A stretch of 64,000 nucleotides of DNA. It comes from a virus. Positions within the stretch are counted from its first letter, which is position 1. Each line of letters begins with the position of its first letter. Where the stretch lies: the IMG/VR virus record IMGVR_UViG_3300027708_000021. The stretch is one strand, 5' to 3'. The translations under genes were made by a program, and so were the position numbers. A model generated the notes under the pieces. That model made no database searches, had not been told where the DNA came from, and saw nothing but the letters and a program-made list of their open reading frames with translations. Shown here one piece after another: positions 1-64,000 of the stretch.

Positions 1-1
1 A

Positions 2-3000
2 CTAGGACTCAGTGATCAGACAAATCGTTCTAGTCCAGTACAGGTAGGAGTATTAAGCACATGGACTAGTGTAGGGGCCGGTGGTTACTTTACTGTTGCC
101 ACGCAAACATCTGGTACATTATGGGCCTGGGGTAATAACAGTTTTGGTCAATTAGGCCTCAATACTTTGACTAATATTTCTAGTCCAGTACAACTGACTC
201 CTTTGGCTTTGTGGAGTAAGATAGCTACATCTAATGGATCTACCACTTCTGTAATAGGAATACAAAGCAATGGCACACTATGGGCTTGGGGCAATAACAC
301 TTTGGGTCAGTTAGGGGTCAATACTACAACAACTAGCTATTCTAGTCCAGTACAAGTTACTACACTAAATGGGTGGACACAAGTTGCTAGCGGACTTTAT
401 TTCACTGCGGCACTACAAACTCCTGGCACACTATATGCTTGGGGTAGTAACAGTTACGGCCAACTAGGAATTAATACTGCAGTAGCCCAAACGCGATCGA
501 GCCCAACATTAATAGGATTGCCGCCAACAGGTTTATGGAGTAAAGTATTGGCATCTTGTGGCTATTCTACAGCATCAATTCAAAGCGATGGCACACTATG
601 GACATGGGGTAATAATCCTAACGGTCAATTAGGCCTTGGCGATCTAACAAATCGTTCCATCCCAATACAAGTAGGTACATTGAACACGTGGAGCCAACTT
701 GCTGGCGGGCAATTTGGTTTTATGCTAGCTATCCAGACACCAGGAACATTATGGTCCTGGGGTGTAAATAACTTTGGTCAATTGGGTCTTAACACATCAA
801 CTAACTACTCTAGTCCCATACAAGTGGGCACACTGAACTATTGGACTCGAGTTTCCAGCGGATATTTTCATACAGCGGCCATATTAAGCCCAGGTACATT
901 GTGGACATGGGGTTTTAATGCTTATGGTCAAAATGGTCTCAATACTTCGACTAGCTACTCTAGTCCGGTACAAGTGGGAGCATTGAACTATTGGACTCAA
1001 GTTGCTTGCGGATATAATCATACTGCGTCTATTCAGAGCCCCGGTACACTATGGACCTGGGGTAGTAACAGTTACGGCCAACTGGGCATTAACACTGCAA
1101 TAGCCCAAACCCGATCAAGTCCAGTACAAGTGGGTACGCTGAGTACATGGACCCAAGTTGCCTGCGGATATAATTATACTGCGGCCATACAAAGCCCGGG
1201 CACATTGTGGATGTGGGGAAATAACAGTTTTGGCCAATTAGGACAAAGCAACACTACTAACAGAAGTAGTCCAGTACAAGTAGGAGCATTATCTATATGG
1301 ACCAATGTGTCGACTGCTACTAGTAGTAGTAATTCTTTTACTGCAGCCATACAAACGCCAGGAACATTATGGACTTGGGGTAATAATAGTTTTGGTCAAC
1401 TAGGGCTTAATACTTCCACATTAAGTAATATTTTCAGTCCAGTGCAAGTTGGTGCTCTGAGTACGTGGACCCAAATCTCTGCCGGAGTAGCGTATACCGC
1501 AGCTATACTGAGTAATGGAATATTGTATGAATGGGGTCAGAATAATGCTGGACAATTGGGGCAAAATAATACATCTAATCGTTCCAGCCCAACACAAATA
1601 GGTGGGCCATCGTGGACACAGGTCGCTTGCGGATATTATCATAGCACAGCCATACAAAGCAATGGTACATTGTGGTCATGGGGAGCAAATAGTTTTGGTC
1701 AATTAGGGCTTAATACTTCAATATTAAGTAATATTTCAAGTCCAGTACAAGTTGGAGCATTAAGTGTATGGACTCGCGTAGCTCTCGGCAATTATCACAC
1801 TCTAGGTATACAAACCCCGGGTACATTATATGCTTGGGGATTGAATAGTTTTGGTCAATTAGGTACAGGTAATCAAACAAATCTTTCAAGTCCATTACAA
1901 GTTGGCGCACTATCAATCTGGACACAGATTGCTTGCGGATATAGTCATACACTTGCTATACAAACGCCAGGCACACTATGGTCATGGGGTAATAATAGTT
2001 TTGGTCAGTTAGGTCTTAGCGATCAGACAAATAGAAGTAGCCCAGTACAATTAGGTTCATTAAGCACATGGACTCAAGTCTCATGTGGAGCATATTGGTC
2101 TATGGCACTGCAAAACAATGGTACATTATGGTCTTGGGGACTAAACTCATTTGGCCAATTAGGCACCAGCAATCAAGTAAATTATTCTAGTCCAGTACAA
2201 GTAGGCATACTAAGTATCTGGTCTCAAATTGGTAGCCAAGGCAATGCCGCCGCAGTTATACAAAGTAACGGTACATTGTGGTCATGGGGAAGTAATAGTT
2301 TTGGCCAGTTAGGTCTCAATACTAGTACTAATTGGTCTAGTCCAGTACTAATAAACGGAATAAGTAATTGGATACAAGTCACATGTGGCTACTCAAACAC
2401 ACTGGCATTACTGAGCAATGGCTCATTATGGGCTTGGGGCAATAATGTTCAGGGTCAATTAGGTCTTAACACTTCAACTAACTACTCTAGTCCAATACAA
2501 GTAGGCTTATTAAGTTTATGGTCACAAGTATCCAGCGCAGGGTCTTCCACTACAGCTATACAAACACCGGGTACCTTATGGTCTTGGGGATTGAATAGTT
2601 ACGGCGCTTTAGGTCTCAATACTTTAACCAATTACTCTAGCCCAGTACAAATAGGCAATCAATCTTATTGGACTCAACTGGCTGTTAACAATTTTGGAAG
2701 TAGTGCGGTCAGTCAAGGTTTCATGGCTGCCATACAAAGCCCAGGTACACTATGGCTTTGGGGTAATAACAGTTATAATCAATTAGGCTATAGTCCGATA
2801 TCTTATAGAAGTTTTGCCACTCAGATAGGTACATCAGGAGCGTGGACAGGATTCCCCACAGGATCACAGAATAGTATATGGGGCGCCGCAATAAATTCCA
2901 ATAACAATTTATATGTCTGGGGTGTTAATTCCAATAGAATATTAAATTCTAATTATTATATCTATGATACCGTTGATACCATAGCACAAGGTTCAGTTAT

Positions 3001-6000
3001 AGTAAATCCAGTGCCGTTAGATCCTACATTAAGCACACCTATTAAATCAGTGTCGATCGGTGATCAGTTTGGTGTATATGTACAGACTAATGGCACATTA
3101 TGGTCTTGGGGCAATGTAAGTTTTGGTCAAGTGCCCGTAGGAATTCGATCAGTGCCAAGTGCGACTTATATGTCAGGCTGGACTAGAGTGGCTTCTGGGC
3201 CCAGCATCAGTTATCAAAGCATAGCTATACAAAGTCCAGGGACACTATGGTCGTGGGGAAATAATGCAAATGGAGCGTTGGGACTTAGTGACACATCAAC
3301 TCGATCAAGCCCAGTACAAGTGGGCACAACAAGTACTTGGACGCAAATTGCCTGCGGGTATAATTTTAGTACAGCCCTACAAAGCAATGGGTCATTATGG
3401 TCATGGGGTTATAATGCTCATGGAGAATTAGGCCTGAGCGACACAGCAAATCGTTCTAGCCCAGTACAAGTGGGGGCATTAACTAGTTGGACGCAGGTTG
3501 CCAACGGTTATATATATTCAGTAGCTTTACAAACTAATGGTACATTATGGTCATGGGGTTACAATGGTAATGGTCAATTAGGCACTAACAGTCTAACTAA
3601 TGTTTCTAGTCCAGTAGTAGTGGCCTCTAGTGCGTATACGGCTGTATGGGCTAGTACAAATGGTGGTGGTGGTGGTTCCAGTTTTACAGCAGCAATACAA
3701 AGCAATGGTACACTATGGACATGGGGGTCAAATGCTGTTGGTGGGCAATTAGGTCTCGGCGATACAAATAATAGAAGTATTCCAACACAAGTGGGTTTAT
3801 CGAGCACATGGACCCAAATTTCTAGTGGAAATTATTTCACTGTAGCCCTACAAACTCCTGGCACATTATGGGCATGGGGGAATAACAGTCAAGGGCAATT
3901 GGGTCTTAACACATTAACTAACTACTCTAGTCCCGTACAAATGGGTGCGGTAAACTATTGGACGCAAGTATCCTGTGGTTATCAGCATACTGTTGCTCTA
4001 CAAACTCCAGGAACATTATGGTCCTGGGGAAATAACAGTTTTGGTCAGTTAGGCCTCAGCGATACGGTAACTCGTTCTAGTCCAACGCAAGTAGGTGTAC
4101 TGAACTATTGGACACAAGTCTCAAATGGACATAATTTCACAGCAGCCATACTAAGCCCTGGCACATTATGGGCATGGGGCGGTAACGGGGATGGTCAATT
4201 GGGTCAAAGTAATACCACTGATCGATCAAGTCCAGTACAAGTAGGCGCACTGAGTATATGGACTCAGGTTGCCTCCGGAGTTAGATTCATGCTAGCATTA
4301 CAAAGCAACGGCACACTATGGGGTTGTGGATACAATTTTTTAGGTCAATTAGGAAATAATAGTACAACTAATCAATTAAGTCTAGTACAAGTGGGCTCGT
4401 TGAGTGTATGGACTAGAGTATCTGCTAGTACTTACCAGTCTATTGGATTACAAAGCAACGGCACACTATGGGCCTGGGGGTTTAATAGTAGTGGTCAATT
4501 GGGAGTCAGTAATACAACTAATAGATCCAGTCCAACACAAGTAGGCACTCTAAGCTCATGGACTCGAGTCTCTGCTTTAAACAGCTTTTCAAATGCTATA
4601 CAAAACGATGGTACATTATACATCTGGGGCACCAATGGCGGCAATGGACAATTAGGAAATAATAGTACAATTAATCAATCAAGTCCTATACAAGTGTCAT
4701 TAGTAGTTGGAGTACCTAGTACCGCATGGAATAAAATTTCCTGCGGATATGGTCAGACAGCAGCACTACAAAGCGATGGTACATTATGGGCTTGGGGTTA
4801 TAATAATTTTGGACAATTAGGAGTCGGTGATACCGTAAGTCGTTCTAGTCCAGGTCAAATAGGACAATCACCAGGTATTGGGCTATGGAACAAGATCAGT
4901 GGCGGCGGCGCATACTTTGCAGGAATTCAAAGCAACGGAACGCTATGGTCGTGGGGCAGTAATTTTTTGGGTGCGTTGGGACTTAATGACCAAAACAATC
5001 GGTCTAGTCCAGTGCAGATAGGCGCATTGAATATCTGGAGTCAAATCTTTTGCGGTCTAGACGCCAGTACACTAGCTATACAAAGCCCTGGTACATTATG
5101 GGCCTGGGGGCGCAATGATCTAGGCCAATTAGGTATTAGTACTATAACAAATCGTTCAAGTCCAACACAAGTAGGCGCAGTAAATTATTGGACAACTGCC
5201 GCTGTAGGAGCAGAGCATGCCTTAGCAATACAAAGCCCAGGTACACTATGGTCTTGGGGTTTTAATAATAATGGACAATTAGGTAATAATAGTAACTCTA
5301 ATAGAAGTAGCCCAGTACAAATTGGCCTATCAAGTACTTGGACTCGAGTGGCCTGCGGATCTTATTATACCGTAGCTATCCAAACACCAGGTACATTGTG
5401 GGCATGGGGAGATAATAGTTGGGGACAATTAGGCACCAGCAATCAATTTAATCGTTCTAGTCCAGTACAAATAGGCGCATTAAGTGTATGGACTCAAATT
5501 GCCTGCGGATACTCCAGCACAATAGCATTACAAAGCAACGGCACACTATGGACTTGGGGCAATAATAGTTATGGTCAACTAGGGCTCGGCGATCAAATAC
5601 ATCGATCTAGTCCAGTACAAGTGGGTCTATTAAGTCAATGGTCTCAGATCTCTTGCGGATATTATTTTAGTTCAGCTATACAAAATAATGGCACACTATG
5701 GTCATGGGGACTTAACAGTTATGGTCAACTAGGCCTAAGCGATGCAACAAATAGATCTAGCCCAGTTCAAATAGGCTCACTAAGTGTATGGGCTCAACTT
5801 GCACCCACTGGTGATTATAATATGGGGGCTATACAAAGTAATGGAACATTATGGACTTGGGGTAGAAATGACTCTGGTCAATTGGGTCAGAATAATATAG
5901 TTGCTGCTCAATCTAGTCCTGTACAATTAGGCGGTGGACCAACCTGGACTCAATTATCTGCTGGGTATTACTACACCGCAGCTATACAAACACCAGGTAC

Positions 6001-6736
6001 ACTATGGACTTGGGGTAATAATAGTTTTGGTCAACTGGGCAGTAGTAACACAACACATAGATCTAGTCCAGCACAAGTTGGTGCGTTGACCACATGGACA
6101 CAAGTTAGTTGTGGATACTATAGTACACTGGCAACACAAAGCAATGGCACACTATGGACTTGGGGTAATAACAGTTATGGTCAATTAGGTCAAAATGATA
6201 GTACTAACCGTTTTAGTCCAGTACAAGTAGGCACATTGAGTAATTGGTCTCAACTTAGTAACGGAGCCGCATTCTTAGCAGCCATACAAAGCAACGGAGT
6301 ATTATCACTATGGGGTAATAATAGTTATGGTCAACTAGGTTATGCTGCTGTGGTCGCTCCGCTTCAGGTGTCTACACAATCAATTTGGTCGCAAGTGGCT
6401 TGCGGTGTAAATCATGCCTTGGGTGTTCAAAGTAATGGCAGTCTTTGGGCATGGGGTAATAATAGTTTTGGCCAGTTGGGCACCAGCGATGTAACACATC
6501 GTAGTAGCATAACACAAGTAGGCACATTATCCAGCTGGAGTCGCGTGGCCTGCGGATTAGCGCACTCTGCGGCATTACAAAGTAATGGAACATTGTGGGC
6601 TTGGGGCAATAATAGTTGGGGTCAATTGGGACAAGGTAACATTACTAACACATCAAGTCCTGTACAAGTTGGCTCCTTGAGCAGATATGTATCAGTATAT
6701 GCTATGAATTATACTACCTTGGCAGAAACACAATGA
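2..6736 (+). CDS. Giant RCC1/BLIP-II repeat multi-beta-propeller protein (5'-partial; probable virion fibre/adhesin)
   Basis: The frame is open from nt 2 (LGLSDQTNRSSPVQVG...), so the ORF-track start at 167 is not the real start. About 43 repeats of W-x-Q-V-x-x-G...A-I-Q-S/T-N/P-G-T-L-W-x-W-G-x-N-x-x-G-Q-L-G...SSPVQVG. Confidence 0.9.
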   Translation, partial: LGLSDQTNRSSPVQVGVLSTWTSVGAGGYFTVATQTSGTLWAWGNNSFGQLGLNTLTNISSPVQLTPLALWSKIATSNGSTTSVIGIQSNGTLWAWGNNTLGQLGVNTTTTSYSSPVQVTTLNGWTQVASGLYFTAALQTPGTLYAWGSNSYGQLGINTAVAQTRSSPTLIGLPPTGLWSKVLASCGYSTASIQSDGTLWTWGNNPNGQLGLGDLTNRSIPIQVGTLNTWSQLAGGQFGFMLAIQTPGTLWSWGVNNFGQLGLNTSTNYSSPIQVGTLNYWTRVSSGYFHTAAILSPGTLWTWGFNAYGQNGLNTSTSYSSPVQVGALNYWTQVACGYNHTASIQSPGTLWTWGSNSYGQLGINTAIAQTRSSPVQVGTLSTWTQVACGYNYTAAIQSPGTLWMWGNNSFGQLGQSNTTNRSSPVQVGALSIWTNVSTATSSSNSFTAAIQTPGTLWTWGNNSFGQLGLNTSTLSNIFSPVQVGALSTWTQISAGVAYTAAILSNGILYEWGQNNAGQLGQNNTSNRSSPTQIGGPSWTQVACGYYHSTAIQSNGTLWSWGANSFGQLGLNTSILSNISSPVQVGALSVWTRVALGNYHTLGIQTPGTLYAWGLNSFGQLGTGNQTNLSSPLQVGALSIWTQIACGYSHTLAIQTPGTLWSWGNNSFGQLGLSDQTNRSSPVQLGSLSTWTQVSCGAYWSMALQNNGTLWSWGLNSFGQLGTSNQVNYSSPVQVGILSIWSQIGSQGNAAAVIQSNGTLWSWGSNSFGQLGLNTSTNWSSPVLINGISNWIQVTCGYSNTLALLSNGSLWAWGNNVQGQLGLNTSTNYSSPIQVGLLSLWSQVSSAGSSTTAIQTPGTLWSWGLNSYGALGLNTLTNYSSPVQIGNQSYWTQLAVNNFGSSAVSQGFMAAIQSPGTLWLWGNNSYNQLGYSPISYRSFATQIGTSGAWTGFPTGSQNSIWGAAINSNNNLYVWGVNSNRILNSNYYIYDTVDTIAQGSVIVNPVPLDPTLSTPIKSVSIGDQFGVYVQTNGTLWSWGNVSFGQVPVGIRSVPSATYMSGWTRVASGPSISYQSIAIQSPGTLWSWGNNANGALGLSDTSTRSSPVQVGTTSTWTQIACGYNFSTALQSNGSLWSWGYNAHGELGLSDTANRSSPVQVGALTSWTQVANGYIYSVALQTNGTLWSWGYNGNGQLGTNSLTNVSSPVVVASSAYTAVWASTNGGGGGSSFTAAIQSNGTLWTWGSNAVGGQLGLGDTNNRSIPTQVGLSSTWTQISSGNYFTVALQTPGTLWAWGNNSQGQLGLNTLTNYSSPVQMGAVNYWTQVSCGYQHTVALQTPGTLWSWGNNSFGQLGLSDTVTRSSPTQVGVLNYWTQVSNGHNFTAAILSPGTLWAWGGNGDGQLGQSNTTDRSSPVQVGALSIWTQVASGVRFMLALQSNGTLWGCGYNFLGQLGNNSTTNQLSLVQVGSLSVWTRVSASTYQSIGLQSNGTLWAWGFNSSGQLGVSNTTNRSSPTQVGTLSSWTRVSALNSFSNAIQNDGTLYIWGTNGGNGQLGNNSTINQSSPIQVSLVVGVPSTAWNKISCGYGQTAALQSDGTLWAWGYNNFGQLGVGDTVSRSSPGQIGQSPGIGLWNKISGGGAYFAGIQSNGTLWSWGSNFLGALGLNDQNNRSSPVQIGALNIWSQIFCGLDASTLAIQSPGTLWAWGRNDLGQLGISTITNRSSPTQVGAVNYWTTAAVGAEHALAIQSPGTLWSWGFNNNGQLGNNSNSNRSSPVQIGLSSTWTRVACGSYYTVAIQTPGTLWAWGDNSWGQLGTSNQFNRSSPVQIGALSVWTQIACGYSSTIALQSNGTLWTWGNNSYGQLGLGDQIHRSSPVQVGLLSQWSQISCGYYFSSAIQNNGTLWSWGLNSYGQLGLSDATNRSSPVQIGSLSVWAQLAPTGDYNMGAIQSNGTLWTWGRNDSGQLGQNNIVAAQSSPVQLGGGPTWTQLSAGYYYTAAIQTPGTLWTWGNNSFGQLGSSNTTHRSSPAQVGALTTWTQVSCGYYSTLATQSNGTLWTWGNNSYGQLGQNDSTNRFSPVQVGTLSNWSQLSNGAAFLAAIQSNGVLSLWGNNSYGQLGYAAVVAPLQVSTQSIWSQVACGVNHALGVQSNGSLWAWGNNSFGQLGTSDVTHRSSITQVGTLSSWSRVACGLAHSAALQSNGTLWAWGNNSWGQLGQGNITNTSSPVQVGSLSRYVSVYAMNYTTLAETQ

Positions 6737-7869
6737 CCTATAATATAAACAGTAGCCAAGTACTCAATAATAGATATTTTAGTAATTCTACATTTTCCGC
6801 AAACAATGCATTGTATGCCTGGGGTAATAACACTTTTGGTCAATTAGGCCTCAGCGATACAACTAACAGATCAAGTCCAGCGCAAGTTGGCACCTTGAAC
6901 TACTGGACCCAAGTATCCTGCGGATATAATTATTTCTCTCTAGCACTACAAAGTCCAGGAACATTATGGTCCTGGGGAAGCAATTCTTTTGGTCAGTTGG
7001 GTGTTAATACCGCGCCTACAAACAATACCTCTAGCCCAGTACGTGTAGGCTCACTAAGCAACTGGCTACAAATAGCAGCTGGTAACGCCCACTGGTTAGC
7101 TATCCAAAGCCCAGGCACATTATGGAGTTGTGGATATAATGGATACGGTCAGTTAGGTCTTAATACTTCAACAAATTATTCTAGTCCTGTACAGATTGGC
7201 GCTTTGAACACTTGGACACAAGTAGCAGCTGGTAATTACTCTAGTTATGCTATACAGAATACCGGAACACTATGGTCTTGGGGAGTTAATACCTATGGAC
7301 AGTTGGGTCAAATTAATACTACAAACTATTCTAGTCCAGTACAAGTAGGTACATTGAGCACTTGGACACAGATATCCGTGAATTCTACATCTGCTACTGC
7401 TCTAGCAATACAAAGCAATGGTACATTATGGTCGTGGGGCATCAATAATTATGGTCAAATAGGCAATAGCAATACTGTTAATCAATCTAGTCCAGCGCAG
7501 ATAGGCACTTTATCTCTTTGGACCAGAATCGCCAACGGTGGATATTCAAGCTATGCTATACAAAGCAATGGTACACTATGGGCATGGGGATTGAACAGCC
7601 AAGGTCAACTAGGTCTTAACACCACTGTAGGAGTATCTAGTCCGGTACAAGTGGGTACAGCTAGTACTTGGTCGCAGGTAGGCGCCGGCGCACTACAGTT
7701 GATAGCTATACAAAACAATGGCACGTTATGGATGTGTGGCTATAACGCCCAAGGTCAATTAGGAAACAATTCAACTACCAACATTTCTACACTCACCCAA
7801 GTAGGGTCACTAAATAAATGGAACTTTGCTACAGGTGCTTGGCAGATTTTGGCACAGCAAATTCCTTAA
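6733..7869 (+). CDS. Single 7-bladed RCC1-repeat protein, paralog of the upstream giant protein
   Basis: Same repeat consensus; ATGA overlap with the upstream stop. Confidence 0.9.
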   Translation: MTYNINSSQVLNNRYFSNSTFSANNALYAWGNNTFGQLGLSDTTNRSSPAQVGTLNYWTQVSCGYNYFSLALQSPGTLWSWGSNSFGQLGVNTAPTNNTSSPVRVGSLSNWLQIAAGNAHWLAIQSPGTLWSCGYNGYGQLGLNTSTNYSSPVQIGALNTWTQVAAGNYSSYAIQNTGTLWSWGVNTYGQLGQINTTNYSSPVQVGTLSTWTQISVNSTSATALAIQSNGTLWSWGINNYGQIGNSNTVNQSSPAQIGTLSLWTRIANGGYSSYAIQSNGTLWAWGLNSQGQLGLNTTVGVSSPVQVGTASTWSQVGAGALQLIAIQNNGTLWMCGYNAQGQLGNNSTTNISTLTQVGSLNKWNFATGAWQILAQQIP

Positions 7870-7885
7870 TTTAGACAGGTGATTA

Positions 7886-8536
7886 ATGAAACAACTTATT
7901 ATTGACAGCGGGTTTTACAACGATCCCGAGCAAATGAAGACACTCTTCGTGAATCTTGACTTTGTAAAGAATGAAAACATGTTACAAGGCAAGATATGTC
8001 CCATGCAGTTTGCCAATGATGACATGTTACGGCATATCCAGAATATCATTGGAGTACCAGACAATATCTCCGCATTTGAATTTGTTGCAGGATCCGGCAC
8101 ATTTATCAGTAACCAAGCAGATGAATTGCCGGCCAGATCAGTTTGTATCCAATATCCGGAGCCTAACACACAATGGGTAGGCGTTGTATCTCTAAACAAG
8201 TCTGAAAAACCGCATTATTTGAAATTCTACAAACACAAGCGTACAGGTTGGGACCATGTTTCCATGGATCCAGAAGAGTTGTCCAAAGAGAAATTGTATT
8301 CCTATGAGCACATCGAAGCATTCATGGCTTTTGAAAATAATAATTGGGAAGATAAATGGGAAGAAACTAGCCGCGTTGAGTTAAAACCTAACGAATTGGT
8401 GTTGTTTAGACCTTGGATGTTCCATTCTTACAATGATGTTTTTGGTGATAGCCAGCAGACAGCCAGACTTCTCCAATTCTTCTTCTTAAAACCTACACAA
8501 GACTTGACAACTAGCCAAGAACCAAGTACAATCTAA
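7886..8536 (+). CDS. 2OG-Fe(II) oxygenase-like protein (DUF6445-like)
   Basis: C-terminal NELVLFRPWMFHS...FGD...ARLLQFFF resembles the jelly-roll oxygenase end; the first HxD is not evident. Confidence 0.55.
   Translation: MKQLIIDSGFYNDPEQMKTLFVNLDFVKNENMLQGKICPMQFANDDMLRHIQNIIGVPDNISAFEFVAGSGTFISNQADELPARSVCIQYPEPNTQWVGVVSLNKSEKPHYLKFYKHKRTGWDHVSMDPEELSKEKLYSYEHIEAFMAFENNNWEDKWEETSRVELKPNELVLFRPWMFHSYNDVFGDSQQTARLLQFFFLKPTQDLTTSQEPSTI
8504..8532 (+). promoter_or_regulatory. sigma70-type promoter upstream of the sulfotransferase/glycosyltransferase genes
   Basis: TTGACA (8504-8509), 17-nt spacer, TACAAT (8527-8532). Confidence 0.7.
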
Positions 8537-8564
8537 TTAGAAGTATCTAAACGGAAAAATTATC

Positions 8565-9344
8565 ATGGAAAATATTCATTTCATCTCTGGCCTTCCACGT
8601 GCGGGCACAACATTATTATCTTCAATCCTTAAACAGAATCCAAAATTTAATAGTTCGATCTCAGGACCACTTGCTCGGTTTTATAGAGCTATCATCGAAG
8701 AATCACAATCACAAGGCGGATATCGTTTTCAATGCCCCAAAGAAAAACGCAAAGAGTTGATACACTCTGTTACAGACACATATTATAAAGATAGTGCGCC
8801 AACAGTATTTGATACTAATCGGGGTTGGACATATCTAACTCCAATGCTAGCTGATTTATATCCCAAGGCCAAGACTATTGTTTGTATCCGTAGTATTCCT
8901 TGGATCATCGACAGCTTTGAAACATTGTTTGCCAAAAATCCATATGATGTTCCCCTTATGTTTCCACAAGGTGCTGGCGTTAGTGTTTATAGTCGTGCCA
9001 AGTACTTGACAGATCCTTCGGCATTCGTAGGATTTGCCTATGACGGTGTCAAGCAAGCCATGTTTGGACCTAACAAAGAAAACATCATGGTTGTACAATA
9101 CGACCAGCTGGCTAAAAATCCTAAACTAGTAATGAAGAAGATCTATGAATTTATTGGCGAGCCGTGGTATGAACACGACTTTGACAATGTTCAAGGCGAC
9201 TACGACGAGTTCGACACTGACATGAATATCAATGGATTACATCATGTACGCCAGAAGGTACAGTATAAAGAGCGTCAGACTATATTGCCAGGAGACTTAT
9301 TCAATCATCTCGAGCAGATGGATTTCTGGAAACATCTTAAATGA
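8565..9344 (+). CDS. PAPS-dependent sulfotransferase
   Basis: 5'-PSB loop FISGLPRAGTTLL; 3'-PB-like IRSIPWIIDS; YDQLAKNP...IYEFIGE. Confidence 0.85.
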   Translation: MENIHFISGLPRAGTTLLSSILKQNPKFNSSISGPLARFYRAIIEESQSQGGYRFQCPKEKRKELIHSVTDTYYKDSAPTVFDTNRGWTYLTPMLADLYPKAKTIVCIRSIPWIIDSFETLFAKNPYDVPLMFPQGAGVSVYSRAKYLTDPSAFVGFAYDGVKQAMFGPNKENIMVVQYDQLAKNPKLVMKKIYEFIGEPWYEHDFDNVQGDYDEFDTDMNINGLHHVRQKVQYKERQTILPGDLFNHLEQMDFWKHLK

Positions 9345-10123
9345 TAGGTAAGCCCCGTAGGAATGTGTTGGTATCTGCAGAATGTGGCACACTATTAGTC
9401 AATAGATTTGATTACAATCCAGCAAATAACTTTGGGGTAGGGCAGTTTATACTAGACAAAGGGATCGACTGTATGGTCCCTGCTTACATATTAAAAAGAT
9501 ATTTTACAGACATAGCTAATCCCGTAGTAATAGATGTAGGATCTAATATAGGTGTATTTGCTCTCCAAGCAGCACAACATGTGGAACAATTTAACGGCTA
9601 TGTCTATGCCTTTGAACCACAGGAACAACCATTCTATCTTAACTGTGCTAACTATGCCTTGAACAATATCGACAATGCTAGAGTAGAACGATTAGCAGTT
9701 GGCGATACAACCAAGCCAATCACCATACCCAAAATTAATTACTATCAACCTTCTAGCTTTGGTAGTGTGGGATTGACTGGCGAATATGACGGAGATGTAG
9801 GACAAGAATTAGATTTTGGCAATGGTGATCAGGTACCCCAGATCATCATCGATGAATATTTTAAAGATATCGGTAATATTGTATTCGTAAAAATAGATGT
9901 AGAAGGCATGGAGATGAATGTCTTAAAAGGCTCCATGGAAACTATCAAACGGAATCGTCCTTTCTTATTTGTAGAATATACTAAACAACCAAATAACGGC
10001 AACGACTTGAAAGAATTTATTGAGGCCTTGGATTATACAATATATATTACACATCAAGATTTTGTTTGTATTCCAAACGAAAGAGTTGATACAAAAATAC
10101 AAGAGATATTAAACGAATTATGA
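9341..10123 (+). CDS. FkbM-family SAM-dependent methyltransferase
   Basis: VIDVGSNIG, VYAFEP, FVKIDVEGMEMNVLKG. Confidence 0.9.
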   Translation: MIGKPRRNVLVSAECGTLLVNRFDYNPANNFGVGQFILDKGIDCMVPAYILKRYFTDIANPVVIDVGSNIGVFALQAAQHVEQFNGYVYAFEPQEQPFYLNCANYALNNIDNARVERLAVGDTTKPITIPKINYYQPSSFGSVGLTGEYDGDVGQELDFGNGDQVPQIIIDEYFKDIGNIVFVKIDVEGMEMNVLKGSMETIKRNRPFLFVEYTKQPNNGNDLKEFIEALDYTIYITHQDFVCIPNERVDTKIQEILNEL

Positions 10124-11493
10124 TGACTGATCATGACGCTGTAAAACAAACTATAGAAATCTTCACCCGCACTGATTTATTAGATGAGATAGTCACTCTC
10201 TTAGAGACTTTTGAAAAACACAAAGTAGTACCAAACGATTTACTGGGCAATGATTTATATTGTTTTGGGTATAACAAAGCCAAAAAATTCCTTAAATCCA
10301 TCGAATATGGAGAAAGGGCGTTAGAGCAGGCCAAGTCTATTGAAGAAAAACTAGCAGTATCAGCAAACTTGGCCAAAGTATATCTATCGGCTAACAAGCC
10401 TACCAAGGCGGTGTCAGCATTTAAGTTTATGTCTAATAATATAGACATGGGTGCTGAAGGCATGTTAGATCTTTCAGCGGCATTATTTGCCTGTAATAGA
10501 AAAGATGAATCCTATGAGATACTGAAAAATATAGAAAAAGATCTATGGAAGTATGATGGTACCATGGCCGATTCTATATTATTCAACATGGGTGTACACT
10601 ATATAGCTCAAGGTGATTTTAAAACAGGCATGGAACATCTCTCAATAGGCCGTAAATTAAAAGTATTCGGATCATATTCTAAGGTCACAGATGGATTACC
10701 AGAGTGGGATGGCAAGCCACGCCCAGGCAAACATTTATTATTTGTAGCAGAGGGTGGCATCGGTGACGAAATTATCAATGTAAGATTTGTTAAAAATATC
10801 TTAGCCATGGGTATGACCTGTTCTATAATGTCAGTACATGGCATTACCAGCGTTTATAGTCATCTTGGATTTACTAAGATGATCAATACTAGCCAATACA
10901 ACAAACGAGATTTTGACTACTGGACTCCAATGATGGATTTACCAAAGACATTGAATCTTGACGCTGATCAATTATGGACTGGTCCTTACTTAGAAGCCAA
11001 ACCAGAATATATAGAAAAGTACAAAAATTCTATCACTGGTGATTATAAAGTAGGATTACGCTGGGCAGGCAATGCCAGATATGACCATGAACTACATCGA
11101 ACATTAAATCTACAGAGCATGATAAATGCCATGCCAAAAGACAATGCGTGGTCCTTGTACTCCATACAGCGTGATGTGGGCATGGACCAATTAAAACAGA
11201 ATCCCCGTGTCAAAGATCTCAGTTTGGAACTCAAAACATTTGACGACTTGTTGGGAATCATGTATAATTTAGACTTAATCATCACAAGTTGTACCTCTGT
11301 GGCACATGCCGCTTGTGCCATGGGCAAGAAAACTATTATCCTAGTACCAATTATGGAATATTATACTTGGGCAGAAGGTAAGCCAACAGCTAGTTGGTAT
11401 GGCGACAATTTAAGATTGATTAGACAGGTAACTCCAGAAATTTGGAAAGAAGCATACGCAGAATTAAAAGAAGTACTCAAGGACATCGAATGA
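10120..11493 (+). CDS. TPR-repeat plus GT-B (GT9-like) glycosyltransferase
   Basis: Helical TPR-like N-half; EGGIGDEI, VGLRWAG, LDLIITSCTSVAHAACAMGK. Confidence 0.75.
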   Translation: MMTDHDAVKQTIEIFTRTDLLDEIVTLLETFEKHKVVPNDLLGNDLYCFGYNKAKKFLKSIEYGERALEQAKSIEEKLAVSANLAKVYLSANKPTKAVSAFKFMSNNIDMGAEGMLDLSAALFACNRKDESYEILKNIEKDLWKYDGTMADSILFNMGVHYIAQGDFKTGMEHLSIGRKLKVFGSYSKVTDGLPEWDGKPRPGKHLLFVAEGGIGDEIINVRFVKNILAMGMTCSIMSVHGITSVYSHLGFTKMINTSQYNKRDFDYWTPMMDLPKTLNLDADQLWTGPYLEAKPEYIEKYKNSITGDYKVGLRWAGNARYDHELHRTLNLQSMINAMPKDNAWSLYSIQRDVGMDQLKQNPRVKDLSLELKTFDDLLGIMYNLDLIITSCTSVAHAACAMGKKTIILVPIMEYYTWAEGKPTASWYGDNLRLIRQVTPEIWKEAYAELKEVLKDIE

Positions 11494-14309
11494 AAAAAAC
11501 TATTGGATTCGTAACATCGGGATTAAAATTTAACGGACATACTGTTAATGAAAAAGCATTAGGCGGATCTGAATCAGCACTGATCTACATGGCTAGAGAA
11601 ATGTTCAAGCTGGGCAATGATGTAGTAGTATATTGCGAATGCGATGTCCCAGGTTGGTACGATGGCGTGGAATATCGCACAGTAGATCAATACACCAACG
11701 ATAACAAAGCACAGTTTGATACATTAATTGTAAGTAGATTTACAGATTTCCTAGCACTACCAGTTGACAGTAAGATGAATATCCTGTGGTGTCATGATAT
11801 CGATACTAATAATTTTAGAGATGCAATAGGTTGTACTGACAGAGTATTTTGTCTTAGCGAGTTCCATAAGTCTTTATTTGTTAAAAACTATGACATTGAT
11901 CCGACAAATTATGTATGGAAGACTTCTAATGGATATGATCAAGAGATTGTTACAGAGTATGTACCATACGAACAGAAGAAAAATAACTATATCTATGCTA
12001 GCCGTCCTGAGCGTGGCTTAAAATTATTACTGGAAAAGATATGGCCCGAGATCATCGAGCGTAATCCCGATGCGACCTTACATATCTGTACCTACGAACA
12101 TTCATTATCACTACCAGAGGATGTTAAAAAGATACACAAAGAAGTAGAAGACCTATTAGAGTACAGTCGTAATATTAAACAGATTGGTCACTTGCCCAAG
12201 CGTGAGTTTTATGAATTATTGTCTAATTGTGCTTACATGGTATATCCAACGAACTTCCCGGAGATTTCTTGTATCAGTGCCATAGAAGCACAATACAACG
12301 GATGCTTGGTCATCACCACAGATGAATTTGCCATGTCAGAGACCGTAAAGACTGACACTAAAGTCAAGGTCACGGACGACTACGGAACCGTAGACTATGT
12401 AACAAAATTCTTAGCACATTTGGACAAGTACCAAGATGATGTATATGAAGCTGAAGTAGCTAAGGCTAAAAAAGCCATACTACCATATGCTTGGGAGAGA
12501 GTGGCAAAATCCTGGAACTCCGAGATAGATTTCATGTTCAACAAGAGACATGAAAAATACAAAGACAAAATCCTTGACCAATTGGTTTATAATTCTGACA
12601 TTGTAGCCGCTTGGAAATTAACAGGTGACCAGAAATATCGCGATATGTTGGATCAAGGCGAAAAAGATAACTTAACTATTTCCGATTTTACTCCTGTAGC
12701 CAAAGATGAAGATGCTTATCTTAGCGGTCGGGGAATGAAATTAATCGAGCTAGTCCAGAATGAAATTGAGATGTTCCCTAGCAAAAAGTTAAAAATCCTT
12801 GATTTAGGCAGTAATGACGGCATACTTTCGTTACCACTCATGAAGAGATTCGCTGATAATATTGAAGTATTGACTATGTATGATTCGTCTCAGGGTGTAT
12901 TGGACCATGTAAAATCACAGTACAAAACAAAATACCCGCAGATAAATTATATCGTAGATGATGTAAGAAATGTATTGACTTATGACTTACAACCTGACAT
13001 CGTACTCGTTGGCGAATTATTAGAACACATCGAAGACACACAACAGTTCCTTGATTTCTTAATGAAACTTGCTAATAAGAATACATTATTTTATTTTACT
13101 GTACCCATGGGCCCTTGGGAACACATGGTCAAGAGAAAAAAATTAGAAATACATCATGTACATCACTTTGAATTGAATGACTTACATGCTATATTTAAAA
13201 ATGTTGACTTGTCTATAGCTAAAAACGCACACAGTACCAAAGGTCGTAAGGGTGAAATGTGTAGCAACTGGATGTTCTGGTTTACAGCTAGCAAGGATGA
13301 CGACATCGAGTTTGGCTATGTTGACTACGAAGACAAATGGCTCAAGACCAGACCATATAAAACTATATCTACTTGTATGATCGTATGCAACGAAGAAGAT
13401 AATCTCAGTCGTTGTTTGAAAACTGTTACTGATTTTTCTGATGAGATCATTATTGTAGACACAGGATCAACCGATGATACCAAGTATATCGCAGGTAAAT
13501 TCACTGACAAGATCTATGATTTAAAGTGGGAAGAAGAGGATGGCCTTGGCAACTTTGCCAGAGCTAGAAACTACTCTATCAGCCTTGCTACAGGGGATTA
13601 TATCTTTTGGATTGACGCGGATGAACAACTAGAAAATAGTATGGCCCTACAAAAATATATTATCAGCGATTATTACGACGGTATCTTATTGCGTCAAGTA
13701 CAGGCCATGAGTAAGAAAGCGCATGACAACGGAGTCAATGTGGATGTTATGCATGATAGATTTTTTAGAAACAATATAGGCATTAAGTTCACTGGTGTCA
13801 TACATGAATATCCTAGTAGAGATGACGAACATTTCCTAGGTTATAAGATGTTCTGGCAGGATCATATCTATGTCACCCACTACGGTCTGGCAAATCAGGA
13901 GACATTAAAGCGCAAAGCCATAGGAAGAAACGCTAATCTGATATATAAGAATGTAAGAACATACCCTAAACGAGTATTTGCTAGACACTATATCATGGTG
14001 GATTACTGGAGTCAGTTTATCACAGGACATCCAACTCCAGACATGACATGGTTAGAAAAAGGTATGGACATATGGCATAATGACTTGAAGAAATGCGGTG
14101 ATGATTGGACTATCCGATTGTCGCTGGGAGTACTACAGCATTTCTATAGCTATTGTGCCGCAAATGGTATCGCCTTCAAAGGTAAATTGCCCGAGAAGGT
14201 AGCTTTCCAGAATGGAGAAAACGGCGAGATGATAGATTTCTTTGTTGTTGATCCTGAAGAAGAAAGTGATTTTTTCTTGAAATATCTCGCAAATTTCAAG
14301 AGACCTTAA
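11490..14309 (+). CDS. Multidomain GT4-like glycosyltransferase / class I methyltransferase / GT2 glycosyltransferase
   Basis: Start taken at the ATGA overlap (11490). GT4: LGGSESA, YASRPERGL, FPEISCISAIEAQ. MTase: ILDLGSNDG. GT2: CMIVCNEE, IVDTGSTDDT, NFARARN, WIDADE, GVIHE. Confidence 0.85.
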   Translation: MKKTIGFVTSGLKFNGHTVNEKALGGSESALIYMAREMFKLGNDVVVYCECDVPGWYDGVEYRTVDQYTNDNKAQFDTLIVSRFTDFLALPVDSKMNILWCHDIDTNNFRDAIGCTDRVFCLSEFHKSLFVKNYDIDPTNYVWKTSNGYDQEIVTEYVPYEQKKNNYIYASRPERGLKLLLEKIWPEIIERNPDATLHICTYEHSLSLPEDVKKIHKEVEDLLEYSRNIKQIGHLPKREFYELLSNCAYMVYPTNFPEISCISAIEAQYNGCLVITTDEFAMSETVKTDTKVKVTDDYGTVDYVTKFLAHLDKYQDDVYEAEVAKAKKAILPYAWERVAKSWNSEIDFMFNKRHEKYKDKILDQLVYNSDIVAAWKLTGDQKYRDMLDQGEKDNLTISDFTPVAKDEDAYLSGRGMKLIELVQNEIEMFPSKKLKILDLGSNDGILSLPLMKRFADNIEVLTMYDSSQGVLDHVKSQYKTKYPQINYIVDDVRNVLTYDLQPDIVLVGELLEHIEDTQQFLDFLMKLANKNTLFYFTVPMGPWEHMVKRKKLEIHHVHHFELNDLHAIFKNVDLSIAKNAHSTKGRKGEMCSNWMFWFTASKDDDIEFGYVDYEDKWLKTRPYKTISTCMIVCNEEDNLSRCLKTVTDFSDEIIIVDTGSTDDTKYIAGKFTDKIYDLKWEEEDGLGNFARARNYSISLATGDYIFWIDADEQLENSMALQKYIISDYYDGILLRQVQAMSKKAHDNGVNVDVMHDRFFRNNIGIKFTGVIHEYPSRDDEHFLGYKMFWQDHIYVTHYGLANQETLKRKAIGRNANLIYKNVRTYPKRVFARHYIMVDYWSQFITGHPTPDMTWLEKGMDIWHNDLKKCGDDWTIRLSLGVLQHFYSYCAANGIAFKGKLPEKVAFQNGENGEMIDFFVVDPEEESDFFLKYLANFKRP

Positions 14310-14326
14310 TTAAAAAGGAAATAAAC

Positions 14327-14581
14327 ATGTATTATGCAAAAATAGTTGATGGACAATTTTTAGGTAGAGTTAATGTAGCTGATGAAACACCTGGTGTACA
14401 TTTTGCCACAGAGCCTACTCCTGAGCAGTTAGCACCATATAATTTAGTAATTGTTTTTGATGCGCCTATACTGCCAACTTACGACCCAGAAACACAAACA
14501 CTAGCTGAAGTCAATCCTACAGTAGGCGGGGATGGACACTGGTATGCTACTTACGAAGTCGTTGATAAAACAACACCTTAA
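14327..14581 (+). CDS. Small acidic protein, possible tail-fibre accessory/chaperone
   Basis: AAGGA RBS; PTYDPETQ motif typical of phage fibre-associated proteins. Confidence 0.45.
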   Translation: MYYAKIVDGQFLGRVNVADETPGVHFATEPTPEQLAPYNLVIVFDAPILPTYDPETQTLAEVNPTVGGDGHWYATYEVVDKTTP

Positions 14582-14598
14582 TATTATAAAGGAAAACA

Positions 14599-15438
14599 AT
14601 GTCACAGCGTATATTAATCATGGGCCTACCTGGCTCAGGTAAAACTACCTTAGCAGGAGAACTTAAAACGTACTTGGAAAAGCACGGTGATATGAGTTAC
14701 GGTCGTGCTCTTAATGAACACATTGGTAGTTTTGGCTGCGAAGTAAATTGGTTTAATGCCGATGACATCCGCAGAAAATACAACGACTGGGATTTTTCTA
14801 ATGATGGCCGTATCCGTCAAAGTATCCGTATGTTCCAGTTTAGTATGGAATCGGGCGGTGATTATGTAATCTGTGACTTTGTAGCTCCTTTAGTTGAAAT
14901 GCGTAACAACTTCAAGGCCGACTGGACTATCTGGGTAGACACTATCCGCGAAGGTCGTTATGCTGATACCAATGCGGCATTTGTTGAACCTGAACAATAT
15001 GATTTTAGAATCACAGAACAAAACGCAGAAAAATGGGCAGAGTTTATCGGTCAACACATTATTGATAATCGCCGCCGTCCTCGATTTGACTGGCAGAAAG
15101 AAACAGTACAGATGCTAGGCAGGTGGCAACCGTTTCACGATGGACATAAGGCGTTATTTGAAAGATTAATTGCTCGAACAGGACAAGTAGTGATACAAAT
15201 CCGTGACTGTCAAGGTTGGCAAGGATCTAACCCATTCGCTATAGAACAAGTTAAAAAATTTATCCGTAGAGAGTTAGATCCTGTATATCAAGGGCAGTAT
15301 GAAATACAAGTAGTGCCTAATATTGTACACATTGGATACGGGCGTGGGGTAGGGTACACTATAGAACAGGAAGTGTTTGATGACGAAACACACGATATCA
15401 GTGCTACAAAGATTCGTAAAGAGCTGGGCCTTAAATAA
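14599..15438 (+). CDS. cysC: Adenylylsulfate kinase-like domain fused to a HIGH-family nucleotidyltransferase domain
   Basis: P-loop GLPGSGKTT, NADDIR, WDFS..GR; C-domain GRWQPFHDGH and ISATKIR. Confidence 0.75.
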   Translation: MSQRILIMGLPGSGKTTLAGELKTYLEKHGDMSYGRALNEHIGSFGCEVNWFNADDIRRKYNDWDFSNDGRIRQSIRMFQFSMESGGDYVICDFVAPLVEMRNNFKADWTIWVDTIREGRYADTNAAFVEPEQYDFRITEQNAEKWAEFIGQHIIDNRRRPRFDWQKETVQMLGRWQPFHDGHKALFERLIARTGQVVIQIRDCQGWQGSNPFAIEQVKKFIRRELDPVYQGQYEIQVVPNIVHIGYGRGVGYTIEQEVFDDETHDISATKIRKELGLK

Positions 15439-15643
15439 TAGCGAGACTGCTTGGCGTAGTCTTGTTAAGGCCTATTCTTATCGTTGTTGCGGAACCGTAA
15501 CTACAATCGTAATTTCTTATGTGATCACTGGCGAATTTATTCTTAGTCTAGGTATAGGTGCTACAGAAATGATTATTAAACCGTTTATTTACTGGTCCCA
15601 TGAAAGAGTCTGGAGCCGTATTAAATGGGGCAAAAACAATTAA
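15380..15643 (+). CDS. DUF2061-like small membrane protein
   Basis: ET..RSLVKAYSYR...YWSHERVWSRIKWG; start uncertain (ATG 15380 preceded by AGGAAG). Confidence 0.7.
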   Translation: MTKHTISVLQRFVKSWALNNSETAWRSLVKAYSYRCCGTVTTIVISYVITGEFILSLGIGATEMIIKPFIYWSHERVWSRIKWGKNN

Positions 15644-15672
15644 CTGGGCATATAATTAACTAAGTAAATTTA

Positions 15673-15702
15673 ACTCCTGACTCGATGGAGTATAAAATCG
15701 AG
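15673..15702 (+). ncRNA. Candidate H-type RNA pseudoknot in an intergenic/3' UTR region
   Basis: S1 ACTCC/GGAGT, S2 CTCGAT/ATCGAG, L1 TGA, L3 ATAAA. Confidence 0.4.
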
Positions 15703-15739
15703 CTGGTGGGTCGGCAAACTCGGTATAATAAAAACAATC

Positions 15740-15760
15740 AAGCACATTATGTGCTTTTTT
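15740..15760 (+). terminator. Rho-independent terminator ending the modification cassette
   Basis: AAGCACA-TTA-TGTGCTT followed by a T-run. Confidence 0.7.
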
Positions 15761-15788
15761 GTTGACAAACATTTCGCTAAATATAGAT

Positions 15789-16451
15789 ATGGAAGCTAGA
15801 TATAGAAAAGATTACCCGGGCGAATTTGTTATTTTAGAATCCAAATGGGCCGGTGGTAAAAAACACGAAAAACGCGAATGGATTGAAAATCCTATCATAA
15901 ATCAACACCTATCTGGTAGAGCCGCAGTTATCGGTAGTAGTGAAAGCAGAGATAGATTTGATTATAAAGTATTAGAAGGTCATCGTGGCGGCTTGTTGGG
16001 TTCGTTAAAATTACAAACATACGGCACAGCAAAAATTGCTTTAGATATGCGTTTAGATTTTGCTGTAGATACTGATTACAATAATCTTATTCCTTTGGTC
16101 GAAAGCAAATATACAGAAAATAATATTGTATATACAACTAGTAAGAACTGTCTTAAACAGCCAGGCGAATTTTATTTAACACCATTAAATCCACATTTAT
16201 GTACAGCCGTACTGCCAATATATCTTGCTGCATTCGATGGACATAAAGAAATTTACATGTTAGGTTACGATAAAGAAACAGAGGCTGGACAGTCTGATTG
16301 GATTGATCAAGTTACCAGATTAATGAATGCTTATGCTGGCACACTTTTTATTATGGTTGGTAATAAACTGAATATGCCAGATGCTTGGTTGTCTTGCCCT
16401 AATACTAAAAACTTAGATTTTAGAGACTTTGTAACTCACTGCGATGTTTGA
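15789..16451 (+). CDS. Maf/DUF115-like (sialyltransferase-like fold) protein
   Basis: AAVIGSSESR and LAAFDGHKEIYMLGYD; ATG 15789 lies 5 nt after TAAATA (15778-15783). Confidence 0.5.
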   Translation: MEARYRKDYPGEFVILESKWAGGKKHEKREWIENPIINQHLSGRAAVIGSSESRDRFDYKVLEGHRGGLLGSLKLQTYGTAKIALDMRLDFAVDTDYNNLIPLVESKYTENNIVYTTSKNCLKQPGEFYLTPLNPHLCTAVLPIYLAAFDGHKEIYMLGYDKETEAGQSDWIDQVTRLMNAYAGTLFIMVGNKLNMPDAWLSCPNTKNLDFRDFVTHCDV

Positions 16452-16885
16452 AGCTGTTGTTGTATAATAGAAATTTTATTTTGTACTGCTTCAAAATTTA
16501 TAGTTGACCATAACCCCGGATGTAGTGGTTTAGGCCAAGTTCCTGAATCAATCCAAGCATACCCTGAATGTTCGTCATTTAATCTAGGACTAAATTCAGT
16601 CGCCACAACACAGAAAAAAGTGTTATAAGCAAATCCACCGTCAGCACTTGTAAATTTCTCCAATGGTATTAATTTAATATAATCGGGCATACTGCCAATT
16701 TCTTCTTCGCACTCGCGAACCATGGCCGCCATAATGCTTTCTCCTGATTCCATTTTGCCACCTGGAAGACCCCACGAGTCTGGATGTTTTGGATCATTGC
16801 GAACCAAGTACAAATAACGATTGGTCGATTGACTATAGAACCAAATCCCAACAGCGTTGACTATTTTTAGATTATTAGCGACCAT
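16436..16885 (-). CDS. Nudix hydrolase
   Basis: Nudix box GGKMESGESIMAAMVRECEEEIG. Confidence 0.9.
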   Translation of the reverse strand: MVANNLKIVNAVGIWFYSQSTNRYLYLVRNDPKHPDSWGLPGGKMESGESIMAAMVRECEEEIGSMPDYIKLIPLEKFTSADGGFAYNTFFCVVATEFSPRLNDEHSGYAWIDSGTWPKPLHPGLWSTINFEAVQNKISIIQQQLQTSQ

Positions 16886-18267
16886 TGGCCACCTGGATAG
16901 AGACCTTGATATGATTTAACCCAAGTGTCACCTGTCCACTTGTATTGAATTTCGGTTGTGATATTTGTAACATATTGTGTATTTACAGGACTAGATTCAG
17001 CACTAAAAGAAACTAGCCATTGACTGCCATCGTACTGAATAATATCATTACGATGTGCTACTAATACCTGGCCACTGGTACCAGTCCATGCTTGTGCGTA
17101 ACCATTGTCGCTGCCAGTATCGTCGGTTAGCAAATAGCGTTGCCCTACAGCGGCCGCTGGCAATCCATATCCTGGTCCGCTTACTAATGGATTGATAACC
17201 GAGCCCACTGGTGACAATGTGTTAGGCGGAATAGATTCTTCGATGATAGTAAACAATAAAAATTGATCATTCGTTGGGTCAAATGCCACAGTACCAAATA
17301 CTTGGTTGCCATCTTCTTGATTAAGAGCAATCATACTAATACCTGAACGCAATGTTCCATACATGTTGACCACTGGCGTCCAATTTAGATTGCTTGGCTC
17401 TACTGGATCAGGCGGCGGTAATTCATTATTTGATTCGTCTACAACTGCTGATCTAGCTAGAATTTGTAATTTGTTTCCAATTAATACAACTTGGTATCCG
17501 TATGGAGTGATATACTGACGAGTGCCCAATAACAAATCGTTATTGCGAATAGCATTGACCATGTCACCTTTACCGTCGTAGATGCTGGCAATGATAGTTT
17601 CTACAACACCAAGTTTCTTAACTTTAGCAGGTAATGATAACCATACAGGCAAGGCAAATTTAATGGTAGCAATATCAATAGGATCTTCTGTGCCCATGGG
17701 AATACTACGACTGCTCCAACCTGTAGATACTAGTTCTACTATACTTAAACTAGTCCAGTCCATAAAACTATCTGAACTTTGTATTTCTAAACTTGGGTTA
17801 AACAATGGTAATATTTGTTCTAATAACTGCATTTTTTGATTGGTGTTGCTGGTCCAAATATCTAAGTTAATTGATAATTTATACGGCGCCGGCATATAAC
17901 GCTCAATTTGAAAAGCGTTACCTTGTGTAGTTTCATATGTTCCTGTGGCCTGATCATACTCACGCTGGCGGATAGATTTATTATCAACATAAGTTGGATT
18001 CTGCATGCGTGGACGATCAAAGTCTAGGCCTGTGATATAAAATGTCATCAATGGGGTACTGGGCATATTACTAGCACTATTTTCTTGTAGGATGACTTGT
18101 GCTTGTCGAGTAGCATCTCCATAACGCACAGGCACACGATATAATGTGTCGCCGGTGTTAGCAGCTCCTGCTTCGTTGCGACCAAACTCTACTTGAAAGC
18201 CTGAAAACATACGAGCAAATTGAATTAGGTAGCGACGTATCTGTTCGTCGAAAAAATATTGTTGCAT
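16867..18267 (-). CDS. Tail completion/terminator protein (T4 gp15-like) with C-terminal extension
   Basis: VPVRYG, PAPYKLSINLDIWT, QLLEQILPLFNP. Confidence 0.7.
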   Translation of the reverse strand: MQQYFFDEQIRRYLIQFARMFSGFQVEFGRNEAGAANTGDTLYRVPVRYGDATRQAQVILQENSASNMPSTPLMTFYITGLDFDRPRMQNPTYVDNKSIRQREYDQATGTYETTQGNAFQIERYMPAPYKLSINLDIWTSNTNQKMQLLEQILPLFNPSLEIQSSDSFMDWTSLSIVELVSTGWSSRSIPMGTEDPIDIATIKFALPVWLSLPAKVKKLGVVETIIASIYDGKGDMVNAIRNNDLLLGTRQYITPYGYQVVLIGNKLQILARSAVVDESNNELPPPDPVEPSNLNWTPVVNMYGTLRSGISMIALNQEDGNQVFGTVAFDPTNDQFLLFTIIEESIPPNTLSPVGSVINPLVSGPGYGLPAAAVGQRYLLTDDTGSDNGYAQAWTGTSGQVLVAHRNDIIQYDGSQWLVSFSAESSPVNTQYVTNITTEIQYKWTGDTWVKSYQGLYPGGQWSLII

Positions 18268-18269
18268 TA

Positions 18270-19619
18270 TTATCCTGGGGGTCTTGTTTTGCGCGGTAAA
18301 TTGCCGCCTTGGTTACCATTGTCGGCTTCTGGTTTAAGTAATTCAGACAATGATTGACGGCTTGGTATATTACCTTGATCTGATGTGGATACAGTATATG
18401 GATTATTAACAAAGGAACTACGCTGAGTTTTATTCTCGAGTCCCCAGTCGATAGGTGTACGAACATCATCGGATATAGCGGTCCACATTACACCACTGTA
18501 ACGGAATAAACGATTTGGAAAATAATCTAAACGCAAGCAATAATCTCCTGTATTTGGTCTTGGCGGAAAACTAACACCTGGGGTCACTGGTAATCCATTT
18601 GGCGCCATCTTATCGCCAGTTAAGTAGCCCATGGTATAGCCAAATGACTTGGGAGTTTCGCCCTCGCCTTGTTGTGTGTTGTCTACTGTAGGACCTGCTG
18701 TATCGGTAAATAATCCTTCGCTACTAGGCTGACCTTCTGGCGTAGTTGGTAAGATATAAAAACTAACATTATCATAACCTGACAATGGGACATCTGCGTT
18801 AGCTTGTACTACTAGCGCATCATTGATTGCTAAATCTTTGTTACGGGTACTATTAGCATCGCCTAATGTAGTTGGTTTTACAATTAACGCCCAATAGTTT
18901 GGATCAGTGATATCTGTACCAGGCGGAACATTAGCTTTAGCTTCGTAGTATTGATCGCCTGACTTAACTACATCGCCGCGAGGATAAAAATTACCATTGT
19001 CCCAGATGTTATCAGGCATGAATGGTTGATCCATGATCTGTTTATATTCTTGAGCATTAACCATTGGGGTGGCTTTGACTCGCCAAGTATGTGGAAGCCA
19101 AGTTTGACTGAACCCTTCTGTGGCGTAGCTAGCATCTTGAATTACATAATATTTAGGTAATGCTCTGGTAATATTACTATTCAATGGATAATAATCTTTG
19201 AGATTGGGTAATTCAAGAACATCGCCAGCCATCAATTTACGGCCATAAGTATCGATCATATCATTATAATGAAATGTAATGTATAATGTATCATTGTTTA
19301 AAAATAAGCCAAATTGTGTTAAATTAAAATCAATATCGTTCTGGGTGTAAACGCCACGCATGATATAAATGTTAGGATCATAAGCACGATCACGATTTTC
19401 TAATAACAATAAATCTTCAATAAACAAAGGATTTTCCGAAGTATAAACCGGTAAGGTAGCATCTTTGTTTCCTGGATTATCGGTAGTATCTACGATAGGC
19501 CCCATGTATTTGTGTACAAAGACATCCAGTCCGCCCACAGTATAGCGTTCGGAAATTGTGCGATCCAAAAATTGGTAATCTGCGGTTCTATTAGGTCTGT
19601 AAAGTGACAATCTAGGCAT
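18270..19619 (-). CDS. Neck protein (T4 gp14-like) with inserted CBM5/12-like module
   Basis: LTQFGLFLNNDTLYITF, GDVLELP; adjacent to the gp15-like gene; TAAATA on the minus strand at 19626-19631. Confidence 0.6.
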   Translation of the reverse strand: MPRLSLYRPNRTADYQFLDRTISERYTVGGLDVFVHKYMGPIVDTTDNPGNKDATLPVYTSENPLFIEDLLLLENRDRAYDPNIYIMRGVYTQNDIDFNLTQFGLFLNNDTLYITFHYNDMIDTYGRKLMAGDVLELPNLKDYYPLNSNITRALPKYYVIQDASYATEGFSQTWLPHTWRVKATPMVNAQEYKQIMDQPFMPDNIWDNGNFYPRGDVVKSGDQYYEAKANVPPGTDITDPNYWALIVKPTTLGDANSTRNKDLAINDALVVQANADVPLSGYDNVSFYILPTTPEGQPSSEGLFTDTAGPTVDNTQQGEGETPKSFGYTMGYLTGDKMAPNGLPVTPGVSFPPRPNTGDYCLRLDYFPNRLFRYSGVMWTAISDDVRTPIDWGLENKTQRSSFVNNPYTVSTSDQGNIPSRQSLSELLKPEADNGNQGGNLPRKTRPPG

Positions 19620-19643
19620 AATAAGTATTTAGTTCGCCAAAGG

Positions 19644-19672
19644 TTGACTAGTAATTCCCAATACTATATAAT
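19644..19672 (+). promoter_or_regulatory. sigma70-type early promoter
   Basis: TTGACT-17-TATAAT; ATG 7 nt downstream. Confidence 0.7.
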
Positions 19673-19679
19673 TACTGTT

Positions 19680-19931
19680 ATGGATGACATTTTAGACAGG
19701 GTAAATCACGCAGAAAAACAAATATCTGCTGTAAAAAACAAGGTAGCATATCGTGATTTACGCAAAATGTTGACTAATGTAGATCGAGCAATTACAGCCC
19801 TTAGTCAAGAATCTGTAGAATGCCGTAGACTCAAACGAGACACATCAAAATTTATTGAATTGAAAAAACAAGTAAACGGATTATTAGATAATTTGGAACA
19901 ACACATTACCTTTGCAGCCTTGATAGGTTGA
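19680..19931 (+). CDS. Hypothetical coiled-coil protein
   Basis: ORF; ATG 19680 just after the promoter. Confidence 0.65.
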   Translation: MDDILDRVNHAEKQISAVKNKVAYRDLRKMLTNVDRAITALSQESVECRRLKRDTSKFIELKKQVNGLLDNLEQHITFAALIG

Positions 19932-19956
19932 CATTTACTTAGACAGACATTACACT
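19928..19956 (+). promoter_or_regulatory. sigma70-type early promoter
   Basis: TTGACA-17-TACACT. Confidence 0.7.
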
Positions 19957-19965
19957 ATTAAAACT

Positions 19966-21111
19966 ATGGCAAAAAACGAAATTACTATCAAGCGACTAAA
20001 CCCCAAGGGTGCCGAAACCAAATATGTTGGCTTTGAACCAGAGTGGCGTATTCAACCAGACGAAACTAATCGTATTAGTTCGTTTGCTAATGCGTTCCAA
20101 TGGTATAACTATCACTATGGTAAAAAAGATGCCAAAGATATGATTGCTATGTATTTGGAAATTAATAATCGTAAAGCTGATGCTCGTCTAATTCGCGGAA
20201 TTCCAGACAGTCAAATACGTGTAACACCAGCATGGGTATGTCGTATGAGTGTGTTAGGATTAATGCTCAACGAACACGAACAATGTATTTTAGATGAGCA
20301 AATTTCATTAATGCTTAAATCTAAACAGGAAATCAAAAAAGCCGCGGCCACTGACGAAGAAACAGCCCAAGTAAAACTAACTATTCAAGATCATCTTCGA
20401 GAAAAAGCAAGCGAGTGTGCTGGTGAGCTCGAAGGAATGTTTGATGATTTTATTGTAGCCGGCGCAAAAATGTCAGCTGACTTTAAACCTATCGCATTAA
20501 TTCGCGGTATGAATATTAGCCCGCAGATGATTCCTAACATTACTCGAGTATGGGATTTGCGACTACAAGAATTTAACGAAGTGTTAGAAGGTGCCGACGA
20601 ACAATTAGTAGAAGGCTACAGTCATTTGTCTAAAGCACAACTAAAACAATGCGTAAAATTTTGTGAAGCTGTATTAGCAGATTGTTCGTCCTATATTAGT
20701 ATTAAGAAAGTAGAACGTAAGCCCCGTGCTAAGAAAGCAGTAAGTCCAGAAAGACAGTCAAGCAAATTTAAGTATCTTAAAGAATTTTCAGAGTTTAATC
20801 TTAAGTCTGAAAACCCAGCAAAACTTGTGGGCGCAAGCGAAGCTTGGTTGTATGATACGGCAAAGCGCAAATTAATCCATGTCATGGCCGACGCACACTT
20901 GGGCACATTTACTGTCAAGGGTTCTGCTATTATTGCTTTTGATGCTATGACAACTGTACAGAAAACATTACGCAAACCAGCTGAACAACTTAAAGCAGTT
21001 ATGTCGGGCGGAAAGCCAGCGATGCGTAAATCGTTTGGGGATATTAAAGCTACGGAAACTAAGTTTACAGGGCGTGGTAACGAGAATATAATCATTCTAA
21101 AAGCCTGGTAA
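19966..21111 (+). CDS. Hypothetical early protein (basic C-terminal domain)
   Basis: 381-aa ORF behind a sigma70 promoter; no motif recognised. Confidence 0.75.
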   Translation: MAKNEITIKRLNPKGAETKYVGFEPEWRIQPDETNRISSFANAFQWYNYHYGKKDAKDMIAMYLEINNRKADARLIRGIPDSQIRVTPAWVCRMSVLGLMLNEHEQCILDEQISLMLKSKQEIKKAAATDEETAQVKLTIQDHLREKASECAGELEGMFDDFIVAGAKMSADFKPIALIRGMNISPQMIPNITRVWDLRLQEFNEVLEGADEQLVEGYSHLSKAQLKQCVKFCEAVLADCSSYISIKKVERKPRAKKAVSPERQSSKFKYLKEFSEFNLKSENPAKLVGASEAWLYDTAKRKLIHVMADAHLGTFTVKGSAIIAFDAMTTVQKTLRKPAEQLKAVMSGGKPAMRKSFGDIKATETKFTGRGNENIIILKAW

Positions 21112-21117
21112 TCTTGC

Positions 21118-21144
21118 TAAATATATGGACACGGAGTCCATATG
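21118..21144 (+). promoter_or_regulatory. Late promoter TAAATA overlapping a hairpin that occludes the RBS/start codon
   Basis: TAAATA 21118-21123; ATATGGAC/GTCCATAT stem spans GGAG and the ATG. Confidence 0.65.
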
Positions 21145-21912
21145 GCATTGCAATCTGAATCTACATTAGAAACCCTTAAACAACAACTAATTGAATATGT
21201 TCGGCTTCAATTAGCCGACGAAATCATTGATATTGAGCTAGACGCTAGTCATTTTGAAGCGGCTTACCGCGGTACAATAGGCACTTATCGTCAGCGGGCA
21301 CAAAACGCTTATGAAGAAAGTTATACCTTCATGGAGCTCGTAACTAATGTAAACATCTATGATTTGCCGGAAGAAGTTATTCAAGTTCGTCAGATTTTCC
21401 GCAGAACATTTGGCGATTCAACCGGCCCATATGCCTCCAACTTTGACCCATTTAGTCAAGCAACGCTAAATGTTTATTTGATGAATTTTAATGTAGCGGG
21501 TGGCCTTGCTACCTATGATTTCTACTCACAATATGTCGAACTTGCTGGCCGTATGTTTGGTGCTTACATGAACTACACTTGGAATCCAGTCACCAAAAAA
21601 TTACAATTAATCCGTGATCCAAAAGGTGTAGGCGAGAATGTTTTACTATGGACTTACAACTTAAAACCAGAAGTAAATTTACTTTCTGATTTCCAAATTC
21701 GTCAGTGGATCCGTGATTATATGTACGGAAATTGTAAATTAATTATCGGCGAAGCTCGTGAAAAGTTTGGTACTATATCCGGACCGCAAGGCGGCACAAC
21801 CCTGAATGGAGCCGCCATGAAAGCCGAAGGTATGGCAATTATGGCAAAATGTATCGAAGATTTGAAAAATTATGTAGATGGCTCACAGCCACTTACTTGG
21901 GTAATTGGCTAA
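21142..21912 (+). CDS. Neck protein (T4 gp13-like)
   Basis: LKQQLIEYVRLQLA..IIDIEL; WIRDY...KLIIGEAREKFGTISGPQGGTTLNG. Confidence 0.75.
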   Translation: MALQSESTLETLKQQLIEYVRLQLADEIIDIELDASHFEAAYRGTIGTYRQRAQNAYEESYTFMELVTNVNIYDLPEEVIQVRQIFRRTFGDSTGPYASNFDPFSQATLNVYLMNFNVAGGLATYDFYSQYVELAGRMFGAYMNYTWNPVTKKLQLIRDPKGVGENVLLWTYNLKPEVNLLSDFQIRQWIRDYMYGNCKLIIGEAREKFGTISGPQGGTTLNGAAMKAEGMAIMAKCIEDLKNYVDGSQPLTWVIG

Positions 21913-21919
21913 AAAATAC

Positions 21920-21948
21920 TTGTAATCTAGGTTAATCTATGCTATACT
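21920..21948 (+). promoter_or_regulatory. sigma70-type promoter (extended -10)
   Basis: TTGTAA-17-TATACT with TGn; ATG 6 nt downstream. Confidence 0.6.
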
Positions 21949-21954
21949 TACAGC

Positions 21955-22479
21955 ATGGCACAACACATAATGATCGACATAGAAGGTTTGGCAACCACGC
22001 CAGATGCTACTATTTTAACAATCGCAGCACAATCTTTTGATCCATTTGGTCTAGGCTACGGATTAAATCATTTTTATGCTCGAGTCACTTTAGAAAGTCA
22101 AGAAGGTCGTGCTATCACCGATGATACTATTGCTTGGTGGGCCACCCAACCCGAAGCAAGCGCAGAAGCATTTAACGAAGAAGGCAGGATTTCTCTAAGT
22201 GATGCCTTAGATGGCCTGCACAAACTAACATGGCATGCCGACTTTGTATGGGCTAACGGTCCAACTTACGACATGAATATCCTGGAACACGCTTACAAAT
22301 CTTTAGGTAGAGTTCAGCCTTGGCAGTTTTATAAAGTGCGCGATGCTAGAACTATATATTCCTTATGGCCCAACTGCCCTCGTCCGCCTACTTCACATCA
22401 TGCTCTAGAGGATTGTAAGCGTCAGATTGATATGCTACAAGCAACATTTAGACACTTGAACATCAAAGAAATTAAGTAA
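21955..22479 (+). CDS. DEDDh 3'-5' exonuclease (DexA/RNase AS-like)
   Basis: MIDIEGL, WANGPTYD, RDART, HHALEDC. Confidence 0.85.
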   Translation: MAQHIMIDIEGLATTPDATILTIAAQSFDPFGLGYGLNHFYARVTLESQEGRAITDDTIAWWATQPEASAEAFNEEGRISLSDALDGLHKLTWHADFVWANGPTYDMNILEHAYKSLGRVQPWQFYKVRDARTIYSLWPNCPRPPTSHHALEDCKRQIDMLQATFRHLNIKEIK

Positions 22480-22498
22480 TTTAGAAAAAGGATAGATT

Positions 22499-23164
22499 AT
22501 GATTATTGGAATTTGTGGATTGATCGGGTCAGGCAAAGATACTATTGCTGACTACTTACAGAATATACACCAATTCCGACGAGAATCATTTGCCCATACA
22601 CTTAAAGATGCTGTGTCATCAGTATTCGGTTGGGATCGAGAATTATTAGAAGGTCGTACTCGCGAAAGTAGAGAATGGCGCGAACAAGTAGACCCGTGGT
22701 GGGCAGAACGCTTGGGTATGCCTAACCTTACACCACGCTATGTATTACAGTTTTGGGGCACAGAAGTAGCTAGAAAGAGTTTCCACGACGACATCTGGAT
22801 TGCTAGCTTAGAAAATAAATTACGCAAGACACACGACGATGTTGTAATTTCAGATTGTCGGTTTCCTAATGAAATTCAAGCAATTAAACGTGCCGGCGGC
22901 ATTGTTATCCGTGTTGTCCGTGGCCCCGAACCTGTGTGGTTTGAGCTGGCTCGAATTGTAAATGCTGGCCCGTCGAACATTAGTTGGAGTCGTGCCAAGA
23001 CTGAGCTTGAAAAATACAAAATTCATGCTAGTGAAACTGCTTGGATTGGTACTGAGTTTGATTATGTAGTCGATAACAACGCAGACGGGCTAGACAATTT
23101 ATATGGCCAAATTAAGCATCTGGTTCTAAATCTCCGGCCTTCCACGGAAGATCTGCTTTCTTAA
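22499..23164 (+). CDS. Deoxynucleoside monophosphate kinase (T4 gp1-like)
   Basis: IIGICGLIGSGKDT, TPRYVLQFWGTE, ISDCRFPNE, HASE. Confidence 0.9.
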   Translation: MIIGICGLIGSGKDTIADYLQNIHQFRRESFAHTLKDAVSSVFGWDRELLEGRTRESREWREQVDPWWAERLGMPNLTPRYVLQFWGTEVARKSFHDDIWIASLENKLRKTHDDVVISDCRFPNEIQAIKRAGGIVIRVVRGPEPVWFELARIVNAGPSNISWSRAKTELEKYKIHASETAWIGTEFDYVVDNNADGLDNLYGQIKHLVLNLRPSTEDLLS

Positions 23165-23456
23165 CATCTATTACACAGTTTTGACATATAGTTTTTAAAT
23201 TCCTTACGCCGTTGTTATTTAAATTGCCATCTATATGAAATACTAGTAGTTGAGCAGCCCATCTAGATCTAAACCCGCAGCGATCGCAAACAGTCTTCTT
23301 TTTATAACCCTTGGATTCCCATAGCGGAGTCTGCGGTTTTTCTTTTCGTTTCTTACGAATACACGACGAACACCTACTACGATAATAAATTTTATCATTT
23401 CTATGATAGGCTACAGCTCTTGGACGCTGGTTACAGGCTGGACAAATAGGGCGCAT
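23112..23456 (-). CDS. Zinc-binding HNH endonuclease-like protein
   Basis: CxxC pairs; FHIDGNLNNNGVRNLKTICQNC; minus-strand TAAATA at 23462-23467. Confidence 0.7.
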   Translation of the reverse strand: MRPICPACNQRPRAVAYHRNDKIYYRSRCSSCIRKKRKEKPQTPLWESKGYKKKTVCDRCGFRSRWAAQLLVFHIDGNLNNNGVRNLKTICQNCVIDVKKADLPWKAGDLEPDA

Positions 23457-23556
23457 ACGGGTATTTAGCTGGGCAAACCTACTATATAGGCCGCGATTAT
23501 TGGAGTCTTTTTGATTAAAATGCTAAATATTAATAATTAATAAAAAGGATTTTGCA

Positions 23557-26500
23557 ATGGCAAACACATTAGTATCCCCAGGCGTACAAGTTACAGTAGT
23601 TGACGAAAGTCAATACTTACCGGCTGCTACTAACTCAGTCCCGCTAGTAGTTATCGCTACAGCGTCAAATAAATTATCTGGTGATGGTCAAGGAATTGCT
23701 CCTGGCACATTAACTGCAAATGCTGATCAGCTTTACCTTGCGACTAGCCAAAGAGCCCTTAGTGCTCATTACGGTGTTCCGTTCTTTTATACAACTACAA
23801 ACGGCACTCCTATCAATGGCTATGAGCTCAACGAATACGGCTTATTAGCCGCTTATTCCGCGTTAGGTGTTACTAATCAGTGCTATGTAATTCGTGCTAA
23901 TATTGATTTAGCTGCGCTTACCGCATCGTTGACACGCCCAATTGGCAATCCTAATAATGGTACATATTGGTTAGATACTACAACCAGCCAATGGGGATTG
24001 TTCCAGTGGAGCCAAACAAAGCGTACATTTACTAACGTGATCCCTTCAGTAATTACTAATTCTGAATATTTAAATTCAAGTTCTTCAGTTCCATTAGAAA
24101 GTTACGGCAGTATTGGACAGTATGCTGTTACAGCAACATATACATCAAACCCAATTTATTTTAAGCGTGGAGGTCCTACATCAGATCAGACTCCCGATAC
24201 AGAAATCAGTAATCTTTATAATACTTGGGTTCAGATTGGTAGTAATGAGTGGCAAACTTCTTGGGCAACGGTTCAAGGAAATACAACTCCAAGTAGTTTA
24301 TCCGCCGGTTCATTTACAATTAATGGTCAAACTATTCCAGTAGGCAATGGTAATAGTGTAACCAATGTAGTTTCCAGTATTACATCAGTAGGTCTTGCCG
24401 GCGTATACGCAGCTAATATTGGCGGATCGTTAACTTTATATTGTGATAGTACTGCTACAGCAGCTCCTATATCTATCACAGGTATCACCAGTAATGCCAA
24501 TGTTGTAACTGCAACATACGCCACACAAGGAAATGTACCATTTACTGTTGGTAGTACTATCGCTATCGGTGGTGTAAATCCTTCTATCTATAACGGAGAA
24601 TATGTTGTTTCGAATTGCACACTTACTACAGTAAGTTTTTCTAGTACTATTGCCAATGCTTATGTTAGCGGCGGAACTGTTGGTTCTGAAACTGGAACTA
24701 TCGTACTTGGCCCAAGTGGATCAAATGCCGACCCAACTCTTACTGCGTTAGGTTTATCAGCAGGAACTTACTATGCTCCATACTATCAAAATAGTCCAGG
24801 GTATACTGTACCATCTTGGAGCACCGGTGGGGCAAATGCCACTGGAGTTACCGGTTCTATCTGGCAGAAATCTACTAGTGCAAATCATGGCACATCATTA
24901 GTAATGAAAGAATATAACTCAACATTAGGTGTATATGTAATCAAATCAGTACCAGTTTATTCTACTGATAACAATGCACTTTATGGGCTAGATCCATCAA
25001 ACGGTGGTCAAACTATTCCAGCGGGCTCGTTATTTGCCAAGAGTTATCCATATAACCAAGGCACGGCAGGATATACAATTCTTGAGCGTTATACAACTGG
25101 CGAAACCATTGTAACTGGTAGTAATACAACTCCATCATTTACAACAGGTAATCAGTTCACTATTGGAGCAAGCCAGCCTGGAACAGCATCTAATACCCAA
25201 GCAACTGTTACACTAGGTGGAAACACAGCCGTTGACTTTGTATCGGCTGTTAGTTCTGCTGATATTCCTTATGTAAGTGCTAGTATTGCTAGCACAGGCG
25301 CTATTGTAATGACACATAGTGCTGGCGGCGACATTGAACTTACTAATGTAACTGGCACTCCTGTAACAGATGCTGGATTTATTCCAGGAACAACTTTCTT
25401 AGTTCGTCAGCGTTATATCGATGGTGTTCCTATCGGTAGTTTATTGAGTAACTGGGTAGGTAGTCCAACATTTACATATACAGCATCAGATGTTGCTCCA
25501 GATCAAAACCCAACCGATGGCACATATTGGTATTATAGTGATCCTACCCAAGTGGATATTATGATCCAAGATAACGGTGTATGGCAAGGTTATCAAAATG
25601 TAACTTCAGATAGTCGTGGTTACGATTTAACACAGACAAATGCTACTGGTCCTATTATCAGCGCCACAGCTCCAACTACACAAACTGATCAAGCAGAAAG
25701 TCCGTTGGTTTATGGAGATTTATGGCTTAACACAAGTGATTTAGAAAATTATCCGTTGTTATATCGTTGGCAGAGTGTCGACGGAGTCGACCAGTGGGTA
25801 CAAATTGTCAATACAGATCAAACACAATCTAGCGGTATTCTGTTTGCTGACGCTCGTTGGGCTCCAAATGGCACAACAGATCCAGTGTCTGCGGCATTAC
25901 CAACGATTGAAAGTCTATTAACAAGTAACTACTTAGATCCAGATGCGCCAAACGCATTACTATATCCAACAGGTATACTGTTATGGAATACTCGCCGTTC
26001 TGGATTTAATGTTAAAACATATCAATCAAATTATTTTAACAATCAAAGTTATCCAACATATGAGTGGGACGACGCTACATCATACACCATTGGCGAATAT
26101 GTACAATATAATAATTCAGTGTATGCGTGTATTAATAATAATACCAATCAACAGCCCGACACAGCAACAACTTATTGGGCACCACAAGATGTAACTAGTA
26201 CATGGTTAAGTGCTACAGGTAGTCGTCCAGATGGTGCTCCTTATATGGGTCGTCAATCTCAGCGTATACTAATTGTCGAGGCAATGAAAGCTGCTGTTGA
26301 TACTAATACACAGATTCGTGAGGAGCAAAACTCTTATAACTTAATAGCGGCCACTGGTTATCCAGAGTTAGCTCCTAATTTAGAAGCATTAAACAATGAA
26401 ATTAATAACGTAGCATTTGCTATTATTGATACACCATTGCGTTTGACTCCTGAAGATGTAGCTAAGTGGGCCAGCGATAATAATGGATTGGGCTTGCCTA

Positions 26501-27195
26501 CAGGCGATGGCAATTTAGCTGCTGGCGATCCGTATGGAGCAACATTCTATCCAAGTTGTCGTACTACTGATCTTAGTGGGAATTTTTGTGTAACTTATCC
26601 AAGCCATATGATGATTCGTACTATCATTCGCAGCGATGAAGTCGCTTATCCTTGGTTAGCTCCAGCAGGAACACGACGCGGTTTAGTTGATAATGCACAA
26701 CAATTAGGCTACTTAAATGGTATCACTGGTGTATTTGAAACATTGAGTGTTGGCCAATCATTGCGTGATGTACTGTACTCAAATCAAATTAATCCAATTA
26801 CCTATATTCCAGGCGTTGGTATTACTAACTTTGGTAATAAGACATTACAAGCAACGGCAACAGCATTGGATCGTATTAACGTGGCTCGTTTAATATGCTT
26901 TATCCGTGCTAGACTTGAAGCAATTGGCAAGCAGTATTTGTTTGAACCAAATGATCAAATTACCCGTACAGGAATCAGCAATTCAATCACAAGTTTAATG
27001 ATTGATTTAGTATCTAAACGCGGTATTTACGATTATTTGGTAGTATGTGATAGTACAAACAATACACCAACAACAATCGATCAAAATCAGTTATGGGTTG
27101 ATATTGCTATTGAGCCAGTGAAAGCTGTGGAATTCATTTATATTCCTCTGCGTATTGAAAATACTGGAGCGATTGCGGCGCAGGCTGCTGCTTAA
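23557..27195 (+). CDS. gp18: Contractile tail sheath protein (T4 gp18-like) with large insertion
   Basis: LVSPGVQVTVVDES; PWLAPAGTRRG; RDVLYSNQINPI; DRINVARL; FEPND; IEPVKAVEFIYI; TAAATA at 23524-23529 plus RBS. Confidence 0.92.
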   Translation: MANTLVSPGVQVTVVDESQYLPAATNSVPLVVIATASNKLSGDGQGIAPGTLTANADQLYLATSQRALSAHYGVPFFYTTTNGTPINGYELNEYGLLAAYSALGVTNQCYVIRANIDLAALTASLTRPIGNPNNGTYWLDTTTSQWGLFQWSQTKRTFTNVIPSVITNSEYLNSSSSVPLESYGSIGQYAVTATYTSNPIYFKRGGPTSDQTPDTEISNLYNTWVQIGSNEWQTSWATVQGNTTPSSLSAGSFTINGQTIPVGNGNSVTNVVSSITSVGLAGVYAANIGGSLTLYCDSTATAAPISITGITSNANVVTATYATQGNVPFTVGSTIAIGGVNPSIYNGEYVVSNCTLTTVSFSSTIANAYVSGGTVGSETGTIVLGPSGSNADPTLTALGLSAGTYYAPYYQNSPGYTVPSWSTGGANATGVTGSIWQKSTSANHGTSLVMKEYNSTLGVYVIKSVPVYSTDNNALYGLDPSNGGQTIPAGSLFAKSYPYNQGTAGYTILERYTTGETIVTGSNTTPSFTTGNQFTIGASQPGTASNTQATVTLGGNTAVDFVSAVSSADIPYVSASIASTGAIVMTHSAGGDIELTNVTGTPVTDAGFIPGTTFLVRQRYIDGVPIGSLLSNWVGSPTFTYTASDVAPDQNPTDGTYWYYSDPTQVDIMIQDNGVWQGYQNVTSDSRGYDLTQTNATGPIISATAPTTQTDQAESPLVYGDLWLNTSDLENYPLLYRWQSVDGVDQWVQIVNTDQTQSSGILFADARWAPNGTTDPVSAALPTIESLLTSNYLDPDAPNALLYPTGILLWNTRRSGFNVKTYQSNYFNNQSYPTYEWDDATSYTIGEYVQYNNSVYACINNNTNQQPDTATTYWAPQDVTSTWLSATGSRPDGAPYMGRQSQRILIVEAMKAAVDTNTQIREEQNSYNLIAATGYPELAPNLEALNNEINNVAFAIIDTPLRLTPEDVAKWASDNNGLGLPTGDGNLAAGDPYGATFYPSCRTTDLSGNFCVTYPSHMMIRTIIRSDEVAYPWLAPAGTRRGLVDNAQQLGYLNGITGVFETLSVGQSLRDVLYSNQINPITYIPGVGITNFGNKTLQATATALDRINVARLICFIRARLEAIGKQYLFEPNDQITRTGISNSITSLMIDLVSKRGIYDYLVVCDSTNNTPTTIDQNQLWVDIAIEPVKAVEFIYIPLRIENTGAIAAQAAA

Positions 27196-27197
27196 AG

Positions 27198-27226
27198 AAA
27201 GTTGGGTAATTTTTTTACCCAACTTT
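27198..27226 (+). terminator. Stem-loop between the sheath and tube genes
   Basis: AAAGTTGGGTAA/TTACCCAACTTT perfect inverted repeat; TAAATA follows at 27233-27238. Confidence 0.6.
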
Positions 27227-27259
27227 ATTAACTAAATAAAGTATATCGGAGATTAACAA

Positions 27260-27919
27260 ATGGCAACATCCTCATTAACTAACATGACAGTCCCGCTAGG
27301 GGCAGACGGTCAAAGCGCATCAACACAGGGCTTATTAATGCCTAAACTGGCGTATCGCTTCCGTGTTTTCTTTTCAAACTTTGGTGTAAGTACACCTACA
27401 ACAGAGTTGACAAAACAAGTCATGAAGTTTGATCGTCCACACGTACAATTTGAAGAAATCAAATTACCAATTTATAACAGTACTGTTAAACTTGCTGGTA
27501 AGCACTCGTGGACTGATGTTACTTGCGACTTGCGTGATGATGCTCAAGGAAATGTAAGCAAATTAGTAGGAGAGCAGTTACAGAAGCAATTAGATTTTAT
27601 GGAGCAAAGTTCTGCGGCTGCTGGTATTGACTACAAGTTTACAATACAACTACAAATATTAGACGGCGGTAATGCGAATAATGAACCTACTGTGTTAGAA
27701 GAATGGCAAATTCTTGGTGCCTACTTAAAAGATGTTAATTACAATTCTATGGATTATAATACATCCGATCAAGTTAAGATTGGATTAACAATTACCTATG
27801 ATAATGCCATCCAAGTCAATGGAGCAGGTGTTCCAACAGGCGTAGGACAAGCTGTAGCCTACGCAGGCGGCCAATCTTTAGGTCAAGCTACCGGCGCAGC
27901 TTCAGTACCTAACGTTTAA
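27260..27919 (+). CDS. gp19: Tail tube protein (T4 gp19-like)
   Basis: Follows the sheath gene; YRFRV, KLAGKHSWTDVT, W.I.GAY, ITYDNA. Confidence 0.85.
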   Translation: MATSSLTNMTVPLGADGQSASTQGLLMPKLAYRFRVFFSNFGVSTPTTELTKQVMKFDRPHVQFEEIKLPIYNSTVKLAGKHSWTDVTCDLRDDAQGNVSKLVGEQLQKQLDFMEQSSAAAGIDYKFTIQLQILDGGNANNEPTVLEEWQILGAYLKDVNYNSMDYNTSDQVKIGLTITYDNAIQVNGAGVPTGVGQAVAYAGGQSLGQATGAASVPNV

Positions 27920-27929
27920 TTAATTAATC

Positions 27930-29102
27930 ATGGGTACCGGCTTTTTCGGCCAGGGCGGCGATCTACTACAAGCATTCGGTCAAGGCATTGTTGCATTACC
28001 TGGCGTAAAAGATTACTCACACGCAGCTAAAACATTTGAGACCAACGGCTATCAATTATCACCCCGACTCAAATTTTTATATCATGTCTTTTTTAATATT
28101 AATACTGGACAAATTCCTCAGCTTCAAGCGGCCTATGGTTCTGGCACAGTAGAAACTATTGGCATGATGGTTAAAAGTATTGACTTACCTAAATTTAAAG
28201 TCGACACAACAGTAATGAATCAGTATAATCGTAAAAGAGTTATACAAAGTAAAATGCGCTACGAACCAAGTCGTATTACAATGCATGACGACCAATCTGA
28301 TTTAATTCGTAATCTGTGGTACAATTATTACACATATTATTATAAAGATCCAAGTCAGAAATATCAAAGTGTACCTAACACATCTGGTACATTAGGCATG
28401 TTACAATCGATGAGTAATGGATTTAACTATAATGCCAATGACATTTATAGCCAAGTATTACAAAGTGCTGACTGGGGTTTTATCGGAGAAAGTTATTCCG
28501 ATGGTACTAATACTGGTACTACTAGTTCCGGCAAGCCACCATTTTTCCGTGATATTACTATCTACGGATTGAGTCAAAAGAAATATGCCGCATGGACATT
28601 AATTAATCCTATTATTAGTCAGTGGAACAGCGATAGTTACGATTATTCAGAAGGTGGCGGCACAATGAAAAATGATGTCACAATTGAATATGAAACTGTG
28701 AAATATTATTCAGGCGCTATTGGCAGCCAGCATCCATCCAGCAAGGTTCCAGGCTTTTCTGATCCAGCACACTATGATATTGTGCCTTCTGGTATTACTC
28801 GACCAGGTGGCACACGCTCAGTATTTGGACAAGGCGGATTGTTAGATGCTGTTGGTGGCACTGTAGAAGATTTACAAGCTCTTGCTAGTGGCCAGGGCGG
28901 ATTACAAAATGTTATTGGAGCTGTACAAAAAGCTGGCACAGCATATAATACATTTAAAAATCAAAATATTAATAAAATTTTACAACCAGAATTACAAAAA
29001 GCTGGAGTGCAAGTAGCCCAACAATTAGTGCCACAAGCAGTAAATTCAGTTAACGGATTTGTGTTTCCGAGAGCTCCGATAGTTCCACCTACTGTCCGAT
29101 GA
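27930..29102 (+). CDS. Baseplate/tail-tube initiator (gp54/gp48-like tube-fold protein)
   Basis: VKSIDLPK...NQYNRKR...ITMHDD; LINPIISQW; VTIEYE. Confidence 0.6.
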   Translation: MGTGFFGQGGDLLQAFGQGIVALPGVKDYSHAAKTFETNGYQLSPRLKFLYHVFFNINTGQIPQLQAAYGSGTVETIGMMVKSIDLPKFKVDTTVMNQYNRKRVIQSKMRYEPSRITMHDDQSDLIRNLWYNYYTYYYKDPSQKYQSVPNTSGTLGMLQSMSNGFNYNANDIYSQVLQSADWGFIGESYSDGTNTGTTSSGKPPFFRDITIYGLSQKKYAAWTLINPIISQWNSDSYDYSEGGGTMKNDVTIEYETVKYYSGAIGSQHPSSKVPGFSDPAHYDIVPSGITRPGGTRSVFGQGGLLDAVGGTVEDLQALASGQGGLQNVIGAVQKAGTAYNTFKNQNINKILQPELQKAGVQVAQQLVPQAVNSVNGFVFPRAPIVPPTVR

Positions 29103-29108
29103 TAAATT

Positions 29109-29468
29109 ATGGCTAATATTAATAATACTAATCCTAACATAGATGCGACTGTGCAAATTTTTGATAGATTTTATTCTTATCAACAATCTGTTTCCGGGGT
29201 AGAATACGACGCTGTACATAGTTATTTGTTAAGTGTTTTTAAAACAGAAAAACAAGCAGGCAACTTCACATCAACAATGTTTAGAATGTCTGACGCTTCA
29301 GGAATTCCAGTTATGGAATTATTACAATCCCTACAAGGACTAGCTAAACCGCAGATTACTTTAACTTTTGCATATTATTTAAACACCTTTCAAAGCCCTG
29401 CTACTATGTTGGGACTTCAGCAACAAGTAATTCCTAATTACTACGTTGCCCATAACATCAAACAGTAA
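29109..29468 (+). CDS. Hypothetical virion-associated protein
   Basis: ORF within the tail operon. Confidence 0.6.
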   Translation: MANINNTNPNIDATVQIFDRFYSYQQSVSGVEYDAVHSYLLSVFKTEKQAGNFTSTMFRMSDASGIPVMELLQSLQGLAKPQITLTFAYYLNTFQSPATMLGLQQQVIPNYYVAHNIKQ

Positions 29469-29473
29469 TTATC

Positions 29474-29905
29474 ATGGCTAACTTTCGCCAAGGCTTCTAT
29501 GAAGTAAAAAATTCTTCAAAATATGTTGGCAATGGTAAACCAAAGTTTCGCTCCGGCTGGGAGATGACTTTCATGATGTTTCTCGACTCTAACGATAACG
29601 TTATAAACTGGGCCAGCGAGCCTGTAAGAATTCCTTATCGCAATCCTCTGACTGGCAAAATGACTATGTATGTTCCAGATTTTATTGTAACTTACCGTGG
29701 TCCAAAAGAAACAGTAAGAGCTGAATTGATCGAGATTAAACCTAAAAAACAAAGTTTAATTGAAAGTAAGATGAAGGATCGGGACAAAGCTATAGTAGCT
29801 GTCAACTATGCTAAGTGGCATGCTGCTACACTATGGGCCAAGCAAAACGGGCTTACTTTTAGAGTTATTACAGAAGAAGATATCTTTAGGCAGGGTAAGA
29901 AGTAA
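29474..29905 (+). CDS. Head completion nuclease (T4 gp4 / TnsA-like)
   Basis: FRSGWE, WASEP..IPY, YVPDF, IEIKP, AKW.AA, FRVITE. Confidence 0.85.
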   Translation: MANFRQGFYEVKNSSKYVGNGKPKFRSGWEMTFMMFLDSNDNVINWASEPVRIPYRNPLTGKMTMYVPDFIVTYRGPKETVRAELIEIKPKKQSLIESKMKDRDKAIVAVNYAKWHAATLWAKQNGLTFRVITEEDIFRQGKK

Positions 29906-29937
29906 TCTACCCCAGCCAAAATACTGTAAATAACAGT

Positions 29938-30438
29938 ATGACTAAAAAATTAGAAAATTTATTTGGTTTTGATCAGCTTGAAGATCCACAGGATATTCCT
30001 GTTGTTGAAAATATGACCCAAGAAGAGACTCGTCATGCTATTGTAGAGCTAGACGAAAAAATAGATAAAATTGACCATGCTTTGCCTGCTATTCGTGACT
30101 TGGCTGCGAGCGACAAAGAACTTGACGAAATAGCCGATTTAGCCAAACAAAGTTATCAAGATTTATCAGATCTTGGTATGAACGTGGACAGTAGATTTAG
30201 TGCCGAATTATTTGCTGTAGCCAGTAATATGTTGGGGCATGCTCTAACTGCTAAAACTACTAAACTGAATAAAAAATTAAAAATGATTGACTTACAACTT
30301 AAAAAGTTAAAGTTAGATCAAGATGCTGCTAAGAAAGCTGGGGATTTAAACAGTATTCCTACAGCCGAAGGACAGGTACTAACTCGTAACGACCTCTTAG
30401 AACGCTTACTTAGCGATAGAGCACAAAAAGACAATTAG
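29938..30438 (+). CDS. Probable terminase small subunit (gp16-like)
   Basis: Helical profile with R..E.F.VA..ML and terminal TRNDLL; late TAAATA at 29927-29932. Confidence 0.45.
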   Translation: MTKKLENLFGFDQLEDPQDIPVVENMTQEETRHAIVELDEKIDKIDHALPAIRDLAASDKELDEIADLAKQSYQDLSDLGMNVDSRFSAELFAVASNMLGHALTAKTTKLNKKLKMIDLQLKKLKLDQDAAKKAGDLNSIPTAEGQVLTRNDLLERLLSDRAQKDN

Positions 30439-30463
30439 TATAAATATAATATAGGAAACAATC

Positions 30464-31072
30464 ATGAAAAATTTTAAAGATTACTTAGCAGAAAGCGAAA
30501 GAACCTACAACTATCGTATTAAAATAGTTGGTGATTTGCCCCAGGGATTTTACAATTCCCTCAAAGGTAAATTAGATCAGTTTGATCCCGTAAAGATTGG
30601 AGCCGAAAAAAGCACTCCGATCCAGGCCAAGCCAGCTGATTTTCCAGCATGTGAAAACGAAAAAGTTACTAGTATCGATGTAGAATTTCGTTACCCAGCT
30701 ATCGAGCCACAGATCAAACAAATCGCTCGTTTACTTGGCTTAGATGAAAATAAAATTATTATGCAAACATCTGTTTACGGAGATAACGAAGCTGATTATA
30801 AAGCAAAACTTGAAGCACAAGCTGATCCAGTTTTAACAGCACCATATCCAGCAGATGATGCCAAACAAAAAGAATTGATTAAAGATTATTCAGCTGATCC
30901 ATATGACCATGCTGTATTAAAAAATTCTTATCGCAGTAACTTTACCGTTGCCGGCGGCAGTCCAAAGCCTGCTGAAACAACAAATGATTTGCCCATGGGC
31001 GATGATAGTCCAATGACACACGCAGAGAAGCGTCCACGCAAGCCAGCAACTGGCGCACAACCAAGAGGATGA
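30464..31072 (+). CDS. Putative internal head protein
   Basis: N-terminus MKNFKDYLAE resembles the T4 capsid-targeting sequence; exact TATAAATA at 30439-30446. Confidence 0.55.
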   Translation: MKNFKDYLAESERTYNYRIKIVGDLPQGFYNSLKGKLDQFDPVKIGAEKSTPIQAKPADFPACENEKVTSIDVEFRYPAIEPQIKQIARLLGLDENKIIMQTSVYGDNEADYKAKLEAQADPVLTAPYPADDAKQKELIKDYSADPYDHAVLKNSYRSNFTVAGGSPKPAETTNDLPMGDDSPMTHAEKRPRKPATGAQPRG

Positions 31073-31076
31073 TAAG

Positions 31077-31628
31077 ATGAGCACAACCATATTTAGAAAA
31101 TATATTGATCTTATCAATGAGGTCCAACAACTTAATGAACTTAGCCCAGATTTATTGCGTAGAGCATCCGATGCCGCTGGTGCTAAAAGAACAAGTCTAG
31201 CTGGCCCAGAAAACAAAGCCGCTAGACAAAAAGCAAGTGGCCAAGAGGAAAAGTTTTATCAAGGTCAAATAGATAGATCTAATGCTAATCCCGCAGCAGG
31301 AACACAAGCAACAGCAAACGCTTACATTGAAAAATTAAAACAAAATGGGTGGAATCAGATTACTGATCCTCAACAGATAGCACAGGCAGCCGCACGTCTT
31401 GGCTGGGACAAATATAGCCAACCTCCGCAAGGAGTAACATGGTTTACTCACCCGCAAAACGGAGAGTCTGCATACATTGATCCTAAAAATGGTCAACTTG
31501 TTCGCTCTGGAAATGGGCAACAGCGAATAGGTCAGTCATTTGGGAATGCCAAAGCTATGCATCCACAAGCAAGTGATAGCGCAAAGTGGAATGCAAATAA
31601 CCCAAACCAAAATGTTTTTAAACCATAA
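31077..31628 (+). CDS. Putative internal head protein
   Basis: FRKYIDLINE..LNE|LSPDLL leader; module shared with 38144-40447. Confidence 0.5.
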   Translation: MSTTIFRKYIDLINEVQQLNELSPDLLRRASDAAGAKRTSLAGPENKAARQKASGQEEKFYQGQIDRSNANPAAGTQATANAYIEKLKQNGWNQITDPQQIAQAAARLGWDKYSQPPQGVTWFTHPQNGESAYIDPKNGQLVRSGNGQQRIGQSFGNAKAMHPQASDSAKWNANNPNQNVFKP

Positions 31629-31646
31629 TATTATATAGGATCTGAA

Positions 31647-34550
31647 ATGAACAATTTTTTTTACAACTTAAACAAAACACTGGCTAGCATTGGCAATGAA
31701 CAAGAACAAATTGCTAAGGAAGTAGCCAAGGCAGCTGAGAAGTCCCCAGTTCGTAAATCTCTCGAAGAGTCCTTACGCAGTGACATGAAGGCCCTAATGG
31801 AAGATGGCACAGGCGGAATGAACTTTAGTGGCTCAGGCTCATTAGAAGAAAAAGCTGGCTACTCTGCTAAAAAAGCAGCCGCTGGCAAAGACATCGGTAA
31901 GCCTGGCAAGAATTTTTCTAAGATTGCTAAAGATGCTGCTGAGCGTTACGGTAGTAAAGAGCGTGGCGAGAAAGTTGCTGGCGCAGTATTGAATAAATTA
32001 CGACACGCTAAGGAAGATGTTACCGACGAAGGCAATGAATTTTCAGGCGCACTAGCTAATGCTAAAAAAGATCACAAGAGTGAATTCAAAGTAGATGGTA
32101 AAACATATCCAGTACAAGAAGCCGATATGGAAGAAAGTGCTTTACAGGCCTATTTAGGTAACAAAAAATATGGCAAGCAAGGCATGGATGCTCTACGCAA
32201 AGCTGGTCGCGAGCACGCCGGTAAAGACAAAATGGATCAGATTCGCAATCGCTATGACAAGATGGACGAAACTGAAATGGAATGTGATACACCTACTCCA
32301 AGTAAAGGCATTCCAGGCAATGTTCCTGTTAAAGGAAAAATGGATCGCTTAAAAGGCAAGCGCGACTATTATGAAACTGAAGAAGCTGACGACAGCGATG
32401 AAGATATCATGGATTATCTAAATCGTAAATTAGCTCAACACGATAAAGAGCAAGCTAAGGAAGATGCTGTATCTAAACCATATAACGGTTCTAAAGGTGA
32501 TGCTGACGCATACAATGGTATGGAATTTGAAGGCGCTGCAATGCCACCGCCTGATGTTCCGCAGGCCGCAATTATAGCACCGTCACCAGATGCAAAATAT
32601 CAAGTACAAAAACCACAAGCTCCACAAGCAAAGACAGATATGTCTAAAATTCCTAATGACATACTACAAAAAGCAGTTGACGGTGGATACCCTGACGCAA
32701 ATCCAGCATTAATTGCGGCGGCTAAAGCAGAACTAGCAAACAGAATGAGCGGCGCAAGCAGTTACAATCCAACTGTACATAATCCTACAGTTAAAGAAGT
32801 AAGCAAGAACGGTCCGCATGGCAAACCAGGTTGGTTAATTGACGCACAGAAAAAAGCAGAAGGCGAAATTGATGAGACAATGACCCGTCAACATTTCCAA
32901 CACACAGCAGATTTGTTAAAGCATATCGAAGATCCAGCCAAGCGCATGGAACTTGCTAAACACCACGCAGGTATTTTTAAATCATCTAATCCACGATTCA
33001 ATCATGAAAAATTCATGAAGGCTTGTAATTGCGACGAAGGCATTGCTGGTCAAGCAGCTGGCACAATCGCTGGAGGGGCAATTGGCGGACCAATTGGTGC
33101 TGCTATTGGCGGCGCTATTGGTAATAATCTAACAAACGAAGAAGACTTTGAAGAAGGAATGCTTGGCTCAGTAGCTGGTGCTATTGGCGGTCCACTAGTT
33201 GGAGCGGCAACCAATGCCATTACTGATGAAGGCTATGCTGAGATGGATGCTTGGTTAAAGCAACGTGAAAAAGAAAAAGGTACTGGTAAGTTTGACAAAC
33301 GCAAAGTAAGTACAGGTACTGTATATACACGCAGATTTGCTGACGAGCCAGAAGATGACACAGATGCGCCAATTAGTAAAGGTGGCAATCCTGCTGTTAA
33401 GCGTGGGCGCGGCCGTCCAGCGGGCACCAAAGGTGCTACTGGCTCACGAGGACCTACAGGCAAGAGTAAATTAATGTCTAAAGATGCTATCGGAGAAGAA
33501 AATGTTGATGAAGTTTGTCATCATTGTGGCCAGGCAATTCAAGAAAAAGCAGTTAGCAAAAAGCAACAACGTTTTATGGGCATGGTTCACGCCGCACAAA
33601 AAGGTGAAAAGCCAGCTAGTAAAGAAGTAGCTAAGACTGCTAAAGGCATGAAGAAAACAGATGCTGAGGATTTTGCTAGCACTAAGCACAAAGGTTTGCC
33701 AGAAAAAGTTAAATCTAAAAAAACTGAAGAAGGCAAAGGCGACGGTAATCTAGCTAATAACGCTAAACCATACGACAAAGTTACACGCGGTGATGTTATT
33801 GCTGGTCGGTTAGGTAAAGACGAAGAAGGCGGCAAGAAGAAAGTTAAAAAAGAAGAAAAAGTTGATGAAACAACAACTTCTGGTAGTGTAGCAACTGCTT
33901 CTGGAGCTCCTAAGTCTAGCAAAGGCGGCATGAAATTTGGTGGCGGCATTTATGATTCATGGAATCGCCAATATGAAACTTTATTAGCAGAAAGTGTTAA
34001 TGTTAATACAACAACAACTAAAAATGAAGAAAATCCAGACCAAGACCACGAAAGCATTACAATCACAGTAGACGGTGATGATGTTAGTCGTTTTAAACAG
34101 TTATTACAGTCTATGGGTATAACACAAAATCATAACCACGGTCGCGAAACACATTCAACAGAGCCATGCGGTTCTTGCGGTGGTATCCCTTGCCAATGTG
34201 AAGAATTAGCCGACGAAGGTGTTTTAGGTACTCTTGGCGGCGCAGCAATTGGTGGAGCATTAGGCGGACCTGTTGGTGCTGCTGTTGGTGCTGTCGGCGG
34301 ACAAGAATTAACTAAAGGTGGTTCTGGAATCATCGAAGCCGATGCTCCAGTTTCACAAAATGAGCCAGACTATCCTAGTAATCAAGAAGAAACAGATAAC
34401 GCACTACAGTACAGTGGTGGGTTGAATCGTAAAAAATCAACCGGGCAAACTACTATTCCGGTGGTTGCTAGTCAAGAAGATCGTCTACACTCCATGGAAG
34501 AGTCAGTTGATTCATTCTTAAGTCTATACAAAGCATTTAAAACAAAATAA
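31647..34550 (+). CDS. Modular low-complexity head polyprotein (glycine-zipper, AT-hook and DUF3008-like modules)
   Basis: Short modules delimited by hydrophobic-x-E sites; KRGRGRP; KAVSKKQQRFMG...FASTKHKGLPEKV. Confidence 0.6.
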   Translation: MNNFFYNLNKTLASIGNEQEQIAKEVAKAAEKSPVRKSLEESLRSDMKALMEDGTGGMNFSGSGSLEEKAGYSAKKAAAGKDIGKPGKNFSKIAKDAAERYGSKERGEKVAGAVLNKLRHAKEDVTDEGNEFSGALANAKKDHKSEFKVDGKTYPVQEADMEESALQAYLGNKKYGKQGMDALRKAGREHAGKDKMDQIRNRYDKMDETEMECDTPTPSKGIPGNVPVKGKMDRLKGKRDYYETEEADDSDEDIMDYLNRKLAQHDKEQAKEDAVSKPYNGSKGDADAYNGMEFEGAAMPPPDVPQAAIIAPSPDAKYQVQKPQAPQAKTDMSKIPNDILQKAVDGGYPDANPALIAAAKAELANRMSGASSYNPTVHNPTVKEVSKNGPHGKPGWLIDAQKKAEGEIDETMTRQHFQHTADLLKHIEDPAKRMELAKHHAGIFKSSNPRFNHEKFMKACNCDEGIAGQAAGTIAGGAIGGPIGAAIGGAIGNNLTNEEDFEEGMLGSVAGAIGGPLVGAATNAITDEGYAEMDAWLKQREKEKGTGKFDKRKVSTGTVYTRRFADEPEDDTDAPISKGGNPAVKRGRGRPAGTKGATGSRGPTGKSKLMSKDAIGEENVDEVCHHCGQAIQEKAVSKKQQRFMGMVHAAQKGEKPASKEVAKTAKGMKKTDAEDFASTKHKGLPEKVKSKKTEEGKGDGNLANNAKPYDKVTRGDVIAGRLGKDEEGGKKKVKKEEKVDETTTSGSVATASGAPKSSKGGMKFGGGIYDSWNRQYETLLAESVNVNTTTTKNEENPDQDHESITITVDGDDVSRFKQLLQSMGITQNHNHGRETHSTEPCGSCGGIPCQCEELADEGVLGTLGGAAIGGALGGPVGAAVGAVGGQELTKGGSGIIEADAPVSQNEPDYPSNQEETDNALQYSGGLNRKKSTGQTTIPVVASQEDRLHSMEESVDSFLSLYKAFKTK

Positions 34551-34563
34551 GGAATTAAAGTAA

Positions 34564-35061
34564 ATGAGTCAAGCCAACGTCACAGCCGGAGCATTTAGTA
34601 ATGCCACTTGGTACACAGATAAAGCAGAAATTGCAACAGGAACTAATTCTGTTACATATAATGTTTATGCTGTAGCACTTACGCCGTACACATACACCAC
34701 TGAAATTACTACAACTAATACTAGTGCAGTAGTAACAACAGCTGGAACAATCTCAGTTCCGGTAGGCGCTGGCATTACTGGCACAGGTATTCCTGGTGGT
34801 GCCACTGTAACAGCATACAGTCCCGGAGTAAGTATTACTTTAAGTGCTAATGCTACTGCCAATGGAACAGTAACAGCAACCGTTACTCCGGCACCAGTGG
34901 GTAACTTATATTCAGCTAATCCAATAATCCCTGCTAATAGTCGCGAACAAATTTATGTCGGTGCTGGCAACAAACTTACTATCATTGGTGGTAATTCAAC
35001 AGCACAAGAAATTGGCACCGCAAGTTCAGCACTATACGGAGTTAACGCTCTTAATCCTTAA
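34564..35061 (+). CDS. Beta-rich virion structural protein
   Basis: T/A/G-rich sequence; AAGGA RBS; located in the late operon. Confidence 0.55.
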   Translation: MSQANVTAGAFSNATWYTDKAEIATGTNSVTYNVYAVALTPYTYTTEITTTNTSAVVTTAGTISVPVGAGITGTGIPGGATVTAYSPGVSITLSANATANGTVTATVTPAPVGNLYSANPIIPANSREQIYVGAGNKLTIIGGNSTAQEIGTASSALYGVNALNP

Positions 35062-35063
35062 TT

Positions 35064-35438
35064 ATGAGAGCTAACGAGTTTATTTCTGAAAGCTATAAAG
35101 GGCACGGCAAACTTCATCCAGAGCAACAAGCTACCATGCCTCGCGCTCATAGATTTGCTGGTACCGCAGACCGCGTTTATGATTTAAATCGCGCTATGAT
35201 GGCTGTGGCTTGCTCCGATGGAAAATCATTTCCACATCACGGATCTGATGCAGAAAGTTGGGTTGGGCGAAATAATCTGGCTAATCCTTTTACCGATGAA
35301 GAACATAAAATGCTACATCATGCTTACGATGCTATTGGTATTGAAATTAATGATGCTGTAAGTCATCCTAATACAGAGCCAGACAATGTACATAAACACA
35401 GTCCAATGACCGGATTTAAAGGCTATAAAAGAAAATGA
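35064..35438 (+). CDS. Putative internal head protein (paralog A)
   Basis: MRANEFISE leader; C-terminal SPMTGFKGY. Confidence 0.55.
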   Translation: MRANEFISESYKGHGKLHPEQQATMPRAHRFAGTADRVYDLNRAMMAVACSDGKSFPHHGSDAESWVGRNNLANPFTDEEHKMLHHAYDAIGIEINDAVSHPNTEPDNVHKHSPMTGFKGYKRK

Positions 35439-35821
35439 GAGCTCGTGAGTTTATCACTGAAGAACGAGTATTGCCGCCTGAGCAAGCAGATCCAATGCGT
35501 CAGACTTTTATACTTCCTGGATTAACTTCCAGTGATCCATATCTAACTTATAGATTTGGCGTGGCCATGGCCCGTGCTAGAAGCGATGCTGTTAAAGATG
35601 ACGTTAATCCTTACATATTACCGTGGGATGCAGAAGAAGTGTTTGGCGAATATGCCGTAGTAGCCGGCATAAACGGTACTGTAGATCCAATTATTGACAA
35701 GGCATTAGCAATGACCGGTATTGGTGGCGGCAAAAAAGCCATTGGATCGTTAACGAGCCAAGAGCCACCGTCGGTAGATAAAACAAGTCCAGTAAAAGCA
35801 TTCAAAGGCTACCCAAGATGA
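35435..35821 (+). CDS. Putative internal head protein (paralog B)
   Basis: MRAREFITE leader; C-terminal SPVKAFKGY. Confidence 0.55.
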   Translation: MRAREFITEERVLPPEQADPMRQTFILPGLTSSDPYLTYRFGVAMARARSDAVKDDVNPYILPWDAEEVFGEYAVVAGINGTVDPIIDKALAMTGIGGGKKAIGSLTSQEPPSVDKTSPVKAFKGYPR

Positions 35822-36519
35822 AAAAATTATTAGTAGTATTGTTATTTGTACCCTTAGCTGCTCTAGCACAAATAGCGAAAGAGTGCCCACAGTTTACGGT
35901 CAATGGTACTCCTTTATATCCAGCCAAGTTAGGCGATCAGGAAATTTGTCATACCAACTATGCTGTTATACACAAGTGCGATGTCAAAGGTCCTATAGCT
36001 GTATTTGAACACTTAACTAAAGATAAAATTACTGGCGGATTTAAACGTCAAGATGACTTTAGACCTGACCCAAGAGTGTTTCCACAATGCCAGTCTACCC
36101 TCAAAGACTATGCTGGACAACCATATGACCGAGGACATATGAGTCCTGCTGGTAACAATACACAGAGTAAAGAAATAATGAGTGAAAGTTTTTTCTTGAG
36201 TAACATGGTGCCACAAGTTCCTAATAACAATCGCGGCATCTGGAAACAATTAGAAACTTGGGAACGAGATTGGGCACTAGACGGAGGTGATTTTTATATT
36301 ATCTCTGGTCCTGTTTTTATGCCCCATTATAAAGTAATTGGCAATGGCGTAGGTGTTCCTGATGGTTTATACAAGATTATCATCGAGCGTACATCGGGCA
36401 AAGTTATGGCCTACATGATGCCTAATGCTCCACTTCCTGTAGCAGATTTACCTAAATATCAAACAACTATGACGGCGGTTGAACAAGCAACTGGCATACA
36501 GTTTAATCTAGGCAAATAA
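35818..36519 (+). CDS. Exported sugar-non-specific endonuclease (NucA/EndA family)
   Basis: Signal peptide MKKLLVVLLFVPLAALA; YDRGHM; SFFLSNMVPQ; NRGIWKQLE. Confidence 0.9.
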   Translation: MKKLLVVLLFVPLAALAQIAKECPQFTVNGTPLYPAKLGDQEICHTNYAVIHKCDVKGPIAVFEHLTKDKITGGFKRQDDFRPDPRVFPQCQSTLKDYAGQPYDRGHMSPAGNNTQSKEIMSESFFLSNMVPQVPNNNRGIWKQLETWERDWALDGGDFYIISGPVFMPHYKVIGNGVGVPDGLYKIIIERTSGKVMAYMMPNAPLPVADLPKYQTTMTAVEQATGIQFNLGK

Positions 36520-36555
36520 AACTAGCCCAGTGCGGCCATCCAATTAAATACAAGT

Positions 36556-38118
36556 ATGGCCTTTGACCAAAGCTCGCTAGCTAAAACTCCCTATAAAAAA
36601 CAAGTTTGGACTGAACAACAGCTCAAAGAATTTGCTCTTTGTGCTGATCCAGTAACCGGCCCTGCGTACTTTATGGATAACTTTTTCTATATCCAGCATC
36701 CGGTTAGAGGAAAAATGCAGTATCATCCATACGAATATCAAGAACGATTAATTACTACGTATCACAATTATCGTTTTAGTATTTCCATGATGCCACGACA
36801 AACTGGTAAGTCGACCAGTGCCGCGGGATACTTGCTATGGTATGCTATGTTTGTACCAGACTCCACAGTTCTTATTGCCGCACACAAGTATGACGGTTCT
36901 CAAGAGATTATGACTCGTGTGCGTTATGCTTATGAAATGTGTCCTGATCATATTCGTGCTGGGGCAACAAATTATAACAAAGGTTCAATAGAATTTGAAA
37001 ACGGCTCACGCATTATGTCAGCCACAACCACAGAAAACACGGGTCGTGGTATGAGTATATCACTACTATATTGCGATGAGTTCGCCTTCGTTCGTCCCTC
37101 TGTGGCACAGGAATTCTGGACTTCTATCTCCCCAACACTAGCAACTGGTGGTAAATGTATTATCACTTCTACCCCTAACTCAGACGAAGATCAGTTTGCG
37201 TTATTGTGGAAAGGTGCGAATAAAATGGAAGATTCACACGGTAATCCGCAAGAAGTAGGTATTAATGGTTTCCGTGCTTTTCGTAGTTTTTGGCGGGAAC
37301 ATCCCGACCGCGATGAAGCCTGGGCTGCGGCACAACGAGCACAATTAGGTGAAGATCGATTCCGTCGTGAGATGGATTGTGAATTTATTATTAATGATGA
37401 GACGCTGATCGCGCCGGCTAAACTCATAGACTTAGAAGGTATTGAGCCAGTATACAGAACAGCTCAGGTACGCTGGTACAAACAACCTGAACCTGGTAAG
37501 ATGTATTGTGTTGGGTTAGATCCTAGTTTAGGAACAGGCGGCGACCCAAGTGCTATACAAATTTTTGAAGCCAATACTACTGAACAAATAGGAGAGTGGA
37601 AACACAATCGTACCCCTATTCCTGAGCAAATCCGCATACTGGCCGACATTGTAAAATACATTTATAGTTTTGTTAAAGATGAACAGTCAATTTACTTCTC
37701 TGTTGAGAATAATACCATTGGAGAAGCTGCTCTTATCTCTATAGAACAATTTGGTGAAGAGAATATCAAGGGCTATTTCCTGTCGGACCCTACTCGAGGA
37801 GCCGGCCGATATCGGAAAGGTTTCAATACTAGCCCTAAAAATAAACTCACAGCTTGTGCTAAAATGAAAACCCTAATCGAAACAGGTAAGATGAAATTGC
37901 GTAGCCGTCCGCTGATCTCTGAATTAAAAACCTTTGTAGCCAACGGAGTTAGTTACGCAGCAAAACCAGGTAGTACAGATGACTTAGTCATGGCGGCTTT
38001 GCTAGTTACCCGTATGATGATACTGTTACAAACATATCACCCAGAAATGGACACGCAAATGCGAGATTTTGGGGAAAGTATCACTCCGCCGTTGCCCTTT
38101 ATTTCAACAATGTATTAA
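36556..38118 (+). CDS. gp17: Terminase large subunit (T4 gp17-like)
   Basis: PRQTGKST, LLYCDEFAF, ITSTPN, GLDPSLG, VENN, DDLVMA; TAAATA at 36545-36550. Confidence 0.95.
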   Translation: MAFDQSSLAKTPYKKQVWTEQQLKEFALCADPVTGPAYFMDNFFYIQHPVRGKMQYHPYEYQERLITTYHNYRFSISMMPRQTGKSTSAAGYLLWYAMFVPDSTVLIAAHKYDGSQEIMTRVRYAYEMCPDHIRAGATNYNKGSIEFENGSRIMSATTTENTGRGMSISLLYCDEFAFVRPSVAQEFWTSISPTLATGGKCIITSTPNSDEDQFALLWKGANKMEDSHGNPQEVGINGFRAFRSFWREHPDRDEAWAAAQRAQLGEDRFRREMDCEFIINDETLIAPAKLIDLEGIEPVYRTAQVRWYKQPEPGKMYCVGLDPSLGTGGDPSAIQIFEANTTEQIGEWKHNRTPIPEQIRILADIVKYIYSFVKDEQSIYFSVENNTIGEAALISIEQFGEENIKGYFLSDPTRGAGRYRKGFNTSPKNKLTACAKMKTLIETGKMKLRSRPLISELKTFVANGVSYAAKPGSTDDLVMAALLVTRMMILLQTYHPEMDTQMRDFGESITPPLPFISTMY

Positions 38119-38143
38119 ATTAAAAATAGCTAAATAATATACT

Positions 38144-40447
38144 ATGTCACAAAACAACGCTAACCAGAAGCTAAATGACTTGCTTATCAGCAAGAATTTC
38201 GACCCGCAGTCATTAAATAATCAGGGCAAACCAGCCTCCTCTCCCGAAGAAGCAGATTTATTTTCTTTTGATTACAAAGGTGAATCAGGACAAGACTACG
38301 GCACCGTAGTCATCATGCTCAATGATGAAAATGACTTGAATGTTTACTTTGGCGATAATATTGGTAAAAGCATGGAAGGCAATGATAAAAAGGGATGGTT
38401 TGATTTCCTATATCAGCTCCGTATGTTTGCCAAGAGAAATTTATTCAGTTTTACATTACAAAATTTAAACAAATTAAAATATAGTATGCAGGGTCAAGCG
38501 GCAATTAGTGAAGGATTGTTTGAATCATGGCAGGGTAAAAAAGATTTATCTTGGAATGCCGATGCTACACAAGCTCGACTAATGATTAAACACAAACGCA
38601 ATATAGGCGAAGGCGAAGCTCGTTTTCGTAATATACAATCGTTGTTTATTGAAACAGCTGACGGCGAAAGATTTAAATTGCCATTTACAAAATTATCTGC
38701 TGGCCGTGCTATGTTGGAACATGTACGACAAGGCGGTAAACCTTATGACATTCGGGGTAATCATATTGTCACTATTCTTGAAGAAATGAATTTGTTGAGT
38801 CGTTTCCGCCGCGCTAATCAAGGTAAAATCTTTGAAGGTGAAACACAACAATTAGTAGAACAAGCTACACATTATTACGAAACATTACAAAGTAATTTAA
38901 AGAGTTTAGGTACAAAAGTTGGATACACAAAATATTTTGAATCGTGGGATCCAGCGGCATTAACTGATGAAGATGTCATCATTGAAGATTTGCGTCATAT
39001 GTTTGTAGAACAAAACATTGATTCAAGAATTGAACAAGCATTACCGTTATTGGCAAAATTACAACAGGAATACAACATGAAAGAAGCTAACATATTTGAA
39101 AATTGGACAAACCTTATTCTCGAAGGTACATGGGCGATTCCCGATACTAAAGAAAAACAAACAGCTTTAGTAACATTGCTCAGTCAAGAATTGCCAGTTG
39201 GTGCCGATGCTACTAACGCAACAGAATTGTTATATGATTTGCTGGGCGATGATGAATTGTTTGACCGTTTAGAAGAATTAGCCGAGCAAGACGCCAATGC
39301 TGATGCTCGCGAAATTATTCTTAATCGTTTAGAAGAATTAAAAGATAATCCAGATATTGCACAAGTTATTGGCCACTTAAAGACTCCAACACCAGATAGT
39401 CAAGAACCAGTTGACGAATCTTTTGAAGATGATGCTAGTCCAGTAGAGTCCGCTATTATTAATCGTATTATGATGGATCATCCACTTTTATTAGCTAAAT
39501 TCGGTCCAGAAGCTGTTATGACTGCCGCTAGAGACCAAGCTGAATGGGTTGGTGATGTTGATGAAATCGGCAGTAGTGATGTAAGCGGTTGGATTAAAAA
39601 TGTTGTTAGAGATTTGGCAAGTACTACTCAAGAATTAGACGAACTAAGTCCAGATACATTAAAGAGCTATGTTAAGAAAGCAAGTTCAGATCGTGCCATG
39701 CGTAACTTTGACCAAGGTGTAGACATGGGCGTTTCATATGGCGCCCGCGAACCAAAATTTGATAAAGAAAATGATCATAAAGACACATTACGCCGTCGAG
39801 GCATTCACAAAGCTGTAGATCGTTTAGAAGAAGGCGACATGAAAGACTGGTTATGGAACGAAGCCGAACGCTTAGACAAAGATGCTTTTATTAGTAATGC
39901 CGACGAATACGGTATGACCCCAGAAGAAGCCGCCGAGTGGTGGGATAGTATCAATGGAGAAATTGAAGAAGGCATCACCGGTGCCTTAGCTGGCGGCGCT
40001 TTGGGTGGCTACGCAACTAAATCAGTTAAAGGAACAATGCTTGGAGCTAAATTAGGTAGTAAAGCACAAGATTATTTTACCAAAAAAGATAAAAAAATAG
40101 ACGAAACTGATCACAGTAGTATCGTTGACCAGATGACTAAAACACAAGCCGAAATTGAAAAAATTGTTCGTTCGGGTGGTCGTGTAGCAATGAATGATCC
40201 GTTAACTAGAAAGTTAAAAATGCTCAAAAACAAATTACATAAATCTAAAGAAGTTAATGAAAACACAGCGTTAACTGGCCCATATGGGCATTCCGGTAAA
40301 CTAGCACCAGTGGAAGGCACTGACGAAGATATGATGGCTAGAATCAAATTCTTAGCCGGCATTAGAGAAAATGATACTACTACAGATGGGCAGGAAGATT
40401 CAAATTTAACCGCTATGAAATCTGTCAGTTCTATTTTCATTAGATAA
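38144..40447 (+). CDS. Virion protein: globular N-terminal region plus C-terminal modular polyprotein region
   Basis: Late TAAATA at 38131-38136; C-half is split by LDE/LEE/IEE/IDE/VNE sites; MARIKFLAGI. Confidence 0.55.
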   Translation: MSQNNANQKLNDLLISKNFDPQSLNNQGKPASSPEEADLFSFDYKGESGQDYGTVVIMLNDENDLNVYFGDNIGKSMEGNDKKGWFDFLYQLRMFAKRNLFSFTLQNLNKLKYSMQGQAAISEGLFESWQGKKDLSWNADATQARLMIKHKRNIGEGEARFRNIQSLFIETADGERFKLPFTKLSAGRAMLEHVRQGGKPYDIRGNHIVTILEEMNLLSRFRRANQGKIFEGETQQLVEQATHYYETLQSNLKSLGTKVGYTKYFESWDPAALTDEDVIIEDLRHMFVEQNIDSRIEQALPLLAKLQQEYNMKEANIFENWTNLILEGTWAIPDTKEKQTALVTLLSQELPVGADATNATELLYDLLGDDELFDRLEELAEQDANADAREIILNRLEELKDNPDIAQVIGHLKTPTPDSQEPVDESFEDDASPVESAIINRIMMDHPLLLAKFGPEAVMTAARDQAEWVGDVDEIGSSDVSGWIKNVVRDLASTTQELDELSPDTLKSYVKKASSDRAMRNFDQGVDMGVSYGAREPKFDKENDHKDTLRRRGIHKAVDRLEEGDMKDWLWNEAERLDKDAFISNADEYGMTPEEAAEWWDSINGEIEEGITGALAGGALGGYATKSVKGTMLGAKLGSKAQDYFTKKDKKIDETDHSSIVDQMTKTQAEIEKIVRSGGRVAMNDPLTRKLKMLKNKLHKSKEVNENTALTGPYGHSGKLAPVEGTDEDMMARIKFLAGIRENDTTTDGQEDSNLTAMKSVSSIFIR

Positions 40448-40470
40448 ATAAGTGTTAGAAAGCAGTAATC

Positions 40471-40601
40471 GGCAACATTAGTAAGGCAACTTAACCAGTT
40501 TAGTAGTAAACACAGACAGTCCTGTGTATAATAAAGACTGTAGGCAACTTTAATCTAGTAACATAGATAGGCATCACATTTTATAACTTGAAAGGCAACT
40601 T
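40471..40601 (+). repeat. Repeated AGGCAACTT/GGCAAC motif in the gp32 leader
   Basis: AGGCAACTT at 40484, 40542 and 40593; GGCAAC at 40471; GGCATC at 40570. Confidence 0.7.
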
Positions 40602-40604
40602 AAA

Positions 40605-41597
40605 ATGGCATCATTATCAGAAATCAGAGCCCGCTTACAAGCGGCAGAAGGTAACAAACAGGGCGGCAACTCACAAGGCGATTCAGCGATTTATCCACAT
40701 TGGTCAATCGACGAAGGTCAAAATGCTACACTCCGCTTCCTCCCAGACGGTAATACAAAAAACACATTCTTTTGGCAAGAGCGAGCAATGATTCGTTTAC
40801 CATTTAATGGCGTTAAGGGAGAATTAGAATCCAAACAAGTACAAGTCCGTGTTCCATGCGTGGAAATGTGGGGCGAGACTTGTCCAATCTTGTCAGAAGT
40901 TCGTACATGGTTTAAAGATCCAGCATTAGAAGACATGGGTCGTAAGTACTGGAAAAAGCGTGATTATATTTTCCAAGGCTTTGTTCGTGAGAATCCATTA
41001 ACCGATGACAAGGCTCCAGAAAATCCAATTCGTCGTTTTATTATTGGTCCACAAATTTTCACACTTATTAAAGGTGCGTTGATGGATCCAGAGTTGGAAG
41101 AATTGCCAACAGACTATCTCAAAGGTTTAGACTTCCGTATTAGCAAAGGTTCCAAAGGTGGCTTTGCTGACTATAGTGGTTCTAAATGGGCCCGTAAAGA
41201 ATCAGCACTTACAGAAGCTGAACAAGCGGCTATCGAAGCACATGGTTTGTATGACTTATCAACATTCTTGCCTAAAAAACCAGGCGATGTTGAACTCAAG
41301 GTTATCAAAGAAATGTTTGAAGCTTCGGTTGATGGTCAGAGTTATGACACAGAGCGTTGGGGTCAATACTTCCGTCCAGCAGGTGTTAACGCACCCGCAG
41401 GTGGATCAGCACCAGCAACTCAAGTAGAGGATACTCCTGCTCCGGCGGCCAAAGCAACACCGACTCCTGTGAGTAGTTTTGATGATGAAGATGATACTCC
41501 TGTAGCTAGTGCTCCTGTATCTACTTCAGCACCAGCGGCAACATCTGATAAAGCACAAGACATCCTTGCGATGATTCGTGCTCGTCAAAAAGCCTAA
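40605..41597 (+). CDS. gp32: Single-stranded DNA-binding protein (T4 gp32-like)
   Basis: LRFLPD, CVEMWGETCPI, YWKKR, GLDFRI, YSGSKW; acidic low-complexity tail. Confidence 0.88.
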   Translation: MASLSEIRARLQAAEGNKQGGNSQGDSAIYPHWSIDEGQNATLRFLPDGNTKNTFFWQERAMIRLPFNGVKGELESKQVQVRVPCVEMWGETCPILSEVRTWFKDPALEDMGRKYWKKRDYIFQGFVRENPLTDDKAPENPIRRFIIGPQIFTLIKGALMDPELEELPTDYLKGLDFRISKGSKGGFADYSGSKWARKESALTEAEQAAIEAHGLYDLSTFLPKKPGDVELKVIKEMFEASVDGQSYDTERWGQYFRPAGVNAPAGGSAPATQVEDTPAPAAKATPTPVSSFDDEDDTPVASAPVSTSAPAATSDKAQDILAMIRARQKA

Positions 41598-41610
41598 GCA
41601 TTAAGCCAAA

Positions 41611-41644
41611 ATAATAGCATAAGAGGCAACTTTTATGCTATTAT
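41611..41644 (+). terminator. GCAA-tetraloop hairpin between gp32 and uvsX
   Basis: ATAATAGCATAAGAG-GCAA-CTTTTATGCTATTAT. Confidence 0.6.
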
Positions 41645-41670
41645 ATCTACTATAACTCAAAGGAATAATA

Positions 41671-42729
41671 ATGGCAAAGCCATACGACTTCAGTAAATTC
41701 CGTAAGGACATTACAAAATCTATTGACGGAATGTCAATTGGATTCAACGATCCAACAGATTGGGTTAGTACAGGCAACTTTGCTTTGAACTATCTTATCT
41801 CTGGAGATTTTAATAAAGGTATTCCGCTAGGCAAAGTAACAGTATTTGCTGGCGAATCTGGCGCAGGTAAGTCATACATCTGCTCTGGAAATATTGTTAA
41901 GAACGCACAAGACCAGGGTATTTTTGTTGTATTAATTGATACAGAAAATGCTCTTGATGAATTATGGTTACACAACCTTGGCGTCGACACAAGCGAAAGT
42001 AAATTGCTCAAACTCAACATGGCTATGATTGACGATGTAGCAAAAACTATTTCAACATTTATGCAGGACTACAAATCACTACCCGACGGTGAGCGTCCAA
42101 AAGTATTGTTTGTAGTTGACTCCTTGGGTATGTTATTAACGCCAACTGATGTCAATCAGTTTGAAGCTGGCGATATGAAAGGTGACATGGGTCGTAAACC
42201 TAAGGCACTTACAGCACTAGTTCGAAACTCAGTAAACTTTTTTGGTAGTTATAATGTTGGCATGGTATGTACTAACCATACCTACGCTAGTCAAGATATG
42301 TTTGACCCCGACGATAAAATCTCTGGCGGTCAAGGTTTTATTTATGCGTCAAGTATTGTTGTTGCTATGAAAAAAATGAAACTCAAAGAAGACGAGGATG
42401 GCAACAAGATTAGTGATGTTATGGGTATTCGTGCTGGTTGTAAAGTTATGAAAACCCGTTATGCTAAACCGTTTGAAGGAATGCAGATTAAGATTCCGTA
42501 TGAAACAGGTATGAATCCGTATAGTGGTATGGTAGACTTAGCTGAAAAGCGTGGCTTACTTAAAAAAGAAGGCAACAGTTTGGCATTTGTCAGTAGCGAT
42601 GGCGAAGTTATCAAACAATTCCGTAAAAAATGGGAAGCCAATGAAGATGGTTGTCTTGATAAAATTATGCTAGACTTCGGAAAACAGCAAGAAACAGTAA
42701 GTACTGATGACACACCAACGGAGGAATAA
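41671..42729 (+). CDS. uvsX: RecA-like recombinase UvsX
   Basis: GESGAGKS, IDTENA, VVDSLG, TNHTY, SGGQG. Confidence 0.92.
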   Translation: MAKPYDFSKFRKDITKSIDGMSIGFNDPTDWVSTGNFALNYLISGDFNKGIPLGKVTVFAGESGAGKSYICSGNIVKNAQDQGIFVVLIDTENALDELWLHNLGVDTSESKLLKLNMAMIDDVAKTISTFMQDYKSLPDGERPKVLFVVDSLGMLLTPTDVNQFEAGDMKGDMGRKPKALTALVRNSVNFFGSYNVGMVCTNHTYASQDMFDPDDKISGGQGFIYASSIVVAMKKMKLKEDEDGNKISDVMGIRAGCKVMKTRYAKPFEGMQIKIPYETGMNPYSGMVDLAEKRGLLKKEGNSLAFVSSDGEVIKQFRKKWEANEDGCLDKIMLDFGKQQETVSTDDTPTEE

Positions 42730-42731
42730 GA

Positions 42732-42989
42732 ATGTCAGTAGATTTAGCAAGAGAAATTTATAACGAACTAAAGCGTTTTGTAAACACAGTAGACAAAGAC
42801 GAAGCTGCTGAAACACTGGTAGCAGTTTTAATCGACAACGACATCGATGCTGATGATATCAAAGACACTTTTAAGACCGAAACAGAAGTTAAACGGGCAC
42901 TTACAAGCTACCTAAAAGATCATCAAGATGACGAAGAGGAAGACGACGAAGAAGACTTTGAATACGATGACGAGGAAGACGACTATTAA
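42732..42989 (+). CDS. Small highly acidic protein
   Basis: GAGG RBS; D/E-rich tail. Confidence 0.7.
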   Translation: MSVDLAREIYNELKRFVNTVDKDEAAETLVAVLIDNDIDADDIKDTFKTETEVKRALTSYLKDHQDDEEEDDEEDFEYDDEEDDY

Positions 42990-43441
42990 TGTGGTATAGC
43001 CGTGTAACAGCCGACTTGAGTGCAATCCCAGATTTTATTGCACACTACGAAACTGAACTCGAACATGCTAAAATGGAATGCCGAGTAGGTGGTATGGTTG
43101 AAAAGAACATTACCAACTTACCTGGTATTACCGAACATAGATTTAATCAACTTCAAGAAATTGAAGCTGTTTTAAATTATCTTAACATTCAACTTAGAAA
43201 AATTCGTCGTAAACATTTTCAAAAATATCTCGAAGGATATGCTCGTGCTTTAACTAGTCGTGATGCGGAAAAATATGTTGATGGAGAAGATGAAGTTATT
43301 GATTTTGAAACATTAATCAATGAAGTGGCCTTATTACGCAATCGCTACTTAGGTATTATGAAAGCAATGGAATCTAAAAACTTTATGCTAGGGCATATTG
43401 TTAGACTTAGAGCCGCCGGAATGGAAGATATACAGGTATAA
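42989..43441 (+). CDS. uvsY: Recombination mediator UvsY
   Basis: AEKYVDGE, KNFMLGHIVRLRAAG; follows uvsX. Confidence 0.8.
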   Translation: MWYSRVTADLSAIPDFIAHYETELEHAKMECRVGGMVEKNITNLPGITEHRFNQLQEIEAVLNYLNIQLRKIRRKHFQKYLEGYARALTSRDAEKYVDGEDEVIDFETLINEVALLRNRYLGIMKAMESKNFMLGHIVRLRAAGMEDIQV

Positions 43442-43442
43442 C

Positions 43443-44195
43443 ATGTTTAAAAACGCAGACGAATCGCATCAACATAGTTTACAAATTCTTAATCAGTTAG
43501 GAAACTATGAAGATTTTATGTTATCAATTAAAAATCTTGCCGATATAGGATGTGGATCTGGTAAAGATTTAGAATGGTGGGCCACCCGTACAGCTAGTGA
43601 TGATCGAGCTACCCCACTTAATATCTCGTGTCAAGGTATAGATATTATGGATAGTTTAGCAGTGGCTAAAAAATATCCTAATATTACATACCAACGAGCA
43701 GACTTTGAAACTACACTGCATACGCCTCCGGATAAATTTGATGTACTTTGGTGTCATGATACTTTTCAATATGCCGTTAATCCAATTCAAACATTAATTA
43801 ATTGGAGAACTATCACTAGCAATGGTGCTATGTTAGCCTTAGCTGTTCCGCAAACTACTAATGTACGTCACAAAGATTTAGATTTTAGTCAGAAAGATGG
43901 CTGCTATTATCACCATACTATAGTCAGTCTTATTCATATGTTGGCCTTAACAGGGTGGGATTGTCGTGCTGGATTCTTTAAAGTAGATCCAATTGATAAC
44001 TGGATTTATGCTGTAGTATATAAAAGCAATCAAGAGCCTAGAGATCTTAAAACTACTCGCTGGTATGATTTGGCTGACGCAAAATTATTGCCTGATTCTG
44101 CCGAAAAATCAGTTATGGCCCGGGGCTTTTTACACCAACGAGATTTAGTATTGCCCTGGTTGGATAAGAGTTTACAGTGGCTCGGAGCCCAATGA
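43443..44195 (+). CDS. Class I SAM-dependent methyltransferase
   Basis: ADIGCGSG, FDVLWCHDTFQY; start ATG 43443. Confidence 0.75.
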   Translation: MFKNADESHQHSLQILNQLGNYEDFMLSIKNLADIGCGSGKDLEWWATRTASDDRATPLNISCQGIDIMDSLAVAKKYPNITYQRADFETTLHTPPDKFDVLWCHDTFQYAVNPIQTLINWRTITSNGAMLALAVPQTTNVRHKDLDFSQKDGCYYHHTIVSLIHMLALTGWDCRAGFFKVDPIDNWIYAVVYKSNQEPRDLKTTRWYDLADAKLLPDSAEKSVMARGFLHQRDLVLPWLDKSLQWLGAQ

Positions 44196-44214
44196 TAAGT
44201 TAGTACTCACTTAC

Positions 44215-44242
44215 AAACCCCTAAACACAGGGGTTTTATTTT
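44215..44242 (+). terminator. Rho-independent terminator
   Basis: AAACCCCT/AGGGGTTT followed by a T-rich tail. Confidence 0.7.
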
Positions 44243-44244
44243 GG

Positions 44245-44273
44245 TTGACAACAAATTTATATTTTGCTATACT
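44245..44273 (+). promoter_or_regulatory. sigma70-type early promoter
   Basis: TTGACA-17-TATACT with TGn. Confidence 0.8.
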
Positions 44274-44301
44274 CGTATTATAGTAACAAAAATAATTAAA
44301 C

Positions 44302-44472
44302 ATGAACGAAATTTATAACGTAACTTATTCAGCGTATCACCCAGGTAGTACTGAAGTGATTAGTGAAGGCACTATGCCAATTCATGCTACTTCATTTTAT
44401 CTAGCCGAACAAACTGTTAAGGTTATGTTTTCGGGCGCAGAAGTTATTATTCGCTATACAAATAAACAGTAG
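44302..44472 (+). CDS. Small early protein (56 aa; not in the ORF track)
   Basis: MNEIYNVTYSAYHPGSTEVISEGTMPIHATSFYLAEQTVKVMFSGAEVIIRYTNKQ, lying between two consensus promoters. Confidence 0.6.
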   Translation: MNEIYNVTYSAYHPGSTEVISEGTMPIHATSFYLAEQTVKVMFSGAEVIIRYTNKQ

Positions 44473-44501
44473 TTGACAATTAAATCGTTATACCATATAA
44501 T
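44473..44501 (+). promoter_or_regulatory. Perfect-consensus sigma70 promoter
   Basis: TTGACA-17-TATAAT. Confidence 0.85.
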
Positions 44502-44535
44502 AGTATTATTAACAATATAGTTAAGGAGCTAAAAG

Positions 44536-45561
44536 ATGTCTACAATTTTAATTAAAAATGGTGTATATCGTAATCAACCTGTAAACAATGTTTCATTTAC
44601 ATTAGTTAAAGGTTATCAAACTGGAGCCAAAGGAGGCTATGTGACTGTAAAATCTGAAGGCTTTTTTGGTGAAGAATACGACGATGTTCGTATTAAAGTA
44701 AGTTCAATTGAAGACTTAGAGTTTGTAACTGAATCTGTTCCTGTTGGTGAATTTGTTGCGCCAATTGTAACCAAACCTGCTACAGAATCGGATGATGAAG
44801 TTATGGATCGTATTGAACAACGATTTGAAATTTTACATCAAATGACTCGTGCTACAATTTCAGGAGATGTCCGAGCTATGATTGTAGTTGGCCCTCCAGG
44901 AGTAGGTAAGTCATACGGTGTAGAATTTGAACTTGAGAAGTCAGGATTATTTGACAAAATCTCAGGTAAAAAAATTAAGTATGAAGTAGTCAAAGGGGCG
45001 ATGACTCCAATTGGTTTATACTGTACTTTATATCGCCACAGTGACGCTAACAACGTTTTGGTATTTGACGATTGTGACTCTGTGTTCCAAGATGAATTGG
45101 CGCTAAACATTCTTAAAGCCGCATTGGACTCTGGCAAGAAGCGTAAAATTCACTGGAATTCAGATAGTGCTATGTTGCGCCGCGAGGGTGTTCCAGATAT
45201 GTTTGACTTCAAAGGTGGTTGTATTTTTATTACCAACTTAAAGTTTGACAATCTTAAATCTAAGAAAATGCAGGACCATTTAGAAGCATTACAAAGTCGT
45301 TGTCACTTTTTGGACTTGACATTGAATACAATGCGTGACAAGTTTTTGCGTATTAAACAAATTTTCCGCCAAGGTCAGTTGTTTAAGGATTATGATTTTA
45401 GTCCAGAGCAAGGTGAAGAAATCCTAGCATTTATGGATACCAATAAAGATAAATTGCGTGAAATGTCCTTGCGTATGGCTCTTAAATTGGCAGACTTAAC
45501 CAAAGTATCGCAAGAAAATTGGAAGGCTTTGGCGGCTAGTACTTGTATGAAGAATAGCTAA
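44536..45561 (+). CDS. AAA+ ATPase
   Basis: GPPGVGKS, LVFDDCD, FITN, ALQSRC; AAGGAG RBS. Confidence 0.85.
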   Translation: MSTILIKNGVYRNQPVNNVSFTLVKGYQTGAKGGYVTVKSEGFFGEEYDDVRIKVSSIEDLEFVTESVPVGEFVAPIVTKPATESDDEVMDRIEQRFEILHQMTRATISGDVRAMIVVGPPGVGKSYGVEFELEKSGLFDKISGKKIKYEVVKGAMTPIGLYCTLYRHSDANNVLVFDDCDSVFQDELALNILKAALDSGKKRKIHWNSDSAMLRREGVPDMFDFKGGCIFITNLKFDNLKSKKMQDHLEALQSRCHFLDLTLNTMRDKFLRIKQIFRQGQLFKDYDFSPEQGEEILAFMDTNKDKLREMSLRMALKLADLTKVSQENWKALAASTCMKNS

Positions 45562-45607
45562 AAATTTTACTTACTTTATAACTCAAGGTAAGTACAAGGT
45601 AGCTCCT

Positions 45608-45663
45608 GGGCTAGGAAACTAGCCCGTTTTATCAGGCACCCATAAAACGGTGCCTGTTTTTTT
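45608..45663 (+). terminator. Tandem hairpins/terminator with an alternative pairing
   Basis: GGGCTAG-GAAA-CTAGCCC and CAGGCACC/GGTGCCTG followed by a T-run. Confidence 0.7.
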
Positions 45664-45699
45664 GCTCTTTGCATACTAAGTATGCTATAATAAGTGATA

Positions 45700-47157
45700 A
45701 TGCGAACAGCTATAATAACAATCCGTGATGAGGTTAATATCAAAATAGAAGGTCTGGAATTGGATGCCAGACGGAAACTAGTAAACACATTTAAGTATGA
45801 TGTGCCTGGTGCTAGATATTTGCCCGCAGTTAGACTGGGACGATGGGACGGCAAAGTTTCCTATTTTCAATTGGGTGGGTCAACTTATGTAAACTTACTT
45901 CCTGAAATTATTCCTATACTGGATAGTTATAACTATGATATTGAGCTCAATGATCTTCGTGATTATTCTACTAATTTTGATTTTGAACGAGTAACCGAAG
46001 AAACCTTTAGTCATATTAATTGGGGCAAAGATCATCCTATGGAGGGCCAGCCAATTAAATTGCGCGACTATCAAGTTGAAATTATCAATAACTTTTTAGA
46101 AAATCCGCAAAGCATACAGGAAATCGCCACAGGCGCAGGTAAAACAATTATGACCGCGGCACTAAGTCAACGATGCGAAGCTCACGGCAGGACCATTGTA
46201 ATTGTACCTAATAAAAGTTTAGTAACACAAACAGAAAAAGATTATCGTGGCTTAGGTTTAGATGTTGGAGTTTACTTTGGAGATAGAAAAGAGTGGGGCA
46301 AGAAACATACTATTTGTACTTGGCAATCTCTAAACATACTTCTTAAAAATACTAAAAATGGAGCAGATGTTACAATACATGACTTTATCGAAGATGTGGT
46401 TTGTATTATGGTCGACGAAGTACATATGGCCAAAGCTGATGCTTTAAAAACATTACTCACAGGAGTAATGAGTCGAATTCCTATTCGCTGGGGTCTAACT
46501 GGAACTGTGCCTAAAGAGCCATATGAGTTTCAGGCATTGAAGTGTAGTTTAGGCCCGGTTATCAATCAACTATCAGCCAGTGAACTTCAAGATCGCGGAG
46601 TACTAGCACAATGTCATGTTAATATTGTACAATTAATTGACCATGCTGAGTTTTCTAATTATCAATCTGAACTTAAATTTTTACTAGAAGAACCCGATAG
46701 ACTTGATACCATAGCACAATTAGTTGACAAAGTTAATGCCACAGGCAATACATTGGTATTAGTGGATCGTGTAGCAGCAGGACACGCTATTGTAGAAAGA
46801 CTAGGAGACAAAGCAGTATTTGTCAGCGGAGCAACTAAAGGAACTAAACGAGATGAAGAATACGCAGAAGTGGCAACAGCTACTGGAAAAGTTATTGTTG
46901 CTACTTATGGTGTCGCTGCTGTGGGGATTAACATACCTCGTATTTTCAATCTTGTTCTTGTGGAGCCAGGCAAAAGTTTCGTCCGTGTCATACAAAGTAT
47001 TGGTCGTGGCATCAGGAAAGCTGAGGATAAAGACTTCGTCCAAATCTGGGACGTGACTAGCACTTGTAAATTTGCCAAAAGACACCTAACCAAACGCAAA
47101 CAGTTCTACAAAGAAGCAAACTACCCATTTACTCAAGAAAAATTAGAGTGGAAATAG
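45700..47157 (+). CDS. uvsW: SF2 DNA helicase UvsW
   Basis: LRDYQ, ATGAGKT, VDEVH, GLTGT, QSIGRGIR. Confidence 0.9.
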   Translation: MRTAIITIRDEVNIKIEGLELDARRKLVNTFKYDVPGARYLPAVRLGRWDGKVSYFQLGGSTYVNLLPEIIPILDSYNYDIELNDLRDYSTNFDFERVTEETFSHINWGKDHPMEGQPIKLRDYQVEIINNFLENPQSIQEIATGAGKTIMTAALSQRCEAHGRTIVIVPNKSLVTQTEKDYRGLGLDVGVYFGDRKEWGKKHTICTWQSLNILLKNTKNGADVTIHDFIEDVVCIMVDEVHMAKADALKTLLTGVMSRIPIRWGLTGTVPKEPYEFQALKCSLGPVINQLSASELQDRGVLAQCHVNIVQLIDHAEFSNYQSELKFLLEEPDRLDTIAQLVDKVNATGNTLVLVDRVAAGHAIVERLGDKAVFVSGATKGTKRDEEYAEVATATGKVIVATYGVAAVGINIPRIFNLVLVEPGKSFVRVIQSIGRGIRKAEDKDFVQIWDVTSTCKFAKRHLTKRKQFYKEANYPFTQEKLEWK

Positions 47158-47185
47158 TTGACAAACCCAAATATGATGTTACAAT
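47158..47185 (+). promoter_or_regulatory. sigma70-type promoter (extended -10)
   Basis: TTGACA-16-TACAAT with TGn; ATG 6 nt downstream. Confidence 0.7.
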
Positions 47186-47191
47186 AATACT

Positions 47192-47692
47192 ATGCGAATA
47201 TTAACTTTAGACAACGAACCATACGACTTAGATCATCTTCCCGAAGAAATAGATGATATGCGATTTAGTATTTTAGATAACTCCAATCCACAAGATCCAG
47301 ATTATCACTACATTCCATTAATCTTTTTAGAAAGTTTTAATGCTCCTGCGTTAGTGTTAAAAATTGGTGAACATAAAGTTCGTATGCCTGTTGATTGGCA
47401 ACTATTAATCGGTGAACCAGACTTTGGTGACTTAGAAGTTATACCATTATCAGCACTTAATGATCGCGGGTTTAAAGCATTTCAGTTTAATCCAATCACA
47501 AGTTTTAGACCAAGTTTTCTTGATGTAGAAATTTTAGATGTGTATCAGGATGTAGCGTGGTATGCCCCTAAACTTAAAAACGGACAGATGTTATGTGTTC
47601 CTTTAAGTGACGGCAAAGAACCGGAATGTGTATATTTTGTCAAAGATATCAGTCGTACTTGCGAAGTAGTAGATTATAATAAGGCATTTTAA
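47192..47692 (+). CDS. Hypothetical protein (possible Hint-like beta fold)
   Basis: ORF in the replication operon; beta-strand pattern. Confidence 0.6.
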   Translation: MRILTLDNEPYDLDHLPEEIDDMRFSILDNSNPQDPDYHYIPLIFLESFNAPALVLKIGEHKVRMPVDWQLLIGEPDFGDLEVIPLSALNDRGFKAFQFNPITSFRPSFLDVEILDVYQDVAWYAPKLKNGQMLCVPLSDGKEPECVYFVKDISRTCEVVDYNKAF

Positions 47693-47695
47693 TTC

Positions 47696-48142
47696 ATGGA
47701 CAAATTAAGCATCAGCAACGAAATGACACAGTTTGATCGTAAGAATCGAGACTTTTACGACAGCTTGACTGACGAAGAGCGTAAAAAGTTTTCTACATTT
47801 CTAATGATTAGATATGGTAGTAGTGTAAGTGGTGGCAGAGATTTACAGGAATTTTATCTTATTTCTGCTAACGAAAGACTTAATAAGAATTTCTTCTCCT
47901 TACACAAGCATCCTAAACTACAATGGCTAATGGCAACAACTGTAAGTCCTGGTATGGGAACATTTAGGCATAATTGGATAGCAACAAAGAAAAAAGAACC
48001 CAGCTCAAGTAGTATTAAAAAACAAATAGCGGAATGGTACCCACAATTAAAAAACGATGAAGTAGAGCTAATGGCAAGAATTAATACTAAAAAAGAGATA
48101 GACGCACATATGAAACAATTAGGACAGGAGAGTAAAAAATGA
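47696..48142 (+). CDS. Probable clamp-loader small subunit (T4 gp62-like)
   Basis: FLMIRYGS...ANERLN...LQW...W...KK...IAEWY pattern resembles gp62. Confidence 0.5.
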   Translation: MDKLSISNEMTQFDRKNRDFYDSLTDEERKKFSTFLMIRYGSSVSGGRDLQEFYLISANERLNKNFFSLHKHPKLQWLMATTVSPGMGTFRHNWIATKKKEPSSSSIKKQIAEWYPQLKNDEVELMARINTKKEIDAHMKQLGQESKK

Positions 48143-48375
48143 TTTGGTTTTTTTCAAAACAATCTAACCCAGCAGAGCCAGATTTCAATCAAGTAGAATA
48201 TATTGATACAGACGGCACAGTATATAGATATAAGCCGGTAAAACATATTACAGCCAACGAAGTCGCTAGGCTTTTACCGTTGTTTTTAAATCCCAATACT
48301 ACAGCAGCAGATTCAATTGCTTACATTAAAAAAGAAAATTTAGAACGAAACTTTGTTATTAACCCAGAAGAATGA
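48139..48375 (+). CDS. Hypothetical protein
   Basis: GGAG RBS; ATGA overlaps at both ends. Confidence 0.6.
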   Translation: MIWFFSKQSNPAEPDFNQVEYIDTDGTVYRYKPVKHITANEVARLLPLFLNPNTTAADSIAYIKKENLERNFVINPEE

Positions 48376-49046
48376 GTTATACTTGCCAGTATTGTAAGAA
48401 GAATTTTATCAAAGAATCTTCTTTGACTGTGCATTCTTGCGAGCCCAGGAGGCGTAGACAAGAAAAAGATGAAGCTGGAGTTAGATTAGGATTTAATTCT
48501 TATATAAAATTTTACGAATTAACCCAAGGATCAGCTAAGTTAAAAACCTATGATGATTTTTGTGAAAGTCCTTACTACAAAGCCTTTGTAAAATTTGGCA
48601 GATATTGTGTAAACACAAAAGTTATTAATCCGGCTCGCTTTACAGAATGGGTACTAAAGCAAAATAAAAAATTAGACTACTGGTGTAGTGATAAACTCTA
48701 TGAAGAATATTTATTATTCTATCTTAAAGTAGAACGAATGGAAGATGCGTTGGCCCGTGGTATAGAACACGCACTAACATGGGCCGAAGAAAAGGAAGCG
48801 CCGTCGCAAGATTATCTGCGTTATGGTAATCACAATGTTATAACAAGTTCTATAGTCAACGGCCGTATTAGTCCGTGGATATTATATAATTGTGAATCGG
48901 GGCAGAGATTTTTATCTGAAATGAGTACAGAACATCAAGCAATGGTGTGGACATATATAGATCCTGATGTATGGACAAAAAAATTAAAAGACGATCCAGC
49001 TAATCGTATTGAAGCACAAGAATTATTACAAAAGGCAGGATGGTAA
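48372..49046 (+). CDS. N-terminal zinc-finger protein of the replication cluster
   Basis: YTCQYCKKNFIKESSLTVHSC. Confidence 0.65.
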   Translation: MSYTCQYCKKNFIKESSLTVHSCEPRRRRQEKDEAGVRLGFNSYIKFYELTQGSAKLKTYDDFCESPYYKAFVKFGRYCVNTKVINPARFTEWVLKQNKKLDYWCSDKLYEEYLLFYLKVERMEDALARGIEHALTWAEEKEAPSQDYLRYGNHNVITSSIVNGRISPWILYNCESGQRFLSEMSTEHQAMVWTYIDPDVWTKKLKDDPANRIEAQELLQKAGW

Positions 49047-49633
49047 TGTCAGCAGATATTGATATCGATTTGGCCGATAGAGAACAAGTATTAAAACTTA
49101 TTCAGGCTATACCCGCACGACAATTACATCAAGGGCAAGTTCGCAAGCATAATTCGGGTGTTTATGTTACTGACATTCCTTATGATCCAATTAACCAATG
49201 TGCGGCTATTACATACGAAGAAGCAGAACAACGCAATTATTTTAAAATTGATTTATTAAATATGTCAGTTTATCAACTAATTAAAAATCCAGAACACTAT
49301 GAAGAAATATTAAAGAAAGAGCCACCTTGGAAAAGACTGTGGACTGATATTGAGTGGACTAAACAACTAGCCCATATAGGTAACTATACTGATTTATTAA
49401 TAAAAATGAAGCCCGATTCAATTCCAAGGATGGCGGCCTTTATTGCTATTATTAGACCAGGCAAAGCGCATTTACAAAATTGTACTTGGGAAACTGTATT
49501 TGAATCTGTATGGGATGGCAACGACACTAAGGGGTTTATTTTTAAACATTCGCATTCAATAAGTTATGCGGCTTTAGTAGCCTTGCATATGAATTTATTG
49601 GACGAAATCAGTCCATTCGCCGAACTAAAGTAA
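49046..49633 (+). CDS. Miniature DNA polymerase III alpha (DnaE)-like catalytic core
   Basis: ADIDID, KHNSGVYV, FKIDLLN, AIIRPG, FKHSHSISYA; TAATG coupling to the upstream gene. Confidence 0.75.
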   Translation: MSADIDIDLADREQVLKLIQAIPARQLHQGQVRKHNSGVYVTDIPYDPINQCAAITYEEAEQRNYFKIDLLNMSVYQLIKNPEHYEEILKKEPPWKRLWTDIEWTKQLAHIGNYTDLLIKMKPDSIPRMAAFIAIIRPGKAHLQNCTWETVFESVWDGNDTKGFIFKHSHSISYAALVALHMNLLDEISPFAELK

Positions 49634-49985
49634 TACTCTTACGCTTGGATTTTTTTCGGGCCATTTCTGCTAAACTACAAACTGGGCCGTGTAAAACTTC
49701 GAGGTCTTTGTTAATAAAAGTACGCAAATAAATTCTAAATGGGTCCCAATCTTGTTTTAAAAAGATATTAATAGGGATGGATCTGTTACTTTCCCACCAC
49801 CAAGTATTGGCTAATTCTAAGAATAGTTTTTTTGCTTCTAAATCAGTTATACTTCCGAAGTCATAGATAGTAGTAATGACATCATCGCGATTTTGTATAA
49901 TCCCTACATATTCTTGGGAGGCATAGACACACAGCGTTATAAACGGGTATTTGTCGGTTAATTTTGTGAAGATTTCTGCGTTCAT
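49608..49985 (-). CDS. Hypothetical late protein
   Basis: ORF with WWWESNR; minus-strand TAAATA at 50009-50014. Confidence 0.65.
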   Translation of the reverse strand: MNAEIFTKLTDKYPFITLCVYASQEYVGIIQNRDDVITTIYDFGSITDLEAKKLFLELANTWWWESNRSIPINIFLKQDWDPFRIYLRTFINKDLEVLHGPVCSLAEMARKKSKRKSITLVRRMD

Positions 49986-50055
49986 CTATTAATAGTTATC
50001 ATTTGGAATATTTATGGTTTAAAAATATCTCGTTAAATATCGGTAAATATTGTGT

Positions 50056-51204
50056 ATGTATTCAACCACCGCTTACCTTTATCAGCAACGAACACAGGTA
50101 CTCTTGATAGATTCAAGCGGGCAATTCTTCACAGCAAGGTACGACCCAGTGTACGCTAAACGACTAACCCTAAATTTAGGAGTAGATAATGTCCTCCTGT
50201 TTTCCTTTGTCAATCAGGACGAAAAGCCCGTTAATGTAAACGGTAGCACCTTTACATTCCGGATCACAAACACAGCAGGAACCGTGCTATTATTACAAGC
50301 ACCTATGACGATTCTTAACGCAGCAACCGGCCAAGTTAAAGTTTCCATTCCTGCGGAAGATACCTTAGAATTAATTGCTCAGCCGGCAAGTTATTCTATC
50401 AGCGTACAAAGTGGTATATTAAATCAAGCAGTATTTACTAATGCCCAGGCTGGTGCCCGTGCCCCGATTGATTTGGTAAATTCAGTATTTCCACGATTTG
50501 TACCAAGTGTTCCACTTACAATTCCTACTACCAGCCTAAGCTCACAGACAAGTTTTGACGGAGCAGGATACGAACAATATCCGGGGTGGGCTGGTAACTG
50601 GTATTACGGGGGTAATGGTAGTTGGTATAATAACAACTATCAAAATACAGAATTCTATTCAAGTTTTATTGAGCCAAAAAATTATATCACAACAATTCAA
50701 ATGGATTTGATTGGATACACTGGAACAATTAAGGCTCAGTTCGCTCAAAACTACGAAAGTATTTGGTACAACATTACAGAATCAACAACCTACTACAACG
50801 AAACAAGAACAATTTATATGAATGTAGCTGGTTGGTACCCATTGTTAAGACTATGTTTTAACAACAGTCTTTTCTCCACTCCAAATCCCCCAGGTGTGCC
50901 TGCGTCTGCTTATGCGGTATGTAACGAAGGAGTGCTTACTGATGTCGTTATACAAAATGGCGGATACGGTTATTTGGCTCCGCCACAAGTTGATATTGTA
51001 GGCAACGGTGCTGGCGCCAGAGTTACTTCTGTAATCGATGTTAACGGAACTGTCACTGGTTTTAATATTATTAATGGCGGATCTGGATATTGGCCAATAC
51101 CTTCGGGCGGTGTTAATCCAGCAGCTTATCCGGTCCCGCCAGCCCAGCAAGGCGCTTTCCCGATCATTTCAACTGGCTATATTACCAATATACTCTACCG
51201 TTAA
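50056..51204 (+). CDS. Virion/baseplate structural protein (BppU-like N-terminal Ig fold)
   Basis: VNQDEKPVNV..TFTFRI...TGQVKV; NGGYGY/GGSGY motifs; TAAATA at 50044-50049. Confidence 0.55.
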   Translation: MYSTTAYLYQQRTQVLLIDSSGQFFTARYDPVYAKRLTLNLGVDNVLLFSFVNQDEKPVNVNGSTFTFRITNTAGTVLLLQAPMTILNAATGQVKVSIPAEDTLELIAQPASYSISVQSGILNQAVFTNAQAGARAPIDLVNSVFPRFVPSVPLTIPTTSLSSQTSFDGAGYEQYPGWAGNWYYGGNGSWYNNNYQNTEFYSSFIEPKNYITTIQMDLIGYTGTIKAQFAQNYESIWYNITESTTYYNETRTIYMNVAGWYPLLRLCFNNSLFSTPNPPGVPASAYAVCNEGVLTDVVIQNGGYGYLAPPQVDIVGNGAGARVTSVIDVNGTVTGFNIINGGSGYWPIPSGGVNPAAYPVPPAQQGAFPIISTGYITNILYR

Positions 51205-51207
51205 TTG

Positions 51208-51236
51208 TTGATTTTAGTGTTTTAATCTGCTATAAT
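51208..51236 (+). promoter_or_regulatory. sigma70-type promoter for primase-helicase
   Basis: TTGATT-17-TATAAT with TGn; ATG 6 nt downstream. Confidence 0.7.
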
Positions 51237-51242
51237 TGTAGC

Positions 51243-52223
51243 ATGATTGATGTGATTTCTTTTCTTCCTAGTAAACGAAAACATACTAGCTCGGGCTGGA
51301 TATCATTTAACGCACCTTGTTGTATTCATAGAGGCAATACTCAAGACAAACGACAGCGCGGCGGACTCAAACCTAACGCTGAAAACGGTTGGAGTTATCA
51401 TTGTTTTAATTGTGGTTATACTGCTAGTTTTATTTTAGGTCGTAGCTTATCATTCAAAGCTCGAACACTATTAAAGTGGTTGGGTGTAGATCAGCAGAGT
51501 ATTGAACAAATTAATATCGAAAGTCTACGACATCGAACTATGAATGGTTTGATAGAAAATCAAAAAACTAAGATTAAAGCAGTCGAATTTGAAGAGCGAG
51601 ATTTGCCAGCTGATTTGGAACTTATAAACCTTGACAATCCTGACCATTTCCCGTATATTGAATACTTAGAAGGTAGATGTATTGATTGTGTGAGCTATCC
51701 ATATATGGTAAGTCCGCAAGCTGAGGGAAGATCAAGCAAACGCATTGTAATACCATTTACACACAAAGGTGTAATAGTAGGAAATACTTCTAGATTTATC
51801 GATGGCAGACAACCTAAATTTATATCAGACACACAACAAGGTTATGTATTTGGAGTCGATTTACAGAAAGATAGTTGGGAACATCTAATCGTAGTAGAAG
51901 GAGTATTTGACGCACTTGCTATTAATGGCCTGGCGGTATTACATAATGATATTAACGATACACAAGTCCAGGTAATTAAAAGTTTAGGAAAGAATATAAC
52001 AGTGGTGCCAGACCAGGACCAAGCTGGAATAGCATTAGTAAATAAGGCAATAGAATTAGGATGGGGTGTTAGTATCCCCGAATGGCCTGGCGGTGTCAAA
52101 GACGTAAATGATGCTGTAATTCGTATGGGCAAGGTTGCAACTTTACTAACTATATTAAATGCCAGAGAAACTAACAAATACAAAATTGAAATAAAAAGGA
52201 AGCAACTTGTTAAAAGACTATAG
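51243..52223 (+). CDS. gp61: DNA primase (T4 gp61-like)
   Basis: Zn motif PCC...YHCFNCG; TOPRIM VEGVFDA, PDQDQAG, KDVND. Confidence 0.88.
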   Translation: MIDVISFLPSKRKHTSSGWISFNAPCCIHRGNTQDKRQRGGLKPNAENGWSYHCFNCGYTASFILGRSLSFKARTLLKWLGVDQQSIEQINIESLRHRTMNGLIENQKTKIKAVEFEERDLPADLELINLDNPDHFPYIEYLEGRCIDCVSYPYMVSPQAEGRSSKRIVIPFTHKGVIVGNTSRFIDGRQPKFISDTQQGYVFGVDLQKDSWEHLIVVEGVFDALAINGLAVLHNDINDTQVQVIKSLGKNITVVPDQDQAGIALVNKAIELGWGVSIPEWPGGVKDVNDAVIRMGKVATLLTILNARETNKYKIEIKRKQLVKRL

Positions 52224-53610
52224 TATTGAAGTACAAAAATTATTTTTAGAAATGATGCTCAGCGATGCTGAATCATTTGTTCGTGTTCAAAATATCTACA
52301 ACCCAGAAAACTTTGATCGTAGTTTACGAACGACCGCAGATTTTATTAAAACTCACTACGAAGAACACGGTTCACTTCCTGTATTAGCGCAGATTAATGC
52401 GGCGACAGGATCTAAATTAGAAGCCCTACCAGATTTGCCAGATGGTAATTTAGATTGGTTCATGGAAGAGTTTGAAGGTTTTACTAAAAAAGAAGAACTA
52501 AGTAGAGCAATTCTCAAGTCATATGATATGCTAGACAAGGGAGAGTTTGCGCCAGTAGAAAAATTAATCAAAGATGCGGTACAGATTAGTTTGTTAAAAG
52601 ACATGGGCACAGATTATTTTGCCGATCCCAGGGGTCGAAATGACAAGTATTTTAATAGTGGTGGGCAAGTAAGTACAGGCTGGCCAAGTTTAGATAGAAT
52701 ATTATATGGTGGATTCAGTCGCGGAGAACTTAATATTTTTGCTGGGGGCTCGGGCTCGGGAAAATCTTTAGTTATGATGAATATTGCTATTAGCTGGTTG
52801 GAACAAGGACTAAGCGGAGCATATATAAGTTTAGAACTTAGTGAAGAACTAGTTGGATTGCGTACTGATGCTATGCTGTCCAGTATGTCAACTAAAGACA
52901 TTCGTAAAGATTTAGAAACAGCTGAATTAAAAATTAAAATGTTTGGCAAAAAAGCTGGACAATATCGAGTAAAATCATTGCCAGCACAAAGTAACATTAA
53001 TGATGTGCGTTCATATTTAAAAGAAGTACAAGTACAAACAGGAATTAAAGTTGATTTTATTATGGTTGATTATTTAGATTTATTAATGCCAGCTAGCGTT
53101 AAAGTTAACCCAAATGATCAGTTTATTAAAGACAAGTATGTGGCGGAAGAATTGCGTAACTTAGCGCAAGAATTGGGGATATTATTGGTTACCGCATCGC
53201 AGTTAAATCGCGGAGCAGTTGAAGAGATTGAATTCGATCATAGTCATATTGCTGGTGGTATTTCTAAGATTAATACCGCAGATAATGTATTTGGTATCTT
53301 TACAAGTCGTGCTATGAAAGAGCGTGGACGCTATCAATTACAATGTATGAAAACTCGTACAAGTAACGGGACAGGGCAAAAGGTAGAATTAGACTATAAT
53401 GTTGAAACCATGCGTATTACTGATTTACCTGAAGATGCTGCTCCTGTAAATTCATTCAAAAAATCTAACATTTACGACAGTATAAAAACACAAAGTAAGG
53501 TTAGTAGTGGTGAAACTATTGACGCTGGTACGGGTGAAATTGGAAAAATTACGGCAGAAGTACAAAGTAGCAAATTAAAGGCATTATTGGGGCAAATTAA
53601 ACAGAATTAA
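52207..53610 (+). CDS. gp41: Replicative DnaB-like helicase (T4 gp41-like)
   Basis: GGSGSGKS, ISLELSE, VDYLDL, TASQLNR, MKTR. Confidence 0.9.
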   Translation: MLKDYSIEVQKLFLEMMLSDAESFVRVQNIYNPENFDRSLRTTADFIKTHYEEHGSLPVLAQINAATGSKLEALPDLPDGNLDWFMEEFEGFTKKEELSRAILKSYDMLDKGEFAPVEKLIKDAVQISLLKDMGTDYFADPRGRNDKYFNSGGQVSTGWPSLDRILYGGFSRGELNIFAGGSGSGKSLVMMNIAISWLEQGLSGAYISLELSEELVGLRTDAMLSSMSTKDIRKDLETAELKIKMFGKKAGQYRVKSLPAQSNINDVRSYLKEVQVQTGIKVDFIMVDYLDLLMPASVKVNPNDQFIKDKYVAEELRNLAQELGILLVTASQLNRGAVEEIEFDHSHIAGGISKINTADNVFGIFTSRAMKERGRYQLQCMKTRTSNGTGQKVELDYNVETMRITDLPEDAAPVNSFKKSNIYDSIKTQSKVSSGETIDAGTGEIGKITAEVQSSKLKALLGQIKQN

Positions 53611-53662
53611 AAGCCAGACTATAATTTAAATTGTAATAAATAATAAAAAGGTTCTGGCAATT

Positions 53663-53911
53663 ATGCAAAAGAAAACCCGCAGTTTATTAGAAGAATTAGA
53701 TAGTATGTATATCGAGCGTGATCAGCGTCATGTTATCGAAAATCGTGCCTCTAATATCATTTCTTCAGCTATTCGTTTATTGGAACAAATTGACGAAAAC
53801 TATCCACCAGAGCAAGCAGAGAACCTTACCCGTAAATTAATTAATGCGATTAAACTCCGTAATCCAGAAAAATTTACTCGCACAGTAAGGAAGACCGATG
53901 CAAATTCATGA
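53663..53911 (+). CDS. Hypothetical late protein
   Basis: TAAATA at 53637-53642; ORF. Confidence 0.65.
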   Translation: MQKKTRSLLEELDSMYIERDQRHVIENRASNIISSAIRLLEQIDENYPPEQAENLTRKLINAIKLRNPEKFTRTVRKTDANS

Positions 53912-54995
53912 AATAACTAAGCGCCAGCGTATAGACGAAGGTTTATTGGGTGATGTAAAAAATGCTATTACTAGAAAAGCTACGGCTGTTTATAAAGATA
54001 AAACACAAGCTATTAAAGACAAAGTAGCGGCTGTAAAAAACATTCCAACCCAAGCTAAACAAGACTATCTTGGCGGTGTAAAAGCTGCTAAAAGATCAGG
54101 CGAAGATAATAATCTAATGGCAAGAATGGCTGGTGTTGGTAACATTTTTACCAAAGCAGGCGACCGCTGGCAGGAAAAACAATGGGATAAAACACAGGAT
54201 ACAAGAAATAGTCAAGCCGCTGATGCGGCTAAAATCTTGGCTAGAAAAGGTTTTAAAGTTGATACTACAACTCCGGCCGCCAGAGCACAAACTCCTACTA
54301 GAGTTAAACAACAAAAACTTGCTCAACTACAACAGGCATTTGATCAAGAATTTGAACTTATGCCAAATGCGGCTCAAATGCATGCTCAGCAACAAGCAGC
54401 AAAAGCAGAAAAAGCAGCAAAAGCCTATGCTCCAAAAACACAACAAAATATAGCGGCACAAAATAAACAAATGAGTCCACAGTCAGGAATTAAAGAAGCA
54501 CAAGTTGATCCAAATAAACTGGCCACTATGAAAGCAAGGGCGAAAGCTCCTGGTGTTACCCAACCAAACAATGACACAACAAAAAAAGATATCGCTACTG
54601 AATTTCCAGGCTGGATAAGGCAAAAAATACCAGGATTGGATAAAGCCCCGCCTGAAGTTACAACAAAATTAAACGGCATTTTTTCACAAATGAAAATACA
54701 AGCAGGAAAAAATCCTAAAGCAGTTGATCAAGCATTTCAACAATATGCTGATTTAGCATTATCTTCTGTAGCGCCGGCTCAAGATCAGCAAAGACAGCAA
54801 GGGCAACAAGCTCAAGGTGGAGCAGATCCTAGCGCAGGATATGCCCGCAATGGTATTGCCAACTCCATAGGATTAGACTCATCGGCTGTTGCTGCTCTCC
54901 AACAGCGTATTATACAAAATAAAGAACCACTTAGATCCACAGATACTGGTTCTCCTACTGTAAATAAATTAATACAGGCGCTGTTAAAGAAATGA
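53898..54995 (+). CDS. Putative internal head/ejection protein (Q/A/K-rich)
   Basis: MQIHEI...IDE|G leader; internal IKE|A. Confidence 0.5.
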   Translation: MQIHEITKRQRIDEGLLGDVKNAITRKATAVYKDKTQAIKDKVAAVKNIPTQAKQDYLGGVKAAKRSGEDNNLMARMAGVGNIFTKAGDRWQEKQWDKTQDTRNSQAADAAKILARKGFKVDTTTPAARAQTPTRVKQQKLAQLQQAFDQEFELMPNAAQMHAQQQAAKAEKAAKAYAPKTQQNIAAQNKQMSPQSGIKEAQVDPNKLATMKARAKAPGVTQPNNDTTKKDIATEFPGWIRQKIPGLDKAPPEVTTKLNGIFSQMKIQAGKNPKAVDQAFQQYADLALSSVAPAQDQQRQQGQQAQGGADPSAGYARNGIANSIGLDSSAVAALQQRIIQNKEPLRSTDTGSPTVNKLIQALLKK

Positions 54996-56941
54996 GCTTA
55001 CTTAAAGAAGGCGGCAATGTTTTCAAGAACGATGATAAACAAGCTCTGACCCAAAGAATCAATCAAACTGATGTAGCTATTACAGTTGATTGGTTAGAAC
55101 AATTAACTGACCTCGATTTGCGCGGCGAGATAGATCCTGATACTGGCTATCCAGAACGCTGGTTAGGGAGCTCAGGTAAGAAATCTACATCGGGAGATCT
55201 TGATTTAGCTGTCAATGCTAACGAAATCACCCAGCAACAATTAGTAGCAGAGCTGACCCAATGGTGTAATAGTCATAAATTAGATCCAAAAGAATATGTT
55301 AAGAACGCAGGCGGCCAAGTACACTTTAAAACGCCAATAGGCGGTAATCCAGACAAAGGCTATGTACAGACAGATTTTATGTTTATGAAAGATATGGGCG
55401 TAGGTCAGTTCTTTTTACAAGCATCACCTAATTCAAAATTTTCAGGTCAAGATAGAGCAGTGGTAGTAAATTCACTAGCTAAAGCATTTGGTTATAAATT
55501 AGACATGCGTCGTGGTATTATCGATCGTGCTAATGAAGAAGTAGTTGAAACGGATCCTGACAAGATCGCTAAATTATTACTCAGTCCCGGAGCGACAAAG
55601 AAAGATCTTACCTCCGTGGAAAACATTGTCCAGGCATTAGAAAAAGACCCTAAAAAAGATGAAAAATTAGCAGATGCTAGAACACATTTCCAAAAAGTTG
55701 GCGTCCCATTTTTTGAAAATACAAGCACAGAACTTTATACAGAAGTACATTTTTTAGCTCGCTTGCGTGATCGTATTGTTAATCAAGGCATGGAAAAATT
55801 AATCGAAAATACAGAAGTACAAGGTGGCAAAGCCAAAGGCATCGAACACATCGAAGATTTAGTATTTAGAAAAGGAACCGCAGGTATTAAGGAAGCACTT
55901 GCGGTCATTGAACATCTTAAAGATAACACAAAATCATCTGTTACAGTTAAGTGGGATGGCAAACCTGCGGTAGTGTTTGGGCGCGAACCTAATGGAACTT
56001 TTGTGCTAACCGATGTAGCCGGGTTTGGTGCTGTAGGCTATAATGGTATGTTTACTAGTCCAAAACAAATCACACAACATTTAGCTAATCGCGATAACGA
56101 AGCAAAAGCCCAAGGCAAGTCAGCTAATCGGGTGGCTCAGCTAGCCCCCATATATCAAACATTATGGCCCATGCTTGAAGCCGCAACTCCGAAAGATTTT
56201 AAAGGTTATATCCAGGGCGATTTGTTGTATATTGCAACTCCTCCAGAAGTATCAGGCGCTTTTGTATTCAAACCTAATACAGTGGAGTATAATATTCCAG
56301 CTAGTTCTAAATTAGGCGAAGAAATTGCCGAAAGCCATGTGGGGATCGCTATACACACTTATTATAAAGAACAAGGCGCTGGTAAAGAACCATTAAGCAA
56401 GGTTGATCTAAATACAGTTCCAGGTTTGTTATTAATTGAACCTATAGCCCCGCAAGAAAATGTTAAGCCTACAGATAGTAGTTTAGTTAAGCAATTGAAG
56501 AGTTTGGTAAGCAGTAGCGGAACAGCTATTAATACTCTGTTTAGCCCTGCTGAATTACGCCAATTACAAATTAGTGATTTACCAAGACTATGCGTTGACT
56601 ATATTAATAGTTTAGTCAAAGATGATTCTGTAGCAGACTTTGATCCCAATACATTGTTACCAGGATTTGGCAAATGGTTACAGTCTAAAGTGACTCCCCG
56701 CAAATACAACAACATTGTGGAATACTTACAAAGTCCTCGTAGTAACATGGACGGTATGAGTGCGGCGTTTACAGCCTTTGTATTGCTACACAATATCAAG
56801 ATGGATATGCTACAGCAGCTAGACCGTCAACACCCTGGGCAAGAAGGCTGGGTAATCGCTCACCCAGGTGGAATTACTAAATTTGTTAATAGATTTGGCT
56901 TTTCCCGGGCAAATGCGGCCCAGAATGCCCCACAATCCTAA
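54992..56941 (+). CDS. Pol-beta-type nucleotidyltransferase fused to an ATP-dependent ligase-like domain
   Basis: LGSSGKKSTSGDLDL (55163-55207); KWDG (55949-55960), IQGDLL, EGWVI, TKFV. Confidence 0.65.
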   Translation: MSLLKEGGNVFKNDDKQALTQRINQTDVAITVDWLEQLTDLDLRGEIDPDTGYPERWLGSSGKKSTSGDLDLAVNANEITQQQLVAELTQWCNSHKLDPKEYVKNAGGQVHFKTPIGGNPDKGYVQTDFMFMKDMGVGQFFLQASPNSKFSGQDRAVVVNSLAKAFGYKLDMRRGIIDRANEEVVETDPDKIAKLLLSPGATKKDLTSVENIVQALEKDPKKDEKLADARTHFQKVGVPFFENTSTELYTEVHFLARLRDRIVNQGMEKLIENTEVQGGKAKGIEHIEDLVFRKGTAGIKEALAVIEHLKDNTKSSVTVKWDGKPAVVFGREPNGTFVLTDVAGFGAVGYNGMFTSPKQITQHLANRDNEAKAQGKSANRVAQLAPIYQTLWPMLEAATPKDFKGYIQGDLLYIATPPEVSGAFVFKPNTVEYNIPASSKLGEEIAESHVGIAIHTYYKEQGAGKEPLSKVDLNTVPGLLLIEPIAPQENVKPTDSSLVKQLKSLVSSSGTAINTLFSPAELRQLQISDLPRLCVDYINSLVKDDSVADFDPNTLLPGFGKWLQSKVTPRKYNNIVEYLQSPRSNMDGMSAAFTAFVLLHNIKMDMLQQLDRQHPGQEGWVIAHPGGITKFVNRFGFSRANAAQNAPQS

Positions 56942-57017
56942 TCCAACTCCTTAATTTTTTACCAAAAGACTAAATACACGTAGGACCTTTGAGTCCACAT
57001 ATAAAAGGAGAATTAAA

Positions 57018-57458
57018 ATGGCATCAATTCCATTAGTATCAGGTGGTTCACAACCAGTATTCGCTATTGACACAAACAATGGCCCACAATTAGCAGCAAA
57101 CGTAACCTACACACCAGTAGGCACACCAACAAACTTCATGGGCCCAGCTCTTGACTTTTTTGGTATTGACTTAGGTGCTGATCCTTCAGCGCAAGCAGGT
57201 GTTAACGGCGCAATCCAGTATGTTTTGCAAAATATTCAGCAAACAAGTACTGTAGCAATTTATCAAGTTGCCGCAACTGCTAACGTTACAAACATGAGTA
57301 TTGCTCTGTATCCAGTTGGTGCTTACACCGCGGCTACACTCCAAGCATCTATCCGCACATTGGGTGCTAACGTTGGTGGCACAGGTTACGACGCTACTGG
57401 CGCAACTGTAACAAATGTTGGTTTCCGTTTGGCTTCTACAGCTACAACAGCAAGCTAA
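57018..57458 (+). CDS. Small virion structural protein (possible capsid decoration)
   Basis: TAAATA at 56971-56976, AAGGAG RBS, own terminator, A/T/G-rich. Confidence 0.55.
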   Translation: MASIPLVSGGSQPVFAIDTNNGPQLAANVTYTPVGTPTNFMGPALDFFGIDLGADPSAQAGVNGAIQYVLQNIQQTSTVAIYQVAATANVTNMSIALYPVGAYTAATLQASIRTLGANVGGTGYDATGATVTNVGFRLASTATTAS

Positions 57459-57485
57459 TTTTAAAGTTTACTTTAAAATATCAAG

Positions 57486-57508
57486 AAAGCACCGCAAGGT
57501 GCTTTTTT
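57486..57508 (+). terminator. Rho-independent terminator
   Basis: AAAGCACC-GCAA-GGTGCTTT followed by Ts. Confidence 0.85.
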
Positions 57509-57608
57509 GTTGACTGGATTTTCTAAACATAAGTAAACATGCTCGTGTAGCAATCTTGTCCTGCATAGGGCGGGACTTGAACGACACACACATACACAGG
57601 AGAAAAAC

Positions 57609-57836
57609 ATGAGCAAAACACCTTACGAGATCCGTCTCGAACTTCTCAAAATGGCTAACGAGATTCTCGCAACGCCAGTCTTCCAAACACGCCAAGCATT
57701 AAGCGAAGAATACCATTCCAAGCTAAACGATGCTAATCGTGGTACGCTTCCTTATCCAACCATGCCAGACTTTCCGTCCAGCACGGATATTGTTAGCAAG
57801 GCAGAAGAACTTAAAAAGTTTATAGACCAAGCGTAA
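57609..57836 (+). CDS. Small hypothetical protein
   Basis: AGGAG RBS; MSKTPYEIRLELLKMA. Confidence 0.75.
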   Translation: MSKTPYEIRLELLKMANEILATPVFQTRQALSEEYHSKLNDANRGTLPYPTMPDFPSSTDIVSKAEELKKFIDQA

Positions 57837-57840
57837 TTAA

Positions 57841-57863
57841 AAAGCCCCGAAAGGGGCTTTTTT
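57841..57863 (+). terminator. Rho-independent terminator
   Basis: AAAGCCCC-GAAA-GGGGCTTT followed by Ts. Confidence 0.85.
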
Positions 57864-57900
57864 GTTGGGCTGCTGATTATAGGTTAAATATACCTATATT

Positions 57901-58155
57901 ATGACAATCAATAAAATTACCGAAGTTACCATATTTGAAAGCCCCGATGGCGGTCGCACAGTTTACGCTCGACACCCTGGGAGTAGTACAAGAGAATTAT
58001 ATAGTCGCGATCCCAAATTAGTTGAAGAAGAAAATGAATTAAAACAACAAGAGCGTTGGCAATATATTTTAGCGGCTAGAAAAAACAATTCAGCAATAGA
58101 CAACCTTTGCGAACAAGCGGAAATTTTATATGAATTGTCCAAAAAGGCATTGTGA
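57901..58155 (+). CDS. Hypothetical protein
   Basis: IFESPDGGRTVYAR; TAAATA at 57885-57890. Confidence 0.7.
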   Translation: MTINKITEVTIFESPDGGRTVYARHPGSSTRELYSRDPKLVEEENELKQQERWQYILAARKNNSAIDNLCEQAEILYELSKKAL

Positions 58156-58562
58156 AATTTATTTGTAAAACCTTCTTTGATATTACAGCCACAGGTGTAA
58201 CAGGGCATTATAAATCTTCCCGAGTACCATTTCGAGATTTAAATGGTACTAATATCGAAAATGAAATATCATGGAATCGTGCTAGAAATCAACAGAGAAA
58301 TTGGGAGACTATAACTCAACTAATAAGTCTACGAACACAAATTTCAGAATTACAAAATCCTAAAAAAGATAAAAATACATGGAGTTTTGAATTTGAATCT
58401 GAGACTCCATATGCGTTTGGCTCCCAAGAGAACCCTACAGAATTGTTATTATCTGACTCAGCAGGTGTTCCAATGCTAGTAGGATTAGGAAATATTAAAA
58501 ATTTAGCACCATTATTAGTTGTGTCGGGCACTGATCAAAATATATGGTTTGACATATTATAA
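58152..58562 (+). CDS. Hypothetical protein
   Basis: GTGA overlap; TFFDITATG, RNQQRNWET. Confidence 0.7.
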   Translation: MKFICKTFFDITATGVTGHYKSSRVPFRDLNGTNIENEISWNRARNQQRNWETITQLISLRTQISELQNPKKDKNTWSFEFESETPYAFGSQENPTELLLSDSAGVPMLVGLGNIKNLAPLLVVSGTDQNIWFDIL

Positions 58563-58592
58563 TAAATATATGATACTAAAATAGGATAGAAT

Positions 58593-58859
58593 ATGAGCGT
58601 CGAAGCCACTGAAATTGAAAAAAAGAGTCTAGAAGCTCATGTGGAGCTCTGCGCCGAACGCTACAATGCGTTGGAAGATAAAATGACAGCCATGGGTGAG
58701 AACATCTCACATCTTTGTGTCATGGTCCAGGATGTTAAAGCTAGTGTGAGTAAATTAAATGAAAAAAATACAGATAGACTTATCAGTTGGGGCATTGGTA
58801 TTATTGGTTGTTTAGGTGCTTCAACTGTCTACCTTATAACACACTACGTTCTCAAATGA
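58593..58859 (+). CDS. Coiled-coil protein with a C-terminal transmembrane helix
   Basis: LEAHVELCAERY...; hydrophobic C-terminus; TAAATA at 58563-58568. Confidence 0.7.
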   Translation: MSVEATEIEKKSLEAHVELCAERYNALEDKMTAMGENISHLCVMVQDVKASVSKLNEKNTDRLISWGIGIIGCLGASTVYLITHYVLK

Positions 58860-59356
58860 TTGACAATACCCAGGAACTCACCAAATTATTTCGTAAAGAA
58901 TTTCCAGATTTATCTGCTAATCTCATATGGAAAAATGATGCCGGCGAATACGAAGTATTTGAACGTTATGTAATATCTCCAGAAAAACATGGATATCGAG
59001 TATATTGTTCAGCTACAGATGTAGGGTTCTTTAGTACTACAAAAACAGCATTAAGCTGGTGTATAGCTGACAAATACACATATTATAATTTAGCCCGGGA
59101 TATACTGACATTAGACAATAAATTAAGCTCATTAGTTTCAGATATATCCACAAGAGCCAACCTAGCAGACCGTAGTAAACAGCCCTTATTTCGTGAAACT
59201 ATAGAAACCAAGCTAGAAACCAAGATTATACACAAAAAACAGGTGGAGCAGGAATTAACCAAATGCGTCAATTATGCTAAATACTGTCAACAACGAGGAT
59301 TTAATAATGAAACTGTTCGAACTGGCCGCACCCAAGCCATCAAAGCAAGCCGCTAA
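58856..59356 (+). CDS. Hypothetical protein
   Basis: Start taken at the ATGA overlap (58856). Confidence 0.65.
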   Translation: MIDNTQELTKLFRKEFPDLSANLIWKNDAGEYEVFERYVISPEKHGYRVYCSATDVGFFSTTKTALSWCIADKYTYYNLARDILTLDNKLSSLVSDISTRANLADRSKQPLFRETIETKLETKIIHKKQVEQELTKCVNYAKYCQQRGFNNETVRTGRTQAIKASR

Positions 59357-60266
59357 GGTATTTGAGAGTTATTTCGGTGACTCTATTAATGTAGACGTTA
59401 TGTCCGCAAAACAAGCCCGTATGATGTTAAACAAAGTACGCAAGCTGGTAAACGAACATCGTCAAACATCAGCTTTTCATCACAGCGAAAAGAACCCAGC
59501 TTATTTGAAGTTGATGATGATGGAAAGAGTATTAACTACTAAAGTTAATGAAACTCCTACTGTGGCTGTTGGTTCAACTGCTGGCGCTGACCAAAATCAA
59601 AAAGATTCCACATCCGGTATGCCTCCAACTAATCCTACTGTAGCTGCCGGCGATGCTGCCAAGAAACAACAACAGCAAGCCCAAGTCAATACCATTAGTG
59701 ATCCTAAACTTAAATCTGCTATGCAAAAAGCTACGCAAGGTCAATCACTAAATCCAGCTGATCAACAATTGGTTGCTCAAGCTGCTCTACAAACAGAAAG
59801 CAAACAATTGAGACATAGTTTATATAAGATTCTTCGTGAATCAGAAGTACAACAAGCACAAGTTGTATTAGCCGCACAGGACATGGTAGACAATGTTCAA
59901 AAAATGAGCGAAGAAATTTCAAGTATGCAGTTTAAAGATTTGCCAGCACTATGCGATCAAATCAAAAATCAAATTGGTGTTGACCAAGCAATGCAGTTCA
60001 ACACAGATGCGACTGCCGCTCTTGCTGGACTGTTACAGAACCTACAAGGGGCTAGACAACAATTAGACCAAGCTCTTGGTGTTGTTACTGGTCAAGCTGC
60101 TCCTAGTATTCCTGGCCAAGAAGAAATGGATGCTGACCTAGGTGCTGAGATGGGTGCCGATGTTGGTGCTGATTTAGGTGTCGAGATGGGCGCCGAAGAA
60201 CTTCCACCAGAAGAACCAGAAGCTCCTGAAATGGGTGGCGCAGGCTTAGGTCGCGCTAAACGCTAA
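59307..60266 (+). CDS. Putative prohead core/scaffold-type protein
   Basis: GAGGA RBS; internal TAAATA at 59278-59283; MKLFE leader, LRE|SEV site, acidic GAxx repeat tail. Confidence 0.5.
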   Translation: MKLFELAAPKPSKQAAKVFESYFGDSINVDVMSAKQARMMLNKVRKLVNEHRQTSAFHHSEKNPAYLKLMMMERVLTTKVNETPTVAVGSTAGADQNQKDSTSGMPPTNPTVAAGDAAKKQQQQAQVNTISDPKLKSAMQKATQGQSLNPADQQLVAQAALQTESKQLRHSLYKILRESEVQQAQVVLAAQDMVDNVQKMSEEISSMQFKDLPALCDQIKNQIGVDQAMQFNTDATAALAGLLQNLQGARQQLDQALGVVTGQAAPSIPGQEEMDADLGAEMGADVGADLGVEMGAEELPPEEPEAPEMGGAGLGRAKR

Positions 60267-60620
60267 ATGTTAATCTTTGAAGTAGAAAATCCAGAAACCG
60301 TCGACTCCGGTAAGCTCATGTCATTGACTCAATTCCTTGCCGGCCGTGCCGGAGACACTGATTCAAAGAAACAAATTTCCACACAGGCATTTATTGATTT
60401 AGCACAAAGTCTCGGAGTTAATGTTACTACCGATACATTGGGTGATTTAATTGCCAAAGATCCTCTGAAGAATGTACTACTCCCATACGAACCAAATTCA
60501 GGGGTAGTTAAATTTAAAGGCAATGACGAGCCCGGTGAACAGCCAATGGACACTGATCAAGCAGAAAAAGTAGTAAGTTCAAACGCCAAAGCCGCTATGA
60601 AACGCGGATTATCTAAATAA
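60267..60620 (+). CDS. Putative head-associated protein
   Basis: MLIFE leader; abuts the upstream stop. Confidence 0.55.
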   Translation: MLIFEVENPETVDSGKLMSLTQFLAGRAGDTDSKKQISTQAFIDLAQSLGVNVTTDTLGDLIAKDPLKNVLLPYEPNSGVVKFKGNDEPGEQPMDTDQAEKVVSSNAKAAMKRGLSK

Positions 60621-60638
60621 ATCAATGCTATACAGTAG

Positions 60639-60667
60639 TTGACAAACAATTCGAAACTAAGTACAAT
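60639..60667 (+). promoter_or_regulatory. sigma70-type promoter for the exported protein-iscU-iscA genes
   Basis: TTGACA-17-TACAAT. Confidence 0.8.
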
Positions 60668-60696
60668 TAAGTTAGTATCATAAAAGGAGAGTCAAA

Positions 60697-60981
60697 ATGA
60701 AAAAGATTCTAGTAATAGTATTATTAGCATTATCAACCACTTCGATGGCGCACGGGTATCACGGCGGATATTATTATAATAATAATCAGTGGGTAGGCCC
60801 TGCGGTAGCTGGAGTAGTAATCGGCGGTTTGGCCGCAAGAGCATATTACACACCTCCTCCAGTTTATGTTCAGCAACCGCAGGTAATTTACATTCAGCAA
60901 TCTATTCCTCCTGGATATGTTCAACAACAGATTTTAGATGCTAATTGTAATTGTTATCGTACAGTACTGGTACCACAATAA
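60697..60981 (+). CDS. Small exported/membrane protein with a Pro-Val-Tyr-rich tail
   Basis: Signal peptide; hydrophobic PAVAGVVIGGLAA; PPPVYVQQP; AAGGAG RBS. Confidence 0.7.
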   Translation: MKKILVIVLLALSTTSMAHGYHGGYYYNNNQWVGPAVAGVVIGGLAARAYYTPPPVYVQQPQVIYIQQSIPPGYVQQQILDANCNCYRTVLVPQ

Positions 60982-61355
60982 TGGCTTACTCAGATAAGGT
61001 AATCGATCACTATGAAAATCCAAGAAATGTTGGTAAGATGGATGCCACTGATAGCAGTATCGGCACCGGTGTTGTCGGTGCACCTGCTTGCGGTGATGTC
61101 ATGCGTTTACAAATAAAGGTAGAAGATGGAATTATTACGGACGCCAAGTTCAAAACGTATGGCTGTGGGTCGGCGATCGCTTCGAGCTCACTTGTCACGG
61201 AGTGGGTCAAGGGCAAAACGCTGGAGCAGGCTGGATCAATTAAGAATGCTGAAATTGCAGAGGAACTCTGTCTCCCGCCGGTTAAGATTCATTGTTCAAT
61301 CCTTGCGGAAGACGCTATTAAGGCGGCAATAGAAGATTACATAAAAAAACAATGA
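60981..61355 (+). CDS. iscU: Fe-S cluster scaffold IscU
   Basis: MAYSDKVIDHYENPRNVG, GAPACGD, YGCGSAIASSS, LPPVKIHCS. Confidence 0.97.
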   Translation: MAYSDKVIDHYENPRNVGKMDATDSSIGTGVVGAPACGDVMRLQIKVEDGIITDAKFKTYGCGSAIASSSLVTEWVKGKTLEQAGSIKNAEIAEELCLPPVKIHCSILAEDAIKAAIEDYIKKQ

Positions 61356-61672
61356 TTACTGTTACAGATACAGCCGCTAAAAAAATTAAAACCAATATAG
61401 AAAAACGAGGCAAAGGCATTGCCGTCCGTATAGGTGTTAGAACCACCGGATGTTCGGGCCTTGCTTATATAATGGAATATGTAGACGAGCTTACTATCGA
61501 TGATATTTTGCTTTCAGATAATGGCGCTGTAATTGTAGTGGATCCAAAATCTTTACCTATGGTAGCTGGTATCACCGTAGATTATGTTAGACAAGGTCTT
61601 AACGAAGGTTTTGAATTTATCAACCCATTGGAAAAAGACCGTTGCGGATGCGGCGAGTCCTTTCGGATATAA
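61352..61672 (+). CDS. iscA: A-type Fe-S carrier IscA
   Basis: GVRTTGCSGLAY, NP...CGCGESF. Confidence 0.95.
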   Translation: MITVTDTAAKKIKTNIEKRGKGIAVRIGVRTTGCSGLAYIMEYVDELTIDDILLSDNGAVIVVDPKSLPMVAGITVDYVRQGLNEGFEFINPLEKDRCGCGESFRI

Positions 61673-61677
61673 CAAGG

Positions 61678-61706
61678 TTGACAACCTCATAGTAGGTTGC
61701 TATACT
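61678..61706 (+). promoter_or_regulatory. sigma70-type promoter
   Basis: TTGACA-17-TATACT with TGn; ATG 7 nt downstream. Confidence 0.8.
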
Positions 61707-61713
61707 AGATACA

Positions 61714-62427
61714 ATGTACAATCCAAAATTTGCGTATCACGAATTATCCCGCACAAGCGAAGAAGGTCGCCGCTTATATCTTACTCCAGATGGTAAAAAG
61801 GTTCCTAGTGTAACTACAATTCTTAGTGCCACTGAACCAAAAGAGAAAAAAGAAGCACTACAAAACTGGCGCAAGCGAGTTGGTGTAGACAAAGCTCAAG
61901 CAATTACTACAGAAGCCGCTAATCGTGGTACACGCATGCACACGTACCTAGAGCGTTATATTAAAGAAGGCGCCATGCCAGATAAAGGCTCAAACCCGTT
62001 TGGATGGGCAAGCCACGCTATGGCCGAAACTGTTATCCGAGATGGTCTTAAAAATGTTGATGAATTGTGGGGGGTAGAAATTCCATTATTTTTTCCTAGT
62101 TTATATGCGGGTACCACCGATGGGTGTGGCATTCACATGGGCGACGAAAGTATTATTGATTATAAACAAACTAATAAACCTAAAAAAGCTGAATGGATTC
62201 AAGATTATTATCTTCAGCTGGTAGCATACGCATTAGCGCATAATGAGGTTTACAAAACTAACATTCGCAAAGGCGTAGTGTTGATGTGTGTTAAACCTGA
62301 AACTGACTTAATGGGCAATTTGATTACAGACCCGCAATATCAAGAATTTACACTAGAACCCAGCGATTTTGACTACTGGGAGCAAGAGTGGTGGAAACGA
62401 TTGGAGCTCTACTACACGATTAGCTAA
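61714..62427 (+). CDS. PD-(D/E)XK exonuclease
   Basis: PSVTTIL, RGTRMH, YAGTTD, IIDYKQ, QLVAYA. Confidence 0.85.
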   Translation: MYNPKFAYHELSRTSEEGRRLYLTPDGKKVPSVTTILSATEPKEKKEALQNWRKRVGVDKAQAITTEAANRGTRMHTYLERYIKEGAMPDKGSNPFGWASHAMAETVIRDGLKNVDELWGVEIPLFFPSLYAGTTDGCGIHMGDESIIDYKQTNKPKKAEWIQDYYLQLVAYALAHNEVYKTNIRKGVVLMCVKPETDLMGNLITDPQYQEFTLEPSDFDYWEQEWWKRLELYYTIS

Positions 62428-62453
62428 ATACTGTATAATAAGGAATACAGTAA

Positions 62454-64000
62454 ATGGCTATTGTCCAAATCTCACAGATTACTAACCGCTTAGGTTTAAA
62501 CACAGATTTACCCCAATTAGCGGGTGCTGAATTAGGCTGGTCCACTGATACTCGTCAGCTTTACATCGGTAACGGTACTTTAGAGCAAGGCGCTCCTGTT
62601 ATCGGAAATACTGAAATTTTAACAGAATTTTCAGATATTTTAAATTTGGCAACGGCATATACCTATAAAGGGACGGCTGCAGGATATACTGTACAAACAG
62701 GTCCAGCACCTGGAACTCCAATTACATTAAGTTTACAGAATTGGCTCGATCAGTTTGCTACAGTAAAAGATTTTGGTGCTAAAGGCGATGGCCTAACCGA
62801 TGATACTGACGCAATTAATCGTGCGTTAAATCAGTTATATTGCCAACAAAATAATGTGCAAATTCGCCGTTCATTATTTTTTCCAGCTGGAAAATATATT
62901 GTAAGCGATACTATCGATATTCCTCCATATGCTACACTATATGGTGAAGGCCCAGAAAATTCTATTATACAAATGATCGATGGCGGTGCTGGAACTTGTG
63001 TAGCACAAACAGCAGATAGCTTGCAACAAACTGGTGTTAACATAGGTAGTGGCGGAGCAACTCCTCCCACCGACATTAATATTATTAACATGGCTTTTCA
63101 GAGTTTAGATGATTCAAAAAATATATTTTTAGTTGAATCAGCTACCAATTGCGAATTTCAAGGTGTAAGTTTTATAGGTCCTGGGACTACTAGTAGTTTA
63201 ATCAATGACGCTTTAAACACTAGTGGAGTGCTAGTTGGCAGTTCTATGTTAACTACTAATAATATTTTACTCAACGGCTGTAGATTTAATGGTACCACTT
63301 ATGGGGTCAGCTCTAACGACCAAATGAAAGGTGTAACCATTGCTAATTCTAATTTTAATATTTTATTCGAAGGGGTAGCATTAGGCACTGGAATTCTTAT
63401 TGGCAGTGGCCCAACCGGAACCCGCATTACAAATAATGTATTTGACAACATATACGATGCTGGTATTACTTTTGGGAACATTAGCCTTAATGCTACTGGT
63501 TATAATATTTTCTACGATGTTGGTAATCAGTTCAACGGAGTCGCAAACCCGTACTCGCCAGTAATTATATTTGACGGCAACAATAATGCTAGTATTGGTG
63601 ATATGTTTGAGCGTACAGATGCTTATGCTGAAATTCATCCAAGAGTTGATTTAAACGGGACACAAAGCATTGCTTCTACTAACGGTAGTCAATTACAATT
63701 AGGCGCTTATACTAGACAATCAGGAATAACCACTACACTATTAGATAACCAATCGTCGGCTCAGACAATCTTTACAGTAAGTCCTTTGACTTCTCGGGCG
63801 TTTGTTGTTAACTATACAATAATTCGTACCGAAGGTTATCGCACTGGTAGTTTAATTGTAACATCCATGGGGACTTCGACTACGGTTCAATACATGGATG
63901 ATTATGTTGAAAGTGAAATTACTGGTATTAATTTGAGTGTGATCCAAATTGCCGAAGGCGATGTTATGTCAATTCAATATACTTCAACATCGACAGGCGA
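62454..64000 (+). CDS. Tail fibre/tailspike with pectate-lyase-like beta-helix (3'-partial; not in the ORF track)
   Basis: MAIVQISQI...LPQLAGAELGWSTDTRQLYIG; VKDFGAKGDGLTDDTDAINRA; FFPAGKY; TAAATA at 62425-62430 and AGGA RBS. Confidence 0.85.
   Translation, partial: MAIVQISQITNRLGLNTDLPQLAGAELGWSTDTRQLYIGNGTLEQGAPVIGNTEILTEFSDILNLATAYTYKGTAAGYTVQTGPAPGTPITLSLQNWLDQFATVKDFGAKGDGLTDDTDAINRALNQLYCQQNNVQIRRSLFFPAGKYIVSDTIDIPPYATLYGEGPENSIIQMIDGGAGTCVAQTADSLQQTGVNIGSGGATPPTDINIINMAFQSLDDSKNIFLVESATNCEFQGVSFIGPGTTSSLINDALNTSGVLVGSSMLTTNNILLNGCRFNGTTYGVSSNDQMKGVTIANSNFNILFEGVALGTGILIGSGPTGTRITNNVFDNIYDAGITFGNISLNATGYNIFYDVGNQFNGVANPYSPVIIFDGNNNASIGDMFERTDAYAEIHPRVDLNGTQSIASTNGSQLQLGAYTRQSGITTTLLDNQSSAQTIFTVSPLTSRAFVVNYTIIRTEGYRTGSLIVTSMGTSTTVQYMDDYVESEITGINLSVIQIAEGDVMSIQYTSTSTG

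What the first reader, a model, noticed from the sequence alone, without database searches (positions are those of the whole stretch)
2..16451. Candidate phage-encoded virion glycosylation and sulfation system dedicated to RCC1-propeller fibres
Seen: two RCC1 proteins, nearly devoid of D/E/K and rich in N/S/T, are followed without a break by a 2OG-oxygenase-like protein, a sulfotransferase, an FkbM methyltransferase, a TPR-GT, a GT4-MTase-GT2 fusion, an APS-kinase/NTase fusion, DUF2061 and a Maf/DUF115-like protein. Several of these genes are ATGA-coupled. Established: TPR-GTs, GT2 enzymes and Maf proteins can glycosylate proteins; FkbM enzymes often O-methylate glycans; sulfotransferases need PAPS. 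Inference: the cassette installs a methylated, sulfated glycan on the adjacent fibre proteins and makes its own sulfate donor. This would be a sulfated phage glycan coat, which could affect adsorption, stability or escape from grazers and proteases.
Basis: partly seen in the sequence, partly recalled or inferred. Interest (0 to 1): 0.88.

Follow-up and report, generated by a model that had tools for sequence, protein, structure and literature searches.

The report
Phage propeller proteins with sugar-sulfate enzymes
An uncultured giant water phage keeps its RCC1 beta-propeller genes, which sit in the tail-fibre region, next to soluble sugar-, methyl- and sulfate-adding enzymes; this pairing recurs in many aquatic phages, so the phage probably decorates these proteins, but nobody has shown it.

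Summary
The genes are there as described, with corrections. DUF2061 is the overlapping 88-aa ORF, not the 84-aa one. The "2OG-oxygenase" has that fold but lacks the H-x-D iron site. The kinase resembles APS kinase, but its fused nucleotidyltransferase looks NMNAT-like and no ATP sulfurylase was found. The last gene lies behind a terminator-like hairpin and is only remotely sialyltransferase/Maf-like.

The main new result is comparative. The 457-aa protein is a TPR domain joined to a GT9-fold domain (Z 17.6 to GT9, 15.9 to the protein heptosyltransferase TibC). Its homologues form 35 clusters on viral contigs. RCC1 genes lie within 10 kb in 30 of them, a sulfotransferase in 26 and the APS-kinase-like gene in 11.

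Among 50,697 phage records, only three genomes (four records, S-SRM01 counted twice) hold a full-length homologue. They are also the three best RCC1 matches, and two are cultured cyanophages (S-SRM01, BUCT-ZZ01).

A module dedicated to the RCC1 proteins is likely. Glycosylation, sulfation and virion location are all inferred.

The near-absence of D/E/K is real but confined to this clade.

This scan had already noted the same module in at least 21 other genomes.

The parts
2..6736 (+). Multi-propeller RCC1 protein (5' end outside the window; 2244 aa seen), proposed acceptor
   Evidence: 39 RCC1 repeats, PF25390 1878 bits. D+E+K 1.6%, N+S+T 33.4%, 90 sequons against 48.1 +/- 5.7 in shuffles.
6733..7869 (+). 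Single seven-blade RCC1 propeller (378 aa), proposed acceptor
   Evidence: PF00415, 7 repeats, 5.7e-70. D+E+K 0.5%. Ser-Ser-Pro is invariant in blades 2, 4, 5 and 6 and invariant or at least 90% conserved in the other three, across 22 orthologues or paralogues. ATGA overlap with the upstream gene.
7886..8536 (+). Divergent DUF6445 protein with a double-stranded beta-helix (2OG-oxygenase) fold but no H-x-D metal site
   Evidence: Atlas score 0.96 to DUF6445 clusters. Distant homologues carry PF20043. Model pLDDT 90. Foldseek matches WelO5, HygX and OGFOD1, TM about 0.5. C-x-Q replaces the family's H-x-D, while His180 and Arg194 are kept.
8565..9344 (+). PAPS-type sulfotransferase, acceptor unknown
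   Evidence: PF13469 7.8e-16 and PF00685 2.3e-10, both over their cut-offs. The only similarity to solved structures is in the PAPS-binding motifs of tyrosylprotein sulfotransferases. Best NCBIfam match is NoeE, far below its cut-off.
9341..10123 (+). FkbM-family SAM methyltransferase (optional member of the cassette)
   Evidence: TIGR01444 91 bits against a cut-off of 37.7. Absent in loci L004-L008. Found in 5 of 35 clusters.
10120..11493 (+). TPR (residues 1-178) plus GT9-fold domain (199-457): candidate protein glycosyltransferase and core partner of the RCC1 genes
   Evidence: Model pLDDT 93. Z 17.6 to 3tov, 16.4 to WaaF, 15.9 to WaaC and 15.9 to TibC. Foldseek's best whole-chain matches are SPY and OGT. 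GGIGDE and C-T-S...H are invariant in 39 homologues. Linkage to RCC1 in 30 of 35 clusters.
11490..14309 (+). GT4 - class I methyltransferase - GT2 fusion (939 aa from the ATG at 11490), lineage-specific glycan-extension enzyme
   Evidence: PF00535, PF13489 and PF13692 all over their cut-offs. The GT2 part is nearest the SunS peptide S-glycosyltransferase model, 1.8e-16, below its cut-off. Present in 5 of 35 clusters.
14327..14581 (+). 84-aa ORF of unknown function, kept only in close relatives
   Evidence: No Pfam, NCBIfam or PHROG match. 53-77% identical copies in L001-L007.
14599..15438 (+). APS-kinase-like P-loop kinase (1-165) fused to a compact H-x-G-H nucleotidyltransferase (170-279)
   Evidence: The kinase profile's best solved match is APS kinase 2yvu, 1.3e-7, aligned over positions 6-104. 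The NTase has GRWQPFHDGH and ISATKIR, and its best matches are NadM-type NMNAT at 3e-6, below cut-off. The kinase stands alone in L006, L008 and L009.
15380..15643 (+). DUF2061 small membrane protein, in the +1 frame overlapping the end of the kinase/NTase gene
   Evidence: PF09834 1.7e-16. One hydrophobic segment. The same overlap occurs in L015, where the match is 1.9e-20.
15740..15756 (+). Terminator-like hairpin followed by a T run, closing the gene row
   Evidence: Seven-pair stem then TTTTTG. A consensus match only.
15789..16451 (+). 220-aa conserved protein, remotely GT42 sialyltransferase/Maf-like; a separate unit, probably not part of the RCC1-linked core
   Evidence: 1647 homologues; the 120 best listed are 58% identical or more. 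No Pfam match of its own. A profile of distant members matches Cst-I (2p2v) at 9e-5 and Maf (5mu5) only at 1.9. PF01973 is found in 2 of 24 distant members. Seen in 2 of 35 clusters.

Best explanation
This is one copy of a recurrent phage module in which RCC1 beta-propeller proteins, encoded at the end of the tail-fibre gene block, are modified in the host cytoplasm by soluble phage enzymes before assembly.

Proposed steps, all inferred:
1. The TPR domain of the 457-aa protein holds the propeller, and its GT9-fold domain adds the first sugar. The likely site is an exposed Ser/Thr, for example the Ser-Ser-Pro that is invariant or nearly so in each blade. This is the way FlmG treats flagellin and TibC/Aah treat autotransporters.
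2. In this lineage the GT4-methyltransferase-GT2 fusion and the FkbM enzyme extend and methylate the glycan.
3. The sulfotransferase adds sulfate from PAPS.
4. The APS-kinase-like domain raises the PAPS supply from host APS.

Shown here: the gene content, the folds and the gene linkage. Not shown: the acceptor, the chemistry or the virion location.
For: 1. Architecture. The protein has TPR helices at 1-178 and a GT9-fold domain at 199-457. Z is 17.6 to 3tov, 15.9 to WaaC and 15.9 to the protein O-heptosyltransferase TibC. The best whole-chain Foldseek matches are the TPR-bearing protein glycosyltransferases SPY and OGT. In FlmG the TPR half binds the protein substrate (PMC7591256).

2. Linkage on viral contigs. 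There are 35 homologue clusters at 80% identity. RCC1 is within 10 kb in 30, a sulfotransferase in 26, the APS-kinase-like gene in 11 and a DUF6445-like gene in 12. Two of the five clusters without RCC1 are cut off upstream.

3. Linkage in the phage database. RCC1 occurs in 51 of 50,697 records. Full-length TPR-GT9 homologues occur only in S-SRM01, BUCT-ZZ01 and AG-345-E08. These are the three best RCC1 matches, and the genes lie next to or within a few kb of each other.

4. Position. In a complete 372-kb relative every RCC1 repeat lies directly upstream of the cassette and directly downstream of tail-fibre and tail genes.

5. Location of the enzymes. They have no membrane segments, and none of the cassette genes matched a lipid-carrier transferase, flippase or polymerase family.

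6. Sulfation parts. The sulfotransferase passes its Pfam cut-offs. The kinase aligns with APS kinase well beyond the P-loop.

7. Precedent. Mycobacteriophage capsid and tail-tube proteins carry glycans (Freeman 2023, as summarised in PMC12619734).
Against: - No experiment or proteome shows these RCC1 proteins in virions or modified.
- In phAPEC6 the figure legend colours the RCC1 genes as a class apart from the proteins detected in virions.
- GT9 is classically an LPS-core family.
- The window protein matches no Pfam GT model. In the conserved GT9 C-lobe motif it has an invariant Cys where, read by eye, WaaC has Asp.
- The sulfotransferase acceptor is open; the only similarity to solved structures is to tyrosylprotein sulfotransferases.
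- More distant relatives (sulfotransferase 46-49% identical) lack both RCC1 and TPR-GT9. There the sulfotransferases follow a different fibre protein.
- The kinase/NTase is missing in L003-L005, which keep the sulfotransferase.
- Its full-length homologues occur in Sanovirus siphophages beside NADAR and MazG genes.
Confidence: 0.5

Rival explanations
1. The cassette remodels a host envelope glycan (LPS core, O-antigen or exopolysaccharide) during infection. This could block superinfection or stop progeny sticking to debris. The RCC1 genes are merely neighbours in a variable fibre-region slot.
For: - The GT9 fold is that of the LPS heptosyltransferases WaaC and WaaF.
- GT4, GT2, FkbM and NoeE-like sulfotransferase families are typical of polysaccharide and Nod-factor tailoring.
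- Relatives swap in a carbamoyltransferase and extra sulfotransferases.
- PHROGs label the related GT families as morons or O-antigen conversion genes.
Against: - No enzyme has a membrane segment, and none of the cassette genes matched a lipid-carrier, flippase or polymerase family.
- The GT9 domain is fused to a TPR protein-binding domain.
- It is tied to RCC1 genes across phage families in 30 of 35 clusters and in all three database genomes. A host-directed enzyme gives no reason for that.
Confidence: 0.15
2. The proteins are modified, but sulfate goes straight onto the propeller (Tyr, Ser or Thr O-sulfation) rather than onto a glycan. Glycosylation and sulfation would then be two parallel decorations.
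For: - The only similarity of the sulfotransferase to solved structures is to tyrosylprotein sulfotransferases 1 and 2, E 0.003-0.015.
- Many loci have RCC1, TPR-GT9 and a sulfotransferase without further glycan-building enzymes.
- The RCC1 proteins hold 3.4-4.5% Tyr.
Against: - The matches cover only the two PAPS-binding motifs.
- The best family model is the carbohydrate sulfotransferase NoeE.
- From general knowledge, not tested here: known tyrosine sulfation sites sit among acidic residues. These proteins have almost none.
Confidence: 0.12
3. The TPR-GT9 protein is an assembly factor or chaperone for the RCC1 proteins with little or no transferase activity. Alternatively, the RCC1 propellers are non-virion partners that scaffold the enzymes. 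In either case no glycan coat is made on the virion.
For: - TPR domains are common chaperone adaptors.
- The window protein scores under every Pfam GT model.
- The neighbouring DUF6445 protein has lost its metal site, so inactive enzyme relics exist in this cassette.
- RCC1 proteins are not reported among phAPEC6 virion proteins.
Against: - GGIGDE sits in the loop after the first strand of the GT domain, where WaaC has its catalytic Asp, and is invariant in 39 homologues down to 34% identity. So are several C-lobe residues.
- The partnership with an intact sulfotransferase, methyltransferases and further GTs argues for chemistry.
Confidence: 0.1
4. The enzymes hypermodify phage DNA or make a diffusible sulfated, methylated oligosaccharide.
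For: Phage glycosyltransferases are best known for DNA glucosylation (PMC12619734). The enzyme set recalls Nod-factor tailoring.
Against: The cassette lies inside the tail-fibre and tail block, not the replication block. No hydroxymethylase or base-modifying gene is in the row. The TPR fusion and the RCC1 linkage are left unexplained.
Confidence: 0.04

Closest known systems
FlmG of Caulobacter crescentus (flagellin O-glycosyltransferase; PMC7591256)
   Same: A soluble two-part enzyme with an N-terminal TPR domain that binds the protein substrate and a C-terminal GT-B-type transferase. It acts in the cytoplasm on a repetitive surface-structure protein before export or assembly (architecture here).
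   Different: No sequence match was tested or found. FlmG transfers pseudaminic acid to flagellin, and no nonulosonic-acid pathway is seen here. The transferase half here is nearest to GT9. The partner is an RCC1 propeller of a phage.
Bacterial autotransporter heptosyltransferases TibC/Aah (PDB 4rap)
   Same: A GT9-fold enzyme that O-glycosylates Ser residues of a repetitive adhesin encoded next to it. Z 15.9, rmsd 3.2 over 246 residues.
   Different: 6-8% identity. TibC has no TPR domain and forms an iron-bound dodecamer, which was not examined here. The sugar donor here is unknown.
Mycobacteriophage virion glycosylation (Freeman et al. 2023, as cited in PMC12619734)
   Same: Phage-encoded glycosyltransferases that decorate the phage's own structural proteins.
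   Different: The targets there are the capsid and tail-tube C-termini of actinophages. No RCC1, TPR-GT9, sulfotransferase or APS kinase is reported there.
Fibril and capsid glycosylation of giant viruses (Megavirinae, chloroviruses; PMC10117803, PMC9614988)
   Same: Virus-encoded cytoplasmic glycosylation machinery dedicated to surface fibrils or capsid, with rare and methylated sugars (titles and abstracts).
   Different: These are eukaryotic viruses with unrelated acceptors.
RCC1 / TPR-protein / sulfotransferase / GT2 gene set of cyanophage S-SRM01 (MW015081) and the RCC1 / TPR-GT9 pair of BUCT-ZZ01 (ON615601)
   Same: In S-SRM01: homologous TPR-GT9 (31% identity, 1e-60), RCC1 (42-45%) and sulfotransferase (29%), placed together beside the tail-fibre genes. 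In BUCT-ZZ01: a TPR-GT9 homologue (29%, 65% of the query covered) directly after its RCC1 protein. Both are cultured phages.
   Different: They belong to Kyanoviridae, not this jumbo lineage. Their RCC1 proteins have normal charge (D+E+K 7.6-9.9%). The genes are annotated only as hypothetical, TPR or sulfotransferase, and the S-SRM01 genome paper contains neither 'RCC1' nor 'sulfotransferase'.

Membership tests
CAZy GT9 (heptosyltransferase-type GT-B), for residues 199-457 of the TPR protein | GT9 three-dimensional fold | tested here: met
   Z 17.6 (rmsd 2.7, 242 residues) to 3tov; 16.4 to WaaF; 15.9 to WaaC. These stand above the unrelated rows, which score about 12. Model pLDDT 93.
CAZy GT9 (heptosyltransferase-type GT-B), for residues 199-457 of the TPR protein | Match to the family's sequence model (PF01075) | tested here: not met
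   No Pfam match for residues 201-457 even at E 10. By contrast, a separate small GT9 in relative L015 does match PF01075. I therefore call it 'GT9-fold', not a filed member.
CAZy GT9 (heptosyltransferase-type GT-B), for residues 199-457 of the TPR protein | Catalytic Asp in the loop after strand 1, and the C-lobe D-T-G..H motif | tested here: inconclusive
   GGIGD216E is invariant and lies after strand 205-209. The C-lobe motif reads C-T-S..H, with an invariant Cys where, by eye, WaaC has Asp. No residue-level structural alignment was available.
Modular TPR + GT-B protein glycosyltransferases (FlmG, OGT, SPY) | N-terminal TPR array joined to a C-terminal GT-B domain in one soluble chain | tested here: met
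   TPR_12 match. Ten helices at 1-178 plus a Rossmann-type domain. The best whole-chain Foldseek matches are SPY, XcOGT and OGT, at low TM of 0.3-0.4. No membrane segment.
Modular TPR + GT-B protein glycosyltransferases (FlmG, OGT, SPY) | The TPR domain binds the protein that is glycosylated | not testable with these tools
   Needs a binding or transfer assay. Gene linkage to RCC1 is indirect.
PAPS-dependent sulfotransferase | Family model over its cut-off, with the 5'-phosphosulfate loop | tested here: met
   PF13469 59.4 bits against 27; PF00685 40.7 against 22. GLPRAGTT aligns with the TPST loop.
PAPS-dependent sulfotransferase | Acceptor class (glycan or protein tyrosine) | not testable with these tools
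   NoeE scores 28.8 bits against a cut-off of 500. The TPST matches cover only the cofactor motifs.
APS kinase (CysC) | Similarity beyond the P-loop, including the APS-binding D-G-D-x-x-R and F-I-S-P regions | tested here: inconclusive
   The profile of 7 sequences has APS kinase 2yvu as best solved match (1.3e-7, positions 6-104), and other APS kinases follow. PF01583 scores 29.6 bits against 21.1, but only the P-loop is aligned. TIGR00455 scores 22 against 138.7. The motif reads N-A-D-D-I-R.
Complete PAPS synthesis (ATP sulfurylase plus APS kinase) | An ATP sulfurylase gene | tested here: not met
   No PF01747 match in the complete 372-kb relative or in four partial relatives, while the control genomes gave matches. 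CysD/CysN-type enzymes were not searched for. The window's own genome is not held.
Fe(II)/2-oxoglutarate oxygenase | Double-stranded beta-helix fold | tested here: met
   Foldseek gives WelO5, HygX, OGFOD1 and proline hydroxylases, E down to 3e-5, TM about 0.5. Model pLDDT 90.
Fe(II)/2-oxoglutarate oxygenase | H-x-D/E...H iron-binding triad | tested here: not met
   Canonical DUF6445 members have I-H-F-D. The window protein and its 10 nearest homologues have C at the His position and Q or N at the Asp position. The distal His180 and Arg194 are kept.
Maf / DUF115 (PF01973) and GT42 sialyltransferases, for the 220-aa protein | Match to the family model or to a solved member | tested here: inconclusive
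   The window protein has no Pfam match. PF01973 is found in 2 of 24 distant family members, best E 9e-4. Their profile matches Cst-I at 9e-5 and Maf 5mu5 at 1.9. The Atlas lead scored 0.89. No structure was predicted.
FkbM methyltransferase | Family model over its cut-off | tested here: met
   TIGR01444 91 bits against 37.7; PF05050 70 bits against 22.7.
Phage virion glycosylation system (as in mycobacteriophages) | Glycan demonstrated on a virion protein | not testable with these tools
   Needs virion mass spectrometry. Only the gene position inside the fibre/tail block is shown here.

The most novel reading that the evidence does not exclude
The virion carries RCC1 propellers whose polypeptide is almost free of charge, and whose only charges come from a sulfated, methylated O-glycan added by the phage. 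This would be a tunable polyanionic coat on the host-recognition apparatus. The kinase/NTase fusion would be a minimal PAPS synthase, with the 110-residue H-x-G-H domain acting as ATP sulfurylase. It might also be tethered to the membrane through a +1 frameshift into DUF2061.
Probability: 0.1. Interest if true: 0.9.

Novelty: new variant of a known kind. Interest (0 to 1): 0.68.

Why it matters
Self-glycosylation of phage virions has so far been shown only for mycobacteriophage capsid and tail-tube proteins. A 2023 paper calls the role of phage sulfotransferases "unclear" (PMC10580990). cysC in large freshwater phages was listed among metabolic genes, next to a remark on assimilatory sulfate reduction (bioRxiv 10.1101/2020.02.13.942896).

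This module gives both genes a concrete and testable job: decorating RCC1 propellers encoded in the tail-fibre block. If that holds, three things follow:
- Host recognition, stability or immune and protease evasion of many aquatic phages would depend on a post-translational sulfo-glycan that the protein sequence does not reveal.
- Phage cysC would no longer count as a host-metabolism gene.
- A protein substrate class for TPR-GT9 enzymes would be defined.

Two cultured cyanophages, S-SRM01 and BUCT-ZZ01, carry the core pair, so the test is practical now.

Tried and rejected
- Complex prediction of the TPR-GT9 protein with the 378-aa propeller (alignments A1 and A4) gave no verdict: score 0.00, controls not run. 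It counts neither way.
Neighbourhoods of the homologues were therefore read from viral contigs only.
- The window's own genome is not held.
- Megablast of 24 kb of the window against phages found only a 78-base terminase match.
- Sequence searches of solved structures with the whole TPR protein and with the close homologues of the 220-aa protein gave only spurious hits.
- I considered reading the kinase/NTase as a NadR-like NAD-salvage enzyme, because of its NMNAT-like motif and the neighbouring Nudix gene. I set this aside for the kinase half, which aligns with APS kinase and occurs alone inside the cassette in relatives. It stays open for the NTase half.
- I considered the charge depletion as a general mark of the acceptor proteins. 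It is not: linked RCC1 proteins elsewhere have 6.5-13% D+E+K.
- The T4 late-promoter motif TATAAATA gives no timing clue. There is one copy in 64 kb against 8.9 expected.
- Literature searches found no paper linking phage RCC1 proteins to glycosylation or sulfation.


Full report
**Context.** The window is part of an uncultured jumbo myophage.
- Its large terminase is 52% identical to that of Pseudomonas phage PA5oct and 42-48% to Rak2-like and other jumbo phages.
- Tail sheath, tail tube, terminase and helicase genes follow downstream.
- No whole genome is held for it. Relatives are on viral contigs, one of them a complete 372-kb genome with terminal repeats.

**The observation.**
- The spacers between genes are 16-28 bases, or the genes overlap. 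Four junctions are ATGA overlaps.
- The two RCC1 proteins have 1.6% and 0.5% D+E+K and 33-36% N+S+T. The enzymes beside them have 18-24% D+E+K.
- N-x-S/T sequons are about twice the shuffled expectation. Part of that comes from one motif copied in every blade.

Four corrections are needed:
1. DUF2061 is the 88-aa ORF that overlaps the 3' end of the kinase gene in the +1 frame. The 84-aa ORF matches nothing.
2. The 216-aa protein belongs to DUF6445, and its model has the 2OG-oxygenase fold. This subfamily, however, has C-x-Q (or C-x-N) where the family has H-x-D. It is unlikely to be a standard iron oxygenase.
3. In the 279-aa fusion the kinase half aligns with APS kinases through the substrate-binding region (2yvu, 1.3e-7). 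The 110-residue NTase half carries GRWQPFHDGH and ISATKIR and is nearest to NadM-type NMN adenylyltransferases, below cut-off.
4. The last gene really starts at ATG 15789, after a terminator-like hairpin. It has over 1600 homologues, and the 120 best listed are at least 58% identical. It is only remotely like GT42 sialyltransferases and Maf.

**The TPR protein.** An AlphaFold model built on 39 homologues (pLDDT 93) shows ten TPR helices followed by a compact two-lobe Rossmann domain.
- The catalytic half superposes on GT9 enzymes: Z 17.6 on 3tov, 16.4 on WaaF, 15.9 on WaaC and 15.9 on TibC. TibC is the enzyme that heptosylates serines of the TibA autotransporter.
- For the whole chain, Foldseek puts the TPR-bearing protein glycosyltransferases SPY and OGT first.
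- GGIGDE is invariant across the family. It sits after the first strand, where GT9 enzymes have their catalytic Asp.
- The protein matches no Pfam GT model. I therefore describe it as having a GT9 fold, not as a filed GT9 member.
- FlmG of Caulobacter is the experimental precedent for this build. Its TPR half binds flagellin and its GT-B half glycosylates it (PMC7591256).

**Linkage, the decisive test.** I searched viral contigs with the family alignment, which gave 80 loci. I annotated their ORFs by BLASTP against the window's proteins and collapsed the TPR-GT9 proteins at 80% identity. One search lists 36 clusters; two are paralogues on the single locus L043, so I count 35 (its tally prints RCC1 30, sulfotransferase 26). 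Homologues reach down to 32% identity.

| Gene within 10 kb of TPR-GT9 | Clusters (of 35) |
|---|---|
| RCC1 | 30 |
| Sulfotransferase | 26 |
| DUF6445-like | 12 |
| APS-kinase-like | 11 |
| FkbM | 5 |
| GT4-MTase-GT2 fusion | 5 |
| 220-aa gene | 2 |

- The usual layout is three propeller genes of 390-410 aa followed by the TPR-GT9 gene.
- Of the five clusters without RCC1, two are truncated upstream. In L043 and L061 the gene follows large N/S/T-rich ORFs, and in L088 a 1707-aa ORF that is low in D/E/K but not N/S/T-rich.
- In the database of 50,697 phage records, RCC1 occurs in 51. Full-length TPR-GT9 homologues occur in three genomes only: S-SRM01, BUCT-ZZ01 and AG-345-E08. These are the three best RCC1 matches.
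- In S-SRM01 the order is tail fibre, two RCC1 genes, TPR-GT9 (31% identity), five small genes, RCC1, sulfotransferase, a hypothetical gene, GT2 and an epimerase. In BUCT-ZZ01 the TPR-GT9 homologue directly follows the RCC1 protein.
- In the complete relative all 43 RCC1 repeat matches fall in one block. That block touches the cassette on one side and tail-fibre and tail genes on the other.

**What is core and what is optional.**
- RCC1 plus TPR-GT9 is the core. The sulfotransferase is a frequent third member.
- The methyltransferases and the three-domain GT fusion are lineage-specific.
- More distant relatives of this phage (sulfotransferase 46-49% identical) lack RCC1 and TPR-GT9. At the same genomic slot they have a different fibre protein with an endosialidase-chaperone domain. 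It is followed by GT4, GT2, a small GT9, a carbamoyltransferase, two sulfotransferases, the kinase/NTase and DUF2061.
- The wider rule is thus 'glycan-tailoring enzymes after the last fibre-block gene'. RCC1 with TPR-GT9 is one well-defined version of it.

**The sulfate donor.**
- The kinase domain stands alone (136-156 aa) inside the cassette in several relatives. That fits a role with the sulfotransferase.
- It is absent from L003-L005, which keep the sulfotransferase.
- Full-length homologues of the fusion occur in Sanovirus siphophages beside NADAR, MazG and DNA methyltransferase genes. In the one neighbourhood read, about 4 kb each side, no sulfotransferase is annotated.
- No ATP sulfurylase was found in the complete relative.
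- The best reading is that the phage boosts the APS-to-PAPS step and relies on the host for APS. From general knowledge, that would matter in hosts that reduce APS directly and make little PAPS. The role of the NTase half is open.

**Why a protein acceptor rather than the host envelope or DNA.**
- None of the enzymes has a membrane segment; only DUF2061 does.
- None of the cassette genes matched a lipid-carrier transferase, flippase or polymerase family.
- The cassette is in the structural block, not the replication block.
- A TPR fusion and tight linkage to one protein family are what one expects of a dedicated protein-modifying enzyme.

This remains inference. I found no evidence that phage RCC1 proteins are in virions. 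In the phAPEC6 figure legend the RCC1 genes are coloured apart from the proteins detected in the virion. The complex prediction gave no verdict.

**The charge depletion.** D+E+K at or below 2% is found only in the window and its nearest relatives (L022, L023, L025). All other linked RCC1 proteins have 6.5-13%. RCC1 proteins of phages in which no TPR-GT9 homologue was found have 7.7-15.5%. Fibres next to the cassette in the distant relatives are also low, at 3.7-4.3%. It is a real and striking feature of this clade. It is not a general signature of the module, and I cannot explain it.

**Novelty.**
- Phage self-glycosylation is known from mycobacteriophages, and giant viruses glycosylate their fibrils.
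- I found no paper that connects phage RCC1 proteins with glycosyl- or sulfotransferases.
- One paper states that the function of phage sulfotransferases is unclear. Another lists phage cysC among metabolic genes and mentions assimilatory sulfate reduction.
- Within this scan the same module has already been noted in at least 21 other genomes, with the same closest analogues, and this cassette in one other genome. Those are unchecked AI notes and I do not count them as evidence.
- I rate the finding a new variant of a known kind. The sulfation step and the RCC1 acceptor are the new elements.

Noticed in passing
window 15377-15643 against 14599-15438; L015 11926-12240 against 11190-12041: The DUF2061 ORF overlaps the end of the kinase/NTase gene by about 60 bases in the +1 frame. 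The same arrangement is kept in a relative whose kinase/NTase is only 71% identical. It may be simple overlap, or a +1 frameshift that would tether the enzyme to the membrane.
   Followed up: partly
window 2-7869; L022, L023, L025: Every RCC1 protein of this clade has at most 2% D+E+K and about 1-2% Arg. That is very unusual for a globular beta-propeller. Related phages with the same enzymes have 6.5-13%. No explanation was found.
   Followed up: partly
L022 and L023, between the DUF2061 gene and the 220-aa gene: The close relatives carry an extra ORF of 586 or 312 aa with 1.2-1.9% D+E+K. The window has only a 145-base spacer with the hairpin at that place, so a low-charge gene has been gained or lost there.
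   Followed up: no
L015 1-12300 (also L011): A distant relative has a different tailoring set after an endosialidase-chaperone-type fibre: GT4, two sulfotransferases, GT2, a small GT9 and a NodU-like carbamoyltransferase. This set recalls Nod-factor decoration.
   Followed up: partly
window 16436-16885 (- strand): A Nudix hydrolase gene converges on the cassette and is kept next to the sheath-stabiliser-like gene in all relatives, even those without the kinase/NTase. Together with the NMNAT-like NTase domain it could point to NAD or nucleotide-sugar metabolism.
   Followed up: no
whole window: The T4 late-promoter motif TATAAATA occurs once in 64 kb against 8.9 +/- 2.9 expected. This phage probably uses a different late-promoter signal.
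   Followed up: no
L018 (Stenotrophomonas phage Bhz60, 15492-16232) and other Sanovirus phages: Full-length homologues (33-37% identical) of the kinase/NTase fusion sit beside NADAR, MazG-like and DNA methyltransferase genes in 56-kb siphophages. In the roughly 4 kb read on each side no sulfotransferase is annotated, so the fusion has a function of its own.
   Followed up: partly
L043 6790-11392: One viral contig carries two TPR-GT9 paralogues (385 and 493 aa), a sulfotransferase and a DUF6445-like gene, but no RCC1 within reach. A 727-aa protein with 37% N/S/T precedes them, which may be another acceptor type.
   Followed up: no

Follow-up and report, generated by a model that had tools for sequence, protein, structure and literature searches.

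A giant phage protein of RCC1 repeats that may carry two variable 21-blade arms on a small discontinuous core

The gene that opens the DNA analysed here raises the question of how one polypeptide with dozens of propeller blades could fold, and whether its seven-bladed rings simply follow one another along the chain or are inserted into one another. The window, a 64,000-nucleotide stretch of IMG/VR virus record IMGVR_UViG_3300027708_000021, contains the last 2244 codons of this gene, on which Pfam finds the RCC1 repeat (PF00415) in 39 stretches with 1359.7 bits, above the Pfam cut-off, as well as WD40_RLD (PF25390, 1878.5 bits). It comprises 43 repeat units, preceded by a partial one. A search for the upstream sequence gave no match to an exact 60-mer in IMG/VR and no megablast match in the phage collection. 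Because the N-terminus lies outside the window, we derive the leader and the total from family lengths, and the relatives suggest that the complete protein has about 47 RCC1 blades. Elsewhere in the window are genes for a 1212-aa tail sheath, a tail tube, a fibre or spike and a large terminase that shares 52% identity with those of PA5oct-like jumbo phages. The product is probably a structural protein of a giant-myovirus tail-fibre region, and this gene context suggests host binding.

An earlier note, made from the sequence alone, had divided the repeats at irregular linkers into nested propellers named A to F. Its coordinates proved correct (C at aa 180-538, B at 72-790, QLGY at 927-930 and 2111-2114, D at 1061-2114, E at about 1217-1576 and F at 1630-1982), and its names are kept in the following list.

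2-6736, + strand: giant RCC1-repeat gene, 3' 2244 codons of an ORF open at its 5' end, with the start upstream of the window
2-214, + strand: end of the first part of propeller A, up to the linker QLTPLALW (low-scoring linker u1, then W-SKI)
215-1291, + strand: seven blades, the first of the B and C stretch, aa 72-430 (one ring in the AlphaFold2 model; RCC2 match)
539-1615, + strand: proposed inserted propeller C, aa 180-538, GLPPTGLW to GGPSW (not a ring in the AlphaFold2 model)
1292-2371, + strand: the following seven blades, aa 431-790 (second ring in the AlphaFold2 model; RPGR, WBSCR16, RCC1 and Prp20 matches)
2372-2791, + strand: last three blades of the N arm, up to NQLGY (repeat count, linker score)
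2792-3181, + strand: conserved middle core, two divergent blades and a long connection (u18-u20 have orthologues in relatives)
3182-3649, + strand: D arm blades 1-3, aa 1061-1216 (repeat count, linker score)
3650-4729, + strand: proposed propeller E, seven blades, aa ~1217-1576 (flanking connections 3 and 5 residues over normal)
4730-4888, + strand: single blade in the gap between E and F, aa 1577-1629 (repeat count, linker score)
4889-5947, + strand: proposed propeller F, seven blades, aa 1630-1982 (seven blades here in relative P0004, absent from P0022)
5948-6343, + strand: last three blades of the D arm, up to GQLGY, aa 1983-2114 (repeat count, linker score)
6344-6736, + strand: conserved C-terminal core, two blades and a half-blade (strands A and B), then stop (u41-43 have orthologues)
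6733-7869, + strand: next gene, a single seven-repeat RCC1 protein of 378 aa (ATGA overlap with the giant gene)

Modification enzymes are encoded downstream of the giant gene.

The irregular linkers can be recognized objectively by scoring, for each unit, the stretch from strand D to strand A against the repeat profile. All 11 of the lowest-scoring units (u19, u20, u41, u15, u23, u18, u31, u30, u38, u3 and u1) coincide with boundaries that had been named, and the twelfth named boundary, u10, which carries a one-residue deletion, ranks 14. Within each arm, the four lowest-scoring linkers reproduce the proposed set exactly ({1,3,10,15} and {23,30,31,38}), and they divide the blades into groups of 2/7/5/3 and 3/7/1/7/3. 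Only 51 of the 4845 possible four-junction sets in a 21-blade arm (1.05%) parse into complete seven-blade rings, and the sets in both arms do so. The claim that C and F have a linker pair in common (..GLW, then GG.P.W) was likewise borne out. The boundaries of an inserted seven-blade unit always share their position modulo 7, and thus blade arithmetic alone is no proof of nesting. Tandem homologous propellers with features repeated at equivalent positions would have the same spacing. Unit identities within the protein are flat at about 50-55%, with no seven-unit periodicity and no diagonal that links C with F.

Comparison with relatives, defined by the leader MADFAYGF.. and the C-terminus ..VYAMNFTTLAETQ, reveals which parts of the chain vary. 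Complete members mostly have 19, 26, 33 or 40 repeats (approximately 981-989, 1345-1354, 1696-1722 and 2066-2075 aa, respectively), and therefore follow a 5+7n rule with three exceptions: P0046 (25 units), P0066 (about 32) and P0132 (about 22). Arms in these relatives are swapped, or resized by whole seven-blade blocks. P0087 and P0004, for example, have the N arm and core in common with up to 100% identity, whereas their second arms, of 7 and 21 blades, are unrelated, and arm cassettes are exchanged precisely at the core boundaries. Whole-propeller indels that preserve blade phase distinguish both P0011 and P0022 from P0004. The difference between P0022 and P0004 is an exact seven-blade indel that begins with an A strand and finishes where a connection ends. 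It follows arm blade 11 at the predicted F site and favours insertion at this location. In other RCC1 families, a search for more indels by unit-level alignment met sequences too diverged to read. No core-only or single-arm relative was found among protein representatives searched with the middle core. Of two proteins considered, P0197 is fragmentary and P0196 comes from a different family.

One related contig preserves the gene order around a family member of 981 aa (an RCC1 gene of 1082 aa, genes of 487, 981 and 743 aa, then a 216-aa gene). The possibility that the giant gene represents the latter part of a gene that was split was rejected, given that this contig keeps its 487-aa and 981-aa genes apart in this same order, and that the ending ..TYGL also terminates another RCC1 protein, P0113.

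Orthology throughout the family is limited to the leader, the blades in the middle (2792-3181) and those at the C-terminus (6344-6736). Identity to the orthologues in P0004, P0011 and P0022 is 72-82% for units u18-u19 and 46-54% for u20, and u41-43 share 65-85% identity with family orthologues, whereas arm units have no clear orthologue in these three proteins. The two ends of the chain also appear to match. Our protein stops after strands A and B, two strands past a connection, and its relatives start with strands C and D. RCC1-like domains close by combining two C-terminal and two N-terminal strands in one blade (PMC8773251), and by analogy the chain end and the start seen in relatives would constitute complementary half-blades. 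The 5+7n rule, the conserved leader, middle and C-terminal blades, the swapping of arm cassettes and these complementary termini suggest that the arms are insertions in a discontinuous core. The family comparison therefore supports the earlier proposal that the arms are inserted in a core closed by the C-terminus, with the correction that this core counts five blades instead of seven (two in the middle, two at the C-terminus, and the half-blades of the leader and of the closing end). We know of no precedent for a five-bladed RCC1-type ring. Rather than the roughly five further blades that had been predicted upstream, about 3.5 blades and the leader should be expected.

Structure prediction bears most directly on the N arm. 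The AlphaFold2 model of aa 62-800 (pLDDT 88.7), a stretch that comprises two arm rings only, places the chain in two tandem rings at approximately 71-430 and 431-800, and the arm blades in this region are predicted to form RCC1/UVR8-like rings of seven four-stranded blades. The best matches are to UVR8 (Z 23.5, 350 residues), HERC2 RLD3 (Z 23.4) and RPGR (Z 22.0), which superpose on contiguous seven-blade stretches with rmsd values of 3.0-3.4 A over 331-350 residues. RCC2 aligns to model residues 3..411 (338 residues, Z 18.8), and RPGR, WBSCR16, RCC1 and Prp20 align to 369/372..739 (332-337 residues, Z 16.6-22). None of the RCC1-like structures compared with the model aligned to 120..477, and none spanned 11..729. 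These tandem rings and contiguous matches weaken, but do not refute, the proposal that C is nested in B, as a tandem bias is possible in this fold because most rows of the alignment started with the first blade of the array from which they were taken. Other predictions were less informative. The model of the complete 981-aa relative P0123, folded from a shallow seven-row alignment, was unusable (pLDDT 38), and a complex prediction of D blades 1-11 with blades 19-21 from frame-balanced alignments was not decisive (ipSAE 0.00). When the D arm was aligned with relatives by MAFFT, the result was register-shifted and was left out of folding, and matches in BFVD superposed one ring only.

How do these observations bear on the tree that the earlier note drew in full, with C nested in B and B in A, E and F both lodged in D, and everything carried on the core? 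Several are consistent with it. The four lowest linkers of each arm parse into complete rings, as only 1.05% of random sets do, and both C and F are flanked by the same entry and return pair (..GLW-[SN]K, then GG.P.W-TQ). Were tandem rings counted off from the first D-arm blade, their boundaries would fall on u27 and u34, two linkers that are perfectly regular, and the seven-blade difference between P0004 and P0022 is out of tandem frame. Likewise, the connections are longest at the lone blade that separates E from F, and all four arm lysines (lysine makes up 0.2% of residues) occur at W-x-K just past the irregular linkers u1, u3, u30 and u31. However, the confident fold of aa 62-800 has the two rings in tandem rather than as 2[7]5. 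The first blades of both modelled rings, u1 and u8, have an extended Ser/Thr-rich A-B hairpin, and an odd linker follows blade 2 in both, as expected of homologous tandem rings. We note that the hairpin was rejected as a general signature of first blades, since it is not general among minimal relatives. Irregularity also appears to be an unreliable boundary marker, as the arm entry and exit linkers of minimal relatives and the F entry of P0004 are of normal length, and the unit identities lack both seven-unit periodicity and a C/F diagonal. On balance, we consider the full tree to be unlikely.

The other extreme is a chain of consecutive seven-blade blocks, wherein the irregular linkers would be no more than surface loops, and the divergent blades in the middle and at the ends would act as spacers or as partial propellers. 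The sole confident model is tandem, modules are not apparent in the flat unit identities, and the 7n arithmetic is also expected from such a chain because seven-blade indels preserve any tandem frame. Unfortunately for this explanation, five blades are left over in every family member, and why those are conserved goes unexplained. Moreover, the terminal half-blades would be unpaired, unlike those of every solved RCC1-like domain, and the exchange of arm cassettes falls exactly on core boundaries. We regard a purely consecutive arrangement as quite improbable.

We favour an architecture of about 47 RCC1 blades in which two variable 21-blade arms are inserted into a small, conserved and discontinuous core, although our confidence in this proposal is evenly balanced. 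The chain would start and end in this core, and each arm, equivalent to three seven-bladed RCC1 propellers, would emerge between core blades. Arms would be the evolving part, such that the core stays the same among related phages while their arms have 7, 14 or 21 blades, and arm exchange or resizing would proceed in whole-propeller steps. Our best guess for the N arm is a 4+3 host propeller that carries two tandem propellers, and for the second arm a 3+1+3 host with two separate inserts. The anatomy of the repeats, the family size rule, the conservation of the core and the tandem model of aa 62-800 are observed directly, whereas we infer the closure of the core ring, how the D arm is arranged and a role in binding. 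Rather doubtful, albeit attractive, is the more elaborate hierarchical fold in which a five-bladed core is closed by the chain ends, seven-bladed inserts carry further propellers, and phages exchange these cassettes to retune host binding.

Parts of this architecture have parallels in known proteins. RCC1-like domains such as RCC1, UVR8, the HERC2 RLDs, RPGR and the Alsin RLD are built from the same Pfam repeat, and UVR8, HERC2 RLD3 and RPGR superpose on the modelled rings. The 2+2 strand phase at the end of the chain would also be shared. However, these domains are single seven-blade rings, whereas the phage protein would have about 47 blades without spacers. Most of its rings would close without a clasp, and the ring that holds both termini would be discontinuous and five-bladed. 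The integrin alpha I domain is a foreign domain located between propeller blades. An Ig-like domain is inserted in the propeller of the crAss-phage muzzle protein (PMC10172136), and Alsin has a disordered insert in blade 5 (PMC8773251). In each case the chain exits the propeller at an inter- or intra-blade loop, builds a unit and returns, as would also occur here. Unlike in those proteins, the inserts in the phage protein would be propellers of the same family, present at two sites and possibly at several levels. Phrase searches of the literature collection used here turned up no account of one propeller nested in another. Double WD40 propellers and DDB1, SF3B3 and CPSF160 place several seven-blade rings in one chain, with some sharing of strands between the chain ends and the last ring. 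Proteins of this type have a fixed number of rings, belong to another repeat family and are not known to gain or lose rings as cassettes. The giant all-RCC1 proteins of Oscillospiraceae are very long RCC1-only chains and presumed extracellular binders (bioRxiv 10.1101/2023.11.21.568195), and metagenomic RCC1 arrays number in the thousands. In contrast to both, the protein examined here is encoded by a phage, has a defined core of leader, middle and C-terminal blades, and obeys a 5+7n size rule. The ring topology of the Oscillospiraceae giants has not been described.

If the rings prove to be simply tandem, this protein would be an ordinary RCC1 array, if a very long one, whose conserved frame is unusual. 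If instead a core with inserted arms is correct, it would represent an undescribed way to build very large proteins and would point to the existence of a five-bladed RCC1-type ring. A closed repeat fold would serve as both scaffold and insert, and evolution could resize the protein by whole rings while leaving existing interfaces undisturbed. Because three of the four neighbouring RCC1 genes vary by entire propellers between related giant phages, the locus is likely to be a determinant of host range.

The open reading frame at 2-6736, which is cut at the 5' edge of the window, encodes 2244 residues composed solely of RCC1 repeats (Pfam reports RCC1 in 39 stretches, and WD40_RLD). We counted 43 units of 47-63 residues (u1 to u43) and a partial first unit. 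In an AlphaFold2 model of part of the chain, each unit runs from strand C (GTLWxWG) through a glycine-rich loop (GxNxxGQLG) to strand D (SSPVQV); a connection of five residues (GALST) and a Trp then lead into the next blade's strands A and B. Because of this strand order, the irregular linkers used by the earlier note to divide the array are altered forms of the short connection that joins strand D of one blade to strand A of the next. The chain is nearly free of charged residues (31 Asp plus Glu and 42 Lys plus Arg among 2244) and has 90 N-x-S/T sites. Only 0.2% of its residues are lysine, about five in all, and each of the four arm lysines sits in W-[SN]-K-[IV] where strand A begins, directly after irregular linkers u1, u3, u30 and u31. 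This placement sets the four junctions apart, and they may be sites of recombination.

The repeat and linker anatomy is real. On re-counting the units, all coordinates of the earlier note proved correct, as did its observation that blades between irregular linkers fall into sets of seven. When the D strand and connection of each unit were scored against the repeat profile, the 11 lowest-scoring units were all boundaries that it had named; a twelfth, u10, has a one-residue deletion and ranks 14th. The four lowest linkers of each arm reproduce its sets, with blade groups of 2/7/5/3 for the part of the N arm inside the window and 3/7/1/7/3 for the second arm. Among 4845 placements of four marks in a 21-blade arm, 51 parse into complete seven-blade rings, and the pattern is therefore not chance. 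However, the two boundaries of a seven-blade insert share their position modulo 7, so tandem rings with homologous features at matching places would show identical spacing.

Giant RCC1 proteins number in the thousands in our protein search, and giant all-RCC1 proteins have already been noted (bioRxiv 10.1101/2023.11.21.568195). Members of one subset carry the leader MADFAYGFRQNTNYVITSNTMYEIGRNYRF together with the C-terminus of the 2-6736 protein (..YVxVYAMNxTTLAETQ). They have 19, 26, 33 or 40 units at 981-989, 1345-1354, 1696-1722 or 2066-2075 aa, which is 5+7n, and three deviate from this rule: P0046 (25 units), P0066 (about 32) and P0132 (about 22). The second arm of P0046 resembles that of P0123 minus one of several near-identical blades. 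In a comparison of P0046 with P0063 and P0123, this arm has six blades where the near-identical P0123 has seven; either a six-blade ring is tolerated or a repeat collapsed in the metagenome assembly. Another relative, P0122 (907 aa), ends in ..GDRKSTRLNSSHRL, a C-terminus unrelated to the family and suggestive of a chimera or artefact at the end of the contig.

Unit-by-unit comparison with the relatives found orthologues only for u18-20 and u41-43, at 46-85% identity, and no particular match for the arm units. Between relatives P0087 and P0004, the leader, N arm and middle blades are common at up to 100% identity, whereas the second arms are unrelated (7 versus 21 blades). The most secure reading is a conserved discontinuous core, made of leader, middle blades (2792-3181) and C-terminal blades (6344-6736), with two variable 21-blade arms, the N arm length being an estimate for a gene that starts outside the window.

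The earlier note had the leftover blades form a core propeller closed by the C-terminus. In solved RCC1-like domains, a 2+2 clasp makes one blade from two C-terminal and two N-terminal strands (PMC8773251). The 2-6736 chain ends with two strands (A and B) past a connection, and the N-terminal strands of family members align by repeat profile to C and D; the single-ring paralogue at 6733-7869 has the same strand phase. If the clasp formed, both ends of a chain of about 2400 aa would lie in one ring, with all else in that ring or inserted into it. The blades left over coincide exactly with the conserved ones: two middle, two and a half C-terminal, and the leader half. Strand phase and conservation make it likely that the arms are inserted into a discontinuous core closed by both chain ends, but this core counts five blades, not seven. 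Nup145C lends a blade to Sec13; that spare blades of a partner, such as the 487-497-aa RCC1 protein next to this gene, similarly fill the core to seven is pure speculation. AlphaFold2 applied to full-length P0123, with an alignment of 7 rows only, gave a pLDDT of 38, too low for the model to be read.

Within the second arm (D, aa 1061-2114), the earlier note placed two inserted seven-blade propellers, E and F. Two relatives, P0022 (33 units) and P0004 (40 units), share 88-100% identity up to and including second-arm blade 11, and their colinearity resumes at the A strand of P0004 unit 34. The extra segment of P0004 is exactly seven blades; it opens with an A strand and closes with a complete connection. 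Its site, after blade 11, is exactly where the earlier note puts F, and is out of frame if tandem rings are counted from the beginning of the arm. Both P0004 and the 2-6736 protein have the 3[7]1[7]3 linker pattern (bracketed blades being inserted), including a long Pro-rich connection after blade 10, and tandem frames would set ring boundaries at u27 and u34, two connections that are fully regular. Since the indel would keep old interfaces under nesting and re-sort them under tandem arrangement, this comparison moderately favours nesting. A second indel, between P0011 and P0004, comprises the seven blades that open the N arm; it is in frame and compatible with either arrangement.

The N arm points the other way. 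Here a propeller C was said to sit inside a propeller B, and we modelled aa 62-800, 14 blades for which 2[7]5 and 7|7 (two tandem rings) both yield complete rings. With an alignment of 120 rows, taken from 14-blade windows of other arrays, AlphaFold2 reached a pLDDT of 88.7 and a pTM of 0.66. When the model was compared with 48,161 chains by VIA-align, RPGR, WBSCR16, RCC1 and Prp20 fell on model residues 369/372..739 (332-337 aligned) and RCC2 on 3..411 (338 aligned), and no RCC1-like structure among these chains fell on 120..477 or spanned 11..729. These contiguous placements indicate that the model consists of two tandem rings, at about aa 71-430 and 431-800, and it therefore contradicts C inside B. 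In agreement with a tandem reading of the sequence, the A-B hairpin is extended and rich in Ser/Thr in the first blade of each modelled ring (u1 and u8), and in each ring the odd connection follows blade 2. A serious caveat is that most alignment rows begin at blade 1 of the protein they come from or 14 units further on; should those proteins be tandem arrays, the rows brought in tandem frames that match the register of the construct. AlphaFold2 probably also favours the simpler topology when orthologous covariation is absent. The model is consequently a modest shift towards tandem and not a refutation. An N arm of 21 blades, with four ahead of the u1 linker and three past u15, could hold two tandem rings inserted into the outermost propeller A (4[7][7]3), which is compatible with this model.

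Taken together, we give about an even chance to inserted arms on a core, with inner wiring that may be mixed. The complete tree, with C in B in A and with E and F in D, gains from the seven-blade indel at the F site and loses from one good model that contradicts its N arm; we consider it rather unlikely. Slightly less probable still is a plain string of rings.

The window covers part of a giant myovirus genome, with tail sheath (1212 aa), tail tube, large terminase, helicase and a fibre/spike gene. The terminase is 52% identical to that of PA5oct-like Pseudomonas jumbo phages, and no close DNA record for the window was found in IMG/VR or a phage collection. The sheath is unusually long; sheath and large terminase lie at 23557-27195 and 36556-38118. 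The 2-6736 gene belongs to a run of four RCC1 genes, followed by modification genes:

6733-7869, + strand: next RCC1 gene, one ring of seven repeats, 378 aa, different leader; its start overlaps the 2-6736 stop by ATGA
7886-16885: stretch of modification genes after the RCC1 genes
First gene of that stretch: DUF6445-like protein, 216 aa (weak match)
8565-9344: sulfotransferase
9341-10123: FkbM methyltransferase
10120-11493: TPR protein
11442-14309: GT4-methyltransferase-GT2 fusion
14599-15438: APS-kinase-like P-loop protein (P-loop kinase-like)
16436-16885, minus strand: NUDIX hydrolase

A related contig has matching gene order, with RCC1 genes of 1082, 487, 981 (a family member) and 743 aa and then a 216-aa gene. 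The 743-aa protein, by position the counterpart of the 378-aa one, is seven blades longer. A neighbouring RCC1 protein of 487-497 aa, encoded upstream of the window, contains about 9.5 units, roughly two beyond seven.

Individually, the blades and rings are ordinary examples of RCC1-like domains. The integrin I domain is a domain inserted between propeller blades. Other domains are likewise inserted in the crAss muzzle protein (PMC10172136) and Alsin (PMC8773251). Literature phrase searches turned up no account of one propeller inserted into another. A conserved core with cassette-like arms suggests a virion-anchored binding protein, in which the core would attach either to the particle or to RCC1 proteins acting as partners, while host surface structures would be bound by the faces of the propellers.

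Follow-up and report, generated by a model that had tools for sequence, protein, structure and literature searches.

The gene at positions 31647–34550 (+ strand) of the analysed window, a 64-kb stretch of the genome of an uncultured jumbo phage (~350 kb), is best explained as coding for a cargo polyprotein carried inside the head of a jumbo myovirus with T4-type replication and head genes, a reading to which we give a somewhat better than even chance on the basis of its sequence. The frame is open throughout, and its 967-aa product (P0001) would probably be chopped into many small peptides in the capsid, because its linkers resemble head-maturation protease sites. Both the architecture and the junction code appear to fit a viral polyprotein in the strict sense, that is, one product cut by a protease into several functional ones. 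Our literature searches turned up no description of one gene in which ~20 unrelated mini-modules each follow the same protease junction and turn over as cassettes, and such an arrangement seems not to have been described before.

The protein belongs to a family with >1400 homologues in public metagenomes, 578–1226 aa in length, and the closest cultured relative of the phage is Pseudomonas phage PA5oct. Among cultured phages, positions 31000–36000 gave no megablast match, and tblastn with the whole protein matched solely the DUF3008 segment, in cyanophages, with no family member in cultured phages.

Modular architecture of the 967-aa protein

The initial annotation had divided the frame into about 20 compositionally distinct segments, and this modular anatomy is confirmed by the AlphaFold2 model, in which island edges coincide with candidate cleavage sites. 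The predicted structure resembles beads on a string, with short confident islands (aa 88–119, 130–158, 164–205, 331–369 and 410–459) set within disorder; the mean pLDDT is 49, and 616 of 967 residues (64%) fall below 50. Several island edges lie no more than two residues from sites 128, 158, 163, 208, 410 and 464. The AT-hook, the DUF3008-like segment, the three Gly zippers and the Cys clusters proposed earlier are all in place.

The modules are encoded on the + strand and are described here from the N-terminus, with the presumed cut marked by a vertical bar. A conserved leader (aa 1–25; 31647–31721), in which F5, Y6, L8 and N9 are invariant, ends in IAKE in this protein and in [IL]-x-E in most homologues. 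A basic K/G/A-rich module (aa 69–128; 31851–32030; net charge +6) contains a helical hairpin at aa 88–119 and terminates in TDE|G. It is followed by a portable 30-aa GNxF module, here with GNEF (aa 129–158; 32031–32120), which is modelled as a helix plus beta-hairpin (pLDDT 83–89) and terminates in VQE|A, and then by a helical basic module (aa 164–208; 32136–32270) bounded by MEE|S and MDE|T. The His-rich module (aa 411–464; 32877–33038), bounded by IDE|T and CDE|G, holds six His and two Cys residues; its description as a helical peptide agrees with the model, in which it forms helices at pLDDT ~90, and E410 directly ahead of it is Glu in 69 of 70 occupied alignment rows.

Gly zipper modules 1 and 2 (aa 465–503 and 504–528; 33039–33230) both begin after x-[DE]-E, and module 3 (aa 858–897; 34218–34337) is preceded by ADE|G. 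The zipper stretches proper (aa 465–497, 504–523 and 858–886) are GxxxG-rich and uncharged. They score below the Pfam gathering cut-offs (PF20721, 23 bits against 30; PF13441, 15.3 against 28.9), and a precomputed PF13488 match is present in some homologues. Within the module spanning aa 529–622, KRGRGRP (aa 585–591; 33399–33419) is an AT-hook by sequence, having the R-G-R-P core with basic flanks and with G589, R590 and P591 invariant in 30 homologues; DNA binding is predicted. The basic DUF3008-like module (aa 634–695; 33546–33731; net +9) is preceded by IQE|K, and its residues 634–688 match positions 1–57 of PF11450 (E 3.4e-4; 21.2 bits, below the cut-off of 24). Despite this sub-threshold score we regard the similarity as real: five PHROG families match (best E 3e-21), tblastn finds the segment in 156 cyanophage records, and many homologues carry a precomputed PF11450 match.

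The most conserved junction, VDE|T, precedes a module at aa 742–782 (33870–33992); V739 and E741 do not vary among 30 homologues, and all 120 alignment rows have Glu at both 741 and 782. This region is also similar to the stretch around the presumed maturation site in the major capsid protein of relatives. Model and conservation then delimit a predicted beta-beta-alpha mini-domain with a CxxC...CxC cluster (aa 783–857; 33993–34217), the Cys clusters of the protein as a whole lying at aa 460–462, 624–627 and 841–851. The C-terminal region (aa 898–967; 34338–34547) is strongly conserved yet has low pLDDT.

Glu-specific junction motif

The strict junction motif was defined as [VILMFTCA]-[DEQ]-E|[GSTAV], with an Asp-for-Glu version as control. 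It occurs 15 times in the protein against 2.13 ± 1.41 times in shuffled versions, none of 5000 of which reached 15, an enrichment that is partly circular because the motif was defined after seeing the same protein. The control motif occurs twice, and the other 54 ORFs of the window carry the strict motif at 0.08 per 100 aa. Six more hydrophobic-x-E sites are present beyond the 15, and nearly all sites of this kind lie inside or border low-pLDDT linkers. The earlier list of sites was loose in admitting any x-x-E; it included the poorly conserved VKE384 and IIE897 and omitted the near-invariant TDE528|G.

Family-wide and indel tests are less circular than the count within one protein. Across 176 homologues the motif is 3.9-fold more frequent than in shuffles, exceeding twofold in 167, and the Glu motif occurs at 0.94 per 100 aa versus 0.11 for the Asp version. 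Among 18 distant members the motif occurs 0.72 times per 100 aa, against 0.20 in shuffles and 0.04 for the Asp control. Alignment columns at the site Glu contain 88.5% Glu and 2.1% Asp, compared with 62% and 10.8% at other Glu columns, a fivefold lower rate of Glu-to-Asp change at the sites. The P3 position is broader in this family than the L/I of T4, since T, C, F and A are also found. A de novo logo anchored at indel boundaries gives mild enrichment (1.5–2.1-fold). Acidic linkers ahead of helix starts could also account for part of the junction pattern.

E-rich linkers are common among disordered proteins, and the product might instead be a disordered multi-module virion protein that stays uncleaved or loses its leader at most, its x-[D/E]-E junctions being flexible linkers or helix starts and the whole serving as a single long tether or as an internal or ejection protein. 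We consider this unlikely, even though the large disordered fraction and the weak boundary-anchored logo agree with it, as does the single cut made in T4 internal proteins (PMC8442874). The Glu-over-Asp asymmetry with its rarity of Asp substitution, the preferences for hydrophobic or beta-branched P3 and small P1' residues, the conservation of junctions such as those at E741 and E782 within otherwise variable linkers, and the presence of the same junction ahead of non-homologous modules would all be unexpected of passive linkers, and a passive-linker reading is disfavoured for that reason.

Cassette turnover among homologues

Indels among homologues coincide with the Glu sites, the point on which the proposal of a cleaved polyprotein had been staked beforehand, and the proposal survives. 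In a set of 979 well-flanked events from 176 homologues, scored pairwise and not phylogenetically independent, a strict site lies no more than two residues from the left indel boundary in 23% of events versus 5% under random placement (4.6-fold), near the right boundary in 14% versus 5% (2.7-fold) and at both boundaries in 6.1% versus 0.3% (~20-fold).

Portable modules follow directly after Glu. The GNxF module occurs in 0–3 copies per homologue in varied contexts, Glu preceding 98% of its 173 copies, and Gly zippers are found in just 44 of the 176 homologues, in 0–4 copies, with Glu ahead of 72 of 76. The suggestion that modules are gained and lost as cassettes is thus well supported by site-bounded indels together with these portable modules. 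Because all modules carry the same junction, a module could be added, dropped, duplicated or exchanged while the remainder of the protein stays intact, and such free exchange would explain homologue lengths of 578–1226 aa.

A search of shorter homologues for free-standing modules returned mostly truncated gene calls, with evidence for DUF3008 as the exception. In one gene split by a frameshift (P0185 and P0203), the break lies inside DUF3008 and not at a junction.

Genomic context and head genes of related phages

The polyprotein gene lies downstream of the genes for the sheath, tube and tube-like proteins, and the leader-tagged genes around it form a block that ends downstream with the large terminase (36556–38118, +). 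The neighbour at 30464–31072 (+) starts with MKNFKDYLAE, a leader like the T4 CTS (sequence quoted in PMC8442874), and is homologous to PA5oct gp282 (E 3.5e-13). The next ORF, at 31077–31628 (+), has a leader-like N-terminus ending in LINE, and two paralogous small ORFs follow the polyprotein gene (35064–35438 and 35435–35821, together 35064–35821, +), with leaders ending in EFISE and EFITE. The CTS-like leader ending in [LI]-x-E is clear in the ORFs starting at 30464, 35064 and 35435 and loose in that starting at 31077; the leader pattern matches five times in the window, and four of these matches fall on the neighbours. The complete relative G002 keeps the paralogous pair and retains two of the leader-tagged types overall (a 202-aa gene and MRA-type ORFs), with the leader kept in both. 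The leader of the polyprotein itself is longer than the ~10-residue T4 CTS and differs from it in sequence.

Beyond the terminase, a 767-aa virion-protein homologue (38144–40447, +) contains four strict motifs, with a Gly zipper embedded between IEE|G and IDE|T. The T4 late promoter consensus cannot serve as an argument on expression, because it occurs only once in the 64-kb window. No comparable gene was found upstream of the terminase in the Rak2-like phage GAP32.

The phage lineage appears from its sequences to have a T4-type S77 prohead protease. PA5oct encodes a gp21-type Peptidase_S77 (85 bits), and the domain is found in four of five large polyprotein-bearing relatives (80–87 bits); PHROG identifies the protease as a head maturation protease (E 5e-57). 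One 99%-complete relative gave no S77 match; the 64-kb window contains no S77 gene, and neither does the most closely related contig, which is a fragment (43% complete). In G002 the gene order is portal, acidic core protein, protease, scaffold candidate and major capsid protein. When all 429 ORFs of that genome are ranked by motif count, the polyprotein ortholog comes first, and the acidic core protein adjoining the protease also ranks high.

Comparison with known systems

Loading of proteins into the head and their Glu-specific processing are textbook features of T4 and are well studied in phiKZ-type giants. The T4 proteins IPI, IPII, IPIII and Alt are small and basic, enter the prohead core by an N-terminal leader ending in I-A-E, are cleaved by the S77 protease after Glu, stay with the DNA and are ejected. 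The neighbours of the polyprotein gene carry very similar leaders, and most leaders of the polyprotein family end in [IL]-x-E. The T4 proteins differ in being separate genes whose products are cut once, whereas ~20 modules share one ORF here with a junction ahead of each, and in having a shorter leader of another sequence.

A second likeness is to gp22, gp67 and gp68, core components of T4 with several sites for gp21, which cleaves after L/I-x-E (PMC9026906, PMC10052503), so that small fragments result and mostly leave the head (PMC9026906). These are helical, acidic scaffolds; the window protein shows no sequence similarity to them and instead combines unrelated, in many cases basic, mini-domains that turn over as cassettes. 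It could still be a core or scaffold-like protein of the sacrificial type, processed at these Glu sites within the prohead, with most fragments expelled and with modules that serve head assembly or charge balance and do not act in the next host. We judge this rather improbable. The protein as a whole has a net charge of −11 and several predicted fragments are acidic, the conserved C-terminal 70 residues have the low pLDDT expected of a partner-binding segment, and the protein in the corresponding position in PA5oct (gp281) is hyperacidic, all of which would suit a sacrificial core. Beside its protease, however, G002 already encodes both an acidic core protein and a distinct scaffold candidate; many modules are conserved mini-folds; gain and loss of Gly zippers, GNxF modules and Cys clusters among close relatives would be odd for a size-determining scaffold; basic pieces of DNA-binding type (the AT-hook, and DUF3008 at +9) should adhere to DNA; and S-SCSM1 carries DUF3008 as an annotated virion protein.

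The cargo reading has a further parallel in the inner-body and ejection proteins of phiKZ, 201phi2-1 and SPN3US, abundant internal head proteins of giant phages that are processed after Glu and delivered to the host. In phiKZ and SPN3US the protease recognises S/A-x-E and A-x-E, cleaving after the Glu, and each propeptide holds several redundant sites (PMC9026906, PMC10052503). In these phages an N-terminal propeptide is lost from one mature protein, whereas the candidate sites of the window protein span its full length; the lineage studied here is related to PA5oct, with T4-type replication genes, and no homology of the polyprotein to the phiKZ, 201phi2-1 or SPN3US proteins was found.

PA5oct (Wroclawvirus) shares the gene order sheath, tube, tube-like through gp282 and gp281 to the large terminase. 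Both gp281 and gp282 are annotated as virion proteins detected by ESI-MS/MS, and gp281 (498 aa) occupies the place of the polyprotein. As a candidate homologue gp281 was rejected: hhalign of the family and of the C-terminal 80 residues gave no significant profile similarity, so that it is a positional counterpart only. Short motifs common to the two proteins may be due to chance.

T4-like cyanophages encode K/R-rich string proteins with DUF3008 (S-IOM18 SWYG_00078, S-SZBM1 gp082, S-SCSM1 gp279 and gp280), which sit among leader-tagged neighbours in the interval from the small to the large terminase gene. They align with the polyprotein in the DUF3008 segment only, have few strict junction motifs (2–3) and have not been described as polyproteins. 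Their modules occur in both free-standing and fused forms. The virion proteome of S-SCSM1 comes from particles purified on CsCl and analysed by MS, and the annotation of this phage lists gp279 and gp280 as virion proteins and DUF3008 as a free-standing 69-aa 'virion protein'; in S-PM2 the DUF3008 module comes after an L-x-E junction.

Tape measures are long, and hydrophobic segments rich in Gly, LysM domains or lysozyme domains are found in some of them. That the gene encodes such a tape-measure or tail-lumen protein is very improbable: it does come after the sheath, tube and tube-like genes, some homologues do bear LysM (PF01476), and a PHROG scan of G002 baseplate-region ORFs named hub and wedge proteins but no tape measure, yet the model has short islands in disorder and no long helical rod, and lengths of 779–1059 aa among homologues >70% identical would alter tail length, structural and length arguments that are what weakens this alternative, while the gene lies in the leader-tagged block by the terminase, as the cyanophage DUF3008 string proteins lie between terminase genes.

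Proposed mechanism and implications

For the cargo polyprotein, we infer a location in the head, cleavage, retention of fragments, ejection and the functions of the individual peptides as follows. The leader of ~25 conserved residues would bring the polyprotein into the prohead core. Once the shell has closed, the gp21-type serine protease (Peptidase S77) would cleave after Glu at ~15–20 junctions of the form [V/I/L/M/F/T/C/A]-[D/E/Q]-E followed by a small residue, in disordered linkers, releasing peptides and mini-domains of ~5–140 residues. Basic products (the K-rich module, the AT-hook piece and the DUF3008 module) would remain with the DNA, and Gly-zipper and other products may exit with it upon infection. 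The idea of a library of DNA-condensing, membrane-active or anti-defence effectors is speculation.

Possible, although we hold it to be doubtful, is a plug-and-play system of peptide delivery, in which the conserved leader and tail frame exchangeable cassettes, each with the junction x-[D/E/Q]-E|small, and ~20 DNA-binding, metal-binding and membrane-inserting (Gly zipper) peptides would be injected with the genome to act in the first minutes. If so, capsid cargo would be legible from sequence alone and new injected effectors would evolve by cassette exchange. If cleavage is confirmed, the packaged and injected cargo of uncultured giant phages could be predicted by a sequence rule, foreign peptides could be packaged on a natural scaffold, and a group of small injected peptides (Gly zippers, AT-hook, DUF3008) would become available whose roles early in infection can be tested. 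Were the protein uncut, it would still be an unusual and very widespread, putatively virion-located, disordered protein. The locus itself connects to a wider feature of T4-like cyanophages and PA5oct-like phages, in which a putative cargo block separates the small terminase gene from the large one.

Modular organization of the putative polyprotein

The ORF at 31647–34550 (+) is open and encodes a product of 967 residues rich in Gly, Lys, Ala, Glu and Asp. The features named in the initial annotation were all recovered in place on the + strand: an AT-hook-like heptad at aa 585–591 (nt 33399–33419), with its G-R-P core unchanged across 30 homologues; a DUF3008-like segment at aa 634–688, scoring 21.2 bits against a Pfam cut-off of 24 and matched by five PHROG families (best E 3e-21); a His-rich helical segment at aa 411–464; and three Gly zippers and three Cys clusters. 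An AlphaFold2 model built on an input alignment of 30 sequences gave a mean pLDDT of 49, with values below 50 in 616 of the 967 residues, confident short islands at aa 88–119, 130–158, 164–205, 331–369 and 410–459, and islands of moderate confidence at aa 638–677 and 783–822. The proposed Glu sites 128, 158, 163, 208, 410 and 464 lie within two residues of island edges. The architecture, as modelled, is one of beads on a string. The first ~25 residues form a strongly conserved leader in which F5, Y6, L8 and N9 are invariant, ending in [IL]-[ATS]-E in most homologues versus I-A-K-E in the window polyprotein.

At E ≤ 1e-3 the family comprises more than 1400 homologues of 578–1226 aa, all metagenomic. 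The N-terminal ~300 and C-terminal ~440 residues are common to most of them while the middle varies, and in the alignment otherwise collinear homologues differ by entire modules gained or missing. Two gene calls on one 48-kb metagenome contig (P0185 and P0203) represent a single homologue split by a frameshift within the DUF3008 module; this break, either a sequencing error or genuine, is not located at a junction.

Enrichment and constraint of glutamate junctions

From the site list of the initial annotation and the alignment we drew up a strict motif, [VILMFTCA]-[DEQ]-E followed by [GSTAV], with cleavage presumed after Glu. It occurs 15 times in the polyprotein, against a mean of 2.13 ± 1.41 in 5000 shuffles, none of which reached 15, an enrichment with some circularity, since the motif had been derived from the very protein being tested. 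Its density per 100 aa is 1.55, compared with 0.08 in the other 54 window ORFs together, and an Asp-for-Glu control motif matches twice in the polyprotein. In a set of 176 distinct homologues it is enriched 3.9-fold relative to shuffles, and 167 of them exceed twofold; for 18 distant homologues the observed rate per 100 aa is 0.72, the shuffled rate 0.20 and the Asp-control rate 0.04. The polyprotein ortholog ranks first by motif count among the 429 ORFs of a complete 344-kb relative (G002), where the acidic core protein adjoining the prohead protease likewise ranks high.

Columns holding site Glu residues are 88.5% Glu and 2.1% Asp, versus 62% and 10.8% in other Glu columns, and at positions E741 and E782 every one of the 120 aligned sequences has Glu. 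This preference bears on the possibility that the product is a mostly uncut, disordered virion protein: a passive acidic linker or helix cap should accept Asp and a Glu-specific protease site should not, which argues against the uncut reading and leaves it unlikely.

Indels and portable modules

Pairs drawn at random from the 176 homologues were aligned globally (4000 alignments), giving 979 distinct indels that were well flanked and spanned 12 residues or more. In 23% of these the left boundary has a strict site no more than two residues away (5% under random placement); the right boundary has one nearby in 14% (5%), and both boundaries do in 6.1% (0.3%). Asp and Lys control motifs gave no comparable enrichment at the same boundaries. 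Glu frequency at indel boundaries peaks at 23–24% against a background of 9%, and when sequences are aligned on this Glu the logo shows only mild enrichment (1.5–2.1x) of L/V/T at P3, D at P2 and G/A at P1'. A 30-residue helix-plus-hairpin module, present in 0–3 copies per protein after varied upstream sequences, comes right after Glu in 98% of 173 copies. Gly-zipper stretches, confined to 44 of the 176 proteins (0–4 copies), follow Glu in 72 of 76 cases, mostly as x-D-E. The events are pairwise and phylogenetically non-independent; the tests nevertheless agree in direction and show large effects. Indels unrelated to the Glu sites would have told against the reading in the initial annotation, which survives this test.

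Prohead protease of relatives and leader-tagged neighbours

Peptidase_S77, the family of T4 gp21, scores above the Pfam cut-off in Pseudomonas phage PA5oct, the closest cultured phage by terminase (52% identity), and in four of the five large polyprotein-carrying relatives. In G002 the protease gene is flanked by those for a hyperacidic core protein and a scaffold candidate, the portal gene preceding the former and the major capsid protein gene following the latter. The N-terminal region of this capsid protein contains an L-K-E junction and then a stretch rich in Ser, Gly, Thr and Ala, an arrangement that by sequence resembles the most conserved junction of the polyprotein family, V-D-E followed by T-T-T-S-G-S.

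Four neighbouring ORFs carry leaders like the T4 capsid-targeting sequence (CTS). The first ten residues of ORF 30464 have four identities and four similarities to the T4 CTS, and its leader ends in L-A-E; those of ORFs 35064 and 35435 end in E-F-I-S-E and E-F-I-T-E, respectively, and the leader of ORF 31077 fits more loosely. Run over the entire window, a simple leader pattern matches these four ORFs plus one likely false match, and those that G002 retains (the 202-aa gene and the MRA-type ORFs) keep their leaders at the corresponding places. A second leader-tagged locus of G002 (278846–286758), where two ORFs starting with M-R-x-x-[DE]-F-[IV]-T-E adjoin motif-rich ORFs of 206 aa (five sites) and 833 aa (four sites), is a probable second cargo block.

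The T4 late-promoter consensus TATAAATA occurs at 30439–30446, 18 nt upstream of 30464, the first leader-tagged gene; it is the sole copy in the 64-kb window, against 8.9 expected from shuffles.

A proposed head-internal cargo role and comparison with known systems

We favour, with moderate confidence, the reading of the polyprotein as head-internal cargo. The leader would bring it into the head, the S77 protease would cleave it at 15–20 Glu junctions, and the uniform junction would make cassette evolution possible. T4 gp21 cleaves after L/I-x-E (PMC9026906), and the ten-residue capsid-targeting sequence of T4 internal proteins is removed (PMC8442874). The phiKZ protease cleaves after S/A-x-E and that of SPN3US after A-x-E, with several sites per propeptide (PMC9026906, PMC10052503). 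The T4 core proteins gp22, gp67 and gp68 yield several fragments that mostly leave the head (PMC9026906); the same cutting with fragments expelled like scaffold proteins is, for the polyprotein, also rather improbable. A tape measure, opposed by the AlphaFold2 model and by length variation among close relatives, is very improbable.

The mechanism class of the cargo reading is already known from T4 internal and core proteins and phiKZ-type inner-body proteins. In the literature searched we found no description of an architecture with many unrelated mini-modules in one ORF, the same junction before each, and cassette turnover across more than 1400 homologues. The peptide roles proposed in the initial annotation (DNA condensation, membrane activity, anti-defence) have a purely compositional basis.

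Related modules occur in cultured T4-like cyanophages. S-SCSM1 encodes the DUF3008 module on its own, as a 69-residue protein with a virion-protein annotation, and the virion proteome of this phage was obtained by MS on CsCl-purified particles; in S-PM2 an L-H-E junction precedes the module. In S-IOM18, S-CAM22, P-RSM6 and S-SZBM1, DUF3008 opens long K/R-rich proteins after the small terminase gene. Such strings lie between the small and large terminase genes at 3129–5876 in S-SZBM1 (DNA L101), where the block extends to the large terminase, and at 1959–3818 in S-IOM18 (DNA L100). S-SZBM1 gp082 has an internal T4-CTS-like heptad. S-SZBM1 gp084 combines a CTS-like leader with a C-terminal module that is also found, after a Glu-Gly junction, at the C-terminus of the long S-IOM18 protein SWYG_00078; leader-tagged small proteins and fused strings therefore have modules in common in bona fide T4-like phages.

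Genomic neighbourhood

The window is phage DNA. Its most similar IMG/VR contig is 152 kb, rated 43% complete; other carriers of the polyprotein gene are 343–349 kb, one with terminal repeats, and the window phage is therefore a jumbo phage of ~350 kb. Upstream of the polyprotein lie tail sheath (1212 aa), tube, a tube-like protein, a TnsA-like ORF, a PA5oct gp283 homologue and two small leader-bearing ORFs; downstream follow a Thr/Ala-rich ORF, two small paralogues, a non-specific nuclease, the large terminase, a 767-aa virion-protein homologue and then gp32, UvsX, UvsY, helicases and primase. This gene order recurs in PA5oct. The PA5oct proteins gp282 and gp281, encoded directly upstream of the terminase, carry annotations as virion proteins detected by ESI-MS/MS; gp282 has a homologue in ORF 30464 (E 3.5e-13), and gp281 holds the position of the polyprotein yet has no significant similarity to it.

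The ORF at 29474–29905 bears the PHROG label 'head closure', a name that is probably misleading, versus a clear Pfam match to a TnsA-like endonuclease N-terminal domain (76.9 bits). Directly 3' of the polyprotein, 34564–35061 encodes a nearly uncharged 165-aa protein rich in Thr, Ala, Gly and Val, found in the same place in G002; an ORF of similar composition comes after the small terminase gene in S-IOM18. The proposed cargo block also includes, shortly before the terminase, a gene (35818–36519) for a DNA/RNA non-specific endonuclease (PF01223, 151 bits) whose N-terminus is hydrophobic and signal-peptide-like. Four strict motifs occur in the 767-aa virion-protein homologue (38144–40447), whose embedded Gly-zipper segment has IEE|G on one side and IDE|T on the other; this second virion protein seems to have received a cassette of the same type. 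The ORFs at 2–6736 (5'-open, at least 2244 aa) and 6733–7869 (378 aa), with RCC1-like W/G/S/T/N-rich repeats and nearly without charged residues (Glu 0.2%, Lys 0.2%), are probably fibre proteins.

Follow-up and report, generated by a model that had tools for sequence, protein, structure and literature searches.

A probable C-terminal subunit of a split, minimal DNA polymerase III alpha in the replication module of an uncultured giant phage

Gene order around the C-unit

The window analyzed here, a 64-kb stretch of viral DNA, belongs to an uncultured T4-related giant myophage, in which PHROG and Pfam searches found a tail sheath, a tail tube, and a large terminase. Its replication and recombination genes encode a gp32-like SSB, UvsX, UvsY, a UvsW-like helicase, a primase, and a DnaB/gp41-like helicase. 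Between UvsW and the primase lies a tight plus-strand run of genes for proteins of 166, 148, and 78 amino acids (aa), a 224-aa zinc-finger protein, and a 195-aa protein (49046..49633, plus strand) that we interpret as the metal- and template-binding C-terminal unit (C-unit) of a split, minimal DNA polymerase III (Pol III) alpha. The first-pass annotation had set this gene near primase and helicase in a T4-type replication context, a placement that the Pfam and PHROG scans of the window and synteny with the phages Ettore, 121Q, and Atu_ph07 both uphold.

The three upstream genes (47192..48375, plus strand; PHROGs 11279 and 11758) are packed, with starts and stops overlapping or spaced by 3 nt, and probably belong to the same operon as the zinc-finger and C-unit genes. 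The gp62-like label earlier given to the 148-aa gene found no confirmation in Pfam or PHROGs. Just upstream of the 166-aa gene is a putative sigma-70-like promoter (TTGACA-16-TACAAT with TG, 11/12; 47158..47185, plus strand), and a terminator-like hairpin (49643..49661, plus strand) begins 10 nt past the C-unit stop, each identified as a consensus match only. A convergent gene of 125 aa (PHROG 11637; 49608..49985, minus strand) closes the run, its 3' end overlapping that of the C-unit by 26 nt.

The order of UvsW, the 166-aa and 148-aa proteins, the zinc finger, the C-unit, the convergent 125-aa gene, a 384-aa protein, and primase is conserved, being common to the IMG/VR loci and to Ettore, 121Q, and Atu_ph07 at 26-51% identity. 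Of the 145 loci long enough to include it, 144 have the convergent gene, as do the same three phages, in which its tail-to-tail overlap with the C-unit spans 14-17 nt. Elsewhere in the module, a SAM-dependent methyltransferase (Pfam E 2e-10; 43398-44195) and a 341-aa protein with weak AAA matches (PHROG 1250; 44536-45561) separate UvsY from UvsW; the gene directly after UvsY in 121Q encodes a DnaQ-like "DNA polymerase exonuclease subunit." Further along the window, 54992-56941 encodes a 649-aa protein matching Pfam DUF6267 (E 1.5e-35).

The zinc-finger gene (48372..49046, plus strand; PHROG 11058) encodes an N-terminal CxxC...HxC finger and an all-helical body, predicted with a pLDDT of 92.2 as a small finger followed by about 14 helices. 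Its TAA stop shares one base with the C-unit ATG (TAATG, 49044-49048), which substantiates the earlier report that the two genes are coupled. The zinc-finger gene precedes the C-unit in all 140 loci having both, as it does in Ettore, 121Q, and Atu_ph07, and the stop and start abut or overlap in 93 of these 140. The remaining 47 loci carry 0.2-3.1 kb of varied accessory genes between the two, and in 121Q and Atu_ph07 one or two genes are inserted there; given the insertions in 47 of 140 loci, coupling is common and not obligatory. The junction is an insertion hot spot (loci L011-L173), occupied by proteins of 112-124 aa and by larger open reading frames (ORFs) of 240-500 aa. Searches with the zinc-finger protein returned no Foldseek match to its fold, a best Z of 4.9 in a wide VIA search with none convincing, only C2H2 fingers (residues 2-25) when its profile was compared with the PDB, and only virus-only unnamed clusters in an atlas search. 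The idea that it might be a helicase loader went unsupported, as the C-domain of T4 gp59 reached a Z of 4.0 among many ties.

C-family motifs, fold, and conservation of the C-unit

The C-unit ORF is intact. It was listed as 49040..49633 (197 aa) by virtue of an in-frame ATG at 49040; since homologues open with MSADIDID, which matches the ATG at 49046, we place the start there, giving 195 aa, with an AAGG/GGCAGGA-rich stretch preceding it. The order of DnaE motifs is kept: DIDID, HNSGVY, KIDLL, IRPG, and FKHSHSISYA. The DIDID motif (D4, D6, and D8; 49055..49069, plus strand) forms the metal-binding DxD strand at the extreme N-terminus, which in a structural alignment falls at about residue 397 of E. 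coli alpha. Aligned by HMM to E. coli alpha (2hnh), K67-I-D69 (49244..49252, plus strand), with the third catalytic Asp and a conserved Lys, corresponds to K553/D555, and two finger motifs on the same strand, R137-P138-G139 (49454..49462) and FKHSHSISYA (49541..49570), correspond to residues 639-641 and to FNKSHSAAYA at 756-765. The last motif has His in the window lineage, whereas the family consensus (FKKSHAxAYA) and E. coli (K758) have Lys. Sequence and HMM alignment thus agree with the first-pass description of an intact ORF with five DnaE motifs in order, and the accompanying claim that this ORF holds no PHP, HhH, or OB domain stands as well, no Pfam match to these having been found.

Pfam is nearly blind to the C-unit, giving only DNA_pol3_finger at E 0.076, and PHROG 11778, annotated "DNA polymerase" (profile length 197), matches it at E 8e-55. 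We built a family profile from 82 representatives, no two of them from the same 50%-identity cluster and all sharing 26-61% identity with the window C-unit, and compared it with all PDB sequences. The nine distinct matches were all Pol III alpha (E. coli, Thermus, and Mycobacterium), at E 7e-6 to 3e-4 and with KxD, RPG, and KSHSxxYA aligned. An AlphaFold2 model of the 197-aa form (pLDDT 94.5, pTM 0.87) returned Pol III alpha or PolC as each of its top 16 Foldseek matches. With VIA-align, the top 14 structural matches were all C-family polymerases; C-family chains scored Z 6.4-9.8, against 3.9 for the first unrelated chain, with 186-196 of the 197 residues aligned over E. coli alpha 397-781, Taq alpha 458-867, Mtb DnaE1 416-838, and PolC 968-1358. 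These motif, profile, and structure matches to the C family are far beyond chance.

The same alignments define what was kept. Some 190 C-unit residues cover about 385-420 residues of DnaE or PolC, and in the model the segment from the DxD strand to the HxxG strand is only about 25 residues long. Because VIA-align places nearly all of its residues on DnaE/PolC, the modeled C-unit comprises the latter half of the palm and a finger of reduced length; the thumb and a large share of the fingers have been cut out. It bears the metal-binding acidic residues of DxD and KxD on a Pol-beta-type palm sheet. By Pfam and the model alignment, it lacks the thumb, PHP, clamp-binding, HhH, and OB regions of DnaE. 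The first-pass annotation had proposed a drastically shortened C-family catalytic core, which the PHROG, profile-to-PDB, and AlphaFold2/VIA results bear out, and had named a structure other than a Pol-beta-like palm as grounds for abandoning the proposal; the AlphaFold2 model adopts the Pol III-type palm fold.

Bacterial DnaE and PolC (E. coli 2hnh; Taq 2hpi and 3e0d; G. kaustophilus PolC 3f2b) share with the C-unit the Pol-beta-type palm with DxD and KxD, the RPG and KSHSxxYA finger motifs, and a structural alignment over its full length, although sequence identity is only 11-19%. They are single chains of 1,100-1,450 aa, whereas the phage enzyme that we describe below would consist of two chains totaling about 370 aa, with the break falling after the GS-loop helix and before the DxD strand, and would be devoid of PHP, thumb, clamp-binding, HhH, and OB domains.

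Conservation argues that the shortened protein is maintained. Across the 82 representatives (197-aa numbering), D6, D8, K69, D71, R139, and P140 are invariant and D10 (in at least 90%), H37, G40, K169, and H172 nearly so; across 124 unique orthologues, all eleven of these residues are invariant, including all three Asp of DIDID. The ORF is intact in 158 of the 159 IMG/VR loci with an orthologue, and pairwise dN/dS (NG86; 437 pairs restricted to dS 0.05-1.5) reaches at most 0.23, with a median of 0.12. The claim that all three catalytic Asp are retained therefore holds across orthologues under purifying selection, and the decay or loss of Asp that would have spoken against an enzyme was not seen among them. 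We accordingly reject the reading of the C-unit as a pseudogene or relic. The single broken orthologue (L085:6007-6324) has a premature stop leaving 106 aa, by frameshift, sequencing error, or a broken copy. A related possibility is that the protein persists as a non-catalytic remnant with a structural or regulatory place in the replisome, as might be entertained for a protein so extremely reduced, the polymerase activity of which is predicted from its sequence only; however, the catalytic residues are invariant in both the 82 diverse and the 124 close sequences at a dN/dS of 0.12, and the GRGS loop of the partner protein described below is likewise invariant, so that we consider a remnant very improbable.

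The family is large: clustering at 90% identity gives 7,445 groups, and at 50% it leaves 359 representatives. The window C-unit shares no more than 42% identity with its counterparts in cultured phages (33-42% with those of PA5oct, Atu_ph07, and 121Q), and a 352-kb ENA scaffold carries a relative 81-83% identical to it.

The N-terminal half and its natural fusion

Pol-beta-type enzymes hold the triphosphate with a GS/GRGS loop, and in DnaE this loop and the helix holding the incoming triphosphate precede the DxD strand. The C-unit begins right at the DxD strand, without the GRGS loop. In relatives of the window phage, the loop and helix are carried by a separate gene of about 170 aa, the N-unit, which matches Pfam PF07733 above cut-off (profile positions 22-94) and ends in EFLR/K. 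A whole-genome PF07733 scan of Ettore, a PA5oct-like phage, gave a single match above cut-off, a 169-aa ORF ending ...GVGRGSSVASY...EFLK and lying 44 kb from the C-unit of that phage. Two near-complete IMG/VR relatives, G001 and G002 (345 and 342 kb), with C-units 71% identical to that of the window, each encode a 174-aa N-unit orthologue ending in EFLR about 95 kb from the C-unit; both units are thus present in two of two such genomes. Across Ettore, PA5oct, 121Q, Atu_ph07, G001, and G002, the distance between the units ranges from 31 to 182 kb.

The N-unit ends where the C-unit begins. Its profile maps to residues 348-392 of E. coli alpha and the C-unit starts at about 397, which places the break between FERFLN and PDFDVDF. 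The GRGS loop is invariant in the N-unit family, which comprises at least 8,000 clusters at 90% identity, many of them named "DNA polymerase III alpha subunit" by JGI. Among cultured phage records, 96 have the C-unit and 99 the N-unit, and the genus counts match almost exactly. In the 64-kb window, neither the N-units of Ettore and G002 as tblastn queries nor a G[RK]GS scan of all six reading frames gave any match; judging from its relatives, we infer that the window phage has one. Two Alishewanella phages (OQ508957.1 and OQ508956.1), whose 141-kb genomes are too small to count as jumbo, encode the N- and C-units at a distance of about 11 kb, so that the split enzyme is not confined to genomes above 200 kb.

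A natural fusion joins the two halves. The 375-aa protein P0173 contains the N-half, a 9-aa linker, and the C-half in one gene: the N-unit profile aligns to residues 76-180 (hhalign probability 99, E 6e-18), which end in ..KEFIK, and the linker leads into ADFDID at the start of a C-unit spanning residues 190-373 (E 8e-27). The gene (L176:1066-2193) is intact, matches PF07733, and was verified at the DNA level on a 2.4-kb ENA metagenomic contig of 25% GC, where its 3' end and a convergent gene overlap, an arrangement shared with the window. This fusion, from a single contig, argues that the two units work together as one enzyme. No further fused forms like P0173 were found in a scan of IMG/VR, a JGI metagenome scan for such fusions returned only two full-length DnaE genes, and a word-index search, which is weak evidence, found no longer fused relatives of the C-unit. 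A split of another sort than that between the phage N- and C-units occurs on a 32.7-kb metagenomic contig (L177:6366-10382), where a full-length DnaE is divided into two consecutive ORFs, one of 382 aa for the PHP domain and one of 933 aa for the remainder.

These results bear on whether the 195-aa C-unit might be a stand-alone minimal nucleotidyltransferase that requires no partner. All three acidic residues and the finger motifs do lie in one chain, and that chain alone is predicted to fold confidently. Because it starts at the DxD strand without the GS/GRGS loop, however, the C-unit does not appear to be self-sufficient; moreover, an N-unit ending at the split point co-occurs with it in the same phage groups and is fused to it in one natural gene, and we give a partnerless enzyme scarcely any credence. 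Of the first-pass proposal of a minimal nucleotidyltransferase, then, the shortened core with its catalytic Asp stands and the self-sufficiency does not, the GRGS loop residing on a separate N-unit in relatives; the alternative offered at the same time, a subunit of a split polymerase, gains support from the N-unit that ends at the split point in these relatives.

We conclude that the C-unit is very probably the C-terminal subunit of a two-subunit, stripped-down C-family nucleotidyltransferase specific to the T4-related group 2.2 jumbo phages, which we take to comprise the Rak2/121Q, PA5oct, and Atu_ph07 lineages along with very large uncultured clades. The N-unit would supply the GRGS loop and helix in trans, as is seen in the gene content of relatives and expected for the window phage, and, as the N-unit ends a few residues before the C-unit starts, the two chains would have to assemble to complete one active site.

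Role beside a family B replicase

The relatives also constrain what this enzyme might do. A family B polymerase (PolB) is encoded in all three relatives searched (Ettore, G001, and G002), and no PHP domain was found anywhere in the G001 and G002 genomes. No PolB was found in the 64-kb window by tblastn with the G002 PolB; by analogy with its relatives, the window phage would be expected to encode one. Because the relatives encode PolB too, the small enzyme would accompany the T4-type replicase rather than replace it: gene content indicates that the split enzyme does not take the place of gp43, and it is probably not the main replicase.

Among catalytic roles, we favor an auxiliary one in primer extension or DNA repair, with about even confidence, because the gene holds a fixed position in the UvsW-primase-helicase module. 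The assembled enzyme of about 370 aa would act beside the family B replicase, adding nucleotides to primers or DNA ends. In B. subtilis, DnaE serves next to PolC as a second polymerase that extends primers, and by analogy the phage enzyme, in its predicted role, would likewise be a C-family auxiliary beside a different main replicase; B. subtilis DnaE, however, is full-length and clamp-binding, whereas the phage enzyme is split and its main replicase belongs to family B. Any mechanism beyond the completion of one Pol III-type active site by two chains is our inference.

For an enzyme with no thumb and most of its fingers missing, template-directed synthesis is not assured. The main rival to an auxiliary polymerase is an active two-piece enzyme that does not copy a template, such as a tailing or terminal transferase, an enzyme attaching nucleotides to DNA ends or proteins, or one that synthesizes a signaling nucleotide. 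The Pol-beta superfamily includes many non-polymerase transferases, and the loss of the thumb and most of the fingers, the lack of a clamp-binding, HhH, or OB part, and the presence in relatives of a complete PolB replicase would all suit such an enzyme. Against it, the C-family-specific RPG and KSHxxxYA motifs are kept invariant, which would be unexpected had the handling of template and dNTP been abandoned, and the gene sits within a replication and recombination module; we therefore hold a non-templated transferase to be rather unlikely.

At the other end of the range, the auxiliary enzyme could be a genuine template-directed polymerase that works with the adjacent primase and helicase, the zinc-finger protein compensating for the thumb. 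Here the zinc-finger protein would be a DNA-binding accessory and the enzyme would extend primers beside the family B replicase. We regard this full form as unlikely. A complex prediction that combined alignments for the N-unit and C-unit with a zinc-finger protein lacking an alignment scored 0.00, a value that speaks neither for nor against an association. If the enzyme of about 370 aa, or its natural single-chain form of 375 aa, were truly template-directed, it would be much smaller than any other C-family polymerase.

The split minimal Pol III alpha of group 2.2 jumbo phages has already been described from sequence (Iyer, Anantharaman, Krishnan, Burroughs, and Aravind, 2021, Viruses 13:63, PMC7824862). 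The portions of that article available to us describe an N-terminal NTP-binding and a C-terminal Mg- and template-binding protein encoded by distant genes, which accompany a family B polymerase and for which a role on one strand or in repair was suggested, and they argue that the split form models Pol III before its accessory domains were gained (Iyer et al., 2021). Our tests agree in every respect with the description in those portions: the window C-unit has the same family, size, motif content, and T4-like replication context, and the relatives of the window phage have the distant N-unit and PolB exactly as described there (Iyer et al., 2021). It differs from the group 2.2 copies in coming from an uncultured lineage and in having His for the consensus Lys in the KSH finger motif. 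The split arrangement is thus already known, and the window copy is an ordinary member of the family from an uncultured lineage. The fused 375-aa form and the conserved upstream zinc-finger gene receive no mention in the same portions of the article (Iyer et al., 2021), and the fusion and the conserved, breakable zinc-finger coupling are possibly new here. A literature search found no bench test of polymerase activity for any family member, and the portions of the PA5oct omics paper available to us contain no mention of the N- or C-unit genes.

The value of the present analysis lies in a clean confirmation of the split enzyme, in a fused form that offers a ready-made expression construct, and in a conserved zinc-finger neighbor. 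Environmental giant phages carry the split enzyme family in great abundance, with about 7,400 protein clusters at 90% identity. Should the reconstituted enzyme prove active, it would define, at about one-third the size of DnaE, the minimal catalytic core of the bacterial replicative polymerases, offering enzymologists a compact scaffold and a model of Pol III before accessory domains, and these phages would possess a replisome that combines family B and family C polymerases.
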